A stretch of 64,000 nucleotides of DNA, from positions 192,001-256,000 of the forward strand of contig CAWHDZ010000007.1 of NCBI GenBank assembly GCA_963828255.1. The letters are read 5' to 3'. The stretch's first letter is position 1. Each line of letters starts with the position of its first letter. The DNA comes from an uncultured delta proteobacterium (lineage in GTDB: Bacteria; Myxococcota; Myxococcia; Myxococcales; Anaeromyxobacteraceae). The position numbers and the translations under genes are program-made. The notes under the pieces are model-generated. The model worked only from the letters and a program-made list of their open reading frames with translations, ran no database searches and had not been told where the DNA came from. Shown here one piece after another: positions 1 through 64,000 of this stretch.

Positions 1-642
1 GCCCCCGGGGACGAGCCAGCCGGAGATGCGCCGGAAGAGCTCCGGCCAGTTGCGCATGTGCTCGAACATCTCCACCGACACCACGCGGTCGAAGGTTCCG
101 GGGGCCTCGAAGCGGTTCATGTCGCAGGTGACGATCTCGACGTTGGAGAGGCCGCGGCGCCGGGCCTCTCCGAGGATGAAGTCCCGCTGGCTCGCCGAGT
201 TGGAGACGCCGACGACCTTCGAGGCCGGGAAGTGCTCGGCCGCCCAGAGGGAGAAGCTTCCCCACCCACAGCCCAGCTCCAGGATGCGGTGGCCGTTCTC
301 GATGCCGGCCCTCTCTGCGGTGAGGCGCAGCATGGCCTCCTCGGAGGCGTCGAGGGTGGAGACGCCCTCGGGCCAGAGCCCGCCCGAGTACTTCATCCTG
401 GAGCCGAGCGAGGTCCGGAAGAAGGCGGCAGGAACCTCGTAGTGCTGCCGGTTCGCCAGCGCCGGCACCGGGGCGACCTCGGAGCCCTCCATCGAGGCGA
501 TGAAGCGGGCCAGGGCGGCCTCGCGGTCGGCGTGGCGCTTCTCCTCGTCCCGGATGCGGTTCCGGAGCAGCCGGCGGATGCCGAGGCGCACGACCGGGGT
601 GGGGACGAAACCTCTCTCGGCCAGCTCGATTCCAAGGCTCAT
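1..642 (-). CDS. Class I SAM-dependent methyltransferase, cyclopropane-fatty-acyl-phospholipid synthase (CMAS)-like; 3' end runs off the window
   Basis: Not in the ORF track. Manual translation from ATG at 642: MSLGIELAERG...ANRQHYEVPAAFF...MKYSGGLW...ILELGCGWGSFSLW...DRVVSVEMFEHMRNW; the SAM-binding and CMAS motifs are present. Confidence 0.85.
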   Translation of the reverse strand, partial: MSLGIELAERGFVPTPVVRLGIRRLLRNRIRDEEKRHADREAALARFIASMEGSEVAPVPALANRQHYEVPAAFFRTSLGSRMKYSGGLWPEGVSTLDASEEAMLRLTAERAGIENGHRILELGCGWGSFSLWAAEHFPASKVVGVSNSASQRDFILGEARRRGLSNVEIVTCDMNRFEAPGTFDRVVSVEMFEHMRNWPELFRRISGWLVPGG

Positions 643-682
643 GGACGTACTATAATCGTCTAAATCGCCCTCGCAACAGGAA

Positions 683-704
683 ATAACGTTGAGATTACGT
701 GGAG
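683..704. promoter_or_regulatory. Tandem 11-bp direct repeats, candidate CarH/LitR-type operator
   Basis: ATAACGTTGAG (683-693) and ATTACGTGGAG (694-704), 9/11 identical, lie in the AT-rich divergent intergenic region; TATAAT at 651-656. Confidence 0.45.
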
Positions 705-726
705 CGATAAGTTAGAATAAGCCGAA

Positions 727-1524
727 ATGGACGAATTGCTCTCCACCGTCGACGTCGGGCGCCTCGCCGGGGTAGGCCCGACCGCCGTGAAGCGCTGGGC
801 CGACCTGGGCATGCTGCCCTGCGTGAAGACCGCTGGCGGCCACCGCCGGTTCGAGCGCCGTACGGTCCAGAGGTTCCTCGACTCGATCCGCGGCCCGACC
901 TCCTCCAGCTTCCTCGACCTCCTCCTGCACAGCGACGGCCTGGGCGTCGAGGCCCGCCTCCTCACCGAGCGGTCGCGCATCGGCTCCTGGATGGAGGTCG
1001 CCGAGATGCTCGGAGGCGTGCTCGCGGAGATGGGGGAGCGCTGGCGGGCGGGGACGGTCACCATCCTCCAGGAGCACCTCGCCTCGGAGCGGCTGGCGCG
1101 GGCGCTGGCGCGGGTCTCCGACGCCCTTCCCGTGCAGCCCCGGGCGCCGCGCTGCGTGCTGGCCTGCGCCGAGGGGGACCGGCACGCGCTGGGCCTCTCG
1201 CTCGTGGAGGTCGCGCTGCGGGAGGCGGGCTGGACGACGCTCTGGGCCGGGCAGGACACGCCCGTGCTCTCCCTGGCCGAGCTGGCGCGGGCCCGGGGGG
1301 CCGAGATGATCGCGGTCTCGGCGTCGTCGTCCACGTCCGGCGCCGAGGGGCTGCGCAGCCAGGCCCGGATCCTGGGCGAGGCCTGCGCGGCGTCGGGGGT
1401 CGCGCTCTGCCTGGGAGGAAGCGGTCCCTGGCCCGACCCGCCGCCGCACGGGCAGCGTTTCCGGACCATCGCCCCGTTCGTCGCACGGGCGCGGGAGCTG
1501 GCCGGGGGGGCCGGAGGAACCTAG
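727..1524 (+). CDS. MerR/Xis-type HTH plus B12-binding domain regulator (CarH/LitR-like)
   Basis: N-terminal HTH (VGRLAGVGPTAVKRWAD...GGHRRF), W-x9-EH motif (WRAGTVTILQEH) and Rossmann DxH motif (GDRHALG). Confidence 0.85.
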   Translation: MDELLSTVDVGRLAGVGPTAVKRWADLGMLPCVKTAGGHRRFERRTVQRFLDSIRGPTSSSFLDLLLHSDGLGVEARLLTERSRIGSWMEVAEMLGGVLAEMGERWRAGTVTILQEHLASERLARALARVSDALPVQPRAPRCVLACAEGDRHALGLSLVEVALREAGWTTLWAGQDTPVLSLAELARARGAEMIAVSASSSTSGAEGLRSQARILGEACAASGVALCLGGSGPWPDPPPHGQRFRTIAPFVARARELAGGAGGT

Positions 1525-2396
1525 CCCGCCCGCGACTCGGCGGAAGGCACGACCCCGGCTGCGCGGATGCGCTGCGCCGCGAGGTCGAGGTACTCCTCGT
1601 TCATCTCCACGCCCAGGAAGCGCCGGCCGGCCATCACCGCGGCCACGCCGGTGGTCCCGGAGCCGGTGAACGGGTCGAGCACCAGGTCACCCTCGGTGGA
1701 GCTGGCGGCGATGACCCGCTCGAGCAGCGCCAGCGGCTTCTGGGTGGGGTGGCGTCCGTGGAGCTTCTCGCGCGGCCCCGGCGTGGGGAGCGGCCAGACC
1801 ACCTGCGAGCCGCCCGGCTCGGGGCGCTCGGCCACCTCCCAGAGGTCGCGCATCTGCTTGCCTCCGTTCCGCTGCTTCATGTCCCGGTAGTTGAAGCGGT
1901 GGGCGAGCGGCTTCGACTTCATGGGCGCCGCCCAGAGCAGGATCTCGGTGGAGTGGGTGAACATGCGGCAGGCCAGGTTGGGCGCCGCGTTGGGCTTGAA
2001 CCAGGTGACCGTGTTGAGCAGGTGGAATCCCAGCTCCTGCATGGCGTAGCCGACCGAGAAGATGACGTGCTGCGTGCCCGAGACCCAGATGGTTCCGGAG
2101 GGCTTGAGGACGCGGCGGCAGGCCTGCAGCCAGTTGCGCTGGAAGGCGTGGTCGGCCTCCACCCCGCGCGACTGGTCCCACTCCCCCTTGTCCACCCGGA
2201 CGCGCCGGCCGGCCTGGCAGGTGGTGCCGCCGTTCGACAGGTGGTAGGGAGGGTCCGCGAAGATCAGGTCAACCGACCGGGGCGGGAGCTTCTCCAGGAC
2301 CTCGATGCTGTTCCCGAGGACCATCGCCCAGCCCGGGCCACGTTCCTCGGTGCCCGGGAGGTCGTCCCAGTCGTGCAGTTCGAGTCGTCGCGCCAT
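1521..2396 (-). CDS. Beta-class N6-adenine DNA methyltransferase, DpnA/M2.DpnII-like, orphan
   Basis: IFADPPY-x-LSNGG, DKGEWD, PNLACRMFTHSTE, HPTQKP, DPFTGSGTTG; start taken at MARRLEL (2396). Confidence 0.85.
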   Translation of the reverse strand: MARRLELHDWDDLPGTEERGPGWAMVLGNSIEVLEKLPPRSVDLIFADPPYHLSNGGTTCQAGRRVRVDKGEWDQSRGVEADHAFQRNWLQACRRVLKPSGTIWVSGTQHVIFSVGYAMQELGFHLLNTVTWFKPNAAPNLACRMFTHSTEILLWAAPMKSKPLAHRFNYRDMKQRNGGKQMRDLWEVAERPEPGGSQVVWPLPTPGPREKLHGRHPTQKPLALLERVIAASSTEGDLVLDPFTGSGTTGVAAVMAGRRFLGVEMNEEYLDLAAQRIRAAGVVPSAESRAG

Positions 2397-2460
2397 TGCC
2401 ACGCATGGTATGGGCGATATCGATCCTGTCCATTTTTCGATCCACCGGGAGTCATCCGAG

Positions 2461-3378
2461 ATGTCCGAAGAGAGACGCAGCCCCCCGGGCCCCTTCGAGG
2501 GGCTCATCCGCCCCTGGTTCTTCCCGTCCTTCGGGCTGACCATCGTGGTCGGGGTGGGGGTCTTCTGGATGACCGGGATGCTCACCGAGTCGGCGGTGGG
2601 CGCCATCGTGGCCGTCCTCGTCCCGTTCGTCCTCGGGCTCATGGTGCTCCGGCCGGCCTTCTCGGCGAGGTTCGACCCGGTCACCCGGACGCTGCTCGGC
2701 GTCGCCGGGGTCCTCTCCTTCCTCGTCGCGGCCGTGCCCGCCTACGAGGCGGTCCACCCCGGCGAGCCCCACGCGGTGGCCGAGCTGACCCGCGCCGGCG
2801 ACGTGCAGTCCGTCCCCCCTGGCTCGGACGGGAGGGTCCTGCTCCTCGTCTCCACCCGCCTCGGGGGCGCCGCCGAGCCGGTGGTGGAGTTCCGGCTGGG
2901 TGGATTCGAGGAGCCGGTGACGGGAGAGCTTCGCCGCACCACCGGGTTCGCGCGGGTCGGCCGCGGCGGCAGCACCAAGGTCACCCACGACCACGACTCC
3001 GACTGGTTCGAGGCGACGCTCCCGGCCTCGACGAAGGAGATCCGGCTCGAGCGCGTGCAGGGGCTCTCCACCGCGCCCTTGCGGGTGGAGCTGTACCGGA
3101 ACTGGCTCCCGCACGGGCTGGCCTGGATCCTGTCGCTGGTCGCGCTGGCGCTCGCCGCCGCCGGCGAGGTCCGCTGCCGCCGCGACTCCGGGGCCACCAT
3201 CGCCGCCGGCGTCGCGCTCGGGTTCGGCATGGTGGTGAGCTACAACGTCACGCCCGGCCGGGCCGTCGTCCCGGCCCTCTGGGCCATCGTCCTCGGCGCC
3301 ATCGTGGGCGCCCCGGCGGCCGTGCTGTTCCGCATGGCCCTCCGGCGCATCCTCCCCCCGGGCCCCACCCGCGGGTAG
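2461..3378 (+). CDS. Hypothetical multi-pass membrane protein with a central soluble domain
   Basis: About 3 N-terminal and 3 C-terminal hydrophobic segments; GC3-rich codon usage; start taken at ATG 2461. Confidence 0.65.
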   Translation: MSEERRSPPGPFEGLIRPWFFPSFGLTIVVGVGVFWMTGMLTESAVGAIVAVLVPFVLGLMVLRPAFSARFDPVTRTLLGVAGVLSFLVAAVPAYEAVHPGEPHAVAELTRAGDVQSVPPGSDGRVLLLVSTRLGGAAEPVVEFRLGGFEEPVTGELRRTTGFARVGRGGSTKVTHDHDSDWFEATLPASTKEIRLERVQGLSTAPLRVELYRNWLPHGLAWILSLVALALAAAGEVRCRRDSGATIAAGVALGFGMVVSYNVTPGRAVVPALWAIVLGAIVGAPAAVLFRMALRRILPPGPTRG

Positions 3379-3415
3379 CGGAGCCGCCACGAAGGGCGCC
3401 CTCGACAGCGCGTTC

Positions 3416-4417
3416 GTGAAGCAGGCGGCCCTCGCCGCCGGCTTCCACCTGGCAGGGGTGGCACGGGCCGGTCCGCTCGATCCGGGTCCGCTCGACCGGG
3501 TGCTCTCCCTCGGCGCCGAGGCCGACATGGCCTGGCTGCGCACCCAGCGGGACGTCCGGCTCGACCCGCGCCTGCTCCTGCCCGGCTGCCGGAGCGTGGT
3601 GGCGCTCGCCGTGGCCCACGATGGTGAGGCCCCGGCGGCGGAGCCCGGAGGCGCGGCGGTGGCCCGGTACGCCCGCGGGCGCGACTACCACACCGTCATC
3701 AAGAAGAAGCTCAAGGTCCTGGTCGCGGCGATCCACGGCCGCGACCCTGAGGCCCGCGCGCTCCCCTCGGTGGACGTCGGGCCGGTCATGGAGAAGGTCT
3801 GGGCGGAGCGGGCCGGGCTGGGGTGGATCGGCAAGAACGGCTGCCTCATCACCACCGGGCTGGGCAGCTGGGTGCTGCTCGCGGTGGTCCTCCTCGACCG
3901 GGACCTCGAGCCGGACGAGCCGCACCCGGAGCGCTGCGGCGACTGCGACGCCTGCATCCCCGCCTGCCCGACCGGCGCCATTCCGGAGCCGGGGCTGGTG
4001 GACGCGCGGCTCTGCATCTCCTTCCAGACCATCGAGCGGCGCGGGGCGGTGCCGGAGGCGGTTGCCGGTCGGATGGGGCGGTGGGGCTTCGGCTGCGACG
4101 ACTGCCAGACCGCCTGCCCGTGGAACCGGGGGAAGGGGTCCACGAGCGACCCCGAGCTTCGCCCGGTGCGCCACCCCTCGCTCGACCTGGGGGAACTGGT
4201 CCGGCTCACCCCCGACGCGTTCCGCGCCCGCTTTCACGGGACGGCGCTGGCCCGCGCCGGGCACCCCGGGCTGGTCCGGAACGGCGCGCTCGTCGCCGGA
4301 GGCTCGGGGGAGGCGTCGCTCGCGCCCGAGCTGCGCCGGCTCGCCGGGAGCGGGCTGCCGGGCGTCGCCGAGGCGGCCCGGTGGGCGCTCGACCGGCTGG
4401 GGGGCCCCGTCCGTTGA
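3416..4417 (+). CDS. queG: tRNA epoxyqueuosine(34) reductase
   Basis: ARYARGRDYH, EKVWAERAGLGWIGKN, CGDCDACIPACPTGA, CISFQTIE, FGCDDCQTACPWN. Confidence 0.93.
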   Translation: MKQAALAAGFHLAGVARAGPLDPGPLDRVLSLGAEADMAWLRTQRDVRLDPRLLLPGCRSVVALAVAHDGEAPAAEPGGAAVARYARGRDYHTVIKKKLKVLVAAIHGRDPEARALPSVDVGPVMEKVWAERAGLGWIGKNGCLITTGLGSWVLLAVVLLDRDLEPDEPHPERCGDCDACIPACPTGAIPEPGLVDARLCISFQTIERRGAVPEAVAGRMGRWGFGCDDCQTACPWNRGKGSTSDPELRPVRHPSLDLGELVRLTPDAFRARFHGTALARAGHPGLVRNGALVAGGSGEASLAPELRRLAGSGLPGVAEAARWALDRLGGPVR

Positions 4418-5307
4418 TCGACCTCGTCATGCTGCTCCACTCGGCCCTGTCGGCCGGGACCTACCTGGCGGCCAAGCGGGCGCTCGGCGAGCTCTCGCCC
4501 TTCGAGCTGGGGCTGGCCCGCTTCAGCATGGCCGCCCTGGTCTACGCCGGGCTCCTGCGGCTGCGGCCGCGGAAGGTGACGCGGCGTGACCTTCTCTCCC
4601 TGTGCGTGCTCGGCTTCGTCGCCATCCCGCTCAACCAGGGGCTCTTCCTCTTCGGGCTCTCCCTCACCACCCCCGGGCACGCGGCGCTCCTCTACGCCAT
4701 GACCCCCATCTTCGTCTTCGTGCTGGCGCTCCTGCGGCGCGAGGAGCGGTCGAGCCCCTCCAAGTCCGTGGGCATCGTGCTGGCCTTCTCCGGCGCTGCG
4801 GTGGTGCTGGTGGCGCGCGGCCAGCTCTCCGGCCAGGCCGGGGGGGACCGCGCGCTCATCGGGGACCTGCTCATCCTCCTCGCCGTGATCTCCTGGGCGG
4901 TCTACGCGGTCTGGGGGAAGCCCTACGCGGAGCGCTACGGCGTCATCACCACCACGGGGATCACCATCGTCGCGGGCAGCCTGCTCTACCTTCCGTTCGG
5001 GCTCGCCCTGTCCAGCACGGCGAGCTTCCTCGCGCTCTCGCCGGCGGGTTGGGGGAGCGTGGCCTACCTGGTGGTGCTCACCAGCGTGGTCTCCTACCTC
5101 CTCTACTACTGGGCGCTGGCCCGCGAGGACGCGAGCCGGGTCGCCATCTGGTCCAACACCCAGCCGGTGCTGACGGCGCTGCTCGCCTGGGCCGTGTACG
5201 GCGACCCGCTCACTCCCTCCTTCGTGGCCGGAGGGGTGCTGGTCATCGTCGGGGTGCTCTTGACCCAGCAGCGCCCGCGTCGGCGGGCGCATAGGATTCG
5301 AGGATGA
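4414..5307 (+). CDS. DMT/EamA family transporter
   Basis: About 10 TM segments in two EamA-like halves; TTG start overlaps the queG stop (alternative ATG at 4429). Confidence 0.88.
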   Translation: MIDLVMLLHSALSAGTYLAAKRALGELSPFELGLARFSMAALVYAGLLRLRPRKVTRRDLLSLCVLGFVAIPLNQGLFLFGLSLTTPGHAALLYAMTPIFVFVLALLRREERSSPSKSVGIVLAFSGAAVVLVARGQLSGQAGGDRALIGDLLILLAVISWAVYAVWGKPYAERYGVITTTGITIVAGSLLYLPFGLALSSTASFLALSPAGWGSVAYLVVLTSVVSYLLYYWALAREDASRVAIWSNTQPVLTALLAWAVYGDPLTPSFVAGGVLVIVGVLLTQQRPRRRAHRIRG

Positions 5308-6233
5308 CGCTCTCCGAGAAGCTCGCCGCTGCGCGCGGTGCGGCCGCCGCCGGCCCGGTCGAGTCCCGCGGCATCCTCCGCCTCTCCGGAAAGGGCGGGC
5401 GCGACTTCCTGCACCGCATGTCCACCCAGCACCTATCCGCCCTGCCCGCGGACGGGAGCGCCTACGCGGCCTTCCTCGACGGCCGCGGCCACATCGTGGG
5501 GGAGGGGCTCGTGGTGGCCCGTCCCGACGACCTGCTCTTCGTCACCGAGGTCGAGGAGGTGGCCATCCTGCTGCCGCACCTCCGCAAGTACCTGCTCAAC
5601 GCCCCTGTGAAGATCGACGACGCGTCGCCCTCGCTGGGAGCGATGGCGGTCCTGGGGCCGAAGGGGATCGGGCTGGCCCGGGAAGCGGCGGCCGGAGCGC
5701 GTGGAGCAGCCGGCGACCTCACCGCCGCCGCGACGCCGCGACGGGGTGTTCCCGCCGTCGAGATGATCGGTCCAACCGATCGGCTGGCCGCGGTCCGGCT
5801 GACGCTGCTCGCCGCCGGCGCCGCCGACCTCGACTCCGCCGACCTGGAGGCGCTGCGCATCGAGGAGGGGGTGGCCCGCTTCGGGGCCGACATGGACGGG
5901 GAGCGGCTCCCCATGGAGGCCGCGCTCACCCGCGACGCCATCCACTTCCAGAAGGGCTGCTACCTGGGGCAGGAGGTGGTGCTGCGCGCCACCGTCCGCG
6001 GCCAGATCCAGAAGGGGCTGGTGCAGCTCGAGCTGCCCCCCGGCGCCGGGCCCGGGACCGTTCTCACCGCGGGTGACAAGGAGGCCGGCTGGGTGACCAG
6101 CGCCGCCGAGACCAGCCAGGGGCGCCTGGGACTGGGCTACCTGCGACGCGCCTTCTGGCGCGAGGGGGAGCGGCTCACCACCCCCGCGGGCGAGGCCATC
6201 GTCCGCAGGGTGGTGGTGCGCGAGCCGGAGTAG
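5304..6233 (+). CDS. ygfZ: YgfZ/GcvT-family folate-binding protein
   Basis: Signature KGCYLGQE; GcvT-like N-terminus (RGILRLSG...DFLHRMST). Confidence 0.88.
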   Translation: MTLSEKLAAARGAAAAGPVESRGILRLSGKGGRDFLHRMSTQHLSALPADGSAYAAFLDGRGHIVGEGLVVARPDDLLFVTEVEEVAILLPHLRKYLLNAPVKIDDASPSLGAMAVLGPKGIGLAREAAAGARGAAGDLTAAATPRRGVPAVEMIGPTDRLAAVRLTLLAAGAADLDSADLEALRIEEGVARFGADMDGERLPMEAALTRDAIHFQKGCYLGQEVVLRATVRGQIQKGLVQLELPPGAGPGTVLTAGDKEAGWVTSAAETSQGRLGLGYLRRAFWREGERLTTPAGEAIVRRVVVREPE

Positions 6234-6266
6234 CGCTCCGGAGAGCACCCCCCCAGCCCGCGCCGG

Positions 6267-6761
6267 TCACTTCTTCTTCCCGATGGGGCAGGAGGCCACG
6301 GCCGTCGACGGGTCGATGGCGTCCCCTCCGGTGACGATCTCCTTCACCAGCCCGTCCTGGCCGATGACGTAGGTCGCCCGGTTGGCGTAGCCGAGCACCG
6401 GGATCTTCCCCGGGTACTGCGCGACGACCGTTCCCTTCTCGTCCGACAGGAGGATGAACGGCAGGCTGAACTCGGCCTTGAACTTCGCCAGCTTCTCCAC
6501 GGAGTCGGTGGAGATTCCCACCACCTCCGCGCCCTTCTTCTCGACCTCGGCATACCGGTCCCGGTACGCTTGATTTTCCTTGTTTCAACCAGGGGTGAAA
6601 GCCTTGGGGAAGAAGGCCAGGATCACCGGTCCCCGCTCGAGAAGCTTCGAGAGGATGACCGGCCTTCCATCGGTGCCGGGCAATGTGAAGTCCGGCGCCT
6701 TGTCCCCCACCTTGAGCGACGCCGACGCTCCGAGGAGCGCGGCCAGGATCGGGATTGTCAT
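6267..6761 (-). CDS. Selenocysteine-containing peroxiredoxin (BCP/PrxQ-type), 164 aa with TGA at 6587-6585 read as Sec
   Basis: Two track ORFs are in the same frame, joined by [11 protein letters not shown]...[19 protein letters not shown]...VVGISTDS...NRATYVIG. The TGA sits at the peroxidatic Cys of the PxxxTxxC motif. Confidence 0.88.
6550..6569 (-). promoter_or_regulatory. Candidate bacterial SECIS hairpin
   Basis: GCGUACCG-GGAC-CGGUAUGC: 8-bp stem with one G-U pair and a G-first tetraloop, starting 15 nt after the UGA. Confidence 0.7.
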
Positions 6762-6850
6762 GAGAAGTCCGTTATCCGCGGATGGCGCGCTGCGCAACGA
6801 AAGCGGCCCGGAGTTGTGAGATGCCATCCACGTCTACGGGAGGAGTCCAT

Positions 6851-7885
6851 ATGAAGGCGATGGTGATGCGGGGCCACGGCGGGCCCGAGGTGCTGGAGAT
6901 GGCGGAGCTGCCCGACCCGGTGGCCGAGCCGGGACGGGTGGTGGTGCGCGTGCGGGCCGTGGCGCTCAACCACCTCGACATCTGGGTGCGCCAGGGCTGG
7001 CCGGGGCTCGAGCTCCCCATGCCCCACGTGCTCGGCTCGGACGTGGCGGGCATCGTGGAGTCGGTGGGGCCGGGCTGCGAGGCCAGCGGGATCGCCCCTG
7101 GCTTGGAGGTGGTGCTCAACCCCGGGCTCTCCTGCGGCCGCTGCGAGGAGTGCCTGGGTGGCCGGGACACCCTGTGCCGCAAGTACGCCATCCTGGGCGA
7201 GCACACCACGGGCGGCTACGCCGACCTGGTCTCGGTACCGACCGCCAACGTGCTCCCCAAGCCGCGCAACATGTCCTTCGAGCACGCGGCCTGCATCCCG
7301 CTGGTCTTCCTGACCGCCTGGCACGCGCTGGTGGGCCGGGCCCAGGTGAAGCCCGGGGAGACGGTGCTCATCCACGCGGCCGGCTCGGGCGTGGGGAGCG
7401 CCGCGGTGCAGATCGCCCGGCTCATCGGGGCCCGGGTGCTGGCCACCGCCGGGAGCAAGGACAAGTGCGAGAAGGCGCTGGCCCTCGGGGCCCACCACGC
7501 CATCGACTACGAGAAGACCGACTTCCTCCAGGAGGTGAGGACGCTGACCGGGCGGCGCGGGGTGGACGTGGTCTTCGAGCACACCGGAAAGGTCACCTGG
7601 GAGCGATCGCTCCTCTCGCTGGTGAACGGCGGCCGGCTCGTCACCGTGGGTGCAACGACCGGCTTCGACACCGCCACCGATCTCCGCCACGTCTTCTACC
7701 GGCAGCTCTCGGTCCTGGGCTCGACCATGGGCTCGAAGTCGGAGCTCTTCCAGGTGCTGCGATTCATCGAGGAGAAGCGGCTCAAGCCCGTGCTCGACCG
7801 GGTCATGAAGCTCTCCCAGGCGCGGGAGGCGCACGGGCTCCTGGCCCGGCGCGAGCAGTTCGGCAAGGTGGTGCTGGTGCCGTAG
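6851..7885 (+). CDS. Zinc-binding alcohol dehydrogenase / MDR-family oxidoreductase
   Basis: Structural Zn motif CGRCEECLGGRDTLC, AAGSGVG nucleotide-binding motif, GKVVL C-terminus; GGAGGAG RBS before ATG 6851. Confidence 0.88.
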   Translation: MKAMVMRGHGGPEVLEMAELPDPVAEPGRVVVRVRAVALNHLDIWVRQGWPGLELPMPHVLGSDVAGIVESVGPGCEASGIAPGLEVVLNPGLSCGRCEECLGGRDTLCRKYAILGEHTTGGYADLVSVPTANVLPKPRNMSFEHAACIPLVFLTAWHALVGRAQVKPGETVLIHAAGSGVGSAAVQIARLIGARVLATAGSKDKCEKALALGAHHAIDYEKTDFLQEVRTLTGRRGVDVVFEHTGKVTWERSLLSLVNGGRLVTVGATTGFDTATDLRHVFYRQLSVLGSTMGSKSELFQVLRFIEEKRLKPVLDRVMKLSQAREAHGLLARREQFGKVVLVP

Positions 7886-7893
7886 ACCGCCGC

Positions 7894-8820
7894 TCAGGCG
7901 TACCGCACGCCCGGCCGCATCTCGCGAAGCCGCTTCACGCGCTCCTCGACGGGCGGGTGGGTGGAGAGCAGGCTGGCGAACGCCCGCCCGTGGAGCGGAT
8001 TCACGATGTAGAGGTGGGCCGTGGCCGGGCCGGCGTGCTCCATGGGGCGGGCCGCGTTGGCGTTCTCGAGCGAGAGCAGCGCCTGGGCCAGCGGCTCGGG
8101 GTCGCCGACCATCTCGGCTCCGGAGGCGTCGGCGGCGTACTCGCGCGAGCGCGAGACGGCGAGCTGGATGAGCATGGCCATGAGGGGCGCCAGGATGGCC
8201 CAGGCCAGCGCGCCGAAGATGTTGGTGTCGCGCCCGTCGCCGTCGCGGGAGCCCAGGCTGCCGAACATGCCGGCCCACTGGATCATGTGGCCGAGGGAGC
8301 CCACCAGGCCCGCGATGCCGGCGGCCACCGTGGCGATGAGGATGTCGCGGTTCTTCACGTGGGCCAGCTCGTGCGCCAGCACCCCCTCGATCTGCCGGCG
8401 GTCGAGGATGCGCAGGATGCCCTCGGTGACGGCCACCGCGGCGTGCTCCGGGTTGCGTCCGGTGGCGAAGGCGTTCGGGGTCTCGGAGGGGATGAGGTAG
8501 ATGCGGGGCATGGGCATCCCCTGCTTCCGCGTGAGCCGCTCGACGATGTCGAAGACCTCGGGCAGTTCCTCGCGCGTCACCGGCTTCGCCCCGTTGGTCG
8601 CGAGCGCGATCCGGTCGGAGAACCAGTACATGACGAAGTTCATGACGAGCCCGATGGCGGCGAAGAGCACCATGCCCTGGGCGCCGCCGATCATGCTCCC
8701 GCCGATGCCCAGCAGGGCGATGAGCCCCGCCATGAGCACGAAGGTCTTGAGGTAGCCGCTCGAGCCGGAGACCTTGGGCACGGTGGTGCCGCGGGTCGGG
8801 GTGGGTTCGTTCCATGCCAT
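7894..8820 (-). CDS. htpX: Zinc metalloprotease HtpX (M48)
   Basis: PNAFATGRNP, HELAH, SRSREYAAD, STHPPVEER. Confidence 0.93.
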   Translation of the reverse strand: MAWNEPTPTRGTTVPKVSGSSGYLKTFVLMAGLIALLGIGGSMIGGAQGMVLFAAIGLVMNFVMYWFSDRIALATNGAKPVTREELPEVFDIVERLTRKQGMPMPRIYLIPSETPNAFATGRNPEHAAVAVTEGILRILDRRQIEGVLAHELAHVKNRDILIATVAAGIAGLVGSLGHMIQWAGMFGSLGSRDGDGRDTNIFGALAWAILAPLMAMLIQLAVSRSREYAADASGAEMVGDPEPLAQALLSLENANAARPMEHAGPATAHLYIVNPLHGRAFASLLSTHPPVEERVKRLREMRPGVRYA

Positions 8821-8960
8821 GGGGGGCAATTTAACCACGCCCCCCGACCCGTCAAACCCAATCGAGACCACCCGCCCGGGAATTCCCGAAGGGCGTCCGA
8901 GAGTTAGCGCCGAAGGCCGGTCCGTGGTACACGCGAATCCGGGCGATATCGGAGGCGGGT

Positions 8961-10985
8961 ATGGCGGCGAAGGCGTCCAGGGTGACGAAGGGGGCGAAGT
9001 CCGTGAGGCCCGCGAGGTCCGTGAACACGGACCGGGGCGGGAGGCAGCTCGAGCTGGTGCCGGTGGAGAGGCAGGCGGCGGAGGCGCCCGCGCGGCCGCC
9101 CGTCCCGTCTCCCGCTCCCGAGCCGGCCGAGGTAGAGGCGCCCGAGTCGCGCCGTCCCAAGCGCCGCGCCACGGCCGAGGAGATGGCCACCCGCCAGCGC
9201 GAGATCTCCATCTCCGAGTTCTTCACCAAGAACCGCCACCTGCTCGGATTCGACAACCCGTCCAAGGCGCTCCTCACCACCATCAAGGAGGCGGTCGACA
9301 ACTCGCTCGACGCCTGCGAGGAGGCGGGCATCCTCCCCGAGATCACCATCGGGGTCCGTGACCTGGGCTTCGAGGCCTCCGGCGAGCTCACCAAGGGTGA
9401 AGGGCGCTTCGTGGTGTCGGTGGAGGACAACGGGCCGGGCATCGTCAAGGCCCAGGCCCCCAAGATCTTCGGAAAGCTGCTCTACGGCTCCAAGTTCCAC
9501 CGGCTCAAGCAGTCGCGCGGGCAGCAGGGCATCGGCATCAGCGCCGCCGCCATGTACGGCCAGCTCACCACCGGCCAGCCCATCCGCGTGGTCTCCCGCA
9601 CCGGGAAGGGCAAGCCCACCCACAGCTTCGACATCCAGATCGACACCCGCAAGAACAGCCCGGTGGTGACCCGCGACGAGACCCTCGACGACTGGCACCA
9701 GGATCACGGCACCCGGGTGGATCTCGAGATCGTCGCCAACTGGCAGTCCGGCCAGAAGTTCGTGAACCGCTACGTCGAGCACACCTCGCTCGCCAACCCC
9801 CACTGCACGGTCCACTACCTGCGCCCCAAGCAGGCCCGGCTCTCCTTCCCGCGGGCCACTTCCGAGCTGCCCAAGGAGGCGCTGGAGATCCGTCCCCACC
9901 CGCACGGCGTCGAGCTGGGCGCCCTCATGACCATTGCGGGGGACTCGAAGAGCCACGACGTGAAGGGGTTCCTCCAGACCTCGTTCAGCCGGGTCTCGGC
10001 GCAGGTGGCAGGCGAGATCCTCCGGAACGCGGGCTTGCGCGAGCGCATGCGCCCGCGCGAGATCGCCGGGGACCGCGACCTGGCCGAGAAGCTCCACAAG
10101 GGCATCCAGGGGACGAAGATCATGGCCCCCCCGGTGAACTGCCTCTCCCCCATCGGCGACGCTCTGATGCGGCAGGGGCTGGTCTCCTTCCTCTCGGTGA
10201 TCGAGACCGAGGGTCCGGACGGCGAGGACGGGCAGCTCGACCTCGACCAGGCCGGGAAGACCAAGGGCAAGAAGGGCAAGGCCAGGCCCGCTCCCGCGCC
10301 CGCGCCCGATCCGGCCGAGGTCGAGGCCGAGGAGGGGGTCGAGAAGATCAAGGGGCACGACTACTTCATCGCCACCGTCACCCGCCCGCCCCGGGTCTAC
10401 CGCGGAAACCCCTTCCAGGTGGAGGTGGGGCTGGCCCACGGAGGGAGCTGGCCCGCCGACAGGCCGGTCGAGCTCTTCCGCTTCGCCAACCGCGTGCCGC
10501 TCCTCTTCCAGCGCGGCGCCTGCGGGATCACCGAGGCGGTGGTGAAGACCGACTGGCGGAACTACCTGCTCTCGCAGCCCAAGGGCTCCCTGCCGGTCGG
10601 CCCCATGGCGCTCCTCGTGCACATCGCCTCGGTGTGGGTGCCGTTCACCAGCGAGTCGAAGGAGGCGGTGGCCCCGTACCCGGAGATCATCCGGGAGATC
10701 CAGCTGGCCGCGCAGGAGTGCGGCCGCAAGCTGGCCGCCCACATCCGCAAGCGGCAGCACCTCGACTACCAGGCCCAGCGCCGCTCCATCTTCGAGCTCT
10801 ACATCCACGAGGTGGCGCAGGCCATCGGCAAGATCGTGGGCCGGAGCCCCGACCCCATCCGCCGCGAGTTCATGCGGGTGGCCGAGAAGGTGACCGAGGC
10901 CGACCTCGCGTCCCAGGACGCGAAGCTCGAGGAGGCGGCCGAGAAGACGGCGAGGCGCCCGCGGCGCTCAGAGGAGGACGAGTAG
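8961..10985 (+). CDS. top6B: DNA topoisomerase VI subunit B
   Basis: REISISEFF, GHKL motifs (KEAVDNSLDA, DNGPGI, SRGQQGIG), RFANRVPLL, VPFTSESKEA. Confidence 0.95.
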   Translation: MAAKASRVTKGAKSVRPARSVNTDRGGRQLELVPVERQAAEAPARPPVPSPAPEPAEVEAPESRRPKRRATAEEMATRQREISISEFFTKNRHLLGFDNPSKALLTTIKEAVDNSLDACEEAGILPEITIGVRDLGFEASGELTKGEGRFVVSVEDNGPGIVKAQAPKIFGKLLYGSKFHRLKQSRGQQGIGISAAAMYGQLTTGQPIRVVSRTGKGKPTHSFDIQIDTRKNSPVVTRDETLDDWHQDHGTRVDLEIVANWQSGQKFVNRYVEHTSLANPHCTVHYLRPKQARLSFPRATSELPKEALEIRPHPHGVELGALMTIAGDSKSHDVKGFLQTSFSRVSAQVAGEILRNAGLRERMRPREIAGDRDLAEKLHKGIQGTKIMAPPVNCLSPIGDALMRQGLVSFLSVIETEGPDGEDGQLDLDQAGKTKGKKGKARPAPAPAPDPAEVEAEEGVEKIKGHDYFIATVTRPPRVYRGNPFQVEVGLAHGGSWPADRPVELFRFANRVPLLFQRGACGITEAVVKTDWRNYLLSQPKGSLPVGPMALLVHIASVWVPFTSESKEAVAPYPEIIREIQLAAQECGRKLAAHIRKRQHLDYQAQRRSIFELYIHEVAQAIGKIVGRSPDPIRREFMRVAEKVTEADLASQDAKLEEAAEKTARRPRRSEEDE

Positions 10986-10987
10986 CC

Positions 10988-12091
10988 ATGGCGCGCATGG
11001 ACGCGGTGTCGAAGAGGACGGTGGGAAAGATCGAGAAGCTGGCCGAGTCGGTGATCCGGGCCGTGAAGGGGGGCGGCAACCCCTTCGTCGAGATCCCGGT
11101 GCGCAGCCTGGCCAACGTGCGCTTCAACGAGAAGAAGCGGGTGGTGGAGCTGGGGAACCAGCGGCAGAAGCGCTACTTCTTCAACGTCTCGATGGCCAAG
11201 AAGTTCATGCAGACCTTCCTGGTCTCCGACGCCTGCAAGGAGCTCATCGAGTCCGGGAAGACCACCAGCATCCGCGACCTCTACTACATCACCAAGCACT
11301 CCATCGGCGACACCAGGCAGAACACCTTCGAGGAGCAGGACGAGTCCGACCCCATCATCGAGGACATCGAGGTGGCCCTCGACGCGCTGCGCGAGGAGCT
11401 TCACCTCTTCGCCTCCCGCAAGGGCACCATGGTGGGGCCCATCACCATCCGCGACTCGGGCGACACCATCGACCTGCGCCGCATGGGGTCGGGCGGCTGG
11501 GGCGTTCCCTCGATCGTCGAGGAGAACGTCATCCAGTTCGGCCGCCACGAGGCGAAGTACGTCCTGCTGGTGGAGAAGGACGCGGTCTGGAGCCGCTTCA
11601 ACGAGGACAAGTTCTGGAAGCGGCAGGACGCCGTCATCATCCACGGGGGAGGGCAGCCGCCCCGCGGGGTGCGCCGCCTGGTGCAGCGGCTCCACCGCGA
11701 GCTCGGACTCCCGGTGTACGTCCTGGTCGACAACGACCCCTGGGGCTTCTACATCTACTCGGTGGTGAAGCAGGGGTCGATCAACCTGGCCTTCGAGTCC
11801 ATGCGCATGGCGGTGCCCGACGCCCGCTTCATCGGGCTGTCGTCCTTCGACAAGGTCACCTACAAGCTCCCCTCCAACGTGGCCATCAAGATGGACGACG
11901 GCGACGTGGCCCGGGCCAGGCAGATGCTCGCCTACCCCTGGTTCCAGCAGAAGCAGTGGCAGCGCGAGATCCAGGAGATGGTGAAGTCGGGCGTGAAGTA
12001 CGAGCTCGAGGCCCTTTCGCGCCGCGGCATCTCCTTCATCACCGAGGAGTACCTGCCCACCAAGCTGAAGGAGAAGGACTGGATCACCTGA
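10988..12091 (+). CDS. top6A: DNA topoisomerase VI subunit A (Spo11-like)
   Basis: RDLYY catalytic Tyr, QDESDPIIEDIE, Toprim VEKD and DNDPWG, ELEAL; starts 2 nt after the top6B stop. Confidence 0.95.
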   Translation: MARMDAVSKRTVGKIEKLAESVIRAVKGGGNPFVEIPVRSLANVRFNEKKRVVELGNQRQKRYFFNVSMAKKFMQTFLVSDACKELIESGKTTSIRDLYYITKHSIGDTRQNTFEEQDESDPIIEDIEVALDALREELHLFASRKGTMVGPITIRDSGDTIDLRRMGSGGWGVPSIVEENVIQFGRHEAKYVLLVEKDAVWSRFNEDKFWKRQDAVIIHGGGQPPRGVRRLVQRLHRELGLPVYVLVDNDPWGFYIYSVVKQGSINLAFESMRMAVPDARFIGLSSFDKVTYKLPSNVAIKMDDGDVARARQMLAYPWFQQKQWQREIQEMVKSGVKYELEALSRRGISFITEEYLPTKLKEKDWIT

Positions 12092-12107
12092 GGACGAGCC
12101 GCCCGGG

Positions 12108-12135
12108 TTGACGTCCCGGCCGCGCCGAATAGACT
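12108..12135 (+). promoter_or_regulatory. Sigma70-type promoter for the small basic protein
   Basis: TTGACG-N16-TAGACT, followed by an AAAGGAG RBS. Confidence 0.55.
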
Positions 12136-12157
12136 GCCGCCCCACAAAGGAGCAACG

Positions 12158-12289
12158 ATGGCGAATCTCCGCTCGAATCGATCGAAGAAGAAGGTGAAGA
12201 ACCGCAGCAAGGTGAAGCGCACGGCCGCCAAGCGCGCAGGCGTGCTTTCCAAGAAGCGCAAGCGCAGGGCCAAGAAGTCTCCCCGCTAG
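12158..12289 (+). CDS. Small very basic protein (43 aa)
   Basis: MANLRSNRSKKKVKNRSKVKRTAAKRAGVLSKKRKRRAKKSPR; strong RBS; GC3-biased codons; shorter than any ORF in the track. Confidence 0.75.
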   Translation: MANLRSNRSKKKVKNRSKVKRTAAKRAGVLSKKRKRRAKKSPR

Positions 12290-12319
12290 GGGCTGGCCGT
12301 TCCCGGCCGCCGGGCGCGG

Positions 12320-13141
12320 TCAGCGCGCCTGGCGCGCCGGCGCCGGGTCGCCGAAGTAGGGCGCGCTCCGGTCCATCCAGCGATCGAGGTGGGATGCCTC
12401 GGCGGGCGACAGGCTGCGCCGCGCGATGGCCAGGAGGTCCTGCCGAACCGACGCGACGCTGGCGTCGTGGCCGTCGCGGGTGAGGGTGCCTTCCACAAGC
12501 CGGTAGCGCAGGAAGAGCAGCCAGGTCTGCACCACGTCGGTCATGCAGTAGGCGGCGATCCGGTCGAGGGCGCCCGCCGCATAGAGGGCGTGTACGTCGG
12601 GGCCCGCCACCTCGCCCTTTCCGGGCAACCCCACCAGCTTGGCGTAGAGGTCGAGCGGGGCCGCCGGCGAGGCCCGGCCGTTGGAGAGAAGCTCGATGAG
12701 GTCGAGGTGGTCCTCGGCCCCCTCGGCACGGGCTCCCTGGAACCAGCGCGGCGCCGCGACCCCCAGCTTGAGCGAGCGCATCTCCAGCACCGGCATGTCG
12801 AAGCCCCGGCCGTGGAAGGACACCAGGGTGCGGCCGGCGATGCGTTGCCAGGTGCGGCGCAGGAAGGCGGCCTCGTCTCCGGCGCGGTCGGTCCAGGTGC
12901 TGGCGTCCACCACGCGGATCACGCCGTCGCGCTCCTCGGCCTCGACGGTGCAGGCCACCACCGGGCGGTGGTAGGGAATGGGCAGGAAGTCGGTTCGGCC
13001 GCCGCTCCGGGAGCGCCGCTCGTCGAGCAGGCGGCGGAGCTTCTCGGGGTAGGGGCGCGCCGGCTCGCCATCGACGGCCGAGACGAGCTCCTCGTCGGGC
13101 ACGGTCTCGAGGTCGAGGGCGACGTATCTCCTTGGCGTCAC
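12320..13141 (-). CDS. PolB-related 3'-5' exonuclease (DEDD)
   Basis: ExoI ALDLETVPD, ExoII FHGRGFD, HLDL, ExoIII YCMTDV; GTG start taken at 13141. Confidence 0.8.
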   Translation of the reverse strand: MTPRRYVALDLETVPDEELVSAVDGEPARPYPEKLRRLLDERRSRSGGRTDFLPIPYHRPVVACTVEAEERDGVIRVVDASTWTDRAGDEAAFLRRTWQRIAGRTLVSFHGRGFDMPVLEMRSLKLGVAAPRWFQGARAEGAEDHLDLIELLSNGRASPAAPLDLYAKLVGLPGKGEVAGPDVHALYAAGALDRIAAYCMTDVVQTWLLFLRYRLVEGTLTRDGHDASVASVRQDLLAIARRSLSPAEASHLDRWMDRSAPYFGDPAPARQAR

Positions 13142-13529
13142 GGGCGGGAGACTACGGGGCGGGTCTGACACCCCACGGCGAGCCGCAGCGCGGCGAGCAA
13201 GCACCTCCGACGAGCACTCCCCCGTCACCGGACGTGCCCCACCGCCCGCACGTCGAGCCCACCCGATGGTCAGCGCCGCGGACCATCGGTCATGTGGTTC
13301 GCTGCGCAGAAACGGGCTCGAAAGTTCTCGAAAGTGCTTGACACATTTCGCGACGATTTCACGTTCCGCGAACAGGTTGCGCGCGGAAGGGGCCTGCCGC
13401 CGCCGCATCTCGCCGTGCGGCGACGCGCGGCGTTCCGGGCGAGGTTCGAGATCTCCGCACGGAAAGGCGCGTGCCCGGGCTTCCTCGCGCGCTTGGCGAG
13501 GCCGAAATTTCCCGTGAGACAGTGGAGCC

Positions 13530-14594
13530 ATGAACGACACGAACCTGGTCCAGGCCCGCGAATCCTCCCGCCACCTCGCCGACCTTCTCCGCCGCGAGCA
13601 CGTGGCCCTTGCAGAGTTCCTCGTCGCCCTCTCGGAGTTCGACCGGACGGGGGCGTACCGGAGGCTCGGCTTCGCGAATCTCTTCGACTACTTGCTCCAA
13701 GAGTTGAAGGTGTCCCGGGGAGCGGCCCACTACCGGAAGGTGGCGGCCCGCCTCGTCGCCCGGTTCCCCGAGGTCGTGGAACCGCTGCGGGACGGGCGGT
13801 TGTGTCTGACCAGCATCGTCCAACTGGCGAAGGTCATGACCGAGGCAAACCGGGCCGAGGTGCTGCCGAAGTTCTTCCACTGCTCGAAGCAGGAGGCGAA
13901 GCAGGTGGCGGTGGAAGTCATGCCGGCGGCGGTGGTGCCGAGGAGGACGGTCGTCACCGAGATCCCGCCCCCAGTGAAATCAATGAGTTGGCCAGTTCAT
14001 CCGGGTGAACTTTCGGCGACTGCGCCGGAGTGTGCGCCCGTACCAGCGCGGGAACCGGCGAGGACCGTCGTCGAGCCGCTCACCTCCACGATGAGCCGGC
14101 TCCACCTCACCGTGTCCAGGGTGTTCGTGGGGAAGCTCAGGAAGGCCAGGGCCGGCCAGTCGCACGTCCAGCCCGGCGCGGAGGACGAGCAGGTGCTGGA
14201 GGCGGCGCTCGACCTCTTGCTCGCCCAGCAGGAGAAGCGGCGGGCCTGCGTTCCGCCCAGGGTGAAGCGGGAGGTCCGCAAGCGGGATGAGGGCAAGTGC
14301 CAGTGGAAGCTCGATTCGGGTGGGGTCTGCGGGTCGGAGGTGAGGCTGGAGATCGACCACGTGGTGCCACGCGGGAAGGGAGGTCCCTCCACGGTGGAGA
14401 ACTGCAGGATCCTCTGCGACGTCGCACAACCTGGAAGCCGCGCGCCAGGTCTACGGCGACGCGCACATGGACCTGTTCACCCGGGGAGGGCCCCCGGGCG
14501 GCGCACCGCTGGCGAGGGAGGAGGTCGCGCCATACGGGGCGCGGCCACGACCGCCACGGCTCCCCGGGCTCCGGCCGCCGCCTCGTGCCCATGA
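13530..14594 (+). pseudogene. DUF222-like/HNH endonuclease gene with a +1 frameshift at about 14423
   Basis: RDEGKCQW...CGS...LEIDHVVPRGKGGPSTVENCRILCDV; the HN-LEAARQVYGDAHMD continuation is in the next frame. True end uncertain. Confidence 0.7.
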
Positions 14595-14636
14595 GGGGTC
14601 TATCCGCGGACGGCGTCGCGGTGTCTTGAATGCCGG

Positions 14637-14996
14637 ATGGAACTCGTCCTCCGGCTTCTCGTCAACGCCGCCGCCCTCTGGGTGGCGGTGCGCATCGTCT
14701 CCGGCATCACCTACCAGGGAGGCTGGGCTGGCTTCCTGGGCGTGGCCCTCGTCTTCGCCCTGGTGAACGCCGTCGTGAAGCCTGTGCTCACCTTCTTCTC
14801 GATCCCGTTCATCCTGCTCACGCTGGGATTGTTCTTCTTCGTGGTGAACGCCCTCGCCCTCTGGATCACCTCGGGGCTCTCCGGGGCGCTCGGCCTCGGG
14901 TTCAAGGTGAACGGATTCGGGGCGGCCTTCCTCGGTGCGCTGGTGGTGAGCCTCGTGAACCTGGTCCTCTCCTGGTTCGCGGGGCGCCCGGGCTGA
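14637..14996 (+). CDS. 4-TM phage holin family (YvlD-like) membrane protein
   Basis: LLVNAAALWV...LVNAVVKPVL...PFILLTLGLFFFVVNA...GFGAAFLGALVVS. Confidence 0.85.
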   Translation: MELVLRLLVNAAALWVAVRIVSGITYQGGWAGFLGVALVFALVNAVVKPVLTFFSIPFILLTLGLFFFVVNALALWITSGLSGALGLGFKVNGFGAAFLGALVVSLVNLVLSWFAGRPG

Positions 14997-15032
14997 AGGG
15001 TCCGCGGCCCGCCCGCCCGGCCGTTCGCCGCC

Positions 15033-16139
15033 TCAGCGCGGGAAGCTGCGCGGTGCCACGTCCAGGAAGCCCTCGCCGTCGAGCGCCTCCAGGAAGGCGA
15101 CCAGGGCATCCACCTGCCCGTCCGTGAGGTGGAGCGGCTTCATCTCCGGAGACAGCCAGGGGTTGCCGACGCCTCCCCGATCGTAGAGCAGCACCACCTC
15201 GCGCAGCGTGGCGACCGACCCGTCGTGCATGTAGGGAGCCCGGCGCGAGACGTCGCGGAGCGTGGGGGTCTTGAAGGCTCCGGTGTCGGCCGCCTTTCCG
15301 GTCACCTTGGACCGTCCCGGATCGGCGAAGCCCGAGGCGGGATCGGCGCCGGTCGGGGGCTGCCGCCACCCCACGCCCAGGTTGTGGAACCGGGAGTCGG
15401 TCAGGTTCGCACCCAGGTGGCACTGGTTGCAGGCGGCCTTCCCGAAGAAGAGCCGGAAGCCCGCCTTCTGCCTCTCGTCGAGCGCCTTCGGGTCGCCCGC
15501 GTCCCAGCGGTCGTAGGCCGAGTTCCCCGACATGCGGGTGGCCTCGTAGGAGGCGATGGCCTCGGCGACGCGGTCCACGTCGATCCGGTCGTCGCCGAAG
15601 GCCTCGGCGAAGTAGCTCCGGTACCCCCGGATGGCGCGGACGGCCGACTCCACGCTGGCGTGGGTCATCCCCATCTCGATCGGGTTCGCCATGGGACCCT
15701 TGGCCTGCTCGACGAGCGAACCCGCCCGGCCGTCCCAGAACCAGACCGGGTAGATGGGGAAGGCGGCGTTGAGCACCGGCGGCGCCTTGCGGTTCCCCTT
15801 CTGCCCTCCCACCCCGGTGGACACCGGGTCCCGCTCGCTGAAGCCGGTCTCCGGCTCGTGGCAGGAGGCGCAGGAGACCGTGCCGTCCTTCGAGAGGCGC
15901 GGGTCGTAGAAGAGCCAGCGCCCCAGCCGCACCTTCTCCGGGGTGACCCGCGGGGTGGTGAGGTCGGAGAGCTCGGCGGCCACGCCCAGCGGCGCGGCGG
16001 GGAGCGGCCGCACCGGGTTCTCGACCTCCCAGTCGGGGGTGGCCGGCGGAGCCAGCGCGGTGCGCGCCGTCTCCTGGGTCGAGCAAGATGCGGCGAGGAG
16101 GAGGGCGGGAAGGGCGAGGGTGGCTTGGACGGGGCGCAC
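15033..16139 (-). CDS. Di-heme cytochrome c peroxidase (bCcP/MauG family), lipoprotein
   Basis: LFYDPRLS, CASCH, FWDGRA, CNQCH, FKTPTLR, APYMHDGS; lipobox AASC. Confidence 0.9.
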   Translation of the reverse strand: MRPVQATLALPALLLAASCSTQETARTALAPPATPDWEVENPVRPLPAAPLGVAAELSDLTTPRVTPEKVRLGRWLFYDPRLSKDGTVSCASCHEPETGFSERDPVSTGVGGQKGNRKAPPVLNAAFPIYPVWFWDGRAGSLVEQAKGPMANPIEMGMTHASVESAVRAIRGYRSYFAEAFGDDRIDVDRVAEAIASYEATRMSGNSAYDRWDAGDPKALDERQKAGFRLFFGKAACNQCHLGANLTDSRFHNLGVGWRQPPTGADPASGFADPGRSKVTGKAADTGAFKTPTLRDVSRRAPYMHDGSVATLREVVLLYDRGGVGNPWLSPEMKPLHLTDGQVDALVAFLEALDGEGFLDVAPRSFPR

Positions 16140-16225
16140 GGGACGGCTCCGGATTCTGGGCGCCTCGGAACCCTTCCCGGGCGCCCGGGCTCCAACCTCC
16201 GTATCATCTGGAAGGGAGCGTGGGA

Positions 16226-16459
16226 ATGGACGTCACCGGCATCTGGAAGCGGCTCTGGAAGTCCCCCTGGCGGGCGGCGCTCTTCGCGGGCGTGGGCGCG
16301 CTCGTGGGGATCGCCTACTACGAGCTCATCGGCTGCCGCTCCGGCGGAACCTGCGCCATCACCTCGTCGGCCTGGCGCAGCGCCGCCTACTTCGGCCTGG
16401 TGGCCGCGGTGGTGGGGTTCCCCGGCCGGGCGCCCGAGAAGCGCCCCGACCAGGGATGA
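16226..16459 (+). CDS. Small membrane protein with a C-x4-C-like motif (DUF6132-like)
   Basis: GALVGIAYYELIGCRSGGTCAITSS between two hydrophobic helices; GGGAG RBS. Confidence 0.65.
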   Translation: MDVTGIWKRLWKSPWRAALFAGVGALVGIAYYELIGCRSGGTCAITSSAWRSAAYFGLVAAVVGFPGRAPEKRPDQG

Positions 16460-16484
16460 CGCCGCACCCTCCGGGGTGAGCCGG

Positions 16485-19400
16485 CTACCACCTCTCCGAT
16501 CCGTGGCAGCTGTTGGCGCACGTCCGGGTCTGACCGGTCGTGCAGCCCACGAGCGACGCGACGTTGTTGCACCTGTAGCCGGCCTGCGTTCCCAGGTCCG
16601 TCCTGGTGTTGTTGTGGAAGGGCGCGACCGTGGCCGCGCTGGTGAAGCCCGTCGGGTGGCACTTGTCGCAGCGCAGGTTCCTGTGGTCGCTGATGGTGTG
16701 CTTGCCCGTGGTGGGTGGGTCGCCGTGGCAGCCGGTGCAGCCTCCGCCGTCGGCCTTCCCGTTCACGTGGCCGCCGCCCTGCTTGATGGTGCCGTTGGCG
16801 TTCACCGACTGCGGGTGACACTGGAAGCAGCTCACCGCGGTGGGCGTCCCGGTGTAGGTGGGGTGGCCGGTGGGCGGCATGGCGTGGCAGGCCGTGCAGG
16901 CGAGGGGCGCCGTGCTCGACCAGACCGCTGTGGCGTTCGATCCCGACACCACGCCGAGCTTGAAGTTGCCGTGGCAGTAGGTGGCCGAGCAGCCGGCCGT
17001 CACCGGGTCGAACGTGGGAGCCGCACCCCCGGTCCTCGCCTGCGTCCCGAAGACCACCGGGGACGGTGGCGGAGCGGTGGCGTGGGCCGAGTCGGTCGGC
17101 ACCGGGTGGCATCCCGAGCAGGCGATGGGCGGCATGAGGTAGCTCGCCGTCGTGGGGTTCGCGTGGCCCGTGTGGGCTCCCACCGCGTAGGACGGGGCGC
17201 CGGCCGGAGCGACCGGAGGGGCGGCGGCGAGATTCAAGTCGGTGCCGGCGAGGTTGCCCTTGCGGGCCGCGTCGCCGTGGCAGGTGGTGCACCCCACCGC
17301 CGAGGTGTCGTTCAGCCCGTTCAGGTGGCCGCGGGCGGTCAGGTTCATGGTGCCGTTCGCGTTCACGGCCCTGGGGTGGCAGATGGCGCAGGAGGCTGCG
17401 GTGACGGGCGCCACGACCGCCACGTGGCCGGTCGGGGGCATGCCGTGGCAGGAGGTGCAGGTCATCGCGGCGGTGCTGGTCCAGGTGGGCGTGGCGTTCC
17501 CGCCGGTGACGGCGCCGAAGGCGAAGTTGCCGTGGCAGTAGGTTGCCGCGCACCCCAGGGTTCCCGCGGTGAAGGTGGGGGCCGCGCCGCCGGTCCGGGC
17601 CAGCGCCCCGAAGACCACCTTCTGCGCCGGGGGGCTGGTGGCGTGGGTCGAGTTCCCGGGTACCACGTGGCATTCCGAGCAGGAGATCGGTCCCATGAGC
17701 GCGGTGGCCGCGGTGGGGTTCAAGTGTCCCAGGTGTGCGCCGACGACGGTGGAGGACGCGTTGGGCGGCGCAACGGGGGGGGCCGAGGTCAAGTGGATGT
17801 CCACGCCGGCCAGGTTGCCCGTGCGGGTGGCGTCGCCGTGGCAACTCGTGCAGCCCATCGGAGAGGTGTCGGCAAGCCCGTTCAGGTGCCCCCTGTCCAC
17901 GAGGTTCAGCGAACCGTTGGCGTTGAAGGCCTTCGGGTGACAGCCCGCGCAGGAAGCGGAGGTGGCCGGCGCCGAGACCGGGACGTGATCCGGCGGCGGC
18001 ATCCCGTGGCAGGAGGTGCAGGTGAGCGCGGCCGTGCTGGTCCAGAGCGGCGTGGCGTTGTCCCCGGCGATGCCGTTGTAGGAGAAGTTGCCGTGGCAGT
18101 ACGACGCGGAGCAACCGGTCGAGCCCGAGCTCCAGAAGGGAACCGCGCCGCCGGTCCTCGAGAGCGCGCCGAAGGTCACCCTCTGTGCGGGTGGCCGGGT
18201 GGCGTGCCCCGCGTCGGCCGGGACCACGTGGCACTCGGCGCAGGCGATGGGGGACCTGACGGCGGTGGCGGTGGCCGGGTTCACGTGGCCGAGGTGCGCA
18301 CCCTCCGCGTAGGCGGGGGCTCCAGGCGGTGCGCTGGGCGGGGCAGACGCAAGGTGAAGGTCGGCCCCGGCCAGGTTGCCCTTCCGCGTGGAGTCGCCGT
18401 GGCAGTCGGTGCACCCCAGCGACACGGTGTCGGACCTGCCGTTCAGGTGTCCCCAGTCCACCCTGTTGATGGTCCCGTCGGCGTTCACCGCCGAGGGATG
18501 GCACCTCGCGCAGGAGGCGGCGTTGACCGGCGCGGCGACCGCCAGGTGGCCGGCGGGGGGCATGGCGTGGCAGGAGGTGCAGGAGAGCGCGGTGGTGCTG
18601 GTCCAGATCGCGATCGCCGCGGATCCGGTCACCCCGTTGAAGTTGAAGCTGCCGTGGCAGTAGGAGGTCGAGCACCCGGCCGAGGCCTCGTTCCAGGCCG
18701 GCCGCGCCCCTCCCGACCTGGCGAGCGGGCCGAAGGTGACGCCCTGCGCCGGCGGGTAGGTGGCGTGGACCGTGTCCACGGGCACCGGGTGACATTCGGC
18801 GCAACCGATGGGGCGCATCAACGCCGTCGCGGCCACCGGGTTCACGTGCCCGGCGTGGGCGCCGACGGCGAAGGCGGGCGCGCCGGGGGGCGCCGCCGGG
18901 GGAGCCGAGCCGAGGTTCACGTCGGTGCCCGGGAGGTTGCCCGTCCGCGTGTCGTCACCGTGGCACGAGGTGCAGCCCAGGGCGGTCACGTCGGCCTTGC
19001 CGTTCAGGTGGCCCCGGTCGGCCAGGTTGATCGACCCGTCGGCGTTGACCGCCGCGGGGTGGCAACTGGCGCAGGAGGCGGCGACGACCGGCGCGGCGAC
19101 GGCCAGGTGGCCCACGGGCGGCATCTCGTGGCAGGAGGTGCAGGTCATCGGGGTGGTGTCGGTCCAGACCGGCGTCGTGCTCGTCCCGGAGACCGCGTTG
19201 AAGCTGAAGTTCCCGTGGCAGTACGAGGCCGCGCAGCCCGCGCTGCCGGCCACGAAGGTGGGCGTGGCGCCGCCTGCGGTGGCGATGGGTCCGAAGACGA
19301 CCCGGGCGAGCGGCGGGGTCGAGGCGTGCGCGGAGTCGGCGGGCACGACGTGGCACTCGGCGCAGGCGATGGGCCCCATGATGGCCCTGAAGTCGACCGG

Positions 19401-21734
19401 GTTCACGTGCCGCTCGTGGGCGCCCACCGCGAAGGCGGGCGCATTGGGAGGAGCGACCGGAGGCGCCGAGATGAGGTTGGGGTCGGTGCCCGGGAGCAGC
19501 GGCTTCCGCATCTCGTCGCCGTGGCAGGCGGTGCACCCGAGAGCGGCCACGTCGGCCAGGCCGTTCAGGTGGGCGCCGCCGAGCAGGATGTCGCCGGCCG
19601 CGTCCACCGTCTGGGGATGGCATGCGCCGCAGGAGGCGGCCGTGATCGATCCGGCCAGCGGCGGGTGGCCGGTTGGCGGCATCCCGTGGCAACCGGTGCA
19701 GGCGAGCGGTGCGGTGCTGGTCCAGAGCGGCGTGGCGTTCGATCCGGAGACGCCGTTGTAGGTGAAGTTGCCGTGGCAGTACGAGGCCGCGCACCCGGCG
19801 GTCCCGGCGACGAAGGTCGGCGTGGCCCCGCCCGTCCTCGAGAGAAGGCCGAAGGTCACGCGCTGCGCAGGCGGGTTCCGCGCATGGGTCGCGTCGGTGG
19901 GAATGACGTGGCACTCGGCGCAGGCGATGGGGTTCATGACGGCCGACGCGCCCGCGGGGTTCACGTGCCCTTCGTGGGCGCCCGCGGAGTAGGCCGGAGC
20001 GCCGGGGGAGGAGACGGGAGGTGACGAGGTGAGGTCGATGTCCGTGCCCGGCAGGTTCGGGATGCGCCCCGCGTCGCCGTGGCAGCCGGTGCATCCCAGG
20101 CTGGCGACGTCGGCCTTGCCATTCATGTGGCCGCGCTCGACCAGGTTGACCGACCCGTCGGTGTTGAGTGCGGAGGGATGGCAGGTCGCGCACCCGGCGG
20201 AGCTGGCGGGCGCCGCGACGGCCACGTGGCCGGTCGGGGGCATCCCGTGGCAGGAGGTGCAGGTGAGGGGGTTCGGGTCGGTCCAGATGGGCGTGGCCAG
20301 CGCGCCCTTGACCCCGTTGAAGTCGAAGTTGCCGTGGCAGTACGAGGCGGCGCAGCCCGCGGTCCCGGCGGCGAACGTGGGGGCGGCGCCCCCGGTTCGC
20401 GAGAGGGCTCCGAAGACCACCTTCTGGGCAGGGGGCGCGGTGGCGTGCGCGAAGTCGCTGGGGACGACGTGGCACTCGGCGCAGTCCATGGGCCCCATGA
20501 ACGCCCCCGCCTGGTACGGATTCAGGTGGGCCAGGTGGGCCCCGGTGGAGTAGGCCGGTGCGCCGGCGCTGGCGGCCGGAGGGGAGGAGGCCAGGTTCAC
20601 GTCGGCGCCCGCCATGTTGCCGGTTCGCCCCTCGTCTCCGTGGCAGCTCGTGCAGCCGAGCGCCGCCACGTCGGCCTTGCCGTCCAGGTGGGCGCCGCCG
20701 GACACGATGGCGCCCGAGGCGTCCACCGACGTCGGGTGGCAGCCGCTGCAGGAGACCGCGGAAGTCCCCTGGACCAGGGGATGTCCGGTGGGAGGCATGC
20801 CGTGGCAGGAGGCGCAGCCGATGGGGGCGGTGTCGGTCCAGATCGGCGTGACCGTCGAGCCGGACACCCCGTTGAAGGAGAAGTTTCCGTGGCAGTAGGT
20901 GGCGGCACAGCCGGCGGTCCCGGCCACCCAGGTCGGCGACGCGGCGCCGGTGGAGGCGAGGGTCCCGAAGACCACCGTCCGGGCCGGAGGCGCCATGGCG
21001 TGGACGTCGTCGGTCGGCACCTGGTGGCACTCGGCGCAGGCGAGAGGCGGCATCACCGCGCTTGCCGGCATGGGATTGACGTGGCCGAGGTGGGCGCCCA
21101 CCGAGGAGGGCGGGGCGCCAGGCGACGAGGCCGGTGGGGACGAGGCCAGGTAGATGTCGGTTCCGGGGACGTTGGGGATGCGGGACGCGTCGCCGTGGCA
21201 CTCCATGCAGCTGTTGGCCGCGATCTCCGCCATCCCGTTCAGGTGCGCGCCGCCGGACACGTTGATGCTGCCATCAGGCTTCACGGTCCCGGAGTGGCAG
21301 GCGTTGCAGCTCGCCGGAGTCGCGCCCGTCGCCATCGCTGGATGGCCTGTGGGCGGCATGGCGTGGCAGGAGTCGCAGGTCATGAGGGCCGAACCGGTCC
21401 ACCCGACCTTTGCGCCGGACCCCTGCACGCCCCGGAAGGTGAAGCTCCCGTGGCACATGACGTTGCTGCAGGTCTTGGCCACCGGGTCGAAGGTTGCGCC
21501 AGCCGCCATGACCATCGGGTTCTGGGAGAAGTCCACCGCGAAGCCCGTGGGGGCGTGGCAACCGGCGCAGGTGACTCCAGAGGAGAAGGCGCCGCCGCGG
21601 AGGTGGTTGGCGTGGAGGGCTCCTGCCGGCGCGACCACCGCGGGGGCGGAACTCGAGGTGGTTGCTCCACATCCGGCGATGAACGAAGCGATGCTCGAGA
21701 CGACCAGGAGGAGGTTCAGACGGGGGGCTCGCAT
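16485..21734 (-). CDS. Multiheme c-type cytochrome lipoprotein (CxxxxCH/CxxCH repeat), 1749 aa, about 47 heme motifs
   Basis: Lipobox IAGC; 4 N-terminal motifs, 8 five-heme modules and a 3-motif cap ending CANSCHGSERW. Confidence 0.92.
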   Translation of the reverse strand: MRAPRLNLLLVVSSIASFIAGCGATTSSSAPAVVAPAGALHANHLRGGAFSSGVTCAGCHAPTGFAVDFSQNPMVMAAGATFDPVAKTCSNVMCHGSFTFRGVQGSGAKVGWTGSALMTCDSCHAMPPTGHPAMATGATPASCNACHSGTVKPDGSINVSGGAHLNGMAEIAANSCMECHGDASRIPNVPGTDIYLASSPPASSPGAPPSSVGAHLGHVNPMPASAVMPPLACAECHQVPTDDVHAMAPPARTVVFGTLASTGAASPTWVAGTAGCAATYCHGNFSFNGVSGSTVTPIWTDTAPIGCASCHGMPPTGHPLVQGTSAVSCSGCHPTSVDASGAIVSGGAHLDGKADVAALGCTSCHGDEGRTGNMAGADVNLASSPPAASAGAPAYSTGAHLAHLNPYQAGAFMGPMDCAECHVVPSDFAHATAPPAQKVVFGALSRTGGAAPTFAAGTAGCAASYCHGNFDFNGVKGALATPIWTDPNPLTCTSCHGMPPTGHVAVAAPASSAGCATCHPSALNTDGSVNLVERGHMNGKADVASLGCTGCHGDAGRIPNLPGTDIDLTSSPPVSSPGAPAYSAGAHEGHVNPAGASAVMNPIACAECHVIPTDATHARNPPAQRVTFGLLSRTGGATPTFVAGTAGCAASYCHGNFTYNGVSGSNATPLWTSTAPLACTGCHGMPPTGHPPLAGSITAASCGACHPQTVDAAGDILLGGAHLNGLADVAALGCTACHGDEMRKPLLPGTDPNLISAPPVAPPNAPAFAVGAHERHVNPVDFRAIMGPIACAECHVVPADSAHASTPPLARVVFGPIATAGGATPTFVAGSAGCAASYCHGNFSFNAVSGTSTTPVWTDTTPMTCTSCHEMPPVGHLAVAAPVVAASCASCHPAAVNADGSINLADRGHLNGKADVTALGCTSCHGDDTRTGNLPGTDVNLGSAPPAAPPGAPAFAVGAHAGHVNPVAATALMRPIGCAECHPVPVDTVHATYPPAQGVTFGPLARSGGARPAWNEASAGCSTSYCHGSFNFNGVTGSAAIAIWTSTTALSCTSCHAMPPAGHLAVAAPVNAASCARCHPSAVNADGTINRVDWGHLNGRSDTVSLGCTDCHGDSTRKGNLAGADLHLASAPPSAPPGAPAYAEGAHLGHVNPATATAVRSPIACAECHVVPADAGHATRPPAQRVTFGALSRTGGAVPFWSSGSTGCSASYCHGNFSYNGIAGDNATPLWTSTAALTCTSCHGMPPPDHVPVSAPATSASCAGCHPKAFNANGSLNLVDRGHLNGLADTSPMGCTSCHGDATRTGNLAGVDIHLTSAPPVAPPNASSTVVGAHLGHLNPTAATALMGPISCSECHVVPGNSTHATSPPAQKVVFGALARTGGAAPTFTAGTLGCAATYCHGNFAFGAVTGGNATPTWTSTAAMTCTSCHGMPPTGHVAVVAPVTAASCAICHPRAVNANGTMNLTARGHLNGLNDTSAVGCTTCHGDAARKGNLAGTDLNLAAAPPVAPAGAPSYAVGAHTGHANPTTASYLMPPIACSGCHPVPTDSAHATAPPPSPVVFGTQARTGGAAPTFDPVTAGCSATYCHGNFKLGVVSGSNATAVWSSTAPLACTACHAMPPTGHPTYTGTPTAVSCFQCHPQSVNANGTIKQGGGHVNGKADGGGCTGCHGDPPTTGKHTISDHRNLRCDKCHPTGFTSAATVAPFHNNTRTDLGTQAGYRCNNVASLVGCTTGQTRTCANSCHGSERW

Positions 21735-21756
21735 GTTCCCCCCAGCCTAGTCGTTG

Positions 21757-21803
21757 ATTCATGGTATGAATACTATAAGTACTCTAATTTATTATGTAAT
21801 AAA
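21757..21803. promoter_or_regulatory. AT-rich island with palindromic operator-like sites
   Basis: ATTCAT-GGT-ATGAAT (21757-21771), TACT-ATA-AGTA (21771-21781), TTTATTA-TG-TAATAAA (21788-21803). Confidence 0.55.
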
Positions 21804-21862
21804 ATGTAGGTGCTGGTGCGATATCGCCACGACGGCGACCGGGCACAGTGGGTCCCAGGAGG

Positions 21863-24800
21863 CTACCACTTCTCCGCCTTGTGGTCCTTGCCGTGGCAGT
21901 TGACCGTGCAGTTGCCGAAGGTCGTGCCCGTCGGCGAGCACCCCTTGAGCCCGCAGCTGTAGCCAGCCTGGGTGCCCAGGTCCACGACGTCGTTCTGGTG
22001 GAAGGCCCCCACGGCGGTCGTGCTTGTGTAGCCGGTGGGGTGGCAGCCGTCGCAGCGTTCCTTCCGGTGCTCGCCGTGCTCACGCGTCGTGGGGGGGGAG
22101 CCGTGGCAGGCGGTGCAGCCGCCGCCGTCGGCCTTCCCGTTCACGTGGCCGCCGCCCTGCTTGATGCTCCCGTCCGAGTTCACCGACTGCGGGTGGCACT
22201 GGAAGCAGCTCGCCGCGGTGATGGCGCCGGCGTAGGTCGGGTGGCCCGTGGGCAGCATGCCGTGGCAGGAGCTGCAGGTGAGCGGCGTGGTGGTGGTCCA
22301 GATCGGGGTCGCGTTCGAGCCCTTCACCGCACCGAACGTGAAATTGCCGTGGCAGTAGGTGGCCGAGCAGCCCGCGGTGGTGGCGTTGAAGGTGGGCAGG
22401 GCGCCGCCGGTCCTCGAGAGGGCGCCGAAGACCACCACGGTGGCCGGGGGACTCGTGGCGTGGGCCACGTCGGCCGGGACGACGTGGCACTCGGCGCAGG
22501 CGATGGGGGCCATCATGTAGCTCGCCGCGGTGGGGTTCATGTGCCCCATGTGCGTGCCCACCGCGTAGGCCGGTGCGCCGGGCTGCGCCACGGGAGGCGC
22601 GGAGGTCAGGTTGGCGTCGGTGCCGGGGAGGTTGGGCTTCCGGTTCGCGTCGCCGTGGCAGCTGTTGCAGGCCATGTTGTTCACGTCGGGCTTGCCGTTG
22701 ATGTGCCCCTTGGCGGTGGCGTTGATGGAGCCGTTCGCATTCACCGCGTCGGGGTGGCAGACGGCGCAGGAGGCCGCGGTCGCCGAGGAGACGGCGAAGT
22801 GGCCGGTGGGCGGCATCCCGTGGCACGAGGTGCAGGTGAGGGGGGCGGTGTCGGTCCAGAGCGGCGTGGCCCTGGCCCCGACGACCCCGTTGAAGGTGAA
22901 GTTGCCGTGGCAGTAGGTGGCGGCGCATCCGGTGGTCGTGCTGGTCCAGGTGGGGATGGCGCCTCCGCTGCGCGCGATCGCGCCGAAGACCACCTTCTGG
23001 GCGGGCGGGGTCCTGGCGTGGGCCGAGTCCACCGGGACGACGTGGCACTCGGTGCAGGCGATGGGGGCCATCATGTAGGTGGCCGCCGTGGGGTTCATGT
23101 GCCCCTGGTGCGCCCCGACGGCGTATGGCTTGGCGTTCGGCGTCGCGGCGGGCGGCGCCGAGATGAGGTTCGTGTCGGTGCCGGCGAGGTTGCCCGTGCG
23201 GTTCGCGTCGCCGTGGCAGGCCGAGCAGCCGAGCGCGGAGGTGTCGGAGACGCCGTTCAGGTGCCCCCTGGCCACGAGGTTGATCGACCCGTTTGCGTTG
23301 ACCGCATTCGGGTGGCAGGGCGCGCAGGAGGCCGCCGTGACCGGGGAGGTGACCGGCATGTGCCCGGTGGGAGGCATGCCGTGGCAGGAGGTGCAGGTCA
23401 TGGGGGCGGCGTCGGTCCAGACCGGGGTGGCGCTGGAGCCGGTGATGCCGGCGAAGTTGAAGTTGCCGTGGCAGTAGGTGGCCGCGCAGCCGAGCGACCC
23501 GGCCACGTAGGTGGGGGCCGCGCCCCCCTTCCTTGCCAACGTTCCAAACACCACCGTCTGGGGCGACGGGTTCGAGGCGTGGCCGAAGTCGGAGGGGACC
23601 ACGTGGCACTCGGAGCAGGCCATCGGCGCCATGAGGGCCGAGGCCGCCGACGGGTTCAGATGGCCGAGGTGGGCGCCGACGGCGGTGGCGGGCGCGCCGG
23701 TGGTCGTCCTGGGCGGGGCCGACTTGAGGTTCATGTCGGTTCCGGCGAGCGCTCCGACGCGGGCGGCGTCGCCGTGGCAGTCCACGCAGCCGACGTCGGC
23801 GATGTCGGCGCGCCCGTTCATGTGGAAGCCGGCCAGGACGACGAGACCGGCGGCATCGACGGTCTGGGGGTGGCAGGCGCTGCAGGAGGCGGCGGACGTC
23901 CCGGTGACGGGGGGATGGCCGGCTGGGGGGCATGGCGTGGCACGAGGCGCAGGCGATGCGGGTGGTGTCGCTCCAGATCGGGGTCGCCGTCGAGCCGGTG
24001 ATGTTCGTCGCCGCCTGGCCGGCGACGAGCGGGGTCGTCCTGAACGAGAAGTTCCCGTGGCAGTAGGTGGCCGAGCAGCCGGCGGTGACGGGGTTGAACG
24101 TGGGACTGGCGCCGTTGGCGGTCGCCATGGCCCCGAAGACGACCTTCTGCGCAGGGGGGACCGTGGCGTGGAGCGCGTCGGTCGGCACCAGATGGCACTC
24201 GTTGCAGGCGGTCGGGTGGGCCGCGGCGATGGCCGGGTTCGGGTTCAGGTGGATGAGGTGCGCGCCGTCCGCGTAGGCGGGCGCGCCGGCCGGAGAGATG
24301 GGCGGGGCCGAGGTGAGGAAGGGGTCGACGTTCGCCATGCCGGGGAGGCGGGCCGGGTCGCCGTGGCAGGCCGAGCAGTCGCCGCCGGTCACCTCGGCAA
24401 GGCCGTTCATGTGGGCTCCGAAGGCGATGTTGATGGTGCCGTCGGCGTTCACGGTGTCGGCGTGGCATCCGGAGCAAGACGCGGCGTCCTGGCCGCCCAC
24501 CCTGGGGTGTCCGGTCGGCGGCATGGCGTGGCAGGACCCGCAGGTGAGCGGGGTGGTGTCGGGCCAGGCCGGGGCCGCGCGCGTGCCCGTCACTGTACCC
24601 ATGGTGAAATTGCCGTGGCAGGAGACGTTGCTGCAGGTCTTCGACGACGGGTCGAAGGTCGCGCCCGCCTGGTGGACCGACGGGTTCTGGGAGAAGTCGA
24701 CGACGAATCCGGTCGGTGCGTGGCAGCCCGCACAGGTGACGGAGGGGCCCATCGAGCCTGCCACCAGGTGGGTCTGGTGGTTCGTGCCCTGCGGCACGAC

Positions 24801-24899
24801 CCCCGACGCGGTCCCGTCCGTGCTGGCGCCCTGGCACCCGAGGACCACGGAGGAGAGGAGGACGACCGCCGAACCGGTACGGAAATGGAGCGCGCGCAT
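21863..24899 (-). CDS. Multiheme cytochrome lipoprotein, about 1011 aa and 27 heme motifs after correcting one extra base in the G6 run at 23925-23930
   Basis: Lipobox VLGC; removing one base restores CASCHAMPPAGHPPVTGTSAASCSACH and joins ORFs 22080..24899 and 21863..23821. Confidence 0.85.
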
Positions 24900-25085
24900 T
24901 GCCCCCTCTGTAGTCCGGGATTCACGGTACTTCTAGTGTAAACAGGACGCGCCGAGTCGATCCCTGTAATTGCCCGTAAAGACTCGTCCTTACTATGATA
25001 ATTTACCAATGAAGGGGCCCGGCATTCACGACTGCTCCCTTCATCCGAAACGGTCTCGAAATCGAAAACTTCTCACGCCTCCGGG

Positions 25086-26942
25086 TCACTGACAGCTCGG
25101 GCTCGTGCCGGGGGTCCAGTACCGGGTTCCTCCGTGGCAGCCGGTTGCGGTTCCAGTGTAACCGTTGGGACCGGGGGCGGACGGATTCCAGTTGGAGAAA
25201 TCCGGGGCCCCGGGAGCCGGGGCCGTGTTCATGTCCGGAACGCCGTTCACGTGGAACGGGAGGGCGTCCGGGCCGACGGCTCCGAGGCTGTACCCGGCCG
25301 GGTGGCAGGTCCCGCAGGAGACCGCGTACCAGTTGGGAAGGGCGTGCATCTGGTGCGAACCGGTGGTGGGCGGATCGCCGTGGCAGGCGCCGCAGCGAGC
25401 CTGTGTCCCGTCCACCTTGGTCCATTCGGGCGCGGTCGTCGTTCCACCGGTGAGCGTCGCCCCGTGGCAGTAGTTCGCGCAGGTGGCGGCGGTCCGGTCG
25501 AAGGAGGCCTGGGCGCCGTTCGCCGTGGCCAGCGGGCCCCAGTCGAGCGTGGCGGGCGTCGTGAAGGCCGGCCCCACGTGGAGGAGGCTCGCGGGCGAGG
25601 GGACGACGTGACACTCCGTGCAGTCGATGGGCTCGGAGATGGCGCTCGCACCGGGGAGGAGGTGGGCCTGGTGGGCGCCCACGCCGACCTGCCGCGTGTC
25701 GGAGGAGCCGAACCGGTCCACCGGCGGAGCGGCCTTCACCAGGGCGTCCATGCCCGTTGGCACCACGCGGTTCGGGTCGCCGTGGCAGGCGGTGCAGTCG
25801 GCGCTGAGGAACGGGGCACGGACGTCCGGGAGACCGTTCACGTGGAGTGTCGGGTTCACCGTGGCCCGCGAGTAGCCCTGGTGGCAGAAGCCGCAGTCGG
25901 CGCCCGTCGCGATCGCGGGGTGCCAGGCGCTCGTGTCGATGGAGCCGCCGGGGAGGGCGTGGCAGGAGCCGCAGGTGATCTCCGAGGGGGGATTCCACGA
26001 CGGGGTCGTGAGTGTTCCGCCGCCGAGCGGCAGGCCCGGGCCGCCGCCGTGACAGTAGACGTTGCTGCAGGTGATGGAGGAGCCCCCGGGCGGAGGGAGC
26101 ACGAGAACGGGGACGGCGCCGTTCGCCGACGCGAGCCCCGAGAAGGTCACCGTGGCGCTGCTGGTTGCGGTCGGGCCGACGTGCGCCAGATCGGTGGGGA
26201 CGACGTGGCACGCCGAGCAGGCGATGGGCAGGGAGAGGGGGCCGGCCGCGGGGAGGGAAAGCGGATCCCCGGCGGGGAGCAGGTGGCGCTGATGCGCGCC
26301 GACTCCCCGCAGCGACGGGCTGGACGCGCCGTTCCGGTCCACCGGGGGCGCCGCCTTCACGATGTCCGGGGTGCCCGGGGGCAGCGCCCGGCTCGCGTCA
26401 CCGTGGCAGGCGGCGCAGTTGGTGAGCATGGTGGGATCGGTGAGATCCTGCAGGCCGTTCACGTGGACCTGCCGGTCCACCGTGGAGTTGGTGAAGCCGG
26501 GGTGGCAGAGGGCGCACTGCACGCCCGCGGCCACCACCGGGTGCCACGGGGTGGCCGTGCCGGCACCCGGGGAGGCGTGGCATCCCCCGCATCCCAGGAC
26601 CGAGGGCGGGTTCCAGATCGGGGCCGGGACCGTCCCTCCGCCGATCTGCAGGCCGGGGCCGCCCGAGTGGCAGTAGACGTTGGAGCAGGACAGCGAAGTG
26701 GAGTTGAACGCCCCGACTGCCCCGTTGGCCCGGGCCAGGTTCCCCTCCAGGGTGACGGCGAACTGCCCGTTGTGGCACTCGCCGCAGGAGATCACCTTGG
26801 CGATCGGCCCGGAGAGGTGGACCGTGTGGGCGCCGGTGGTGGGCTCGCCGCCGCTCCCGCTCTCGGACGCCTCGCGTGCGGAGCAGGATGTGAGGCCGAG
26901 ACCGGTGACGGCAAGAAGGACGGCGGTTCTGCCGTGGCGCAT
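25086..26942 (-). CDS. Multiheme cytochrome lipoprotein, 618 aa, about 14 heme motifs plus a terminal degenerate ATGCH
   Basis: Start MRHGRTAVLLAVTGLGLTSC (lipobox); CxxCH, Cx3CH and Cx4CH motifs. Confidence 0.88.
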   Translation of the reverse strand: MRHGRTAVLLAVTGLGLTSCSAREASESGSGGEPTTGAHTVHLSGPIAKVISCGECHNGQFAVTLEGNLARANGAVGAFNSTSLSCSNVYCHSGGPGLQIGGGTVPAPIWNPPSVLGCGGCHASPGAGTATPWHPVVAAGVQCALCHPGFTNSTVDRQVHVNGLQDLTDPTMLTNCAACHGDASRALPPGTPDIVKAAPPVDRNGASSPSLRGVGAHQRHLLPAGDPLSLPAAGPLSLPIACSACHVVPTDLAHVGPTATSSATVTFSGLASANGAVPVLVLPPPGGSSITCSNVYCHGGGPGLPLGGGTLTTPSWNPPSEITCGSCHALPGGSIDTSAWHPAIATGADCGFCHQGYSRATVNPTLHVNGLPDVRAPFLSADCTACHGDPNRVVPTGMDALVKAAPPVDRFGSSDTRQVGVGAHQAHLLPGASAISEPIDCTECHVVPSPASLLHVGPAFTTPATLDWGPLATANGAQASFDRTAATCANYCHGATLTGGTTTAPEWTKVDGTQARCGACHGDPPTTGSHQMHALPNWYAVSCGTCHPAGYSLGAVGPDALPFHVNGVPDMNTAPAPGAPDFSNWNPSAPGPNGYTGTATGCHGGTRYWTPGTSPSCQ

Positions 26943-27034
26943 GATACCCCCAGGGTGAATACCCCGGGAAGGTACCACGCCCGCCGCGCCATCCAAGAAG
27001 GACGACGGGGCGGGCCCGTCGGGTGTTCCGGGGG

Positions 27035-29044
27035 CTACCAGGTCTCGCTGCCGTGGCAGGCCGGGGCGCACTGGAGCGTGGAAGCGTTCCACGAGTTGAT
27101 GCTGGTTCCCGCTCCTGCCACGTTCTTCACGCCGTTCACGTGCAGGGGCACGTTCACGACGGTCGTCGAGTATCCGGAGTGGCACGAGCCGCAGCCGATG
27201 CCCGCGCCGTTGTGGAGCGAGTGTTCCCCCGTGTTTGGCGGCCGGCCGTGGCAGGACGTGCAAGTCATCGGTCCGCCAGTCCAGAGCGGGGCGGCGGTCG
27301 TGGCTCCACCGGTGAAGCTGCCGTGGCAGTAGGTCGCCGAGCAGGTGAGCGTGGTCGGGTTGAAGACAGGCCGGGCGCTGCCGGTGATGGCGATCCCGCC
27401 GAAGGGCAGGGAAGCCCTCTGGCCGTCCACGTGGGCCACACCGGACGGGAGGGGGCTGGCATGGCAGTTCGTGCAGGCGAACGGCGGTGCCCTCTGCCCG
27501 GATGCCAGCGGGTTCACGTGCTTCTGGTGGGCGCCCACCATGGCGTCGGTGGTGAGGGTCTGCCCCTGCGGGCCCACCGGGGGGGAGTAGGCCAGGAAGG
27601 GGTCCGTCCCGGGGACGTTGCCGGTCCTTCCCGTGGTGCCATGGCAGAAGGTGCACTCGTTCTGCCAGTCCGGGTGAGAGGCATTGGAGTGGCAGGTGTT
27701 GCAGGAACTTGTGGCGATGCCGGAAGCCGCGCCGAAGCCGGTGTGGCAGCCGGTGCAGGTCTGGAGCCCCTGCTGGTTGGCCGAGTAGCCGTGCGCTGTG
27801 GGGATGGCCCAGCCAGCCGGGTGAATGCCCGAGTACTCGGCGAGGCCGTTCATGTGCCTGCCGCCCCCGACGTTGATCACCCCGCCGGCGCTCACCGTGT
27901 CGGGGTGGCACCCGTTGCAGGACGCAGGCGTGACGGCCCCCGTGGCAGGATGGCCGGTGGGAGGCATGCCGTGGCAGCCGGTGCAGGAGAGGGTCGGGGT
28001 GGCGTTCCACGCCGGCGTGGCGCCCGCATTCCCGGTCACTCCACCGAAGTTGAAATTCCCGTGGCAGTAGGTCGCCGAGCAGGAGAGGGTCGTGGCGTTG
28101 TAGGTCGGGGCCGCGCCCTGCGTGGTGGCGAGCGTGCCGGGGCTGAAGACGATGCGCTCGGGGAGCGTGAGGGCGTGGTTCGCGTCGTCCGGGACCACGT
28201 GGCACTCGTTGCAGGCCACGGCCGCGCGGATGGTGGTGTCGGTCAGGTGGAGCAGGTGGGTGCCAACGACCCTGGCAGGATCGGTACCTCCGGGCGCCAG
28301 CGGCGGCGCCGCGTCGAGCAGCGGGTTGGTGGCTGTCACGGGGCGACCCGGGGTGCCGTGGCAGGAGGTGCAGTTGGCCGCCACGTTCGCGACACCGTTC
28401 ACGTGGCCTCCGCCGGCGACGTTGATGGTCCCGTTGGCGTTCACGGTGGACGGGTGGCATTGGCTGCAGGTCGCCGCGGTGACCGGCGGGGCCAGCGCCG
28501 GGTGGCCGGTGGGCGGCAGGCCGTGGCAGTTCACGCACTGGATGTCGGTGTCGGTCCAGAGCGGCGTCCCCGAGGCGCCGCGCACGCCGGCGAAGTCGAA
28601 CCCACCGTGACAGTAGGTGGCGGAGCAGCCCAGCGTGGTCCCGTTCCAGGCCGGGTTGTTCCCCTGCGTCCTCGCGAGCGCCCCGAAGAGGACGGGGCTC
28701 GCTGGTGGATTGGTGGCGTGGGCGATGTCCGTCGGAACGAGGTGGCACTCGTTGCAGCTGAGGGGAGCGCGGAGTGCGTTGGCACTGGAGGGGTTCACGT
28801 GGCGCAGGTGAGCGCCCTCCGCCGAGACCGGAGATCCGGTCGTGACCACCGGAGGGGCCGCGGCAAGCTGCGGGTCGGTTCCGGCCAGGTTCCCGATGCG
28901 TCCGGCCGTGCCGTGGCAGTAGACGCAGGCATCGGGGTTGCTCACCGAGCCGCCCGGTGCAGCGGGGCGCGAGGTGCAGGCGGAGGTGGACAGAACGCAG
29001 ACGAAGGCCGCGGCGGCGAGGACGGGAATCCGGGTCGAAGTCAC
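27035..29044 (-). CDS. Multiheme cytochrome lipoprotein, 669 aa, about 18 heme motifs
   Basis: GTG start after AGGAGG; lipobox TSAC; ends CAPACHGSETW. Confidence 0.9.
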   Translation of the reverse strand: MTSTRIPVLAAAAFVCVLSTSACTSRPAAPGGSVSNPDACVYCHGTAGRIGNLAGTDPQLAAAPPVVTTGSPVSAEGAHLRHVNPSSANALRAPLSCNECHLVPTDIAHATNPPASPVLFGALARTQGNNPAWNGTTLGCSATYCHGGFDFAGVRGASGTPLWTDTDIQCVNCHGLPPTGHPALAPPVTAATCSQCHPSTVNANGTINVAGGGHVNGVANVAANCTSCHGTPGRPVTATNPLLDAAPPLAPGGTDPARVVGTHLLHLTDTTIRAAVACNECHVVPDDANHALTLPERIVFSPGTLATTQGAAPTYNATTLSCSATYCHGNFNFGGVTGNAGATPAWNATPTLSCTGCHGMPPTGHPATGAVTPASCNGCHPDTVSAGGVINVGGGRHMNGLAEYSGIHPAGWAIPTAHGYSANQQGLQTCTGCHTGFGAASGIATSSCNTCHSNASHPDWQNECTFCHGTTGRTGNVPGTDPFLAYSPPVGPQGQTLTTDAMVGAHQKHVNPLASGQRAPPFACTNCHASPLPSGVAHVDGQRASLPFGGIAITGSARPVFNPTTLTCSATYCHGSFTGGATTAAPLWTGGPMTCTSCHGRPPNTGEHSLHNGAGIGCGSCHSGYSTTVVNVPLHVNGVKNVAGAGTSINSWNASTLQCAPACHGSETW

Positions 29045-29170
29045 GGGCAGCCTCCTGGGAAAAACACGTGAAACTTGTGCGGGATCGGTCCTCGAACCGA
29101 CAATCGCGTTTACCCCCAAAGGGCATTTTAGTCCAACCAGGAAGCGCTCATTGTCCGTCGCGCAACGGTG

Positions 29171-29198
29171 AGGCCCACCCGGGATTCCGGGTGGGTCT
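29171..29198 (-). terminator. GC-rich hairpin just after the ccs operon
   Basis: AGGCCCACCCGG-GATT-CCGGGTGGGTCT; no U-tract. Confidence 0.45.
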
Positions 29199-29210
29199 CG
29201 CGCCGAAGCG

Positions 29211-29729
29211 TCACCTCGGAATGTCGGCCTTCATCTCCGCACCGTGCGCCGGTGCCTGCCCGTGGGCCCCGCCCGGCTTCCCGCCCTTCGGTTCCAGGTA
29301 CTCGTTCGACAGGGTGGAGACGGACGCCACCTTCCATCGGCCGCCCTCGCGAACCAGCTCGTAGCTCATCTTCATGTCGGCGACGAAGGTCGGCCCGTCG
29401 GGCTCTCCGGGCTTCGTGTGGCGGTCGTGGTAGCGCCACCTCTCGCGGGTCTCGACGGTGCCTGCGTCCCCGGTCGTCGAGGCGCTCGTCACCTCGAAGG
29501 CATCGATCCGGCTCTCGAGAACCAGCTTCGCCGAGGTCTTGAGGTCCACGAGCACCTGCACGCGCCCCATCTCCTTCGCGGTGGCCAGGTTGGCAAGCGG
29601 CGAGGCGTCGCCGCCGGCGTAAGCGCGTACCAGCGCGTCGTCATAGGCGCGAACCGCCTTCGCAGCTTCCTGCGAGGCGCCCTGGCAGGACCCGAGGACG
29701 AGGAGCGCAGTGGCAGCGAGCCGTCGCAT
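29211..29729 (-). CDS. Hypothetical lipoprotein (possibly NTF2-like), translationally coupled to ccsA
   Basis: Lipobox LGSC; helix followed by beta strands, ending YELVREGGRWKV; shares base 29729 with the ccsA stop. Confidence 0.75.
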   Translation of the reverse strand: MRRLAATALLVLGSCQGASQEAAKAVRAYDDALVRAYAGGDASPLANLATAKEMGRVQVLVDLKTSAKLVLESRIDAFEVTSASTTGDAGTVETRERWRYHDRHTKPGEPDGPTFVADMKMSYELVREGGRWKVASVSTLSNEYLEPKGGKPGGAHGQAPAHGAEMKADIPR

Positions 29730-30541
29730 CAGCTCCCCACCATGTAGGAGTTGTGGATGGTCGGCACGAGGATGGCGACCACGAAGAGGGTGACCACCGC
29801 GAATCCCAGCGCCACGAAGGTGAGCCAGGCCATGCGCCGGCCGCTCCAGCGGTGCAGGACCCGGAAGTGGAGCACGATGCCGAAGACGATCCAGGTGACG
29901 AGCGCGCTCGTCTCAATGGGATCCCACCCCCAGTAGCGCCCCCAGGACTGGTGGGCCCAGAGCGCGCCGGCGGCGATCATCACTCCCAGGAAGAGGAAGG
30001 AGATGATCATGAACTGGTGGGCGTAGAGGTCGAGCTTCTCCGGGCTGGGCAGCCTGGGGAGCGCCGACGGCTTGCGATCCTTCAGGAGCCAGGCAGCCGC
30101 GCAGGCAGCCGCGAGCAGGATGGCCGCGAAGAAGAGCTTGGCGAATCCGATGTGCATGAAGAGCCACCAGGACTTGAAGATGATGGGCACCTCGCGCTTC
30201 AGCTCGAAGGTGGAGACCGCCCAGCCCATGAGCAGGAAGGCCGATGGGGCCACGAAGACGCCCAGGCCACGAAGGCCGCGGGCCATCGCCGTGGCCACCA
30301 GCCAGACCGCCACCACGATGAAGGTGTCCGCCGAGATCACCTCGTAGCGGGTGTTGTAGGGGCCGTGCCCCACCTCGACCCAGCGCAGCGCGAGCGAGCC
30401 GGCGTGCGGCAGGAGAGCGGCGGCGAGGAGCGCCATCCCCGCCCGGGCGCCCCACTCCTTCCCGAAGGCTGCCCAGGCGAACCAGGCGACCGTCGCCAGC
30501 GCATAGAGGGTGACTGCACTCCAGAAGAGGATGCTCTGCAC
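29729..30541 (-). CDS. ccsA: Cytochrome c biogenesis protein CcsA/ResC (System II heme lyase)
   Basis: WWD domain GALWAHQSWGRYWGWDPIE; TM His residues; C-terminal HNSY. Confidence 0.92.
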   Translation of the reverse strand: MQSILFWSAVTLYALATVAWFAWAAFGKEWGARAGMALLAAALLPHAGSLALRWVEVGHGPYNTRYEVISADTFIVVAVWLVATAMARGLRGLGVFVAPSAFLLMGWAVSTFELKREVPIIFKSWWLFMHIGFAKLFFAAILLAAACAAAWLLKDRKPSALPRLPSPEKLDLYAHQFMIISFLFLGVMIAAGALWAHQSWGRYWGWDPIETSALVTWIVFGIVLHFRVLHRWSGRRMAWLTFVALGFAVVTLFVVAILVPTIHNSYMVGS

Positions 30542-30550
30542 GGGTTCTCC

Positions 30551-31762
30551 TCAGGCCGGCGGACCGGCGCGCTCCCAGTCGGTGGCGATGGCCGCACCCC
30601 CACGGACGGTGAAGACCAGCGCGGCGGCCCCCTCCCCAGCCCGGCCGATCCGGGCCACGCCGGCTGGGAAGGCGAGCAGCGTGCAGCCGGCCAGGATGAC
30701 GATGAATCCGGCGAATACGCCGGAGAGCCCGGGAGTGCGGGTGTACGTGAAGCGCCCCCAGCGCCCGATGCCGAGCACGCGCGCCTGTCCCGCGCCGAAA
30801 GGGAAGCCGACCCCCGGGGCCAGTTCCCTTCGCTCCCCGCGGCTCTCCATCCAGAGGAGGAGCTTGCCCGTCCCGGCCGAGCCGTCGATGTCCCGCTCCG
30901 TCTCGAGGACGAAGCGTGCCGGTTCTCCGGAGGGGCTGGTGACCTCGGCGGCGGCCCTCCGCGGTGCCTCGGTCTGGAGCCGGAGCGAGCGCATCCCCAT
31001 CCCGGGGATGTCGATCGTGATGGCCATGCCCGATGGGATGGCCTGGAAGATCTCGATGTCGCCAGCGCGGATGCCGGCCGCCCGGTCCACGGTCTCCACC
31101 CGGAGCGGCTCGCCGGGGACAATCACCTCGAGCTCGGAGAGCCGGTCGCTGGAGTACCCGGCCTGCTTCTGGAACGGGTCGAAGCGGACGAGCGCCACGT
31201 CGACCTCGGGGAGGGACTGCCGTGCGAGCGGCCCCTTCTCCCGGCCGAAGACGGTTCCGTGGGCCGCGAGGCTCGCCTTCTCCCCCTCGGACAGGTCGAA
31301 GACCCCCGAGTCGAAGAGCGCGTGCTGAACCAGGACCGCGGCGATGAGCACGAGGAGGCCGACGTGGAGCACCCAGCCTCCCCAGAGCGCCGGGCCGAAG
31401 CGGGTGAGGGTCTCGCCCTGGCCGCGGAAGCCCTGCTCCGCGAGGAACGCCCGGGCGTCGGCGGAGCGCACGGGGAGCCTGGTCGCCGACGGAGGCAACT
31501 CGCCGCGTCCGATGGCCAGGGTGCGGGCGCGCCGACCCCAGGTGCAGGCGAGCGTGCTCGCGAAGAGCAGGGCCACGACGACGAGGAACGGCCAGGAGGT
31601 GAACGGATGGTCCAGGCCGATGGCGACGGCCCAGGCTGGCGCGGCGGGCCCCTGCGGTTGCATCCACGGGGCCCAGGCGCCCACGCCGGTCCAGACGGCC
31701 AGGAAGCCGATGACCGAGAGGGCGAGGCGAGGCGATCGGAGGAACCGGAGGAGGTTCGACAA
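30551..31762 (-). CDS. resB: ResB/Ccs1-like cytochrome c biogenesis protein
   Basis: FLRSPRLA start, FTSWPF, STLACT, LHVGLLV, a large soluble domain, then PG and a final TM; adjacent to ccsA. Confidence 0.8.
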   Translation of the reverse strand: MSNLLRFLRSPRLALSVIGFLAVWTGVGAWAPWMQPQGPAAPAWAVAIGLDHPFTSWPFLVVVALLFASTLACTWGRRARTLAIGRGELPPSATRLPVRSADARAFLAEQGFRGQGETLTRFGPALWGGWVLHVGLLVLIAAVLVQHALFDSGVFDLSEGEKASLAAHGTVFGREKGPLARQSLPEVDVALVRFDPFQKQAGYSSDRLSELEVIVPGEPLRVETVDRAAGIRAGDIEIFQAIPSGMAITIDIPGMGMRSLRLQTEAPRRAAAEVTSPSGEPARFVLETERDIDGSAGTGKLLLWMESRGERRELAPGVGFPFGAGQARVLGIGRWGRFTYTRTPGLSGVFAGFIVILAGCTLLAFPAGVARIGRAGEGAAALVFTVRGGAAIATDWERAGPPA

Positions 31763-31801
31763 GGTCTGTTCGCTGTAATCGGTCGCGGGCCGGGGTTCAA
31801 G

Positions 31802-34249
31802 AGGGGCGGCGGCGTGCCCTGTGGCCAGCCGCCGCCCCCGGGGATCAGTGACCAGTGCCGTTGCAGCCGCAGTTGTCCTTGACCCAGCCCGTGGTGTTGT
31901 TGGCGGGGTAGGAGACGATGTAGAGCCTGCTGCCCGTGCCGCCCTGCGCGTAGGGTGCGGCGTTGTCCCAGCCGGCGATGGTGCCGCCGACGTTGGCGCT
32001 GGCGCCGGCGATGGCGACGAGGATGCCTGGGCGGGGTCCGCCGTGGGGGATGGCGGCGTGGCAGTTGAAGCAGGCCAGGCGGTGGTCGCCGCGCGAGACG
32101 TGGGTCGCGAAGCGTGAGCTCCCGAAGTTCTGGTTGTGGCAGTTGATGCAGAAGGTGTTGGCGGGCATGCCGGCGCTGGTTCCGACGAGGGTGTTGTTCC
32201 AGGCGGTGTTCGGTCCCTTGAGGATGAACTTCGCGGCCGAGCCGTGCGGGCCGTTGGGATCGGTGGTCGTGTCGGAGGCGTGGCAGTCGGTGCAGGTCAT
32301 GAGGCTGGTTCGCGTCCAGGGGGCCTTGATGTTGCTGGTGGCGCCCAGGTTGCTCCCTGCGCTCGCGAGAACAGGGTGGAAGCTGCCGGCGGTCTCGTTG
32401 TTCGCCCACGTGCCGGCGAAACTCCCCACGTTGGCGGGGTTGAATTCCTTGGCCTGGTCGGTCTCGGCAAAGGCGCCGGAGGGTGACGTCGGAGGAGTTC
32501 CGGTGCCCCAGTAGTACCCGGTGTGGCACTTGAAGCAGAGGGTGGCCTGGAGGTCGGTGCCGGCGGCGATCACCTTCTTGGTGAAGTTGGCCGAGGTCGG
32601 GGCGGTGAAGAAGGCCGGGTTGGAGGTGAGCTGCGCTCCCCAGGCGCCCTGGAGCGCGGGTCCTGAGACGTTGCCGGTGGTCGCGCTGCCGGTGACGCGC
32701 AGGCTTCCGGACGTGGGCTTGGCCTCGTGGGAGTCGTGGCAGTCCATGCAGCTGGCGTGGCGCTGGCCGGCGCCTGCGGTGACGCCCAGCGCGTTGCCGA
32801 AGACGGCGTTGGTGAACTCGGCGGCCGAGTTGTGCCGGGTGTCGGAGTTGGAGGGGTGGCCCGACTGGTTGGCGGTGGTGGCGTGGAGGACCTGGGTCTG
32901 GATGTCCTTGCCGGAGCGGTTGCCCTGGGCGCCGGCGGCGGGAGTCGCCGTCGAGCCGTGGCAGTTGTAGCAGGCGAAGTTGGCCGCCGTTCCGGCCGGG
33001 TTGGTGGTGCCGGCGAGCAGGTTCACGTCGGTGGTGGAGTAGTGGACGGAGACGGTGGTCGTGCTCGCGGGCGTGTTGCCCTCGACGCGGCTGGCGTGGC
33101 ACTTGGTGCAATTGCGGGCGAAGCTGCTGGCGTCGTGGAGCCCGTAGCTCCAGTTGTAGGTCGTCGCCCCCACGGTGTTGGTGGAGAAGTCGTGGGCCGA
33201 GAGGCCGAAGGTCGCGGCGGAGACGGTGATGCCGTTCGCCAGGATGGGCTTCTGGTGGCAGCTCGCGCACAGGCCCACGTTGAGCGTGGTGTCGAAATCG
33301 GTCCGGGCGCGGTTCTGGGTGCCGGTGCCGCCGGTGCCGATGCGCGTGGTCGCCGTGACGGCGCGGGTCGCCTGCGTTGTGGCGTCGAGGAAGACGTTGT
33401 TGGCGTGCCCCGCTCCGGCCGGGCTGGTGACGGTGTGCGGGTGGTCGCCGTGGCACATGGAGATGCAGGTCCGGTTGGCGATCGCCACCGAGGTGTTGAG
33501 ATCGGTTCCGGTCCAGCTGAAGGCGCCGTCCGCCGGGACGTCGCTGCCGAGGGCGTGCCGTGAGACCGGCGCGCCGGTCACCGCCGTCATCCGGTTGAAG
33601 TAGTCGGTGTGGCAGCCGCCGCAGCTCGAGCCGCCGGTGGCGGGCTCGCCGCCGCCGTCGAGCTGGCCGTTGATGTGGAGGCCGCCGGCGACGTTGATGG
33701 TGCCGTCGGTGTTGACCGTGCCGCCGTGGCAGCGGTTGCAGTCGGTGGCGGCCGCGAGGACGCCGGTGTGGCTCACCGTGGGCGGGAAGGCGTGGCAGCT
33801 GCCGCAGGTCGCGGCGGTGCCGGTCCAGGACCAGGTGGCCCCCACCGAGCCGGTGAAGCCCGCCGCCATCGTGGCGCCGTGGCAGTAGGTGGCGCAGGTG
33901 GTGGCGGTGGTGCTGCCGTTGCCCAGCGTGAACGTCGCAGTGAACGCGCCCAGGTTCGCGCCGGTGGCGGTGGCGAAGGTCACGTTCCGCGTGCTGTTCG
34001 AGTGGGCGTTGTTTCCGGCGTTGTTCGGGTGGCACTCGACGCAGGCGACGGGCCGGTACACCGCGCCGGTGGCCACGGGGTTCACGTGGGAGACGTGGAC
34101 TCCGACCCGGACGCCGGTCGTGGCTCCCAGCGAGTCGGCGGGGGGCGCCGACTGCTGGTTCAGGTCCGCGCCGGCCACGCTCACACGGGTCGCCGCGCCG
34201 TGGCAGGACGTGCAGGTGAGCGCGTCGACCTGAACCGACCCGTTCAGGT
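31802..34249. repeat. About 2.45-kb near-identical duplicate of 39491-41938 (offset 7689)
   Basis: Identical shadow ORFs in the track at a 7689 offset; only two silent differences noticed by eye; similarity continues with more differences to about 34900. Confidence 0.9.
31803..31838 (-). terminator. Hairpin after the 60-heme cytochrome
   Basis: GGGGCGGCGGC-N14-GCCGCCGCCCC, 6 nt past the stop codon. Confidence 0.55.
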
Positions 34250-37200
34250 GATTGGCCGGGTTGATGCTGCCGATGGTGTAACCGGTGTGGCAGTTCTGGC
34301 AGGCGGAGTTGGCTGGGTGGGTCCCGCCGGGGGGCGTGCCGTGGCAGGTGCCGCAGTTCGCTGCGGCGACGCCGCCGAGCCAGGACGGGGCGAGAGTGGT
34401 CGCGCCGTTCGTGAAGTTGCCGTGGCAGTAGACGTTGGAGCAGGTGCCCGCGCCGTTCGTCCCCGCGCCGGTGGTGCTGCCCGCGTAGGCGGCGGTGGTG
34501 ATGCCGCCCGTCCTGGCGAGCGTGCCGAAGGCGATGGTGGCGCGAGCTCCGCCGGTGCCGACGCCCGTCGCGTGGGCGACGTCGCCCGCGCCGGGAACCG
34601 TGTGGCACTCGTTGCAGGCGAGCGCGGTGGCGCGCCAGCGCGTGCCAACGAGGTGCGCCGCGTGTGCGCCGACGCCGGCGGCCGTCGCAGCGGTCGCCCC
34701 GGTGGTGTCGGCGGCGGTGGCGTTGAAGCCGGGGGCCGAGGCGTTCGACGTTGCGGCGACCGCGGTCTGGGTGAGATCGCCGTGGCAGAGGGTGCAGCCG
34801 GAGCGGCTCAGGTTGACGGTGCCGTCCACGTGGGTCGCGGCGACCACCGTCGTCGCCGTGTTGCCCGCGCCGTGGCAGGTCGCGCAGGTGGCGTTGGCAG
34901 GGTGGTGCGACGCCGCGTTCAGGGCCGGGGGCGCGCCGTGGCACGAGGTGCAGGCGAGCTTGCCCGAGGTTGCCCAGGAGAGCGCCGCAGCGCTCTGGTT
35001 GCCGCCGGGGAAGTTGCCGTGACAGTAGGTGTTCGAGCAGGTGTGGGCCGTGGGGTTGTAAGCCGTCGGCACCGCGCCCTGGGCTGTCGACAGGCCAGCG
35101 TAGGTCACGCCGATGACGCCGTTCGAGTGCGTACTGGTGGTCGGGAGGACATGGCAGTTGACGCATGCCATCGGCCTCGACAGCGCAGGCGCCGTGGCGC
35201 CCTGGTTCACGTGCGCCAGGTGGACGCCGGCGATCCCGGTGGCCGACGCGACGACCGGAGGCGCGGCCGCCTGGTTCAGGTCCGCACCGGCCACGCTTAC
35301 CCGACCAGCCGCGCCGTGGCAGGAGGTGCAGGACATGCCGTTGACGTCGACCGTGCCGTTGACGTGGGTGGCCGGATCGATGATCGACTGGGTGGCGTTG
35401 CTGTAGTTGCCGTGGCAGTTGCCGCAGGTGGCGAGCGTGGAGCCGGCCGGGTGGGTGCCGCCAGGAGGCGTGCCGTGGCAGGAGGTGCAGGTCGTCGCCG
35501 CGGCGGTCCAGGTGATGGCGCCGGCGCCGACACCGTTCGTGAAGTTGCCGTGGCAGTAAGTGTTGGAGCAGGTGCTGCCGGCGTAGGAGGGGGCCGGGAA
35601 GGTGGTCCCGGTGCCGGTCCGCGCCAGCGTCCCGAAGACGACGTTGGGCGCGCCGTTGGCGTGGAGCGGGGTGGCCGGGATGGCGGCGTTGTGGCACTCG
35701 CTGCAGGCGACCTGCTTGGAGAAGCTTGGGCCGCCGGCGGCGCCGGTGAAGAGGTGCTTCGCGTGGGCGCCGACCTTGGCGCCCGTCGAGAGGTTGGTCG
35801 CATCGACCGGAGGAGAGGACGAGAAGGCGACGGCATTGGCGTCGGCGCCGGTGCGGGCCGGATCGCCGTGGCAGGTGGTGCAGGTCTGGGTGGTGTACTC
35901 GATGACGCCGTTCACGTGAGTCGCCACGTTGACGGCGACGCCGGTGTAGCCCGTGTGGCAGGAGCCGCAATCGGTGCGGTTCGGGTGGAAGCGCCCGGTC
36001 GACGTCGTCGACGGCGGCATCCCGTGGCAGGAGGCGCAGACGAGCGTCGCGGCGGTGGTCCAGGCGGGCGTCACGTTGGTCGCGCCTATGCCGCCGCCGA
36101 GGTTGCCGTGGCAGTAGGTGTTGGAGCAGGTGAGGGCCGTGGTGGAGTAGCTGGCCGTGGCGATGCCGCCGGTCGTCGACAGGTTGGCGAGCCCAACCGT
36201 GCCGGTCGTCGCGACGCCGGTCTTGTGGACCTGGACCGTGGGGACGACGTGGCAGGCGTTGCAGAGGACCGGGCGGGACCGCGTCCCGAGGACGTGGGCC
36301 GCGTGGACGCCGACGCCGCGGCCGGTGATCGCGGTGAGGCCGTAGGTGTCGGGGGAGCCAACGCCCCTGGGTGCGGCGCCGACGTTCGGGTCCTGCGTGC
36401 CGGTGGCGACGAGCGTGCCGCCGTGGCAGGTGGTGCAGGTGAGCGTCGAGGTATTGACGGCGCCGTTCACGTGCAGGCCTCCGGCGACGTTGACCACTCC
36501 GGCCGCGTTGACGGTTCCGCCGTGGCAGCTCGCGCAGGTGGTGAGCGCGGCGGCGTTGTGGTGGTTCGCCGTCGTCGGGGGCGACTTGTGGCAGCTGCCG
36601 CAGTCGGCAGCCGCGCCGTTCCAGGACCAGGAGGCGACGCTGCCGCGGGTGGTCGTCGCGTTCAGGCTCGAGCCGTGGCAGTAGGTGGCGCACGTCGTCT
36701 GCGTCGTCGTCCCGTTGCCCTGGACGAAGGTGGGAGCGAACGCGCCCAGGTTCGCGCCGGTGGCGGTGGCGAACGTCACGTTGACGACGCTGTTCGAGTG
36801 GGCGGCGCTCAGGTTGTTGGGGTGGCACTCGGTACAGGCCACCGGCTTGTAGACCGCGCCGGCTGCGGCAGGATTCACGTGGCCGAGGTGGGTTCCGACC
36901 GCGACGCCCGTCGTCGCGCCCGCCGTGTCGACCGGAGGCGCCGACGCCTGGTTCAGGTCTGCGCCGGCCACGCTCACGCGCGCAGCCGAGCCGTGGCACG
37001 AGGTGCAGGACATGTTCGAGATGTCGATGACGCCGTTCAGGTGGGCCGTTGTGTTGACCGTCGTCGCGGAGTAGCCGGTGTGGCAGGTCTGGCAGGCGGA
37101 GTTGGCCGGGTGGGTCCCGCCGGGAGGCGTGCCGTGGCAGGTGCCGCAGTTCGCTGCGGCGACGCCGCCGAGCCAGGAGGGAGCGAGCGTCGTCGCGCCG

Positions 37201-39284
37201 TTCTGGAAGTTGCCGTGGCAGTAGACGTTGGAGCAGGTGCCCGCGCCGTTCGTCCCGGCGCCGGTGGTGCTGCCCGCGTAGGCGGCGGTGGTGATGCCGC
37301 CGGTCCTGGCGAGCGTGCCGAAGGCGATGGTGGCGCGCGCTCCGCCGGTGCCGACGCCCGTCGCGTGGGCGACGTCGCCCGCGCCGGGCACGGTGTGACA
37401 CTCGCTGCAGGCGAGGGGCGTGCTCCTCCAGCGCGTGCCAACGAGGTGCGCCGCGTGTGCGCCGACCGCGGCGGCCGTCGCAGCGGTGGCGCCGGTGGTG
37501 TCGGCGGCGGTGGCGTTGAAGCCGGGGGCCGAGGCGTTCGACGTTGCGGCGACCGCGGTCTGGGTGAGGTCGCCGTGGCAGAGGGTGCAGCCGGAGCGGC
37601 TCAGGTTGACGGTGCCGTCCACATGGGTGGCAGCGACCACGGTCGTCGCCGTGTTGCCGGCGCCGTGGCAGGTCGCGCAGGTGGCGTTGGCAGGGTGGTG
37701 GCTTGCGGCGGTGAGCGCGGGGGGTGCCCCGTGGCAGGCCGTGCAGGCGAGCTTGCCCGAGGTGGCCCAGGAGAGCGCCGCAGCGCTCTGGTTGCCGCCG
37801 GGGAAGTTGCCGTGACAGTAGGTGTTCGAGCAGGTGTGCGCCGTCGGGTTGTACGCCGTCGGCACCGCGCCCTGGGCTGTCGACAGGCCAGCGTAGGTCA
37901 CGCCGATGACGCCGTTCGAGTGCGTGCTGCTCGTCGGAAGGACATGGCAGTTGACGCATGCCATCGGCCTCGACAGCGCAGGCGCCGTGGCGCCCTGGTT
38001 CACGTGCGCCAGGTGGACGCCGGCGATGCCGGTGGCCGACGCGACGACCGGAGGCGCGGCCGCCTGGTTCAGGTCCGCACCGGCCACGCTTACCCGACCA
38101 GCCGCGCCGTGGCAGGAGGTGCAGGACATGCCGTTGACGTCGACCGTGCCGTTGACGTGGAGTGAAGCATCGACCGAGGTGGAGGTGTAGCCGGTGTGGC
38201 AGGAGGCGCAGTCGGAGTTCTGGGTGTGGGGCGCGGCGGGCGGGACGCCGTGGCAGGTGCCGCAGGAGGTGGCGGCGGGATTGGTCCAGGTGGGGGCATA
38301 GCCCGCGTTGCCGCCGGAGAAGGAGCCGTGGCAGTAGACGTTGGAGCAGGTCGCGCCGTTCCAGGCGGGCGAGGCGCTTCCCGTCCCGGCGATGGTCCCG
38401 AAGGCGATCTCGGCCGGCCCGTTCGAGTGGGAGTTGCTCGTGGGGACGACGTGGCACTCGGTGCAGGAGAGCGAGTTGCCGTCCTTCAGGTGGAGGGCGT
38501 GGGCGCCGACTGCACGGGCGGTGGTGGCGGTCTCGCCCTTCGAGCCCCTGGGCGGCGCGGCGGACAAGCGAGGGTTCAGGGTGGTGTCGGCGCGGGCCGG
38601 ATCGCCGTGGCAGGAGGAGCAGGAGAGGTTCGCGACGTCGACCTTGCCATCGATGTGGGTGGCGAGGTTGACGGTGGTCGCGGTGTAGCCGGTGTGGCAA
38701 CTGCCGCAGTTCGAGGCCGAGCCCACGTCGGGGTGCGGAGCCGCGGGAGGAAGGCCGTGGCAGGTGCCGCAGGACGACGCGCGGGCCTGGGTCCAGACCG
38801 GGGCGTTGGTGGAGGAGCCGCCCACGAAGCCGCCGTGGCAGTAGGAGGCCGAGCAGGAGGAGCCGTTCCAGGTGGGAGCCGCGCCGCCGGTGGTGGCGAG
38901 CGGGCCGAAGGCGAGGTCGACCTTTCCGTTGGCGTGGGCGGTGGTGGTGGGGACGATGTGGCACTCGGAGCAAGCGACCGCCGGGCCGATTGTTCCGCCC
39001 TGGAGGTGGAGTTGGTGGGCGCCGACGGCGCGGTCGGTCGTGGCGGCTTCGCCCTTGGTGCCTTTGGGGGGTGCGGAGGGGAATTGGGGGTTGGTCACCG
39101 TTGCCTGACGCGTCCCGTCGCCGTGGCACAGGGTGCAAGCTTTGCTCTGGCCGGCGGCGCCGCCGTCCACTCCGTTCGACGCTGCCGGACGTGGGTCAGC
39201 ACAACCTGAAAAAATGACGACGGAACATGCCAGGATCAGGGAGTAAGCAGATGAATGAGTGCTGCCTGCCCGCCGTCCCCGCAT
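31845..39284 (-). CDS. Giant multiheme cytochrome lipoprotein, 2479 aa, about 60 heme motifs
   Basis: ATG after AGGAGG; lipobox FSGC; 10 five-heme modules plus a 10-motif C-terminal domain. Confidence 0.92.
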   Translation of the reverse strand: MRGRRAGSTHSSAYSLILACSVVIFSGCADPRPAASNGVDGGAAGQSKACTLCHGDGTRQATVTNPQFPSAPPKGTKGEAATTDRAVGAHQLHLQGGTIGPAVACSECHIVPTTTAHANGKVDLAFGPLATTGGAAPTWNGSSCSASYCHGGFVGGSSTNAPVWTQARASSCGTCHGLPPAAPHPDVGSASNCGSCHTGYTATTVNLATHIDGKVDVANLSCSSCHGDPARADTTLNPRLSAAPPRGSKGETATTARAVGAHALHLKDGNSLSCTECHVVPTSNSHSNGPAEIAFGTIAGTGSASPAWNGATCSNVYCHGSFSGGNAGYAPTWTNPAATSCGTCHGVPPAAPHTQNSDCASCHTGYTSTSVDASLHVNGTVDVNGMSCTSCHGAAGRVSVAGADLNQAAAPPVVASATGIAGVHLAHVNQGATAPALSRPMACVNCHVLPTSSTHSNGVIGVTYAGLSTAQGAVPTAYNPTAHTCSNTYCHGNFPGGNQSAAALSWATSGKLACTACHGAPPALTAASHHPANATCATCHGAGNTATTVVAATHVDGTVNLSRSGCTLCHGDLTQTAVAATSNASAPGFNATAADTTGATAATAAAVGAHAAHLVGTRWRSTPLACSECHTVPGAGDVAHATGVGTGGARATIAFGTLARTGGITTAAYAGSTTGAGTNGAGTCSNVYCHGNFQNGATTLAPSWLGGVAAANCGTCHGTPPGGTHPANSACQTCHTGYSATTVNTTAHLNGVIDISNMSCTSCHGSAARVSVAGADLNQASAPPVDTAGATTGVAVGTHLGHVNPAAAGAVYKPVACTECHPNNLSAAHSNSVVNVTFATATGANLGAFAPTFVQGNGTTTQTTCATYCHGSSLNATTTRGSVASWSWNGAAADCGSCHKSPPTTANHHNAAALTTCASCHGGTVNAAGVVNVAGGLHVNGAVNTSTLTCTTCHGGTLVATGTQDPNVGAAPRGVGSPDTYGLTAITGRGVGVHAAHVLGTRSRPVLCNACHVVPTVQVHKTGVATTGTVGLANLSTTGGIATASYSTTALTCSNTYCHGNLGGGIGATNVTPAWTTAATLVCASCHGMPPSTTSTGRFHPNRTDCGSCHTGYTGVAVNVATHVNGVIEYTTQTCTTCHGDPARTGADANAVAFSSSPPVDATNLSTGAKVGAHAKHLFTGAAGGPSFSKQVACSECHNAAIPATPLHANGAPNVVFGTLARTGTGTTFPAPSYAGSTCSNTYCHGNFTNGVGAGAITWTAAATTCTSCHGTPPGGTHPAGSTLATCGNCHGNYSNATQSIIDPATHVNGTVDVNGMSCTSCHGAAGRVSVAGADLNQAAAPPVVASATGIAGVHLAHVNQGATAPALSRPMACVNCHVLPTTSTHSNGVIGVTYAGLSTAQGAVPTAYNPTAHTCSNTYCHGNFPGGNQSAAALSWATSGKLACTSCHGAPPALNAASHHPANATCATCHGAGNTATTVVAATHVDGTVNLSRSGCTLCHGDLTQTAVAATSNASAPGFNATAADTTGATAATAAGVGAHAAHLVGTRWRATALACNECHTVPGAGDVAHATGVGTGGARATIAFGTLARTGGITTAAYAGSTTGAGTNGAGTCSNVYCHGNFTNGATTLAPSWLGGVAAANCGTCHGTPPGGTHPANSACQNCHTGYTIGSINPANHLNGSVQVDALTCTSCHGAATRVSVAGADLNQQSAPPADSLGATTGVRVGVHVSHVNPVATGAVYRPVACVECHPNNAGNNAHSNSTRNVTFATATGANLGAFTATFTLGNGSTTATTCATYCHGATMAAGFTGSVGATWSWTGTAATCGSCHAFPPTVSHTGVLAAATDCNRCHGGTVNTDGTINVAGGLHINGQLDGGGEPATGGSSCGGCHTDYFNRMTAVTGAPVSRHALGSDVPADGAFSWTGTDLNTSVAIANRTCISMCHGDHPHTVTSPAGAGHANNVFLDATTQATRAVTATTRIGTGGTGTQNRARTDFDTTLNVGLCASCHQKPILANGITVSAATFGLSAHDFSTNTVGATTYNWSYGLHDASSFARNCTKCHASRVEGNTPASTTTVSVHYSTTDVNLLAGTTNPAGTAANFACYNCHGSTATPAAGAQGNRSGKDIQTQVLHATTANQSGHPSNSDTRHNSAAEFTNAVFGNALGVTAGAGQRHASCMDCHDSHEAKPTSGSLRVTGSATTGNVSGPALQGAWGAQLTSNPAFFTAPTSANFTKKVIAAGTDLQATLCFKCHTGYYWGTGTPPTSPSGAFAETDQAKEFNPANVGSFAGTWANNETAGSFHPVLASAGSNLGATSNIKAPWTRTSLMTCTDCHASDTTTDPNGPHGSAAKFILKGPNTAWNNTLVGTSAGMPANTFCINCHNQNFGSSRFATHVSRGDHRLACFNCHAAIPHGGPRPGILVAIAGASANVGGTIAGWDNAAPYAQGGTGSRLYIVSYPANNTTGWVKDNCGCNGTGH

Positions 39285-39355
39285 GGGTTCCTCCTGGGTG
39301 CAAAAACCCAAATCGCAACATTTGCGCCATTGACGATGTAGATTTCCGTACCCTT

Positions 39356-39371
39356 TGCACGGGACAGGCCA
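39356..39371 (-). promoter_or_regulatory. Sigma54 (-24/-12)-type promoter
   Basis: TGGCCTGTCCCGTGCA (GG-N10-GC); identical copy at 52669-52684. Confidence 0.65.
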
Positions 39372-39491
39372 AGAGCTGACCCTGATGGGGTAAATGGCAG
39401 AATTCTCAGGATTCGGCCGAACGGGACCGCTCGACGGGAAGGCAGCTGGTCACCGTTCCGGGTGCCAGGGGGTCACGTTCAGTGAACAGCA

Positions 39492-39527
39492 GGGGCGGCG
39501 GCGTGCCCTGTGGCCAGCCGCCGCCCC
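39492..39527 (-). terminator. Hairpin after the 110-heme cytochrome
   Basis: Same GGGGCGGCGGC/GCCGCCGCCCC stem as at 31803. Confidence 0.55.
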
Positions 39528-39533
39528 CGGGGA

Positions 39534-42500
39534 TCAGTGACCAGTGCCGTTGCAGCCGCAGTTGTCCTTGACCCAGCCCGTGGTGTTGTTGGCGGGGTAG
39601 GAGACGATGTAGAGCCTGCTGCCCGTGCCGCCCTGCGCGTAGGGTGCGGCGTTGTCCCAGCCGGCGATGGTGCCGCCGACGTTGGCGCTGGCGCCGGCGA
39701 TGGCGACGAGGATGCCTGGGCGGGGTCCGCCGTGGGGGATGGCGGCGTGGCAGTTGAAGCAGGCCAGGCGGTGGTCGCCGCGCGAGACGTGGGTCGCGAA
39801 GCGTGAGCTCCCGAAGTTCTGGTTGTGGCAGTTGATGCAGAAGGTGTTGGCGGGCATGCCGGCGCTGGTTCCGACGAGGGTGTTGTTCCAGGCGGTGTTC
39901 GGTCCCTTGAGGATGAACTTCGCGGCCGAGCCGTGCGGGCCGTTGGGATCGGTGGTCGTGTCGGAGGCGTGGCAGTCGGTGCAGGTCATGAGGCTGGTTC
40001 GCGTCCAGGGGGCCTTGATGTTGCTGGTGGCGCCCAGGTTGCTCCCTGCGCTCGCGAGAACAGGGTGGAAGCTGCCGGCGGTCTCGTTGTTCGCCCACGT
40101 GCCGGCGAAACTCCCCACGTTGGCGGGGTTGAATTCCTTGGCCTGGTCGGTCTCGGCAAAGGCGCCGGAGGGTGACGTCGGAGGAGTTCCGGTGCCCCAG
40201 TAGTACCCGGTGTGGCACTTGAAGCAGAGGGTGGCCTGGAGGTCAGTGCCGGCGGCGATCACCTTCTTGGTGAAGTTGGCCGAGGTCGGGGCGGTGAAGA
40301 AGGCCGGGTTGGAGGTGAGCTGCGCCCCCCAGGCGCCCTGGAGCGCGGGTCCTGAGACGTTGCCGGTGGTCGCGCTGCCGGTGACGCGCAGGCTTCCGGA
40401 CGTGGGCTTGGCCTCGTGGGAGTCGTGGCAGTCCATGCAGCTGGCGTGGCGCTGGCCGGCGCCTGCGGTGACGCCCAGCGCGTTGCCGAAGACGGCGTTG
40501 GTGAACTCGGCGGCCGAGTTGTGCCGGGTGTCGGAGTTGGAGGGGTGGCCCGACTGGTTGGCGGTGGTGGCGTGGAGGACCTGGGTCTGGATGTCCTTGC
40601 CGGAGCGGTTGCCCTGGGCGCCGGCGGCGGGAGTCGCCGTCGAGCCGTGGCAGTTGTAGCAGGCGAAGTTGGCCGCCGTTCCGGCCGGGTTGGTGGTGCC
40701 GGCGAGCAGGTTCACGTCGGTGGTGGAGTAGTGGACGGAGACGGTGGTCGTGCTCGCGGGCGTGTTGCCCTCGACGCGGCTGGCGTGGCACTTGGTGCAA
40801 TTGCGGGCGAAGCTGCTGGCGTCGTGGAGCCCGTAGCTCCAGTTGTAGGTCGTCGCCCCCACGGTGTTGGTGGAGAAGTCGTGGGCCGAGAGGCCGAAGG
40901 TCGCGGCGGAGACGGTGATGCCGTTCGCCAGGATGGGCTTCTGGTGGCAGCTCGCGCACAGGCCCACGTTGAGCGTGGTGTCGAAATCGGTCCGGGCGCG
41001 GTTCTGGGTGCCGGTGCCGCCGGTGCCGATGCGCGTGGTCGCCGTGACGGCGCGGGTCGCCTGCGTTGTGGCGTCGAGGAAGACGTTGTTGGCGTGCCCC
41101 GCTCCGGCCGGGCTGGTGACGGTGTGCGGGTGGTCGCCGTGGCACATGGAGATGCAGGTCCGGTTGGCGATCGCCACCGAGGTGTTGAGATCGGTTCCGG
41201 TCCAGCTGAAGGCGCCGTCCGCCGGGACGTCGCTGCCGAGGGCGTGCCGTGAGACCGGCGCGCCGGTCACCGCCGTCATCCGGTTGAAGTAGTCGGTGTG
41301 GCAGCCGCCGCAGCTCGAGCCGCCGGTGGCGGGCTCGCCGCCGCCGTCGAGCTGGCCGTTGATGTGGAGGCCGCCGGCGACGTTGATGGTGCCGTCGGTG
41401 TTGACCGTGCCGCCGTGGCAGCGGTTGCAGTCGGTGGCGGCCGCGAGGACGCCGGTGTGGCTCACCGTGGGCGGGAAGGCGTGGCAGCTGCCGCAGGTCG
41501 CGGCGGTGCCGGTCCAGGACCAGGTGGCCCCCACCGAGCCGGTGAAGCCCGCCGCCATCGTGGCGCCGTGGCAGTAGGTGGCGCAGGTGGTGGCGGTGGT
41601 GCTGCCGTTGCCCAGCGTGAACGTCGCAGTGAACGCGCCCAGGTTCGCGCCGGTGGCGGTGGCGAAGGTCACGTTCCGCGTGCTGTTCGAGTGGGCGTTG
41701 TTTCCGGCGTTGTTCGGGTGGCACTCGACGCAGGCGACGGGCCGGTACACCGCGCCGGTGGCCACGGGGTTCACGTGGGAGACGTGGACTCCGACCCGGA
41801 CGCCGGTCGTGGCTCCCAGCGAGTCGGCGGGGGGCGCCGACTGCTGGTTCAGGTCCGCGCCGGCCACGCTCACACGGGTCGCCGCGCCGTGGCAGGACGT
41901 GCAGGTGAGCGCGTCGACCTGAACCGACCCGTTCAGGTGGTTGGCCGGGTTGATGCTGCCGATGGTGTAACCGGTGTGGCAGGCCTCGCAGGCTGGGTTG
42001 GCTGGGTGGGTCCCGCCGGGGGGCGTGCCGTGGCAGGTGCCGCAGTTCGCTGCGGCGACGCCGCCGAGCCAGGACGGGGCGAGAGTGGTCGCGCCGTTCG
42101 TGAAGTTGCCGTGGCAGTAGACGTTGGAGCAGGTGCCCGCGCCGTTCGTCCCCGCGCCGGTGGTGCTGCCCGCGTAGGCGGCGGTGGTGATGCCGCCCGT
42201 CCTGGCGAGCGTGCCGAAGGCGATGGTGGCGCGCGCTCCGCCGGTGCCGACGCCCGTCGCGTGGGCGACGTCGCCCGCGCCGGGAACCGTGTGGCACTCG
42301 TTGCAGGCGAGCGCGGTGGCGCGCCAGCGCGTGCCAACGAGGTGCGCCGCGTGTGCGCCGACGCCGGCGGCCGTCGCAGCGGTCGCCCCGGTGGTGTCGG
42401 CGGCGGTGGCGTTGAAGCCGGGGGCCGAGGCGTTCGACGTTGCGGCGACCGCGGTCTGGGCGAGGTCGCCGTGGCAGAGGGTGCAGCCGGAGCGGCTCAG

Positions 42501-45500
42501 GTTGACGGTGCCGTCCACGTGGGTCGCGGCGACGACGGTGGTGGCCGTGTTGCCCGCGCCGTGGCAGGTCGCGCAGGTGGCGTTGGCAGGGTGGTGGCTC
42601 GCGGCGGTGAGCGCAGGCGGCGCGCCGTGGCAGGAGGTGCAGGAGAGCGTCGCGACCGTCTTCCAGGTGGGCGTGGCGATGGCGCCGGCGCCGCCGGCGA
42701 AGTTGCCGTGACAGTAGGTGTTGGAGCAGGTCCCACCCGCGCCGGCGTAGGTCGAGGTGACGCCGCCGGTGTTGGAGAGGTTGGCGAGCGTGACCGTTCC
42801 GGCCGTCGCGACGCCCGTCTTGTGGACCTGGACCGTCGGGACGACGTGGCAGGCGTTGCAGAGGACCGGGCGGGACCGCGTCCCGAGGACGTGCGACGCG
42901 TGCACGCCGACGCCGTTCGCAGTGGCGGGGGCCGTGAGGCCGTAGGTGTCGGGGGAACCAACGCCCCTGGGGGCCGCGCCGACGTTCGGGTCCTGCGTGC
43001 CGGTGGCGACGAGCGTGCCGCCGTGGCAGGTGACGCAGGTGAGGGTGGAGGTGTTGACGACGCCATTCACGTGCAGTCCGCCGGCGACGTTGACGACTCC
43101 GGCCGCGTTGACGGTTCCGCCGTGGCAACTCGCGCAGGTGGTGATCGCGGCGGCGTTGTGGTGGTTCGCAGTCGTGGGAGGCGACTTGTGGCAGCTGCCG
43201 CAATCGGCGGCGGCGCCGTTCCAGGTCCAACTCGTCACGCTGCCCCGCGTCGTCGTCGCGTTGAGCGAGGAGCCGTGGCAGTAAGTCGCGCACGTCGTCT
43301 GCGTCGTCGTCCCGTTCCCCTGGACGAAGGTGGGAGCGAACGCGCCCAGGTTGGCGCCGGTGGCGGTGGCGAATGTCACGTTCACGACGTTGTTGGAGTG
43401 GGCGTTGCTCGTGTTGTTCGGGTGGCACTCGGTACAGGCCACCGGCTTGTAGACCGCGCCCGCCGCTGCCGGGTTCACGTGGCCGAGGTGCGTGCCGACC
43501 GCGACGCCCGTCGCGGCGCCCGCCGTGTCGACCGGAGGTGCCGCCACCTGGTTCACGTCGGCGCCGGCGACGCTGACGCGACCGCTGGTGCCGTGGCACG
43601 AGGTGCAGGACATGTTGGAGAGGTCGACAGCGCCATCGACGTGACCCGCCGCGCTGATGATGGACTGGGTGGCATTGCTGTAGTTGCCGTGGCAGTTGCC
43701 GCAGGTGGCGAGCGTGGAGCCGGCCGGGTGGGTGCCGCCCGGAGGCGTGCCGTGGCAGGAGGTGCAGGTCGTCGCCGCGGCGGTCCAGGTGATGGCGCCG
43801 GCGCCGACACCGTTCGTGAAGTTGCCGTGGCAGTAAGTGTTGGAGCAGGTGCTGCCGGCGTAGGAGGGGGCCGGGAAGGTGGTCCCGGTGCCGGTCCGCG
43901 CCAGCGTCCCGAAGACGACGTTGGGCGCGCCGTTGGCGTGGAGCGGGGTGGCCGGGATGGCGGCGTTGTGGCACTCGCTGCAGGCGACCTGCTTGGAGAA
44001 GCTTGGGCCGCCGGCGGCGCCGGTGAAGAGGTGCTTCGCGTGGGCGCCGACCTTGGCGCCCGTCGAGAGGTTGGTCGCATCGACCGGAGGAGAGGACGAG
44101 AAGGCGACGGCATTGGCGTCGGCGCCGGTGCGGGCCGGATCGCCGTGGCAGGTGGTGCAGGTCTGGGTGGTGTATTCGATGACGCCGTTCACGTGAGTCG
44201 CCACGTTGACGGCGACACCGGTGTAGCCCGTGTGGCAGGAGCCGCAATCGGTGCGGTTCGGGTGGAAGCGCCCGGTCGACGTCGTCGACGGCGGCATCCC
44301 GTGGCAGGAGGCGCAGACGAGCGTGGCGGCCGCGGTCCAGGCCGGGGTCACGTTGGTCGCGCCTACGCCGCCGCCGAGGTTGCCGTGGCAGTAGGTGTTG
44401 GAGCAGGTGAGGGTGGTGGTGGAGTAGCTGGCCGTGGTGATGCCACCGGTCGTCGACAGGTTGGCGAGCCCAACCGTGCCGGTCGTCGCGACGCCGGTCT
44501 TGTGGACCTGGGCGGTGGGAACGACGTGGCAGGCGTTGCAGAGCACCGGACGGGAGCGGGTGCCGAGGACGTGCGAGGCGTGCACGCCGACGCCGCGGGC
44601 GGTGGTGATGACGGTGCCATAGGTGTCGGGGGAGCCTGCGCCCCTGGGTGCGGCGCCGACGTTCGGGTCCTGCGTGCCGGTGGCGACGAGCGTGCCGCCG
44701 TGGCAGGTGGTGCAGGTGAGCGTCGAGGTATTGACGGCGCCGTTCACGTGCAGGCCTCCGGCGACGTTGACGACTCCGGCCGCGTTGACGGTTCCGCCGT
44801 GGCAGCTCGCGCAGGTGGTGAGCGCCGCGGCGTTGTGGTGGTTGGCGGTGGTCGGAGGCGACTTGTGGCAGCTGCCGCAGTCGGCAGCCGCGCCGTTCCA
44901 GGTCCAGGAGGTCACGCTACCCCGCGTCGTCGTCGCGTTCAGCGAGGAGCCGTGGCAGTAGGTGGCGCAGGTGGTCTGGGTGGTGGTGCCGTTGCCCTGG
45001 ACGAGGGTGGGAGCGAACGCGCCCAGGTTCGCGCCGGTGGCGGTGGCGAACGTCACGTTGACGACGCTGTTCGAGTGGGCGCTGCTCGTGTTGTTCGGAT
45101 GGCACTCGGTACAGGTCACCGGCTTGTAGACCGCGCCCGCCGCTGCCGGGTTCACGTGGCCGAGGTGGGTTCCGACCGCGACGCCTGTCGATGCGCCCGC
45201 CGTGTCGATCGGGGGAGCGGCGGCCTGGTTCAGGTCCGCGCCGGCCACGCTCGCGCGAGCGGCGGTGCCGTGGCAGGAGGTGCAGGTGAGGTTGTCGACG
45301 TCGATGACGCCGTTCAGGTGGTTGGCGCCGACGGTCGTCGCCGTGTAGCCGGTGTGGCAGTTCGCGCAGGTAGCGCCGGCCGGGTGGGTCCCGCCGGGGG
45401 GCGTGCCGTGGCAGGTGCCGCAGTTCGCCGCGGCGACGCCGCCGAGCCAGGACGGGGCGAGAGTGGTCGCGCCGTTCGTGAAGTTGCCGTGGCAGTAGAC

Positions 45501-48500
45501 GTTGGAGCAGGTGCCCGCGCCGTTCGTCCCCGCGCCGGTGGTGCTGCCCGCGTAGGCGGCGGTGGTGATGCCGCCCGTCCTGGCGAGCGTTCCGAAGGCC
45601 ACGACGGCGCGAGCACCGCCGGTGCCGACGCCCGTCGCGTGGGCGACGTCGCCCGCGCCGGGAACCGTATGGCACTCGTTGCAGGCGAGCGGCGTGGAGC
45701 GCCAGCGCGTGCCGTTCAGGTGGGCCGCGTGTGCGCCGACCGCGGCGGCCGTCGCAGCGGTTGCGCCGGTGGTGTCGGCGGCGGTGGCGTTGAAGCCGGG
45801 CGCCGAGGCGCTCGACGTCGCGGCGACCGCGGTCTGGGCGAGATCGCCGTGGCAGAGGGTGCAGCCGGTCCGGCTCAGGTTGACGGTGCCGTCCACATGG
45901 GTGGCAGCGACCACGGTCGTCGCCGTGTTGCCCGCGCCGTGGCAGGTCGCGCAGGTGGCGTTGGCAGGGTGGTGGCTTGCGGCGGTGAGCGCAGGGGGCG
46001 CGCCGTGGCAAGAGGTGCAGGAGAGCGTGGCGGCCGCGGTCCAGGCCGGGGTCACGTTGGTCGCGCCTACGCCGCCGCCGAGGTTGCCGTGGCAGTAGGT
46101 GTTGGAGCAGGTGAGGGTGGTGGTGGAGTAGCTGGCCGTGGTGATGCCACCGGTCGTCGACAGGTTGGCGAGCCCAACCGTGCCGGTCGTCGCGACGCCG
46201 GTCTTGTGGACCTGGGCGGTGGGAACGACGTGGCAGGCGTTGCAGAGCACCGGACGGGAGCGGGTGCCGAGGACGTGCGAGGCGTGCACGCCGACGCCGC
46301 GGGCGGTGGTGAGGACGGTGCCATAGGTGTCGGGGGAGCCTGCGCCCCTGGGTGCGGCGCCGACGTTCGGGTCCTGCGTGCCGGTGGCGACGAGCGTGCC
46401 GCCGTGGCAGGTGGTGCAGGTGAGCGTCGAGGTATTGACGGCGCCGTTCACGTGCAGGCCTCCGGCGACGTTGACGACTCCGGCCGCGGTGACCGTGCCA
46501 CCGTGGCAGCTCGCGCAGGTGGTGAGCGCGGCGGCGTTGTGGTGGTTCGCCGTCGTCGGGAGGCGACTTGTGGCAGCTGCCGCAGTCGGCGGCGACCGCG
46601 CTGTTCCAGGACCAGGAGGCGACGCTGCCGCGGGTGGTCGTCGCGTTGAGCGAGGAGCCGTGGCAGTAGGTGGCGCAGGTGGTCTGGGTGGTGGTGCCGT
46701 TGCCCTGGACGAGGGTGGCCGTGAAGGCCCCCAGGTTCGCGCCGGTGGCGGTGGCGAACGTCACGTTGACGACGCTGTTCGAGTGGGCGCTGCTCGTGTT
46801 GTTCGGATGGCACTCGGAGCAGGCGACCGGCTTGTAGACGGCGCCGGCGGCGGCAGGGTTCACGTGGCCGAGGTGGGTTCCGACGGCGACGCCTGTCGAT
46901 GCGCCCGCCGTGTCGATCGGGGGAGCGGCGGCCTGGTTCAGGTCCGCGCCGGCCACGCTCGCGCGAGCGGCGGTGCCGTGGCAGGAGGTGCAGGTCAGGT
47001 TGTCGACGTCGATGACGCCGTTCAGGTGGGCCGCGGTGTTGACGGTCGTCGCCGTGTAGCCGGTGTGGCAGTTCGCGCAGGTAGCGCCGGCCGGGTGGGT
47101 GCCGCCGGGGGGCGTGCCGTGGCAGGTGCCGCAGTTCGCGGCGGCGACGCCGCCGAGCCAGGACGGGGCGAGCGTGGTCGCGCCGTTCCGGAAGTTGCCG
47201 TGGCAGTAGACGTTGGAGCAGGTGCCCGCGCCGTTCGTCCCGGCGCCGGTGGTGCTGCCCGCGTAGGCGGCGGTGGTGATGCCGCCGGTCCTGGCGAGCG
47301 TTCCGAAGGCCACGACGGATGCGAGCACCGCCGGTGCCGACGCCCGTCGCGTGGGCGACGTCGCCCGCGCCGGGAACCGTGTGGCACTCGTTGCAGGCGA
47401 GCGGCGTGGAGCGCCAGCGCGTGCCGACGAGGTGGGCCGCGTGAGCGCCGACCGCGGCGGCCGTCGCAGCGGTCGCGCCGGTGGTGTCGGCGGCGGTGGC
47501 GTTGAACCCAGGAGCCGAGGCGTTCGAGGTCGCGGCGACGGCGGTCTGGGCGAGGTCGCCGTGGCAGAGCGTGCAGCCGGAGCGGCTCAGGTTCACCGTG
47601 CCGTCCACGTGGGTCGCAGCGACCACGGTGGTGGCGGTGTTGCCGGCGCCGTGGCAGGTGGCGCAGGTGGCGTTGGCAGGGTGGTGGCTTGCGGCGGTGA
47701 GCGCGGGAGGCGCCCCGTGGCAGGCGGTGCAGGAGAGCGTGGCGACCGTCTTCCAGGTGGGCGTGGCGATGGCGCCGGCGCCGCCGGCGAAGTTGCCATG
47801 GCAATAGGTGTTCGAGCAGGTCCCGCCCGCACCCGCGTAGGTCGAGGTGACGCCGCCGGTGTTGGAGAGGTTGGCGAGCGCGACCGCTCCGGCCGTCGCG
47901 ACGCCCGTCTTGTGGACCTGGACCGTGGGAACGACGTGGCAGGCGTTGCAGAGCACCGGACGGGAGCGGGTGCCGAGGACGTGCGCCGCGTGGACGCCGA
48001 CGCCGTTCGCAGTGGCCGGCGCGGTGAGGCCGTAGGTGTCGGGGGAGCCAACGCCCCTGGGGGCGGCGCCGACGTTCGGGTCCTGGGCTCCGGTGGCGAC
48101 GAGCGCGCCTCCGTGGCAGGTGGTGCAGGTGAGGGTCGAGGTATTGACGGCGCCGTTCACGTGCAGGCCGCCGGCGACGTTGACGACTCCGGCCGCGTTG
48201 ACGGTTCCGCCGTGGCAGCTCGCGCAGGTGGTGATCGCGGCGGCGTTGTGGTGGTTCGCCGTCGTCGGAGGCGACTTGTGGCAGCTGCCGCAGTCGGCGG
48301 CGACCGCGCTGTTCCAGGACCAGGAGGCGACGCTGCCGCGGGTGGTCGTCGCGTTCAGCGAGGAGCCGTGGCAGTAGGTGGCGCAGGTGGTCTGGGTGGT
48401 GGTGCCGTTGCCCTGGACGAGGGTGGCCGTGAAGGCCCCCAGGTTCGCGCCGGTGGCGGTGGCGAACGTCACGTTGACGACGTTGTTCGAGTGGGCGTTG

Positions 48501-51500
48501 CTCGTGTTGTTCGGATGGCACTCGGAGCAGGCGACCGGCTTGTAGACGGCGCCGGCGGCGGCCGGGTTCACGTGGCCGAGGTGGGTTCCGACGGCGACGC
48601 CTGTCGATGCGCCAGCGGTGTCGATCGGGGGAGCGGCGGCCTGGTTCAGGTCGGCACCGGCCACGCTCGCGCGAGCGGCGGTGCCGTGGCAGGAGGTGCA
48701 GGTGAGGTTGTCGACGTCGATGACGCCGTTCAGGTGGGCCGCGGTGTTGACCGTCGTCGCCGTGTAGCCGGTGTGGCAGTTCGCGCAGGTAGCGCCGGCC
48801 GGGTGGGTGCCGCCGGGGGGCGTGCCGTGGCAGGTGCCGCAGTTCGCGGCGGCGACGCCGCCGAGCCAGGACGGGGCGAGCGTGGTCGCGCCGTTCCGGA
48901 AGTTGCCGTGGCAGTAGACGTTGGAGCAGGTGCCGGCGCCGTTGTCCCGGCGCCGGTGGTGCTGCCCGCGTAGGCGGCGGTGGTGATGCCGCCGGTCCGG
49001 GCGAGCGTGCCGAAGGCGATGATGGCGCGCGCACCGCCGGTGCCGACGCCCGTCGCGTGGGCGACGTCGCCCGCGCCGGGAACCGTGTGGCACTCGTTGC
49101 AGGCGAGCGGCGTGGAGCGCCAGCGCGTGCCGTCAGGTGGGCCGCGTGTGCGCCGACCGCGGCGGCCGTCGCAGCGGTTGCGCCGGTGGTGTCGGCGGCG
49201 GTGGCGTTGAAGCCGGGCGCCGAGGCGTTCGACGTCGCGGCGACGGCGGTCTGGGCGAGATCGCCGTGGCAGAGGGTGCAGCCGGAGCGGCTCAGGTTGA
49301 CGGTGCCGTCCACATGGGTCGCGGCGACCACGGTCGTCGCCGTGTTGCCCGCGCCGTGGCAGGTCGCGCAGGTGGCGTTGGCTGGGTGGTGCGACGCCGC
49401 GTTCAGGGCAGGGGGCGCGCCGTGGCAAGAGGTGCAGGAGAGCGTGGCGGCCGCGGTCCAGGCCGGGGTCACGTTGGTCGCGCCTACGCCGCCGCCGAGG
49501 TTGCCGTGGCAGTAGGTGTTGGAGCAGGTGAGGGTGGTGGTGGAGTAGCTGGCCGTGGTGATGCCACCGGTCGTCGACAGGTTGGCGAGCCCAACCGTGC
49601 CGGTCGTCGCGACGCCGGTCTTGTGGACCTGGGCGGTGGGAACGACGTGGCAGGCGTTGCAGAGCACCGGACGGGAGCGGGTGCCGAGGACGTGAGCCGC
49701 GTGGACGCCGACGCCGCGGGCGGTGGTGAGGACGGTGCCGTAGGTGTCGGGGGAGCCTGCGCCCCTGGGCGCGGCGCCGACGTTCGGGTCCTGCGTGCCG
49801 GTGGCGACGAGCGTGCCGCCGTGGCAGGTGACGCAGGTGAGCGTCGAGGTATCGACGGCGCCGTTCACGTGCAGGCCGCCGGCGACGTTGACCACTCCGG
49901 CCGCGTTGACGGTTCCGCCGTGGCAGCTCGCGCAGGTGGTGAGCGCGGCGGCGTTGTGGTGGTTGGCGGTGGTCGGAGGCGACTTGTGGCAACTGCCGCA
50001 GTCGGCGGCGACCAGGCTGTTCCAGGACCAGGAGGCGACGCTGCCGCGGGTGGTCGTCGCGTTCAGCGAGGAGCCGTGGCAGTAGGTGGCGCAGGTGGTC
50101 TGGGTGGTGGTGCCGTTGCCCTGGACGAGGGTGGCCGTGAAGGCCCCCAGGTTCGCGCCGGTGGCCGTGGCGAAGGTGACGTTCACCGTGCTGTTCGAGT
50201 GGCTGATGTTGCCGGCGTTGTTGGTGTGGCACTCGGTGCAGGCGACCGGCTTGTAGACGGCGCCGGCGGCAGCAGGGTTCACGTGGCCGAGGTGGGTTCC
50301 GACGGCGACGCCCGTCGAGGCGCCCGCCGTGTCGATCGGGGGGGCGGCGGCCTGGTTCAGGTCTGCGCCGGCCACGCTCACGCGGCCGGTGGCGCCGTGG
50401 CACGACGTGCAGGTCATGTTGGCGACGTCGATAACCCCATTGATGTGGGTGGTCAGGTTGACCGTCGTCGCGGTGTAACCCGTGTGGCAACTCGCGCAGG
50501 CGGCGTTGGCCGGGTGCGTCCCGCCGGGGGGCGTGCCGTGGCAGGTGCCGCAGGCGTTCGCGGCCGGCGCCGTCCAGCTCGGGACGTAGGTGGTCGCGCC
50601 GTTCCGGAAGTTGCCGTGGCAGTAGCTCGAGGCGCAGCCCGAGCCGTTCCAGGCTGGGCTCACGTTGCCCGTCTTCGCGAGCGCGCCGAACACCACCTCG
50701 GCCACCCCGTTCGAGTGGGCGTTGCTCAGGACGACGGAATGGCACTCGCCGCAGGCCGTGCCGGAGGAGGTCGCGCTGGCCTGGAGGTGGCGCAGGTGAG
50801 CGCCGACTCCGCGGGCGGTGGTGGCCGTGTTGCCCTTGGCGTCCACCGGGGGCGCGGCGGCCAGCTGGGGGTTCAGCGTGCTGCCGGCGCGGGCCGCGTC
50901 GCCGTGGCAGGAGGTGCAGGAGAGGTTGACCTCGACCAGGCCGTTCACGTGGGTGGCCGGATCGACCGCCGTGCGCGTGGAGCCAGGGTGGCAGCTGCCG
51001 CAGCTGGCCGTGGCGGCGACGAACGGGTGGGGCGCCGGAGGCGGGCTGCCGTGGCAGCTTCCGCAGGTCACTTCCACGCTCCCGCCGGTCCAGAGCGGGC
51101 GGTTGTGGGTGGCTCCACCGAGGGTGGCGCCATGGCAATAGTTGGTGCAGGTGAGGCCGGTCGGGTCGAAGGCGGGGGCGGCGCCGCCGGTCGAGGCGAG
51201 AGGGCCCCAGGCGAGGTCGAGGGCGCCGCTGGGGTGCGTGCCCTGGCCAGGAGTGGCGTGGCATTCGGTGCAGGCCATGGCGATGCGCAGCGAGCCCGCG
51301 TTCAGGTGGGCCTGGTGGGCGCCGACGCCGGCGGAGGTGGTGGCGCTGCTGCCCGTGGTGTCCTTGGGCGGCGCGGCGGCGAGATCGGGATTGAGCGCGG
51401 TGGCGACCCGGGTCGCGTCGCCGTGGCAGGAGGAGCAGGAAATCGCGGCGACGTCCACGCTGCCGTTCACGTGGGTCGACGCGTTGACGGAGGTCGAGGT

Positions 51501-52598
51501 GTAGCCGGTGTGGCACGAGGCGCAGTCGGAGCTCTGGGTGTGGGGCGCGGAGGGCGGGACGCCGTGGCAGGTGCCGCAGCTCGAGGCGGCCGGGTTGGTC
51601 CAGGTCGGCGTGTAGCCGGCGTTGCCGCCGGGGAAGGCGCCGTGGCAGTAGACGTTGGAGCAGGTCGCGCCGCTCCAGGACGGCGTGGCTCCGCCGGTCC
51701 CGGCGACGGTCCCGAACGCGATCTCGACCGACCCGTTCGAGTGGGTGTTGCTGGTGGGGACGGCGTGGCACTCGGTGCAGGCGGTGGCGTTGCCGTCCTT
51801 GAGGTGGAGGGCGTGCGCGCCCACCGCGCGGGTGGTCGTGGCGGACTCGCCCTTCGAGCCCGTGGGCGGCGCGGCGGAGTTGCGGGGGTTGAGCGTCGTG
51901 TCGGCGCGGGCCGGATCGCCGTGGCAGGAGGTGCAGGTCATGTTCGCGACGTCCACCTTGCCGTCCACGTGGGTGGCGAGGTTCACCGTGGTCGCGGTGT
52001 AGCCGGTGTGGCAGGTTCCGCAGTTGGAGGCCACGCCCACGTCCGGGTGGGGAGCGGCGGGAGGCAGGCCATGGCAGGTGCCGCAGGAGGTTGCGCGGGC
52101 CTGGGTCCAGACGGGCGCATTGGTCGAGGAGCCCCCGGCGAAGCCGCCGTGGCAGTAGGACGCCGAGCAGGAGGAGCCGTTCCAGGCGGGGACCGCTCCG
52201 CCGGTGGTTGCGAGCGTTCCGAAAGCGAGGTCCACCATTCCGTTGGCGTGGGCAGCGGTCGTGGGGACGGTGTGGCACTCGGCGCAAGCGACCGCCGGGC
52301 CGATCGTTCCGCCCTGGAGGTGGAGCTGGTGGGCCCCCACGGCGCGGGCAGTCACGTCACTTTCGCCTCTGGTTCCTTTGGGGGGAGCCGACGGGAGCAT
52401 CGGGTTCGTGGAGGTCGCCACGCGGGTCGCGTCACCGTGGCAAAGGGTGCAAGCTTTGCTTCCGCCGCCGGCCCCTCCGTCCGTCCCCTTCGAGGCCATT
52501 GGGCGTGGGTCGGAGCAACCTGAAACGAAGGCTACGCAAACCCCTAGAATCAGGGCGCTAACGAAGCCATGGGTGCCACTTGACCGCAATCCCGACAT
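39534..52598 (-). CDS. Giant multiheme cytochrome lipoprotein, about 4354 aa and 110 heme motifs, interrupted by four single-base indels (about 49133, 48944, 47320, 46560) with net shift zero
   Basis: ATG after GGAGG; lipobox VSGC. Each indel is visible against intact copies of the same repeat (e.g. gccgt[t]cagg, gtt[c]gtccc). First and last segments are in the same frame; 20 modules plus a 10-motif C-terminal domain. Confidence 0.82.
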
Positions 52599-52668
52599 GA
52601 ACCCTCCAGAGCCCAAAAACCTACACCGCAGGAATTGCGCTTCCTTTTGTGTAGGATGATGTACCGTG

Positions 52669-52684
52669 TGCACGGGACAGGCCA
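52669..52684 (-). promoter_or_regulatory. Sigma54 (-24/-12)-type promoter
   Basis: TGGCCTGTCCCGTGCA, about 70 nt upstream of the ATG, the same distance as in the paralog. Confidence 0.65.
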
Positions 52685-52938
52685 GCGTTTGACTCCGATG
52701 GACTAAATGTTTGATTTCTCATCTTGACCCGACGCAATGGGGGAGGGCTTCTCGATGCCCCCGCGCGGGCTCCCGCCGCCCTCTTGACACCCAGAGTGAA
52801 TGCCGCGGTTCTTGGACCAGGGCGCGAAGGAGGAAACATCTCCTCGCAATCGCTTCCTCCGCGGGGCGCGACTTGGCTATGATGAGGTCGCCACGCGCGG
52901 CTGTCCCGCGCCGGGCGGCACCTCTGAAGGAGTCGATC

Positions 52939-53160
52939 GTGACGCAAGACGAACGCCTGGCGAAGCGAGATGCGCTGCGGTCGGAGATCGTGAAGCTGGA
53001 GGAGTCGATCCGCGTCCTGCTGGAGCAGGAGGAGGAGCTCCTCCGCGAGTGCTCCCACACCTACGCGGGCGGCAAGAGCGCGCTCGTGGGTGGGCGGGTG
53101 AAGGTCTGCGTCCACTGCGGCCGATCGGTCCAGGGCAAGGACGAGAAGCTCTGGGGCTAG
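52939..53160 (+). CDS. Small protein (73 aa): coiled coil plus a CxH...CxxC putative Zn ribbon
   Basis: AAGGAG RBS, GTG start; ECSHTY...VCVHCG; ends 7 nt before the DUF1015 gene. Confidence 0.7.
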   Translation: MTQDERLAKRDALRSEIVKLEESIRVLLEQEEELLRECSHTYAGGKSALVGGRVKVCVHCGRSVQGKDEKLWG

Positions 53161-53167
53161 CCACCCC

Positions 53168-54382
53168 GTGGCCACCCTCCATCCGTTCCGGGCGCTGCGT
53201 CCGTCGCGCGACAACGCGGTCCGCGTCGCCGCGCCCCCCTACGACGTCGTGAACACGCACGAGGCGCGCGAGATCGCCCGGGGCAACCCGGACAGCTACC
53301 TCCACGTCTCCCGCCCCGAGATAGACCTCCCCGAGGGCACCGACGACCACGCCGACGCGGTCTATGCGCGCGGGGCACGGAACCTTTCCGACTTCCGGGA
53401 ACGGGGCGTGCTGCGCCCCGACGTCGAGCCCCACTTCTACGTCTACGCGCAGAAGATGGGCGCCCACCGTCAGGTGGGGCTGGTGGCCTGCGCCTCCGTG
53501 GCCGAGTACGACGCCGACCTCGTCAAGAAGCACGAGAAGACCCGGGCCGACAAGGAGGACGACCGCACCCGCCACATCGACGAGATGGGTGCGCACGACG
53601 AGCCGGTCTTCCTGACCTACCGCGCCTCGAGCGAGATCGACGCCGCGGTCGCCGGGGTGATGGAGGGCGCGCCCGAGTACGACATGACCACCCAGGACGC
53701 CGTCGAGCACCGGCTCTGGGTGGCGGGCGGGGAGGCCAGCGCCCGCATCGCAGCGCTCTTCCGGTCGGTTCCCGCCCTCTACGTGGCCGACGGTCACCAC
53801 CGCTCGGCGGCCGCCTCCCGTGTCCACGCGCTGCGCAAGGGCAAGCCGGGCGAGCACGACCGCTTCCTCGCGGTGGTCTTCCCGCACGACCAGATGCAGA
53901 TCCTGGCTTACAACCGCGTGGTCCGGGACACGAAGGGGCGAAGGCCCGCCGAGCTCCGGGCCGCGCTCGAGCAGGTGTTCAACCTCTCGCCCGCCGACCG
54001 GCCCGAGCCGGACGGGCCGCTCGCGTTCGGCGTCTTCCTCGAGGGGCGCTGGTGGCGGGCGCGGGTCCGTCCCGGGAGCTTCGACGCCAGGGACCCGGTG
54101 GCCTCGCTCGACTGCTCCATCCTGCAGGATCAGGTCCTGGCCCCGATCTTCGGGATCGCCGACCCGCGGCGCGATACCAACGTGGATTTCGTGGGCGGCA
54201 TCCGCGGCGCGAAGGAGCTGGAACGGAGGGTGAACGAGGAGGGCTGGAGCGTGGCCTTCCATCTCTTCCCGACGCGGGTGGACCAGGTGATGGACGTCTC
54301 CGACGCCGGGCAGATCATGCCGCCGAAGAGCACATGGTTCGAGCCGAAGCTGCGCTCCGGCCTCTTCGTGCACGCGTTCTGA
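53168..54382 (+). CDS. DUF1015 family protein
   Basis: PFRALRP, APPYDVV, KKHEKT, YVADGHHRSAAA, MPPKSTWFEPKLRSGL. Confidence 0.92.
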   Translation: MATLHPFRALRPSRDNAVRVAAPPYDVVNTHEAREIARGNPDSYLHVSRPEIDLPEGTDDHADAVYARGARNLSDFRERGVLRPDVEPHFYVYAQKMGAHRQVGLVACASVAEYDADLVKKHEKTRADKEDDRTRHIDEMGAHDEPVFLTYRASSEIDAAVAGVMEGAPEYDMTTQDAVEHRLWVAGGEASARIAALFRSVPALYVADGHHRSAAASRVHALRKGKPGEHDRFLAVVFPHDQMQILAYNRVVRDTKGRRPAELRAALEQVFNLSPADRPEPDGPLAFGVFLEGRWWRARVRPGSFDARDPVASLDCSILQDQVLAPIFGIADPRRDTNVDFVGGIRGAKELERRVNEEGWSVAFHLFPTRVDQVMDVSDAGQIMPPKSTWFEPKLRSGLFVHAF

Positions 54383-55720
54383 TCGGGTCGCTCCCGGAAT
54401 CGTCGGGCGCGACAGGCACTTGCGGCTCGTCTTCGGCAGTTCCTCCGGTGCGCAGCTTCGCGCTTCCGTTCGCCTCCGACCCCTCGCGCAGTCCGCCAGC
54501 AGTCCGGACCTGCACCGGGCCGGTAGAGAACGACCGGGACAGCCCCTCCCGGACGTCCTCGACGTCCAGGTGGCCGTAGGTGTGGATGGTGAGGCGCACG
54601 TCCGAGTGGCGGAGGAACTTCTGCGCGACTGCCATGCCCGCGCTCCGCACCACCGCCGTGCCGCCGGAGTGGCGGGTGTCGTGGAAGCGGACGTGCCGCG
54701 GGACGGGCTTCGCCCAGAGTGATGGCTTGCCGCAGCTCGGGCACGTCTCCGGGAGGGCCGCGGAGGGCCGCAGCTCCTTCCAGCCGCAGTGCGCGGCCCG
54801 GCAGCGATGCTCGTAGCCCTCGATGAGGCCGGCGCGGGCGATGGCGGCCCGGAGCATCCGGTTGAGTCGCAGCTTGCGCGAGTGCATGGTGCCGTCGGCC
54901 CTCGGGAACACGAGCGGGCCGGGCGCCTCGCGCAGCGCCTTCGTGAGGCGCGGCCGGAGCTGATCGGCGATGGGCACCGGTTGCGCCTTGCCGTCCTTCG
55001 TGCGCGGCGCATCCCAGGACCGGTTCACCATGATGATGCCGGCCGCGAGATCCACGTCCTCCTTGCGCATCCCGAAGATCTCCCCCTCGCGCATCACGGC
55101 GTAGAGGCCGGTCGCCACCGGGCCCTGCCATTCCGGCGGGACCTCCGCGAGCACCGGCTCCCACTCCGAGGGCGTAGGATCTTCTTCGGCCTCGGCACGA
55201 CCTTGGACCGCTCGACCTCCTCGATGGGGTTCTGGCGCCCCTCCCACGGTCCACCAGTCTTCCGCGCCACCGCGAAGATGTTGAACAGGTAGCCGCGCAG
55301 GTCGTTCCGGGACTTGGGACCGAGACTGTCCATCTTGTCGGCGAGGAGGCGCTGGACGCGGGCGGCCGTCACCTCGCGCAGCGGCGCGCCCCAGATGGTC
55401 GGGCGCAGGTGCTTCAGCAGGAATGGCTTCACCGCCGTCGAGCGCAGCGTCTTGCCCTTCTGCTCCCACCACCAGTCGAAGAGGGCGCCGAAGGGCATCG
55501 AGAGCGATTCGCTGCGGGTCGGGTCGAGACCGAGCCGCTGCCGGCGGGCCTTCTCCTCGATCTCTCCGAGCCGCCGCCGAGCGAGTTGCTCCGTGGCCCG
55601 GGCCGAGAGGGGCAGTCCGTCGCGGCCCGTCGCCATGACGGCCTGCTGCCGCTGGCGGCCGCTCCCGTCGATCCACTGGATGATCGTCCGGCCGTTCTTC
55701 CGCTTCAGCACCGAGCCCAT
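54315..55720 (-). pseudogene. Tyrosine recombinase/integrase with a one-base deletion at about 55175 (real frameshift or sequencing error)
   Basis: N-terminal ORF 55094..55720 joins as PKKIL-TPSEWEPVL. Catalytic MREGE, TKD, FHDTRH, LRHSDVRLTIHTY; Cys4 insert. Confidence 0.82.
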
Positions 55721-55729
55721 TCGGACCTC

Positions 55730-55969
55730 CTACCTTCGGCCAGGATCCCCGGCTACCCCATCGTCCCGCGCGAAATCCCGGACTGCGTCGGGTCTAAACC
55801 GGAAGAGCGCCCCGACGCGAACGGCGGGAAGCGACCCCTGCCGGCGGAGCTTGTAGACCATCGACAGCGAGACCCGCAGAAAGGCGGCCACGTCCTCGGC
55901 AGTCCAGAGTGCGTCGGCAACTCGCGGCGATGCCGTCGTTGCGTCCATGGCGACCTTTGGAAAGCTCAC
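55730..55969 (-). CDS. Excisionase-like HTH protein
   Basis: LWTAEDVAAFLRVSLSMVYKL...LPAVRVGALFRF. Confidence 0.85.
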   Translation of the reverse strand: MSFPKVAMDATTASPRVADALWTAEDVAAFLRVSLSMVYKLRRQGSLPAVRVGALFRFRPDAVRDFARDDGVAGDPGRR

Positions 55970-57183
55970 GGTCCCACCGTCCTTCCGGGCACCGGAGCCG
56001 GTGGGTCGCGCAGGATGAGCTTTCGCAGGTAGTCGAGGTCGGTCCTGGGGAGGGCGTCGAGGTCGAATCTGCAGTGGCCGGCTCGCTGGTGAAGGGCGAT
56101 GGCCTCGTAGGCGTCCGAGAGCGACTCGTCCACGCGCTGAAGGGAGTCCTGCAGGAGGCGCAGCTCGCGCTCGTCCACGGCCAGGGCGAACCTGGGCGGG
56201 GTAGGGACCGGCGCCGTGGCCACCGCCGTCGTCGGCTTCGAGGCGGATGGCGCAGCAGCAGGAGGCCGACTGGCCGGGACGGTGGAGGCCAGTCGGTCCG
56301 GGAAGTACCCGAGGAGCCTACGAGCGGCCTCGGCGAAGGTGAGGACGATGACCTCGAACGCTCGGTGCTCCATTCGGGCCCTGACCTCCGGGAAGCTCGT
56401 GCCGTCGAGGCACGCCTTCACCGCCTGCTCCACCCGCCGCCTGCGATCGAGGGAATGGACGACGAAGACGAGGCGCGGAGCGAACCCGTCCGGGAAGGCG
56501 CGAACGTACCAGCTGGCCTTGCGGTCGTCGGAGAGGACGTCGAAGTACTGCCGGTATCGCCGCACCTTCGAGACGATGGCCCCGGTTCGCTCCGGATGGG
56601 CGGTGACGATGCTCTGCGTGCCCGTCTCGGCCTCGATGAAGAGCCGGCGGCCCCGGCCCGGGACCTCCAGGATGGCGTCGGGCTTGAGGACGGCCTGGTG
56701 GGACTCCCCGAGGTGGTGGCCGAAGGCGCGGAACTGGAGGACCTCGTCGTTCTCGGCGCGCCAGCGGAACGGAAGCTCCTCGAGCAGCGCCGTCTCCGAC
56801 CGCCTGAGCGAGAGGACGAGCTCGAGGAGGACGTCGTTGAGGAGCAGCGTGTGCTCCAGGAACCGGGCGCCGACGTCGCTCGCCGGGGCCGGGAGCCAGG
56901 GGAGGCCCGGGGTGACGAGGCTGCGGCCGTAGGGCGTGAGCGCCCAGACCGGGACGCTCGTGCCCTCGTAGCGCCGGTAGTGCAGGCGGCGCAGGCAGGC
57001 CCCCTCACCCGGGCGGCCACCGGGCAGGCAGAGCTTCGCGAGGCGGCGGTAGACGAGCTTCTTGCTGCGGTCGGGCGCGATGAGCCGGTGGACCTGGTCG
57101 GCCGATGCGTACCGGGCGATGCCGACGTAGGCGAGGAGGGCGCGATCGCGATCGGTGAGGACGGCTCCCTTGACGTTCGGCAT
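55966..57183 (-). CDS. Replication-relaxation (Replic_Relax) family protein
   Basis: LTDRDRALL winged-helix start, EHTLLLND, KPDA...FIEAETGT (PD-(D/E)xK-like). Confidence 0.75.
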   Translation of the reverse strand: MPNVKGAVLTDRDRALLAYVGIARYASADQVHRLIAPDRSKKLVYRRLAKLCLPGGRPGEGACLRRLHYRRYEGTSVPVWALTPYGRSLVTPGLPWLPAPASDVGARFLEHTLLLNDVLLELVLSLRRSETALLEELPFRWRAENDEVLQFRAFGHHLGESHQAVLKPDAILEVPGRGRRLFIEAETGTQSIVTAHPERTGAIVSKVRRYRQYFDVLSDDRKASWYVRAFPDGFAPRLVFVVHSLDRRRRVEQAVKACLDGTSFPEVRARMEHRAFEVIVLTFAEAARRLLGYFPDRLASTVPASRPPAAAPSASKPTTAVATAPVPTPPRFALAVDERELRLLQDSLQRVDESLSDAYEAIALHQRAGHCRFDLDALPRTDLDYLRKLILRDPPAPVPGRTVGP

Positions 57184-57219
57184 GGCGCGCCTCCGGGCGG
57201 CGCGGCCCCGTTGGGGTCG

Positions 57220-57561
57220 CTACCGCTTCCTCCCTGGATTCGAGTTCGGGCCGTCGAAGCCGGGCTCCTCTTCGCGGAGCACGAGGGCGCGCTGGAAGAG
57301 GAGGTGGAGCAGGTACTCGTACCGTCCCATGCCGAGCGCGCCGCGATCCGCATCCAGGAGCGCCACCGCGGCGACTGGTAGGCCGAACCAGGTCCGGAGC
57401 CCGTCGAGGTGCCGGACGACGTGCGCCGTGAGGTCCACGCCGCGGGCGTCGGCCTCGCCACGGAGGAAGGTGACGAGCTCACGAGGCATGCGGATGGTCT
57501 GCATCAGCTTCTCCGTCGTGGAGAAAGGGCCGTCGGTGCGTGGCTTCTTACGGGATGCCAT
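57220..57561 (-). CDS. Small ribbon-helix-helix-like regulator
   Basis: AGGAGG RBS; QTIRMPRELVTFLRGEA strand-helix pattern; palindrome CGTATA-G-TATACG upstream at 57581-57593. Confidence 0.6.
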   Translation of the reverse strand: MASRKKPRTDGPFSTTEKLMQTIRMPRELVTFLRGEADARGVDLTAHVVRHLDGLRTWFGLPVAAVALLDADRGALGMGRYEYLLHLLFQRALVLREEEPGFDGPNSNPGRKR

Positions 57562-57619
57562 AACGAGTCCTCCTGACATACGTATAGTATACGCGTCGCC
57601 CTGACGCAAGCGTTCGAGG

Positions 57620-57884
57620 GCGCTCGACGCTCGGTGGGTCCGACGACGGCGGCTTCGAGGAGTTCTGCGAGTTCCTCGCCAGCTGCGACCGGAGTTTCTG
57701 GTTCTCGGCCCGGAGCCGCACGACCTCGGCATTCTCCGCCCGGAGCCGCGTGACTTCCTCCATCAATCAGCCAGGCAACCTTCGCCTCCAGCTCGGCGAT
57801 GCGTTGGTCGCGAAAGTCAGGCGCGACAGGCACTAGGAGTGTAGATCACACTCCAGATCCCCTGTCGATCCCGTGAACGGTTGC
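57620..57884 (-). mobile_element. Truncated IS66-family left end (DUF6444 fragment)
   Basis: End GCAACCGTTCACG; encodes NSQNSSKPPSSD; 4-bp insertion relative to the right copy. Confidence 0.75.
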
Positions 57885-57905
57885 CCGGTTGTTAGCTGGC
57901 CAGAC

Positions 57906-59234
57906 CTATTGCAAACGCTTCATCGGCGGCGCGATCCACTTGCCTTCCAGCGCCTCGGGTTTCGGGACGTAGAGGCGCAAGACCACCCAGAAAGGTCCCT
58001 TCGGCGAGGGCAGCCAGTTGGCTTCCTTGTCCTTGCCGGGTGATTCGTTCTGGACATGAAGCGTCAGCCCGCCGTCATCATCCATCTTGAATTGCGACAG
58101 CATGGTCGAGTTCAACAGGTAGCGATTGATCGGATTGGCGACGAGCAGGTTCGCCGGATGATCGTACATGGTCAGCGACCAGAACGAGTCGGCGGGCGGC
58201 AACTGGCCTTTCTTGAAGCCTAAGCTGTAGCGATTGGCACCGTCCAGCTTCTGCCGGTCCCCATCCAGAAAGTAGGGGAGATAAATCGCCTCTTCCTTCG
58301 AGAGGCCGTAAATGCCTTTCACCGCGGCGCCCATACGGTAGAGGTAATTGTTCTTGAGATATTCACGGGTACCGAAAATGTCGCCTGACGTCACTTCCCC
58401 TTTGTTGACCCGATCCAATAATCCATTGAATTCGGACCAGCCGTCGGCCATGCCGGCCTCGATCGCCTGCTTCGTTTCCGCTGAAAGCTTGCTGGCATCG
58501 AAAGGCTGGCCCGCGCCAACACCAATCTTGGCGAATCGGTCCATGAGGGCCTGCTCTGATGGATGGGTCGGGCAGAACTGCAGGTAGAAGTTCAACAGCG
58601 TGTAGAACTCGAGCGAGGTCTTCTGGGTGACCGGTGTGAGCGGCTTGGGAAAATTGATCGAAGGGGCAGCTTGTGGGGCTGGCTGGCCAAGGAAAGCCGA
58701 TAAGGGCTTGACGACATACTGCGCTTGAATCTGCTTGACGTTGTCGAGGTCGGCGGGATTGAAGAGCTGCGTCCGAAACTGCGCCGAAGCCATTTCAGTC
58801 TCGCAACGGATCACCTTCGTGATACCCGGGGGCTTTTCCCCGTGCCAGTTTGGACCGGCGATGAGAAAACTGCCGCCATCGTTGCCTGTCGCGCGACTGC
58901 CGGGAATGTCGAAGTTGTGCGTGTAGAGGTCGATCAGTTGCAGGCTCCAGTACCGCTCCCGGGCGATGGGCGGCACGGTGAACACGATCGGTTCCGCACG
59001 CAAATCCAGACCGATCCACGAGTAGGGAGTATCCGAGTTGGCGGTCTGGATCGCCTTGTCGTCCGGCGTGAACACGCGGGGAATGTTGAAGAGGGTGTTG
59101 TAAGGCGCTTTGTAGTCCGGATCCTTCTTGTCGGTGAAGTAGGCGTATTGCACCCGCAGGTTATCCACCATCGGGAAGCCGTAGATGTAGGCTTCCTTCG
59201 CGATGGCGCGGGCTTTGTCGGCAGTCATGTTCAT
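57906..59234 (-). CDS. DUF1254/DUF1214 domain protein
   Basis: AKEAYIYGFPMV, NSDTPYSW, FWSLTMYD, NWLPSP, LRLYVP; low GC. Confidence 0.88.
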   Translation of the reverse strand: MNMTADKARAIAKEAYIYGFPMVDNLRVQYAYFTDKKDPDYKAPYNTLFNIPRVFTPDDKAIQTANSDTPYSWIGLDLRAEPIVFTVPPIARERYWSLQLIDLYTHNFDIPGSRATGNDGGSFLIAGPNWHGEKPPGITKVIRCETEMASAQFRTQLFNPADLDNVKQIQAQYVVKPLSAFLGQPAPQAAPSINFPKPLTPVTQKTSLEFYTLLNFYLQFCPTHPSEQALMDRFAKIGVGAGQPFDASKLSAETKQAIEAGMADGWSEFNGLLDRVNKGEVTSGDIFGTREYLKNNYLYRMGAAVKGIYGLSKEEAIYLPYFLDGDRQKLDGANRYSLGFKKGQLPPADSFWSLTMYDHPANLLVANPINRYLLNSTMLSQFKMDDDGGLTLHVQNESPGKDKEANWLPSPKGPFWVVLRLYVPKPEALEGKWIAPPMKRLQ

Positions 59235-59252
59235 GATTCTTCTCCAGTCAGC

Positions 59253-60212
59253 CTATTTGCAGGGGACGGCATCCGGCAGTTTGTAGCTGCCATTCAGGAC
59301 GGATTGGCCGGGGCGATACACGCGCATCAGGAAATTCCAACCTTCGCTCACATCCAGCCGGTTGGGCACGTCGCCGCAGGCTTCCTTCGACCCGAAGTGA
59401 ACCGTGAACGTGCCGTCAGCATTCATCTTCGTGTTCGCGGCGTTGAGAATGTTGTTGACGCTCTTCATGTAGCCATCCGCGCCGTAAACGGTGATGGACC
59501 AGAACGCATTGTTCTCGGGCACCTGGTAGGTGGCGGTGTGGCATCTATCGGCGGACAGATGTCCGTTGTAATTGATGTAAACCGCGTCCTTGTTCGGGAA
59601 AAGTCCCCACGCCCCGGCGCAGCCCAGGTGACGGGTTGCTTCATCGGCTTCTCCGCGCTTGCCCATCCAGCCGTCCGGATACAGAGCGAACTTTGCGAAC
59701 TCCTTGTTGTATTCCGCGGTGAGTGCGGCCAAAGACTTCTTGTCCCATTTCGGTTCCGGGAAAGGGTCGGCGCTGTTGGCCTTGATGACAAACTGATCCT
59801 GCAATTTATTGACCAGCGCGATGTCCGCAGGGTCATCCGGGCGCAACAGCTGGATACGAACATTGATGGCGAGATACTTGGTGTCCTGGGGCAGTTTGTG
59901 CGTGCCCGAGGTATAGATCACGCCAGGACAGTAGTGATCGTTATCAAGCAACAGCACGGAGAAATAGCGGCCCGCTGGCATTTCCGGCACCGTGATGGTG
60001 GCACCCTTGGACGTATCCACCAAGGCCACCGTGTAGAGCGTGTCCTTGTTCATCCGGACGACCGTTTGCCTGTCCAGCGGCGTGACCTGGCGGAAGCTGA
60101 ACAGTTTGTTCACGCCGCCAGTCAGCTGCGATGCGTTGAAAAACGTTCGGTCCGTTTCAGCTCGGCAGTAAGTCTCCTGCGTCACCTCGTGTGTCTCGAT
60201 GATCTCTTTCAT
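59253..60212 (-). CDS. DUF1254/DUF1214 domain protein
   Basis: QTVVRMNKDTLY, FWSITVY, GWNFLMRVYRP; AAGGA RBS; low GC. Confidence 0.85.
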   Translation of the reverse strand: MKEIIETHEVTQETYCRAETDRTFFNASQLTGGVNKLFSFRQVTPLDRQTVVRMNKDTLYTVALVDTSKGATITVPEMPAGRYFSVLLLDNDHYCPGVIYTSGTHKLPQDTKYLAINVRIQLLRPDDPADIALVNKLQDQFVIKANSADPFPEPKWDKKSLAALTAEYNKEFAKFALYPDGWMGKRGEADEATRHLGCAGAWGLFPNKDAVYINYNGHLSADRCHTATYQVPENNAFWSITVYGADGYMKSVNNILNAANTKMNADGTFTVHFGSKEACGDVPNRLDVSEGWNFLMRVYRPGQSVLNGSYKLPDAVPCK

Positions 60213-60236
60213 TTCCTTCTCTCCTCTTGGGCAAGG

Positions 60237-60538
60237 GCAACCGTTCACGGGATCGACAGGGGATCTGGAGTGTGATCTACACTCCTGGTGCCTGTCGCGC
60301 CTGACTTTTGCGACCAACGCATCGCCGAGCTGGAGGCGAAGGTTGCCTGGCTGATGGAGGAAGTCACGCGGCTCCGGGCGGAGAATGCCGAGGTCGTGCG
60401 GCTCCGGGCCGAGAACCAGGAACCCCGCTCGCAGCTGGCGAGGAACTCGCAGAACTCCTCGAAGCCGCCGTCGTCGGACCCACCGAGCGCCGAGCACCCC
60501 ATGGGCGTGCCGGCAGCAACCAGGGCGTGAACGGCTAC
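60237..60538 (+). mobile_element. 302-bp internally deleted mini-IS66 (MITE-like)
   Basis: Terminal inverted repeats GCAACCGTTCACG / CGTGAACGGCTAC (11/13); DUF6444 fragment NSQNSSKPPSSD; no 8-bp target duplication seen. Confidence 0.75.
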
Positions 60539-60586
60539 CGCTCCCGTTGATCGTGGCGAGGCGTCGAGGGTGTCGCCAGCCGAAGC

Positions 60587-60919
60587 CTACTTCGTCGCGG
60601 TCTCGCCAGCCTTGGCAGGCCTCGCGGCCCGGACGAGCTCGCGCAGGACGACCGACGCGTTCACGCCCCGACGCTTGGCCAGCGCCTGCAGCGTGGACAT
60701 CTCCAGGTCATCGAGCCGGACCCGATACACGTGGGTGCGCGCCTGGCGGGTCGCCTGCGGCTCGTAGACGACTTCCTCGCCGCCGGCCTCCATCGCCTCA
60801 TCGAAGTCATGAGAGAGCCAGAAGCGCTCCTCCTCGGCCGCCGTTGCGAGCCTGGGGAGCGGCTTTCCGGGCGGCCCCTGCTTCTGCGACGTCTTCCGCG
60901 ACGTCTTCTTGGTCTTCAT
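60587..60919 (-). CDS. CopG/BrnA-like antitoxin, no cognate toxin seen
   Basis: LPRLATAAEEERFWLSHD plus a C-terminal RHH (YRVRLD...LQALAKRRGV). Confidence 0.7.
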   Translation of the reverse strand: MKTKKTSRKTSQKQGPPGKPLPRLATAAEEERFWLSHDFDEAMEAGGEEVVYEPQATRQARTHVYRVRLDDLEMSTLQALAKRRGVNASVVLRELVRAARPAKAGETATK

Positions 60920-60998
60920 CGCTTCACCGTCCTTCGCCAGGCTTCCCAGTTCATTGCCACGGCGCGCCAGCCAACTGTGGCGGGCAGGCACGGGCCAG

Positions 60999-61436
60999 TC
61001 AGCGGCCGGTGTGGACACGCCAGGCGGCCAGGAAGGCGGCCGGGGCGAGGACCTGGGCACCGCGGTAGTGCTTCAGGTTCCGCAGGTCCGGGTCCTTCGA
61101 CACGATGTGCGTGGCTGCTCCCGTGAAAGCGGCCCAGCAGAACATGTCGTCCTTGGGGTCCGCCGAGATGCGCGGTCCGAGGGAGTCCTGGATGACGTCA
61201 GCGGCGCCGAATTCCACGACGTCGAGCCACACCTCCGCGTCGAAGCGAGAATCGAACATCTCGCGATTCTGCGGCCTCGTGAGGACATCGAGGATCTCGT
61301 CGCGGATGGCCGTTGACGTCACGATCCGAAATGCACCGCCACGAGCCAATCGGACGATCACTCCGGGCGCGCCACCGGGGTTTGCCGCGGCGCTGAGCCA
61401 GACCATCGTGTCGAGAACGACCCGCCAGGGTCTCAC
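60999..61436 (-). CDS. PIN-domain toxin (VapC-like)
   Basis: VVLDTMVWLSA...E...DPKDDMF...IVSKDPDL. Confidence 0.88.
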   Translation of the reverse strand: MRPWRVVLDTMVWLSAAANPGGAPGVIVRLARGGAFRIVTSTAIRDEILDVLTRPQNREMFDSRFDAEVWLDVVEFGAADVIQDSLGPRISADPKDDMFCWAAFTGAATHIVSKDPDLRNLKHYRGAQVLAPAAFLAAWRVHTGR

Positions 61437-61747
61437 CGCCGCTTGCCCTTGGTGCCCCGCTCAGCGCGGACCTGCTCGAGCGATGCGCGCAGCCGACGCT
61501 CGATCTTCTCTGGCCCGATACGCGCGGCGGTCTCCCGCTGGAACGCCTCGAGCTCGTCGGCGCGCTCGCGTGCGAATTCCTCCAGCCGACGCATGCGCTC
61601 GACCGGAACGATGGCGGCGACCGCCTCGCCCTTGCGCTCGATGACGTAGGTGTCGAAGCGGAGACGCACCCGGTCGAGCACGTCGCCAAGCTTGGCGCGG
61701 AGGTCCATGGTGGAGATGTGGTGGGAGCCATCGGCTGGCCTGCTCAT
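61433..61747 (-). CDS. Phd/YefM family antitoxin
   Basis: ISTMDLRAKLGDVLDRV...YVIERKGEAVAAIVP; GTGA overlap with the PIN gene. Confidence 0.88.
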   Translation of the reverse strand: MSRPADGSHHISTMDLRAKLGDVLDRVRLRFDTYVIERKGEAVAAIVPVERMRRLEEFARERADELEAFQRETAARIGPEKIERRLRASLEQVRAERGTKGKRR

Positions 61748-61825
61748 GGTGCCGTCTATAGCAACTATCATAGAGTCGCGCACCTCCTCCGAAGGGTTGC
61801 CGGCCGCCTGGCGGCCGCTCCAACC

Positions 61826-62458
61826 TCACGCCAGGGCCTCCAGGTAGGGCCGGAGGACCGCCGAGACCCGGTCGGCGCGGGCAGCCGCGACCAGGTCGTC
61901 GATGGGCGAGCCGGCGCGCCGGTCACCGCCTCTCGCGACGGGGCGACCGAGGTACCCCCGCAGCGCGGCCAGCGCGACTTCCAGGCCGACGTGCCGGCGG
62001 TACCTGAAACAGTCGGCCACGGTCTTGGCCGGCGTCGTGAGCCGGACCGGGACGCCCTCGATGGTCCTCGTCTCGACGCCCTGCACGAGCGCGGGGCCAC
62101 TCGCGTACACGACCTCCAGCTTCGGATAGGTGACCTTCGGCGTCCGGGCATGGCGGTCGATGAGTATCCAGACCGCGTGCGGGGCCTCCGTCGTGAGTCC
62201 GTGGACCTGAAGGGCGCTCAGCAGGGCGACGGTCGCGTGCGGGACGCGTCGGGCGACCTCGACCAGCGAGTGCAGCTCCGTGACCGGTGCCTCGGGGAGC
62301 AGGTAGAGCCCGCGATCAACGCGTTCCAGGAGGCCGCGCTCGCACAGCCGTCGCAGGTAGACCCGCGGGATGCCCGCCGCGTCGACGTCGCGCGTCCGCA
62401 GGGGGCCGGAGCCGGCCAGCCGGAGCAGTTCGGAGGTCTTGGTCGCGATCGAGGGCAT
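61826..62458 (-). CDS. Type IV TA antitoxin / regulator AbiEi family
   Basis: LERVDRGLY, SALQVHGLT, PAKTVADCFRYR...VGLEVAL, RPYLEAL. Confidence 0.85.
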   Translation of the reverse strand: MPSIATKTSELLRLAGSGPLRTRDVDAAGIPRVYLRRLCERGLLERVDRGLYLLPEAPVTELHSLVEVARRVPHATVALLSALQVHGLTTEAPHAVWILIDRHARTPKVTYPKLEVVYASGPALVQGVETRTIEGVPVRLTTPAKTVADCFRYRRHVGLEVALAALRGYLGRPVARGGDRRAGSPIDDLVAAARADRVSAVLRPYLEALA

Positions 62459-62466
62459 GTCACAAA

Positions 62467-62496
62467 TCGTAGGTCTAAAATAATAAAGACCTACGA
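62467..62496. promoter_or_regulatory. Perfect 10-bp inverted repeat, candidate AbiEi operator
   Basis: TCGTAGGTCT-AAAATAATAA-AGACCTACGA, 8 nt upstream of the ATG. Confidence 0.7.
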
Positions 62497-62542
62497 AATG
62501 TAACACGCCTCCATCCGGGGCCGCAAGCATGTCCCACGGGCA

Positions 62543-62738
62543 TCACGAGAGGGCCTTCGCCCGGTCGAGTTCAATCCGGACCGGTGCCCGAGAAGAGCCC
62601 GTTCTCCTGCCTGAGCTGCTCCCGGCTCTTCTGCCCGGACTCGAGTGCCAGCCGGTCCTCGTCGCGCTGCTTCTCGGCCTTCCGCCGCTCGAAGAGCCCC
62701 TTCTCGACCCGGACCCGATTCTAGCTCTTGCCCTTCAT
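62543..62738 (-). pseudogene. Possible decayed small gene
   Basis: MKGKS*NRVRVEKG...EKQRDEDRLALESGQKSREQLRQENGLF; coding-like codons with an early TAG and a late frameshift. Confidence 0.3.
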
Positions 62739-63064
62739 GACCCAAAGAGCCTAACGCAGCCCGAGCACGACAACGACCCCAACGAACAGACGATCCCCCT
62801 CAAACTCCCGCCTTCTTCTCTTTGTCTGTCCCCCTCCCATCCCGGTGATTCCTAGAATCTGCATTCATCCAAGAGTGAACTCTGACCAGCCAGACCCAGC
62901 CCCGCCCCGCCGCCCCGAAATCCAAGTTTCAGTCATCTGGTGCAGTCAGGTGGCCGCTGGTGAGGATGGTGAGGGAGCGGGGAGCGTCCGGGTGGGGAGG
63001 GCACTTCTGCGTCACCGCCATGCCCCGCACCCGGAGTGCCATCATGTACGGACCGGGCTCGGCC

Positions 63065-63739
63065 TCAGCGGCCGTGCTCGGCCGGGCTCGTCACGACGGC
63101 CTCAAAAGTGGCCTCGTCGATGAACTGCGGCTGGTAGGTGACGCCGGCCGCGGTGAGGTGCTCCACGAAGGAACGGAGGTGGTTCCGGCTGCCCTTCATG
63201 AGGCTCTCGTAGACGGTCAGGATCCTGGGGTCCTCGGTCCGCTCGGCCATGCCGGCCAGGTCGGACAGGTCGAGATCCTCGATGGTGGCGCCGACGAAGA
63301 GCGCGTCGACGGAGCTCACCGTCCCCGCATCCACGAGCTCGACGTAGAGTGCTCCGAGCTCTGCGTTCGTGAACTCCCCGACGCCCATTCCCGCGGCCGG
63401 GTCGGGGATGCCCGCGGCCTGGAGAAGCTGAAGCACGGCGTCCATGTGCTGCTGCTCGCTCGCGGAGATGTTGGCGAGGATGAGGAGGCCCCAGCGTTCA
63501 CCGAGCGTGACGTAGACGTCGCGGGCTAGCTTCTCCTCCTCGCGGAGGAAGACGAGGTCCACTGCGACGGCATCGCCCACCGTCAGATCGGTGGCGGTGG
63601 TCGCGGTGCCCGTGGTGGTGGTTGCGGCGCCCGGGGTGACGGTGGTCCCGTCCTCGGCGGACGAGATGGTGCTGGTTCCGCACCCCGCGAGCGATGCGGC
63701 GGCGACGGCGGCAACGACGACGACGAACCTCTGGATCAT
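63065..63739 (-). CDS. DUF2202 ferritin-like lipoprotein
   Basis: Lipobox LAGC, Thr-rich linker, REEEKLARDVY, SEQQHMD, IEDLD, GSRNHLRSF. Confidence 0.85.
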   Translation of the reverse strand: MIQRFVVVVAAVAAASLAGCGTSTISSAEDGTTVTPGAATTTTGTATTATDLTVGDAVAVDLVFLREEEKLARDVYVTLGERWGLLILANISASEQQHMDAVLQLLQAAGIPDPAAGMGVGEFTNAELGALYVELVDAGTVSSVDALFVGATIEDLDLSDLAGMAERTEDPRILTVYESLMKGSRNHLRSFVEHLTAAGVTYQPQFIDEATFEAVVTSPAEHGR

Positions 63740-64000
63740 GACGGCTCCGTTCCGGAGAAGGTCCCGTGAACGAGGTGCAATCTTCTCCACATCAGGAAAC
63801 ACCGCGGCGGCCGGCAGGTTCTCCTCGCACGGTGCGGCATGATGGCGCACCCGATCGGTCTAGGCAGCGCTGCCCTGCCGTCCCCGCGGATCCGGCGGCC
63901 GCCAACTGGTGGAATGGCGGCGTGGCGCGTCCAGGGCGTGTTGCGTCCCCCACGCCCATCTGGACCGCTCGAGTCCAGAGGACCCCGCATGGTTCACACC

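What the first reader, a model, noticed from the sequence alone, without database searches (positions are those of the whole stretch)
16485..52598. 36-kb cluster of six modular cytochromes of graded length with embedded maturation genes
Seen: six co-oriented lipoprotein cytochromes of about 14, 18, 27, 47, 60 and 110 motifs, all built on the same module, with resB-ccsA-lipoprotein in the middle. No porin, quinol oxidase or catalytic subunit is present. Known: CxxxxCH/CxxCH repeat cytochromes occur in Geobacter and Anaeromyxobacter, with poorly defined function. Inference: a surface electron-transfer or electron-storage system whose reach is set by module number.
Basis: partly seen in the sequence, partly recalled or inferred. 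Interest (0 to 1): 0.85.

Follow-up and report, generated by a model that had tools for sequence, protein, structure and literature searches.

The report
110-haem single-chain cytochrome wire cluster
An uncultured Anaeromyxobacter-family bacterium carries six genes for chain-like iron proteins built from one five-haem repeat, the largest with 110 haem sites (broken here by what are very likely sequencing errors, and matched in a second species); they likely act as surface-anchored electron wires, and the haem-attachment genes among them likely serve the wires' tip domain rather than the repeats.

Summary
The counts are right: six minus-strand TIGR01904 cytochromes with 110, 60, 18, 14, 27 and 47 motifs, with resB-ccsA-lipoprotein after the second. 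The 110- and 27-haem genes carry five one-base breaks; three are absent from independent contigs and none recurs in relatives, so they are very likely assembly errors. The repeat is a five-haem unit with five spare histidines (46 of 46). G1 is 20 modules plus a 10-haem cap, and another species has the same 20-module order. Lengths are not graded along the locus; orthologues differ in steps of five haems. The maturation cassette tracks the cap, not the CX4CH repeats: in 59 family genomes all 19 with the cap carry the lipoprotein (21 in all), while 52 carry the repeat. The cap ends in an atypical Cys-x-Cys-x4-His site. Porin-plus-cytochrome and quinol-side candidates lie elsewhere in the genome. 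Geobacter has comparable clusters (OmcG/H/N, GSU2887-2891), and this scan has met giant members and such cassettes on other DNA. Verdict: new variant of a known kind. Surface wiring is likely but untested; 'reach set by module number' is unproven.

The parts
39534..52598 (-). G1: 110-motif lipoprotein cytochrome, about 4353 aa read with X at four breaks; 20 five-haem modules (N1-N4, ABC repeats, D, Z) plus 10-haem cap
   Evidence: same architecture in G001
39534..41321 (-). G1 cap domain (595 aa, 10 motifs), identical in protein to the G2 cap, ending in C-x-C-x4-H
52669..52684 (-). sigma-54-type -24/-12 box 86 nt before G1, identical in 4 of 4 relatives' orthologues
39356..39371 (-). same sigma-54-type box 87 nt before G2
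31845..39284 (-). G2: intact 2479-aa, 60-motif cytochrome; 10 modules plus cap; shortened paralogue of G1 (3' 3.2 kb 98.6% identical)
31845..33632 (-). G2 cap domain; atypical terminal Cys/His site at 31848-31871
30551..31762 (-). short ResB/CcsB (403 aa), invariant His133
29729..30541 (-). CcsA (270 aa), WWD motif with DPIE in place of the housekeeping DPKE, four invariant His
29211..29729 (-). 172-aa lipoprotein, NTF2/ARC6-IMS-like; fused to ResB in homologues, likely a synthase subunit
27035..29041 (-). G3: 18-motif cytochrome (orthologues mostly 33)
25086..26942 (-). G4: 14-motif cytochrome
21863..24899 (-). G5: 27-motif cytochrome, one break near 23923; 19 of 19 best-matching proteins have 27 motifs in one frame
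16485..21734 (-). G6: intact 1749-aa, 47-motif cytochrome
15033..16139 (-). di-haem peroxidase/MauG-family lipoprotein, conserved downstream neighbour; membership of the system not shown

Best explanation
These are six TIGR01904-family cytochromes built from a five-haem repeat, which likely work as lipid-anchored single-chain electron wires on the cell surface, likely charged by a porin-cytochrome conduit encoded elsewhere and likely passing electrons to solid or cellular acceptors, with the embedded ResB-CcsA-lipoprotein likely maturing the tip domain of the two longest. Steps: (1) shown: N-terminal lipobox pattern, no other membrane helix, modules with 5 motifs and 5 spare His; inferred: all haems bis-His, no catalytic site in the repeats. 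(2) inferred: general CcsBA systems (two more in the genome) attach the repeat haems, CX4CH included. (3) shown by co-occurrence, function inferred: the dedicated synthase handles the cap, most likely its C-terminal Cys-x-Cys-x4-His site. (4) inferred: export to the outer face, possibly by the type II secretion system present in the genome. (5) inferred: electrons arrive from CbcL-like or NrfD-type quinol-side proteins through the porin plus 12-haem pair. (6) shown: length is tuned by gain and loss of whole modules while copies are homogenised within a genome; inferred: this sets reach and capacity. G1 and G2 are likely switched on separately by sigma-54.
For: His pattern 2,1,0,1,1 in 46 of 46 modules; invariant C/H columns over 110 two-module segments; confident two-module model, pLDDT 85, pTM 0.70. 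No hydrophobic stretch above 1.5 outside the signal peptides. G1 at about 490 kDa holo is hard to house in a periplasm (size; argument as in PMC11492766 section 11). Same 20-module order and 110 motifs in G001; intact 94- and 87-motif ORFs in G011 and G078. Cap in 19 of 59 genomes, lipoprotein in 21, overlap 19 of 19; repeat in 52 of 59; 13 repeat-bearing genomes lack a CcsA match at 1e-20. Caps on haem-free stalks still sit beside the cassette (L083-L086). Partners in trans: porin-like gene plus 12-haem cytochrome, cytochrome b-c fusion, NrfD cluster, GspD. Geobacter Gmet_0571 (34 haems, in the equivalent kind of cluster) is needed for optimal electron transfer to Methanosarcina (PMC10989804, passages).
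Against: No localisation, expression control or structure of a long chain. The model covers two modules only and gave no coordinates to test linearity. omcN deletion had no effect on soluble or insoluble acceptors and Gmet_0571 is not needed for Fe(III) oxide. The porin calls rest on sequence appearance and gene pairing; neither Pfam nor NCBIfam recognised them. Co-occurrence among kin overstates independence, and absence is 'not found with this query'. Nine of 39 cap tails have only one cysteine, and two of three tails beside a third CcsA clade have no His after the second cysteine, so the terminal site may be a disulfide or metal site. Two of the five breaks (49133, 46560) were not among the rows shown by the read check.
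Confidence: 0.55

Rival explanations
1. Electron store: the 276 haems act mainly as a capacitor that lets respiration continue between contacts with acceptors; chain length sets capacity, not reach.
For: No catalytic motif in the repeats; capacitor role proposed for the 40-haem Anaeromyxobacter protein (PMC2330069, passages), which is in this family (P0118, 40 motifs, 42% to G1); weak single-gene phenotypes in Geobacter.
Against: A store does not need a conserved module order, a distinct tip domain with its own synthase, or six anchored versions; the cap also occurs on haem-free stalks, which suggests it must be held at a distance.
Confidence: 0.2
2. The cap is an extracellular redox enzyme or sensor with an unusual cofactor, and the repeats are just its supply cable; the uncapped G3-G6 are relays.
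For: Dedicated synthases elsewhere serve catalytic haems (NrfI for CXXCK, CcsA1 for CX15CH; PMC12285233, passages); the cap has 18 spare His for 10 motifs and two spare Cys; a BchE-like B12 radical SAM gene accompanies the cassette in several phyla.
Against: No similarity to any solved enzyme; cap model unusable; the radical SAM orthologue at 69% or more is present in only 14 of 19 cap genomes.
Confidence: 0.15
3. Structural, adhesive or regulatory role: the chains are surface fibres or assembly factors for other cytochromes rather than a respiratory route.
For: OmcG and OmcH are reported as needed for OmcB production (PMC1950547, passages); 65-72% small and polar residues; repeat-number variation and gene conversion recall adhesins (inference).
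Against: Every module keeps all ten Cys and ten His, a large iron cost for a scaffold.
Confidence: 0.07
4. G1 is a decaying or artefactual gene: real frameshifts or an assembler-inflated repeat.
For: Four breaks in 13 kb; module copies up to 97% identical; G006 is broken across contigs in these repeats.
Against: Ordinary genes of this assembly show 2 frameshifts in 14 genes (21,846 bases); independent contigs lack 3 of 5 breaks; breaks fall at different motifs in G000, G001 and G006; no stop codon in the read-through and no lost ligand; G001 has the same 20 modules.
Confidence: 0.04

Closest known systems
CxxxxCH/CxxCH domain c-type cytochromes (NCBIfam TIGR01904, Pfam PF09698); Geobacter OmcG, OmcH, OmcA (GSU2884), OmcN, GSU2887
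   Same: All six pass the family cut-off; clustered, many CX4CH motifs (homologue table in PMC9961858); predicted long single-chain wires (PMC11492766 section 11).
   Different: Strict five-haem period over 20 modules; 110 motifs against a maximum of 87 in 84 Desulfuromonadia genomes and a stated record of 113. Orthology to the named Omc proteins was not tested by sequence.
G. metallireducens Gmet_0571-0601 / G. sulfurreducens GSU2880-2891 clusters with ResB-ResC pairs
   Same: Co-oriented multihaem genes with embedded ResB/ResC pairs proposed to be dedicated to nearby cytochromes (PMC2700814, passage). A Geobacter locus here has radical SAM, capped cytochrome, resB, ccsA, lipoprotein (L050).
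   Different: That paper leaves the purpose open; the link to the cap and its terminal site, and the lipoprotein as a synthase part, come from this work.
Anaeromyxobacter dehalogenans 40-haem cytochrome
   Same: Same family and host family; 33 CX2CH plus 7 longer motifs, 42% to G1 (PMC2330069).
   Different: Less than half the size; no cap reported; not shown to be orthologous to any of the six.
Motif-specific System II synthases NrfI and CcsA1 of Wolinella succinogenes
   Same: Extra synthase beside housekeeping ones, linked to a client with an unusual site (PMC12285233).
   Different: Split short ResB plus CcsA plus lipoprotein; client motif has no CH pair and is unproven as a haem site.
OmcS, OmcE, OmcZ polymer nanowires and the GSU1996 dodecahaem
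   Same: Works like them if the wire reading holds.
   Different: One long polypeptide, not a polymer; no sequence or fold match in the PDB.

Membership tests
TIGR01904 / PF09698 cytochromes | HMM score above curated cut-off | tested here: met
   71-278 bits against 27 for all eight pieces scanned
TIGR01904 / PF09698 cytochromes | repeated CX4CH followed by CXXCH | tested here: met
   40 CX4CH and 15 CX3CH among 276 motifs, period of five
TIGR01904 / PF09698 cytochromes | covalent haem on the long motifs; outer-surface location | not testable with these tools
   needs mass spectrometry and fractionation
Orthologue of a named Geobacter Omc protein | reciprocal sequence orthology | not tested
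   no named Geobacter sequence was returned among the 120 listed hits
System II synthase (CcsBA/ResBC) | WWD motif and conserved histidines in CcsA and ResB | tested here: met
   WGRYWGWD, invariant H46, H130, H225, H263 in 35 rows; H133 in 18 ResB rows; the canonical roles of these residues are recalled
System II synthase (CcsBA/ResBC) | housekeeping equivalog TIGR03144 cut-off | tested here: not met
   143.7 against 187.6 bits; separate from the genome's two other CcsA domains in the tree
Motif-specific haem lyase | required for haem at an atypical motif | tested here: inconclusive
   co-occurrence and matching clades only
Porin-cytochrome conduit (Pcc/Mtr) | porin gene in the cluster | tested here: not met
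   every coding stretch in 16485-52598 is assigned; candidates lie on C2, C3 and C27
Polymer nanowires OmcS/OmcE/OmcZ | shared fold | tested here: inconclusive
   no listed match for the repeat; cap model too poor to search
BchE (TIGR02026), unlinked partner at G000:C3:201207 | equivalog cut-off | tested here: not met
   385 against 481 bits for the 95%-identical G006 orthologue

The most novel reading that the evidence does not exclude
G1 is a roughly 140-nm single-polypeptide wire of 110 or 111 haems whose tip carries a new kind of cofactor site (Cys-x-Cys-x4-His), installed by a three-part synthase (ResB, CcsA, NTF2-like lipoprotein), perhaps with a haem modified by a BchE-like B12 radical SAM enzyme; cap types and CcsA clades are matched pairs that can be swapped onto stalks of any length.
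Probability: 0.3. Interest if true: 0.82.

Novelty: new variant of a known kind. Interest (0 to 1): 0.6.

Why it matters
If G1 is made, it is among the largest multihaem cytochromes on record (113 is the stated record, PMC11492766) and such genes are hidden in databases because repeats break short-read assemblies and indels split long-read ones. Anaeromyxobacter porin-cytochrome clusters lack an outer cytochrome (PMC4245776, passages), and this family is a candidate for that part. The cap-cassette link turns the question left open in 2009, what the extra ResB/ResC pairs are for, into a direct experiment on a 595-residue domain.

Tried and rejected
Programmed frameshifting: break sites differ between genomes. 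Cassette dedicated to CX4CH motifs: 13 of 52 repeat-bearing genomes have no CcsA match at 1e-20, including single- and two-contig assemblies. One graded operon: order and promoters disagree. c-di-GMP riboswitch as at Geobacter omcG/H: no Rfam match in the window. No tRNA; tandem-repeat finder saw nothing of module size (period limit 500). Solved relatives: none by sequence (only short motif matches) or fold (Foldseek 0 rows, VIA-align best Z 2.1); this does not show a new fold. Cap structure failed (pLDDT 37.6); Atlas gave generic doubled-CXXCH clusters with low recognition. No homologue of 4340-5000 aa found (weak evidence). Expression: contigs of two RNA libraries cover all bins at mostly 90-99% identity, but no silent control was laid, so this is not counted. 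Complex prediction of ResB, CcsA and lipoprotein was not available. Ten paper searches listed no description of this locus, a 110-haem bacterial cytochrome or the cap-cassette link; Nissen 2012, Aklujkar 2013, Kim 2006 and Leu 2020 were seen only as citations, and supplements (notably those of PMC11492766 and PMC2700814) were not opened and may bear on size records and orthology.

Full report
Host. The window is G000:C7:192001-256000 of a 4.3-Mb, 40-contig genome, 71% G+C in the window. Titled loci with the closest caps (74-82%) include Anaeromyxobacteraceae and Anaeromyxobacter records, so the family is inferred to be Anaeromyxobacteraceae.

Observation. Six cytochrome genes lie on the minus strand with 110, 60, 18, 14, 27 and 47 Cx2-4CH motifs in gene order; resB, ccsA and a lipoprotein gene follow the second. 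All 276 motifs are on one strand; shuffles give at most 6 per protein. The cluster is flanked by a divergent DUF1015 gene and a co-oriented di-haem peroxidase-family gene.

Breaks. Alignment to sister modules places two one-base deletions (49133, 48943) and two insertions (47320, 46560) in G1 and one insertion (about 23923) in G5. Ordinary genes show 2 frameshifts in 14. All 19 listed proteins whose best match is G5 have 27 motifs in one frame. Break sites differ between G000, G001 and G006. I read them as assembly errors.

Module. The unit is 166-207 aa with five motifs, the third being CX3-4CH, and spare histidines in the pattern 2,1,0,1,1 in 46 of 46 complete modules. Five haems and five distal His imply bis-His ligation (inference). 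A two-module model is confident (pLDDT 85, pTM 0.70, little regular structure) and has no PDB match. G1 is 20 modules plus a 10-motif cap; G2 is 10 plus the same cap. The G001 orthologue has 110 motifs and the same order N1-N4, ABC ABC ABC, AB D, ABC, Z, at 78-88% DNA identity, while many repeat copies within each genome are 92-99% alike: concerted evolution at conserved length. The contig-truncated G013 gene has one ABC triplet fewer; G012 has 8 modules and another cap type. G1/G2 modules and most G3/G5/G6 modules form separate lineages (100/99 for the latter). At 1.3 nm per haem, taken from a different 27-haem model of 350 A (PMC11492766 section 11), lengths would be 18-143 nm; this is an extrapolation.

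Synteny. The locus sits at the same place (DUF1015 and/or the peroxidase gene) in G001, G004, G006, G011, G012 and G013 with varying content: G3 has 33 motifs in G006, G011, G012; G6 is present in G006 but not G001 or G012; G011 has an intact 94-motif ORF. G6-like proteins have 32, 37, 47 or 52 motifs, some possibly partial. So length varies in module steps, but the six-step series is particular to this genome. G1, G2 and 4 of 4 relatives' giants share an identical sigma-54-type box 86-91 nt upstream; none of the other genes has one; rpoN is present (the consensus is recalled).

Cassette. The genome has two further CcsBA systems, so this one is extra. In G001, G002, G003, G006 and G013 its orthologue (CcsA 91-93%) lies elsewhere, beside a BchE-like B12 radical SAM gene, which G000 keeps at C3:201207. 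Among 59 family genomes at least 90% complete: repeat 52, cap 19, lipoprotein 21, cap and lipoprotein together 19, CcsA at 1e-40 27 including all 19. Close radical SAM orthologues occur in 14 of the 19 and in 6 genomes without a cap hit. Capped 14-haem proteins on haem-free stalks also adjoin the cassette, as do Geobacter and Nitrospirae loci; 14 of 28 cap loci show a cassette gene within the fetched DNA. Of 42 distinct cap-like ends, 39 replace the last canonical motif by a tail with spare Cys and His (28 with two Cys, 9 with one) and 3 keep a canonical motif. In four genomes with no such CcsA, 16 of 17 complete repeat cytochromes in the stretches fetched end within 17 residues of a canonical motif; three intact giants beside a third CcsA clade have 88-96-residue two-Cys tails (frameshifted and open ORFs left out). 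CcsA clades match tail types, and G011, with both cap types, has both clades; joint inheritance would also give this. Against: G060 has CxCH and CX5CH ends with only distant CcsA hits, and one-Cys tails are common. The lipoprotein has 1038 relatives at 50% clustering; 9 of the 16 listed ones over 240 aa carry ResB in front, which supports a role in the synthase. Dedicated synthases for odd motifs are known (PMC12285233, passages).

Partners in trans. A porin-like gene with a 12-haem cytochrome (C3, duplicated on C2) fits the two-gene Anaeromyxobacter pattern of PMC4245776 (passages); a 7-haem cytochrome b fusion, an NrfD-type cluster, GspD and a second cluster on C27 with a 42-haem, a 6-haem and a porin-like gene are present. 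The barrel assignment is by appearance.

Known context. PMC2700814 (one passage) describes ResB/ResC pairs inside a co-oriented Geobacter cytochrome cluster and leaves their purpose open. PMC11492766 (sections 5 and 11, passages) predicts wires for OmcA/G/H and gives 87 and 113 as size limits. PMC10989804 and bioRxiv 2022.05.22.492868 (passages) report partner-specific transfer defects, low-potential induction of GSU2887 and no phenotype for omcN. PMC2330069, PMC1950547, PMC9961858, PMC2825233, PMC7399161, PMC8691401 and PMC6199725 were seen as passages only.

Verdict. Real, and a member of a known but structurally uncharacterised family. New here are the 110-haem architecture repeated in two species and the evidence that the extra synthase follows the cap. 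Surface wire 0.55, capacitor 0.2, tip enzyme or sensor 0.15, structural 0.07, artefact 0.04. Interest 0.6.

Noticed in passing
window 15033-16139 (-): Di-haem peroxidase-family lipoprotein with Tyr aligned to the Met of bacterial peroxidases, as recalled for MauG-type enzymes; conserved next to the cluster in the genus.
   Followed up: partly
window 52600-52668 (-): Leader between the sigma-54 box and G1 holds a conserved inverted repeat (CCTACAC...GTGTAGG) partly kept in relatives; no Rfam match.
   Followed up: no
window 54315-62530: Mobile-element remnant: frame-broken tyrosine integrase, Replic_Relax gene, DUF1254/DUF1214 pair between 269-bp inverted repeats (57618-57886, 60235-60499).
   Followed up: no
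window 8961-12091 (+): Two genes that look like topoisomerase VI subunits B and A (recalled, not scanned), syntenic in the genus.
   Followed up: no
window 13530-14594 (+): DUF222-HNH gene, apparently frame-broken inside the HNH motif.
   Followed up: no
window 16226-16459 (+) and 52879-53160 (+): Small opposite-strand ORFs with paired cysteines at both ends of the cluster; the first recurs in G001 and G012.
   Followed up: no
G000:C27:168789-188940: Second cluster: about 50-motif TIGR01904 gene, trihaem, PPIase, 42-haem, NHL protein, 6-haem, 16-haem and porin-like gene, with frame breaks.
   Followed up: partly
   Followed up: partly
G000:C2:10941-18776 and C3:4310-12141: The porin plus 12-haem region appears twice with the same ORF sizes; duplication or binning redundancy (contamination 6.6%).
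   Followed up: no
L093-L102: A third CcsA clade travels with a second, distant radical SAM gene (22-25%) and giants ending in a TPGGxY-type tail.
   Followed up: partly

Follow-up and report, generated by a model that had tools for sequence, protein, structure and literature searches.

A 110-motif predicted lipoprotein cytochrome gene of the CxxxxCH/CxxCH family, interrupted by four single-nucleotide indels in an Anaeromyxobacteraceae assembly

The Geobacter GSU1996 type is a dodecaheme multidomain c7 'nanowire' cytochrome, and in OmcS, which like OmcE and OmcZ is a polymer of subunits with four to eight hemes, the spacing is ~0.8 nm per heme. The decaheme cytochromes MtrC, OmcA and MtrF are lipoproteins of the outer surface of Shewanella. 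The largest multiheme cytochrome to have been solved is HmcA, which has 16 hemes (bioRxiv 10.1101/2025.05.29.656830). Two papers describe a 113-heme protein of Methanoperedens Mn-2 (PMC7327174) and a 112-motif protein from a Paludibaculum MAG, together with some Bacteroidota proteins of more than 100 motifs (PMC11495043); the 112- and 113-heme proteins come from genome mining only, and electron export or capacitor-like roles are proposed for them (PMC7327174, PMC11495043).

The window analysed here is the whole stretch of 64,000 nucleotides from contig CAWHDZ010000007.1. The region from 52598 to 39534 on its minus strand is a single gene of the CxxxxCH/CxxCH family, gene A, once four 1-nt indels are bridged. 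With an X placed at each break, the bridged reading is 4,351 aa long and has no internal stops. It carries 89 CXXCH, eight CX3CH and 13 CX4CH motifs, 110 altogether, arranged as 20 regular five-motif modules and then ten wider-spaced C-terminal motifs. The features of the gene are as follows.

39534..52598, minus strand: gene A, giant CxxxxCH/CxxCH-family multiheme cytochrome lipoprotein (predicted), ~4,351 aa on read-through, 110 CX2-4CH motifs
52602..52607, minus strand: Shine-Dalgarno-like GGAGGG, 3 nt 5' of ATG 52598, read directly
52518..52598, minus strand: 27-residue signal peptide with the lipobox residues V-S-G at its end, Cys28 (codon 52517-52515) coming next
41355..52493, minus strand: twenty tandem five-heme modules of ~170-195 aa each, from motif spacing and alignments
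39537..41354, minus strand: C-terminal domain with 10 heme motifs at a spacing of 26-81 aa, its last 588 aa having 100% protein identity to the end of the neighbouring gene B

The start codon is ATG 52598, and the N-terminus, MSGLRSSGTHGFVSALILGVCVAFVSGC, contains a lipobox with Cys28. Lipoboxes follow the consensus [LVI][ASTVI][GAS]C; the N-terminus of gene A, ...ALILGVCVAFVSGC, has Cys28, and lipidation is predicted. Promoter and terminator scans near both gene ends gave no signal above shuffled sequences.

Within each module the motifs occur in the order CXXCH, CXXCH, CX3-4CH, CXXCH, CXXCH. The third is CX4CH in 13 of the 20 modules and CX3CH in the other seven, and is followed by a CXXCH 27-31 residues later in every one (20/20). 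All 20 modules, including modules 7-12, which lie between the breaks, retain the full set of conserved Cys, His, Gly, Trp and Pro residues, and the motif Cys and His are invariant across 80 three-module segments and 141 single modules. In the same two alignments, five non-motif positions per module have His in every sequence or in at least 90% of them. The mature protein contains 238 His against the 220 required for bis-His ligation. Matching distal ligands for the CXnCH motifs are characteristic of multiheme c-type cytochromes, and the five extra conserved His per module would, judging from these alignments, suffice for bis-His ligation of every heme. Modules 5-20 are spanned by super-repeats of three modules, 1.7 kb each, with a DNA identity of 82-85% (BLAST). 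Tandem Repeats Finder reported no repeat, its period limit being 500 nt against the 1.7-kb unit. A phmmer search with the C-terminal 588 aa returned 0 matches among PDB sequences.

By its profile matches, gene A falls within an established family, that of the CxxxxCH/CxxCH cytochromes (TIGR01904/PF09698 GSu_C4xC__C2xCH). Two large pieces of it scored 208.1 and 236.2 bits with TIGR01904 (cut-off 27), with six stretches each, and PF09698 matched at E 6e-17 and 4e-24; PF14522 and Cytochrome_C7 also match. Two intact public members of the family are in the same size class, P0001 (4,096 aa, 116 motifs) and P0002 (4,309 aa, 126 motifs), the latter named 'MAG: CxxxxCH/CxxCH domain-containing protein [Deltaproteobacteria bacterium]' at NCBI. 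Both share with gene A the repeated CX4CH...CXXCH unit and a lipobox-type N-terminus, and are 34% identical to it across 74-75% of a 2,340-aa query. In contrast to these two, gene A has 20 very regular five-heme modules and young 1.7-kb super-repeats, is frameshifted in the assembly, and belongs to a host whose named relatives are Anaeromyxobacteraceae MAGs. The first-pass annotation had proposed a comparison of heme counts with the largest public cytochromes; by that measure gene A is surpassed by the 116- and 126-motif proteins and by the published cytochromes of 112 and 113 hemes. It is therefore no record for heme number, and opens no new class. The motif number per polypeptide is nearly equal to that of the 112/113-heme proteins, which come from different phyla and a different domain of life.

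Among solved structures, HmcA was matched by the module profile at E 1.7e-5 over the whole profile (positions 6-175 against chain residues 74-239), whereas NrfA, NrfB and NrfH gave weak matches. As in HmcA and the GSU1996 type, a single polypeptide is built from repeated small heme-packing modules, but gene A has 110 motifs rather than 12-16 and a five-heme rather than a three- or four-heme unit, and is predicted to be lipid-anchored where those are soluble and periplasmic. No solved structure of a TIGR01904/PF09698 member was present among the PDB sequence matches. With MtrC, OmcA and MtrF, gene A shares the character of a lipoprotein multiheme cytochrome (lipidation being predicted for gene A); there were weak PF22113 (MtrC/MtrF domain II/IV) matches, and MtrF was matched at E 4.2e-5. 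Both profiles of this group nevertheless stayed below their cut-offs, PF22113 at 19.7-20.7 bits per module (cut-off 30) and TIGR03508 at 39-47 bits (cut-off 192), the whole-piece PF22113 scores of gene A arising from the summing of weak repeats. An MtrC-like end domain was considered and rejected, as the C-terminal 588 aa have no PF22113 match at E <=0.01. The ESM Atlas gave generic Paired_CXXCH and c7 clusters only, with recognition under the trusted level.

Gene A is part of an island of 38 kb that encodes six lipoprotein multiheme cytochromes, all on the minus strand; the other features of the island are as follows.

31845..39284, minus strand: gene B, intact paralogous lipoprotein cytochrome of 2,479 aa and 60 motifs, with 10 modules and the same end domain as gene A
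30554-31840, minus strand: ResB-like System II cytochrome c maturation gene, inside the island (pair 29729..31840)
29729-30550, minus strand: CcsA/CcsB-like System II maturation gene, inside the island
15033..29230, minus strand: remainder of the island, with a peroxidase gene and four further genes for lipoprotein multiheme cytochromes
~29.2-27.0, 26.9-25.1, 24.9-21.9 and 21.7-16.5 kb, minus strand: the four remaining cytochrome genes, the third with a fifth frameshift at 23904-23929
16232-15033, minus strand: di-heme cytochrome c peroxidase

The last 3.2 kb of gene B are 98.55% identical to gene A. The genome has four CcsA-type paralogs, and no match to an outer-membrane porin family was found among the island ORFs scanned.

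The frame of the CXXCH motifs on the minus strand changes four times along gene A, from 2 (52451-49280) to 1 (49101), 0 (48841-47395), 1 (47133-46584) and back to 2 (46517-39761). The indels were placed by tblastn with an intact repeat unit and by aligning four copies of the 1.7-kb repeat with MAFFT; in that alignment all remaining gaps are multiples of three, save at the ragged 3' end where homology ceases.

49130..49140 (~49135), minus strand: indel 1, a 1-nt deletion against the five paralogous copies, taking frame 2 to 1
48940..48948 (~48944), minus strand: indel 2, a 1-nt deletion, taking frame 1 to 0
47315..47323 (~47319), minus strand: indel 3, an extra base and a substitution (plus strand AT against C in the copies), frame 0 to 1
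46555..46563 (~46560), minus strand: indel 4, an extra base (plus strand GGG against GG in the copies), frame 1 to 2

Thus the single hidden gene that had been proposed at 39534..52598 was recovered with the same coordinates, indel signs and length from the frames, tblastn and MAFFT, as were the lipobox (Cys28 after a 27-residue signal peptide) and the proposed ~110 hemes in 20 five-heme modules and a 10-heme end domain, counted here as 110 motifs in that arrangement. The expectation that automatic annotation would fragment the gene also held, with five frame segments. That the gene is 'hidden' is most likely due to assembly indel errors and not to biology.

The contexts of the indels are CACCT|GACGG, GGGAC|AACGG, CTCGCATCCGTC and CGCCTCCCGAC. 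At every one of these sites the five paralogous copies in the genome are all in frame, which favours consensus errors in gene A. Read-through of the frame changes in vivo, whether by programmed ribosomal frameshifting, transcriptional slippage or phase variation, would be in keeping with the net shift of 0 (-1, -1, +1, +1) and with the open corrected frames. A net of 0, however, is what six of the 16 possible sign combinations would give by chance, a slippery heptamer or long homopolymer was seen at none of the four sites when their contexts were inspected by eye, and the uncorrected frame continues for ~2.1 kb to a stop at 47022, ahead of the compensating sites. To our knowledge, there is no precedent for four independent recoding events of both signs within one gene, and this explanation is considered extremely improbable. 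A compensated-frameshift reading was rejected because the uncorrected frame meets the stop at 47022 ahead of the +1 sites.

We favour the reading in which gene A is a 110-motif predicted lipoprotein gene and the four indels are assembly consensus errors rather than real mutations, and give it a probability of roughly 0.65. If the indels were real, gene A would be a recently inactivated pseudogene in this strain, the intact gene B would carry the function, and the product would be at most 1,858 aa, of which the first 1,154 aa would be cytochrome (31 motifs) and the rest out-of-frame up to the stop at 47022. This is unlikely, although a serious contender. A homopolymer is absent at three of the four indels in gene A, a type of change that fits real mutation, and next to the gene lies a redundant paralog whose 3' end is 98.55% identical. 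The density of five indels in the ~38-kb cytochrome island is much above that genome-wide and far exceeds that in rpoB, rpoC and dnaE, which are intact in this genome; with the intact gene B next to it, gene A may be redundant and under relaxed selection, which would likewise account for this elevated density. A paper on Geobacter cytochrome mutation rates (PMC12977616) mentions neither frameshifts nor pseudogenes. Against inactivation, there is no sign of further decay, as all 110 motifs and all conserved ligands are kept and the corrected frames are stop-free.

Housekeeping-type genes of the same assembly are also demonstrably frameshifted, and the fifth frameshift, which breaks a neighbouring cytochrome gene of the island, likewise points to assembly errors. 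Genome-wide screening for GC3 change points flagged 109 candidate clusters before filtering; a strand-aware filter reduced them to 55 events, three of them in this window, where the screen detected three of the five events known. Twenty of the 24 events with d >=150 outside the island were tested, and at least ten of these junctions are frameshifts in ordinary genes, with a Pfam domain or the domain order continuing across (Peptidase_M28, sigma-54 activator, AI-2E transporter, HsdM, HsdR, Zn-ADH, CinA, Proton_antipo_M, Lhr and RlmL). Among the other ten, at least one (pyrR-pyrB) represents two genes and the rest are ambiguous or without a match. Runs of five to seven G/C were present at four of eight genome-wide junctions inspected, a homopolymer signature from which three of the four gene A indels differ.

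The orthologs in relatives divide in a similar way, which also argues against a pseudogene. In orthologs from the few-contig relatives G001 and G013 the motif frame switches as many as 11 and 23 times, while rpoB is intact, and the orthologs in records L041 and L042, which bear MFD...bin labels, are likewise fragmented; the MFD catalogue is described as one of Nanopore-only assemblies with one Medaka polishing round (PMC12313526). In many-contig relatives the same genes are intact ORFs: a 94-motif lipoprotein of 3,902 aa, and others of 2,932 aa (65 motifs), 2,721 aa (61), 2,846 aa (66) and at least 2,950 aa (75).

Public-run (Logan) contigs were compared with the window at two levels of likeness. 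At 90%, seven of the 12 indels listed sit on the four sites, and all seven restore the frame, which speaks for consensus errors. At sites 2 and 3 the restoring indel was present in X1 and X3 at the full listed depth (55.5/55.5, 79.3/79.3, 10.9/10.9 and 15.5/15.5), so that the contigs covering these sites there are all in-frame, and at site 2 it was present in X5 (8.46/8.46). At site 3, X20 had a depth of 3.03 and no indel among those listed. Part of the depth at site 4 in X1 and X3 has no listed deletion, and therefore the window's own state may exist there. As the contigs are at most 465 nt long, and likeness between paralogous copies reaches 96.7-98.4% over the 60 nt to either side of an indel site, the frame-restoring contigs may stem from other copies or strains. 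At 98% likeness no indel was found among those listed, so that none of the listed contigs restores the frame at the four sites, which would suit a pseudogene, although no listed piece bridges any of them either; loose contig ends lie at or near 48944 (X2), 47310 (X1 and X3) and 46557 (X4). The public-run shares were 0.12-0.44.

A different kind of assembly fault, in which the merging of repeat or strain reads has inflated the number of super-repeats, or has made the tandem of genes A and B an inflated or chimeric one, would put the true gene nearer 2,000-2,950 aa. This is the size of the orthologs in most relatives, gene A equals gene B plus exactly ten extra modules, many alleles and joints are found among the public contigs here, and the genome is a 40-contig draft with an estimated contamination of 6.61%. 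The repeat copies nevertheless diverge by ~15-18% in DNA, so that no copy is likely to be an artefact of collapsed or duplicated reads, all of them being distinct. Furthermore, a same-genus relative has the intact 3,902-aa ORF, intact family members of 4,096-4,490 aa are on public record, and a relative's contig (L045) also has large cytochrome genes in tandem. An inflated gene A is thus regarded as quite improbable.

Under the favoured reading of an intact gene with consensus errors, the precursor would be exported by Sec and lipidated at Cys28, and the System II lyase, whose genes lie 8 kb downstream, would load the hemes. The mature product is predicted to be a membrane-tethered polypeptide of ~421 kDa, or ~489 kDa with hemes, with one heme per 39 residues, and electrons may be passed or stored by hopping along closely packed hemes. 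Extracellular electron delivery has been proposed for other Anaeromyxobacter and Geobacter surface cytochromes, and by analogy the most likely destination of the electrons would be extracellular acceptors, for example Fe(III) minerals or humics.

The first-pass annotation drew an analogy with OmcS, OmcE and OmcZ, the likeness being a proposed long-range electron transfer through stacked hemes; those are polymers, whereas in the gene A product a single chain would supply the length. Among the six and 23 PDB sequence matches, none was named as a chain of OmcS, OmcE or OmcZ. AlphaFold2 gave a poor model for a three-module unit (573 aa, 80-row alignment; pLDDT 57.4, pTM 0.34), for which Foldseek returned a single match at E 9.6, and a good one for a single module (180 aa, 141 rows; pLDDT 82, pTM 0.70), for which Foldseek returned none and VIA-align found 0 of 48,161 chains at Z >=2. 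It is conceivable, though doubtful, that in vivo an intact gene yields a lipid-anchored ~489-kDa polypeptide whose 20 pentaheme modules align as a continuous 110-heme chain, many tens of nanometres long at an OmcS-like spacing, that is, a nanowire made by gene-internal duplication and not by polymerisation. The wire idea is offered as a hypothesis for structural work.

In long-read metagenome assemblies, GC-rich repetitive cytochrome genes are indel-broken far more often than ordinary genes, and surveys of hemes per protein will consequently score the largest cytochromes too low, or overlook them, unless they bridge the frames. Gene A puts Anaeromyxobacter relatives among the encoders of ~110-heme cytochromes, beside the archaeal and acidobacterial record holders. 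It also indicates how such genes grow, being its neighbour plus ten modules in young 1.7-kb repeats, and, if the wire reading is true, the 82-85% identical super-repeats would show recent, stepwise lengthening.

GC content is 70-74% across the region, giving many long spurious ORFs, and heme-attachment motifs were therefore mapped by frame instead. CXXCH motifs on the minus strand were confined to 14-53 kb of the 64-kb window, and those of gene A, the giant multiheme cytochrome gene (52598..39534, minus strand), switched frame along its length. To place the breaks, an intact repeat unit was used as tblastn query and four 1.7-kb repeat copies were aligned with MAFFT.

52598, minus strand: ATG start of gene A, with GGAGGG upstream
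52451 to 49280, minus strand: CXXCH motif run in frame 2
near 49135, minus strand: site 1, one base lost
49101, minus strand: CXXCH motif run in frame 1
near 48944, minus strand: site 2, one base lost
48841 to 47395, minus strand: CXXCH motif run in frame 0
near 47319, minus strand: site 3, one base gained
47133 to 46584, minus strand: CXXCH motif run in frame 1
near 46560, minus strand: site 4, one base gained
46517 to 39761, minus strand: CXXCH motif run in frame 2

By tblastn and MAFFT, gene A departs from the other repeat copies by one missing or extra base at exactly four places, the remaining gaps in the alignment being multiples of three, apart from its ragged 3' end. The interval is one gene. 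Bridged with X at the breaks, it encodes 4,351 aa with no internal stop, beginning with a lipobox (VSG-Cys28) and carrying 110 motifs (89 CXXCH, 8 CX3CH and 13 CX4CH). These form 20 five-heme modules in the order CXXCH, CXXCH, CX3-4CH, CXXCH, CXXCH, followed by ten more widely spaced motifs at the C-terminus. The predicted mature protein has 4,324 aa (approximately 421 kDa, or 489 kDa including 110 hemes) and would bind one heme for every 39 residues. The first-pass annotation had joined five fragments across four indels (-1, -1, +1, +1) into a single gene, which the motif map, tblastn and MAFFT reproduced, and had described a lipobox, 20 five-heme modules, a 10-heme end, about 110 hemes and about 4,350 aa, all of which were recovered by count; as all these counts agree, that description holds in every countable respect.

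Gene A matched Cytochrome_C7, GSu_C4xC__C2xCH and, weakly, MtrC/MtrF II/IV in Pfam, and two large pieces of it scored 208-236 bits against TIGR01904, the CxxxxCH/CxxCH domain c-type cytochrome model (cut-off 27). Ligands were examined in two alignments, one of 80 three-module segments and one of 141 single modules, drawn from the window and relatives. In both, the motif Cys and His were invariant and five extra His per module were invariant or at least 90% conserved; from this conservation the latter are assigned as one distal ligand per heme. The conserved Cys and His were kept in all 20 gene A modules, including those between the frameshifts. The 16-heme HmcA matched the module profile over its whole length (E 1.7e-5) and NrfA, NrfB, NrfH and MtrF matched it weakly, a likeness consistent with ordinary multiheme packing. 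A three-module structure model was poor; the single-module model was good (pLDDT 82), and neither Foldseek nor VIA-align found a match to it in the PDB. The single-chain wire suggested by the first-pass annotation stands as a hypothesis.

We consider the four indels to be an assembly artefact, with a probability of roughly 0.65-0.7. A GC3 change-point screen was run on the whole source genome, and 20 of the 24 strongest candidates outside the island were tested with Pfam. For half of those tested, Pfam gave one and the same domain, or a continuing domain order, on both sides of the junction, showing that this assembly has frameshifts in ordinary genes: Peptidase_M28, a sigma-54 activator, an AI-2E transporter, HsdM, HsdR, Zn-ADH, CinA, a Proton_antipo_M subunit, Lhr and RlmL (loci L022, L023, L027, L029, L030, L031, L033, L034, L036 and L038; contigs C3, C5, C15, C21, C25, C29 and C32). 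G/C runs of 5-7 lay at four of eight junctions inspected. In the few-contig relatives G001 and G013, the motifs of the orthologs change frame at most 11 and 23 times; chance can produce runs of a single motif, so these figures are upper bounds. rpoB is intact in both. Orthologs at L041 and L042, named records with MFD...bin labels, were fragmented likewise, and the MFD bin catalogue is described as Nanopore-only assemblies with single Medaka polishing (PMC12313526). Many-contig relatives carried intact ortholog ORFs of 2,721-3,902 aa with 61-94 motifs, including one from the same genus:

L017 2369-14074 (relative G011, contig C28), minus strand: intact lipoprotein cytochrome, 3,902-aa ORF, 94 motifs

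Counted from the probable start, this protein has approximately 3,870 aa; it is flanked by two cytochrome ORFs of 19 motifs each.

All five paralogous copies in the source genome are in frame at each of the four sites. Among contigs of four public sequencing runs matched at 90% likeness, seven of the 12 indels listed fell on the four sites, and all seven restore the gene A frame. Restoring indels were present in every X1 and X3 contig covering site 2 or 3 and in all X5 contigs covering site 2; X20 covered site 3 with no indel listed. None of these contigs exceeds 465 nt, and near each site the likeness among paralogs is 96.7-98.4%, so the restoring contigs may come from other copies or strains; at 98% likeness no contig among the matches listed spanned the sites. 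These points count against an artefact and would fit real indels in a recent pseudogene, as would the non-homopolymer type of three of the four and the intact rpoB, rpoC and dnaE of the source genome, which make the island several-fold enriched in indels; we regard that reading as unlikely. Programmed recoding is highly improbable, as slippery sites are absent from the four contexts and the uncorrected frame meets a stop at 47022. The repeat number may have been inflated by assembly, but repeat copies differ by 15-18% in DNA and intact relatives of equal length exist.

On the minus strand, gene A is followed by its paralog gene B, ResB-like and CcsA/CcsB-like genes, four cytochromes and a di-heme peroxidase.

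39284..31845, minus strand: gene B, intact, 2,479 aa, 60 motifs
29729-31840, minus strand: ResB-like and CcsA/CcsB-like System II maturation pair, inside the island
21865-24890, minus strand: frameshifted neighbouring lipoprotein multiheme cytochrome gene, break at 23904-23929

Gene B has ten modules and then an end domain as in gene A. Over the last 3.2 kb of gene B, identity to gene A is 98.55% (31802-35042 versus 39491-42731), whereas the module arrays are 82-85% and the 5' ends 81% alike, which suggests that the end domain was recently duplicated or underwent gene conversion. The maturation pair may serve the CX3CH and CX4CH sites as a dedicated lyase; the genome has four CcsA-type paralogs. 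The four further multiheme cytochromes are all lipoproteins, and in the frameshifted one the frame switches directly after a ...CHAMPP motif, where paralogs are at most 83% alike. The island holds 50 of the 57 TIGR01904 domain matches in the genome (a 4.31 Mb draft in 40 contigs). Those of its relatives that bear names are MAGs of Anaeromyxobacteraceae or of an 'uncultured delta proteobacterium'. A second, smaller locus on contig C27 (approximately 183.4-188.2 kb) holds the other seven, with open frames of 1,873 and 1,153 aa.

The following genes flank the island, which may lie in a variable region.

55966-57219: Replic_Relax gene, mobile-element-like
61829-62542: AbiEi antitoxin gene, mobile-element-like
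13518-14591: HNH/DUF222 gene, other side of the island
12320-13687: PolB-like exonuclease, other side of the island

Also within 55966-63859, GC falls to 0.575 in a stretch at 58-60 kb that contains two DUF1254/DUF1214 genes. Separately, an ORF at 8835-10982 (plus strand) joins a topoisomerase VI B transducer domain to a GHKL ATPase domain, which is unusual among bacteria.

Relatives were sought among proteins of 4,096-5,000 aa, and four were found.

P0001: 4,096 aa, 116 motifs
P0002: 4,309 aa, 126 motifs, named CxxxxCH/CxxCH domain-containing protein by NCBI
P0003: 4,161 aa, 60 motifs
P0004: 4,490 aa, 90 motifs

In the comparison with the largest public cytochromes that the first-pass annotation had proposed, 110 hemes was thus exceeded by 116 and 126. 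In published work, a 113-heme Methanoperedens protein is termed the largest identified (PMC7327174), a Paludibaculum MAG has 112 motifs and some Bacteroidota over 100 (PMC11495043), Desulfuromonadia reach 75 (PMC11492766), and genome mining gives over 100 motifs per polypeptide, the largest solved structure having 16 hemes (bioRxiv 10.1101/2025.05.29.656830).

No porin family matches were found among the island ORFs scanned. The gene A protein is large, though not record-breaking, and new to a known uncharacterised family. Its precursor would be exported by Sec and lipidated at Cys28, with hemes attached by the island-encoded System II proteins; electrons would then hop or be stored along the bis-His hemes, probably bound for extracellular acceptors.
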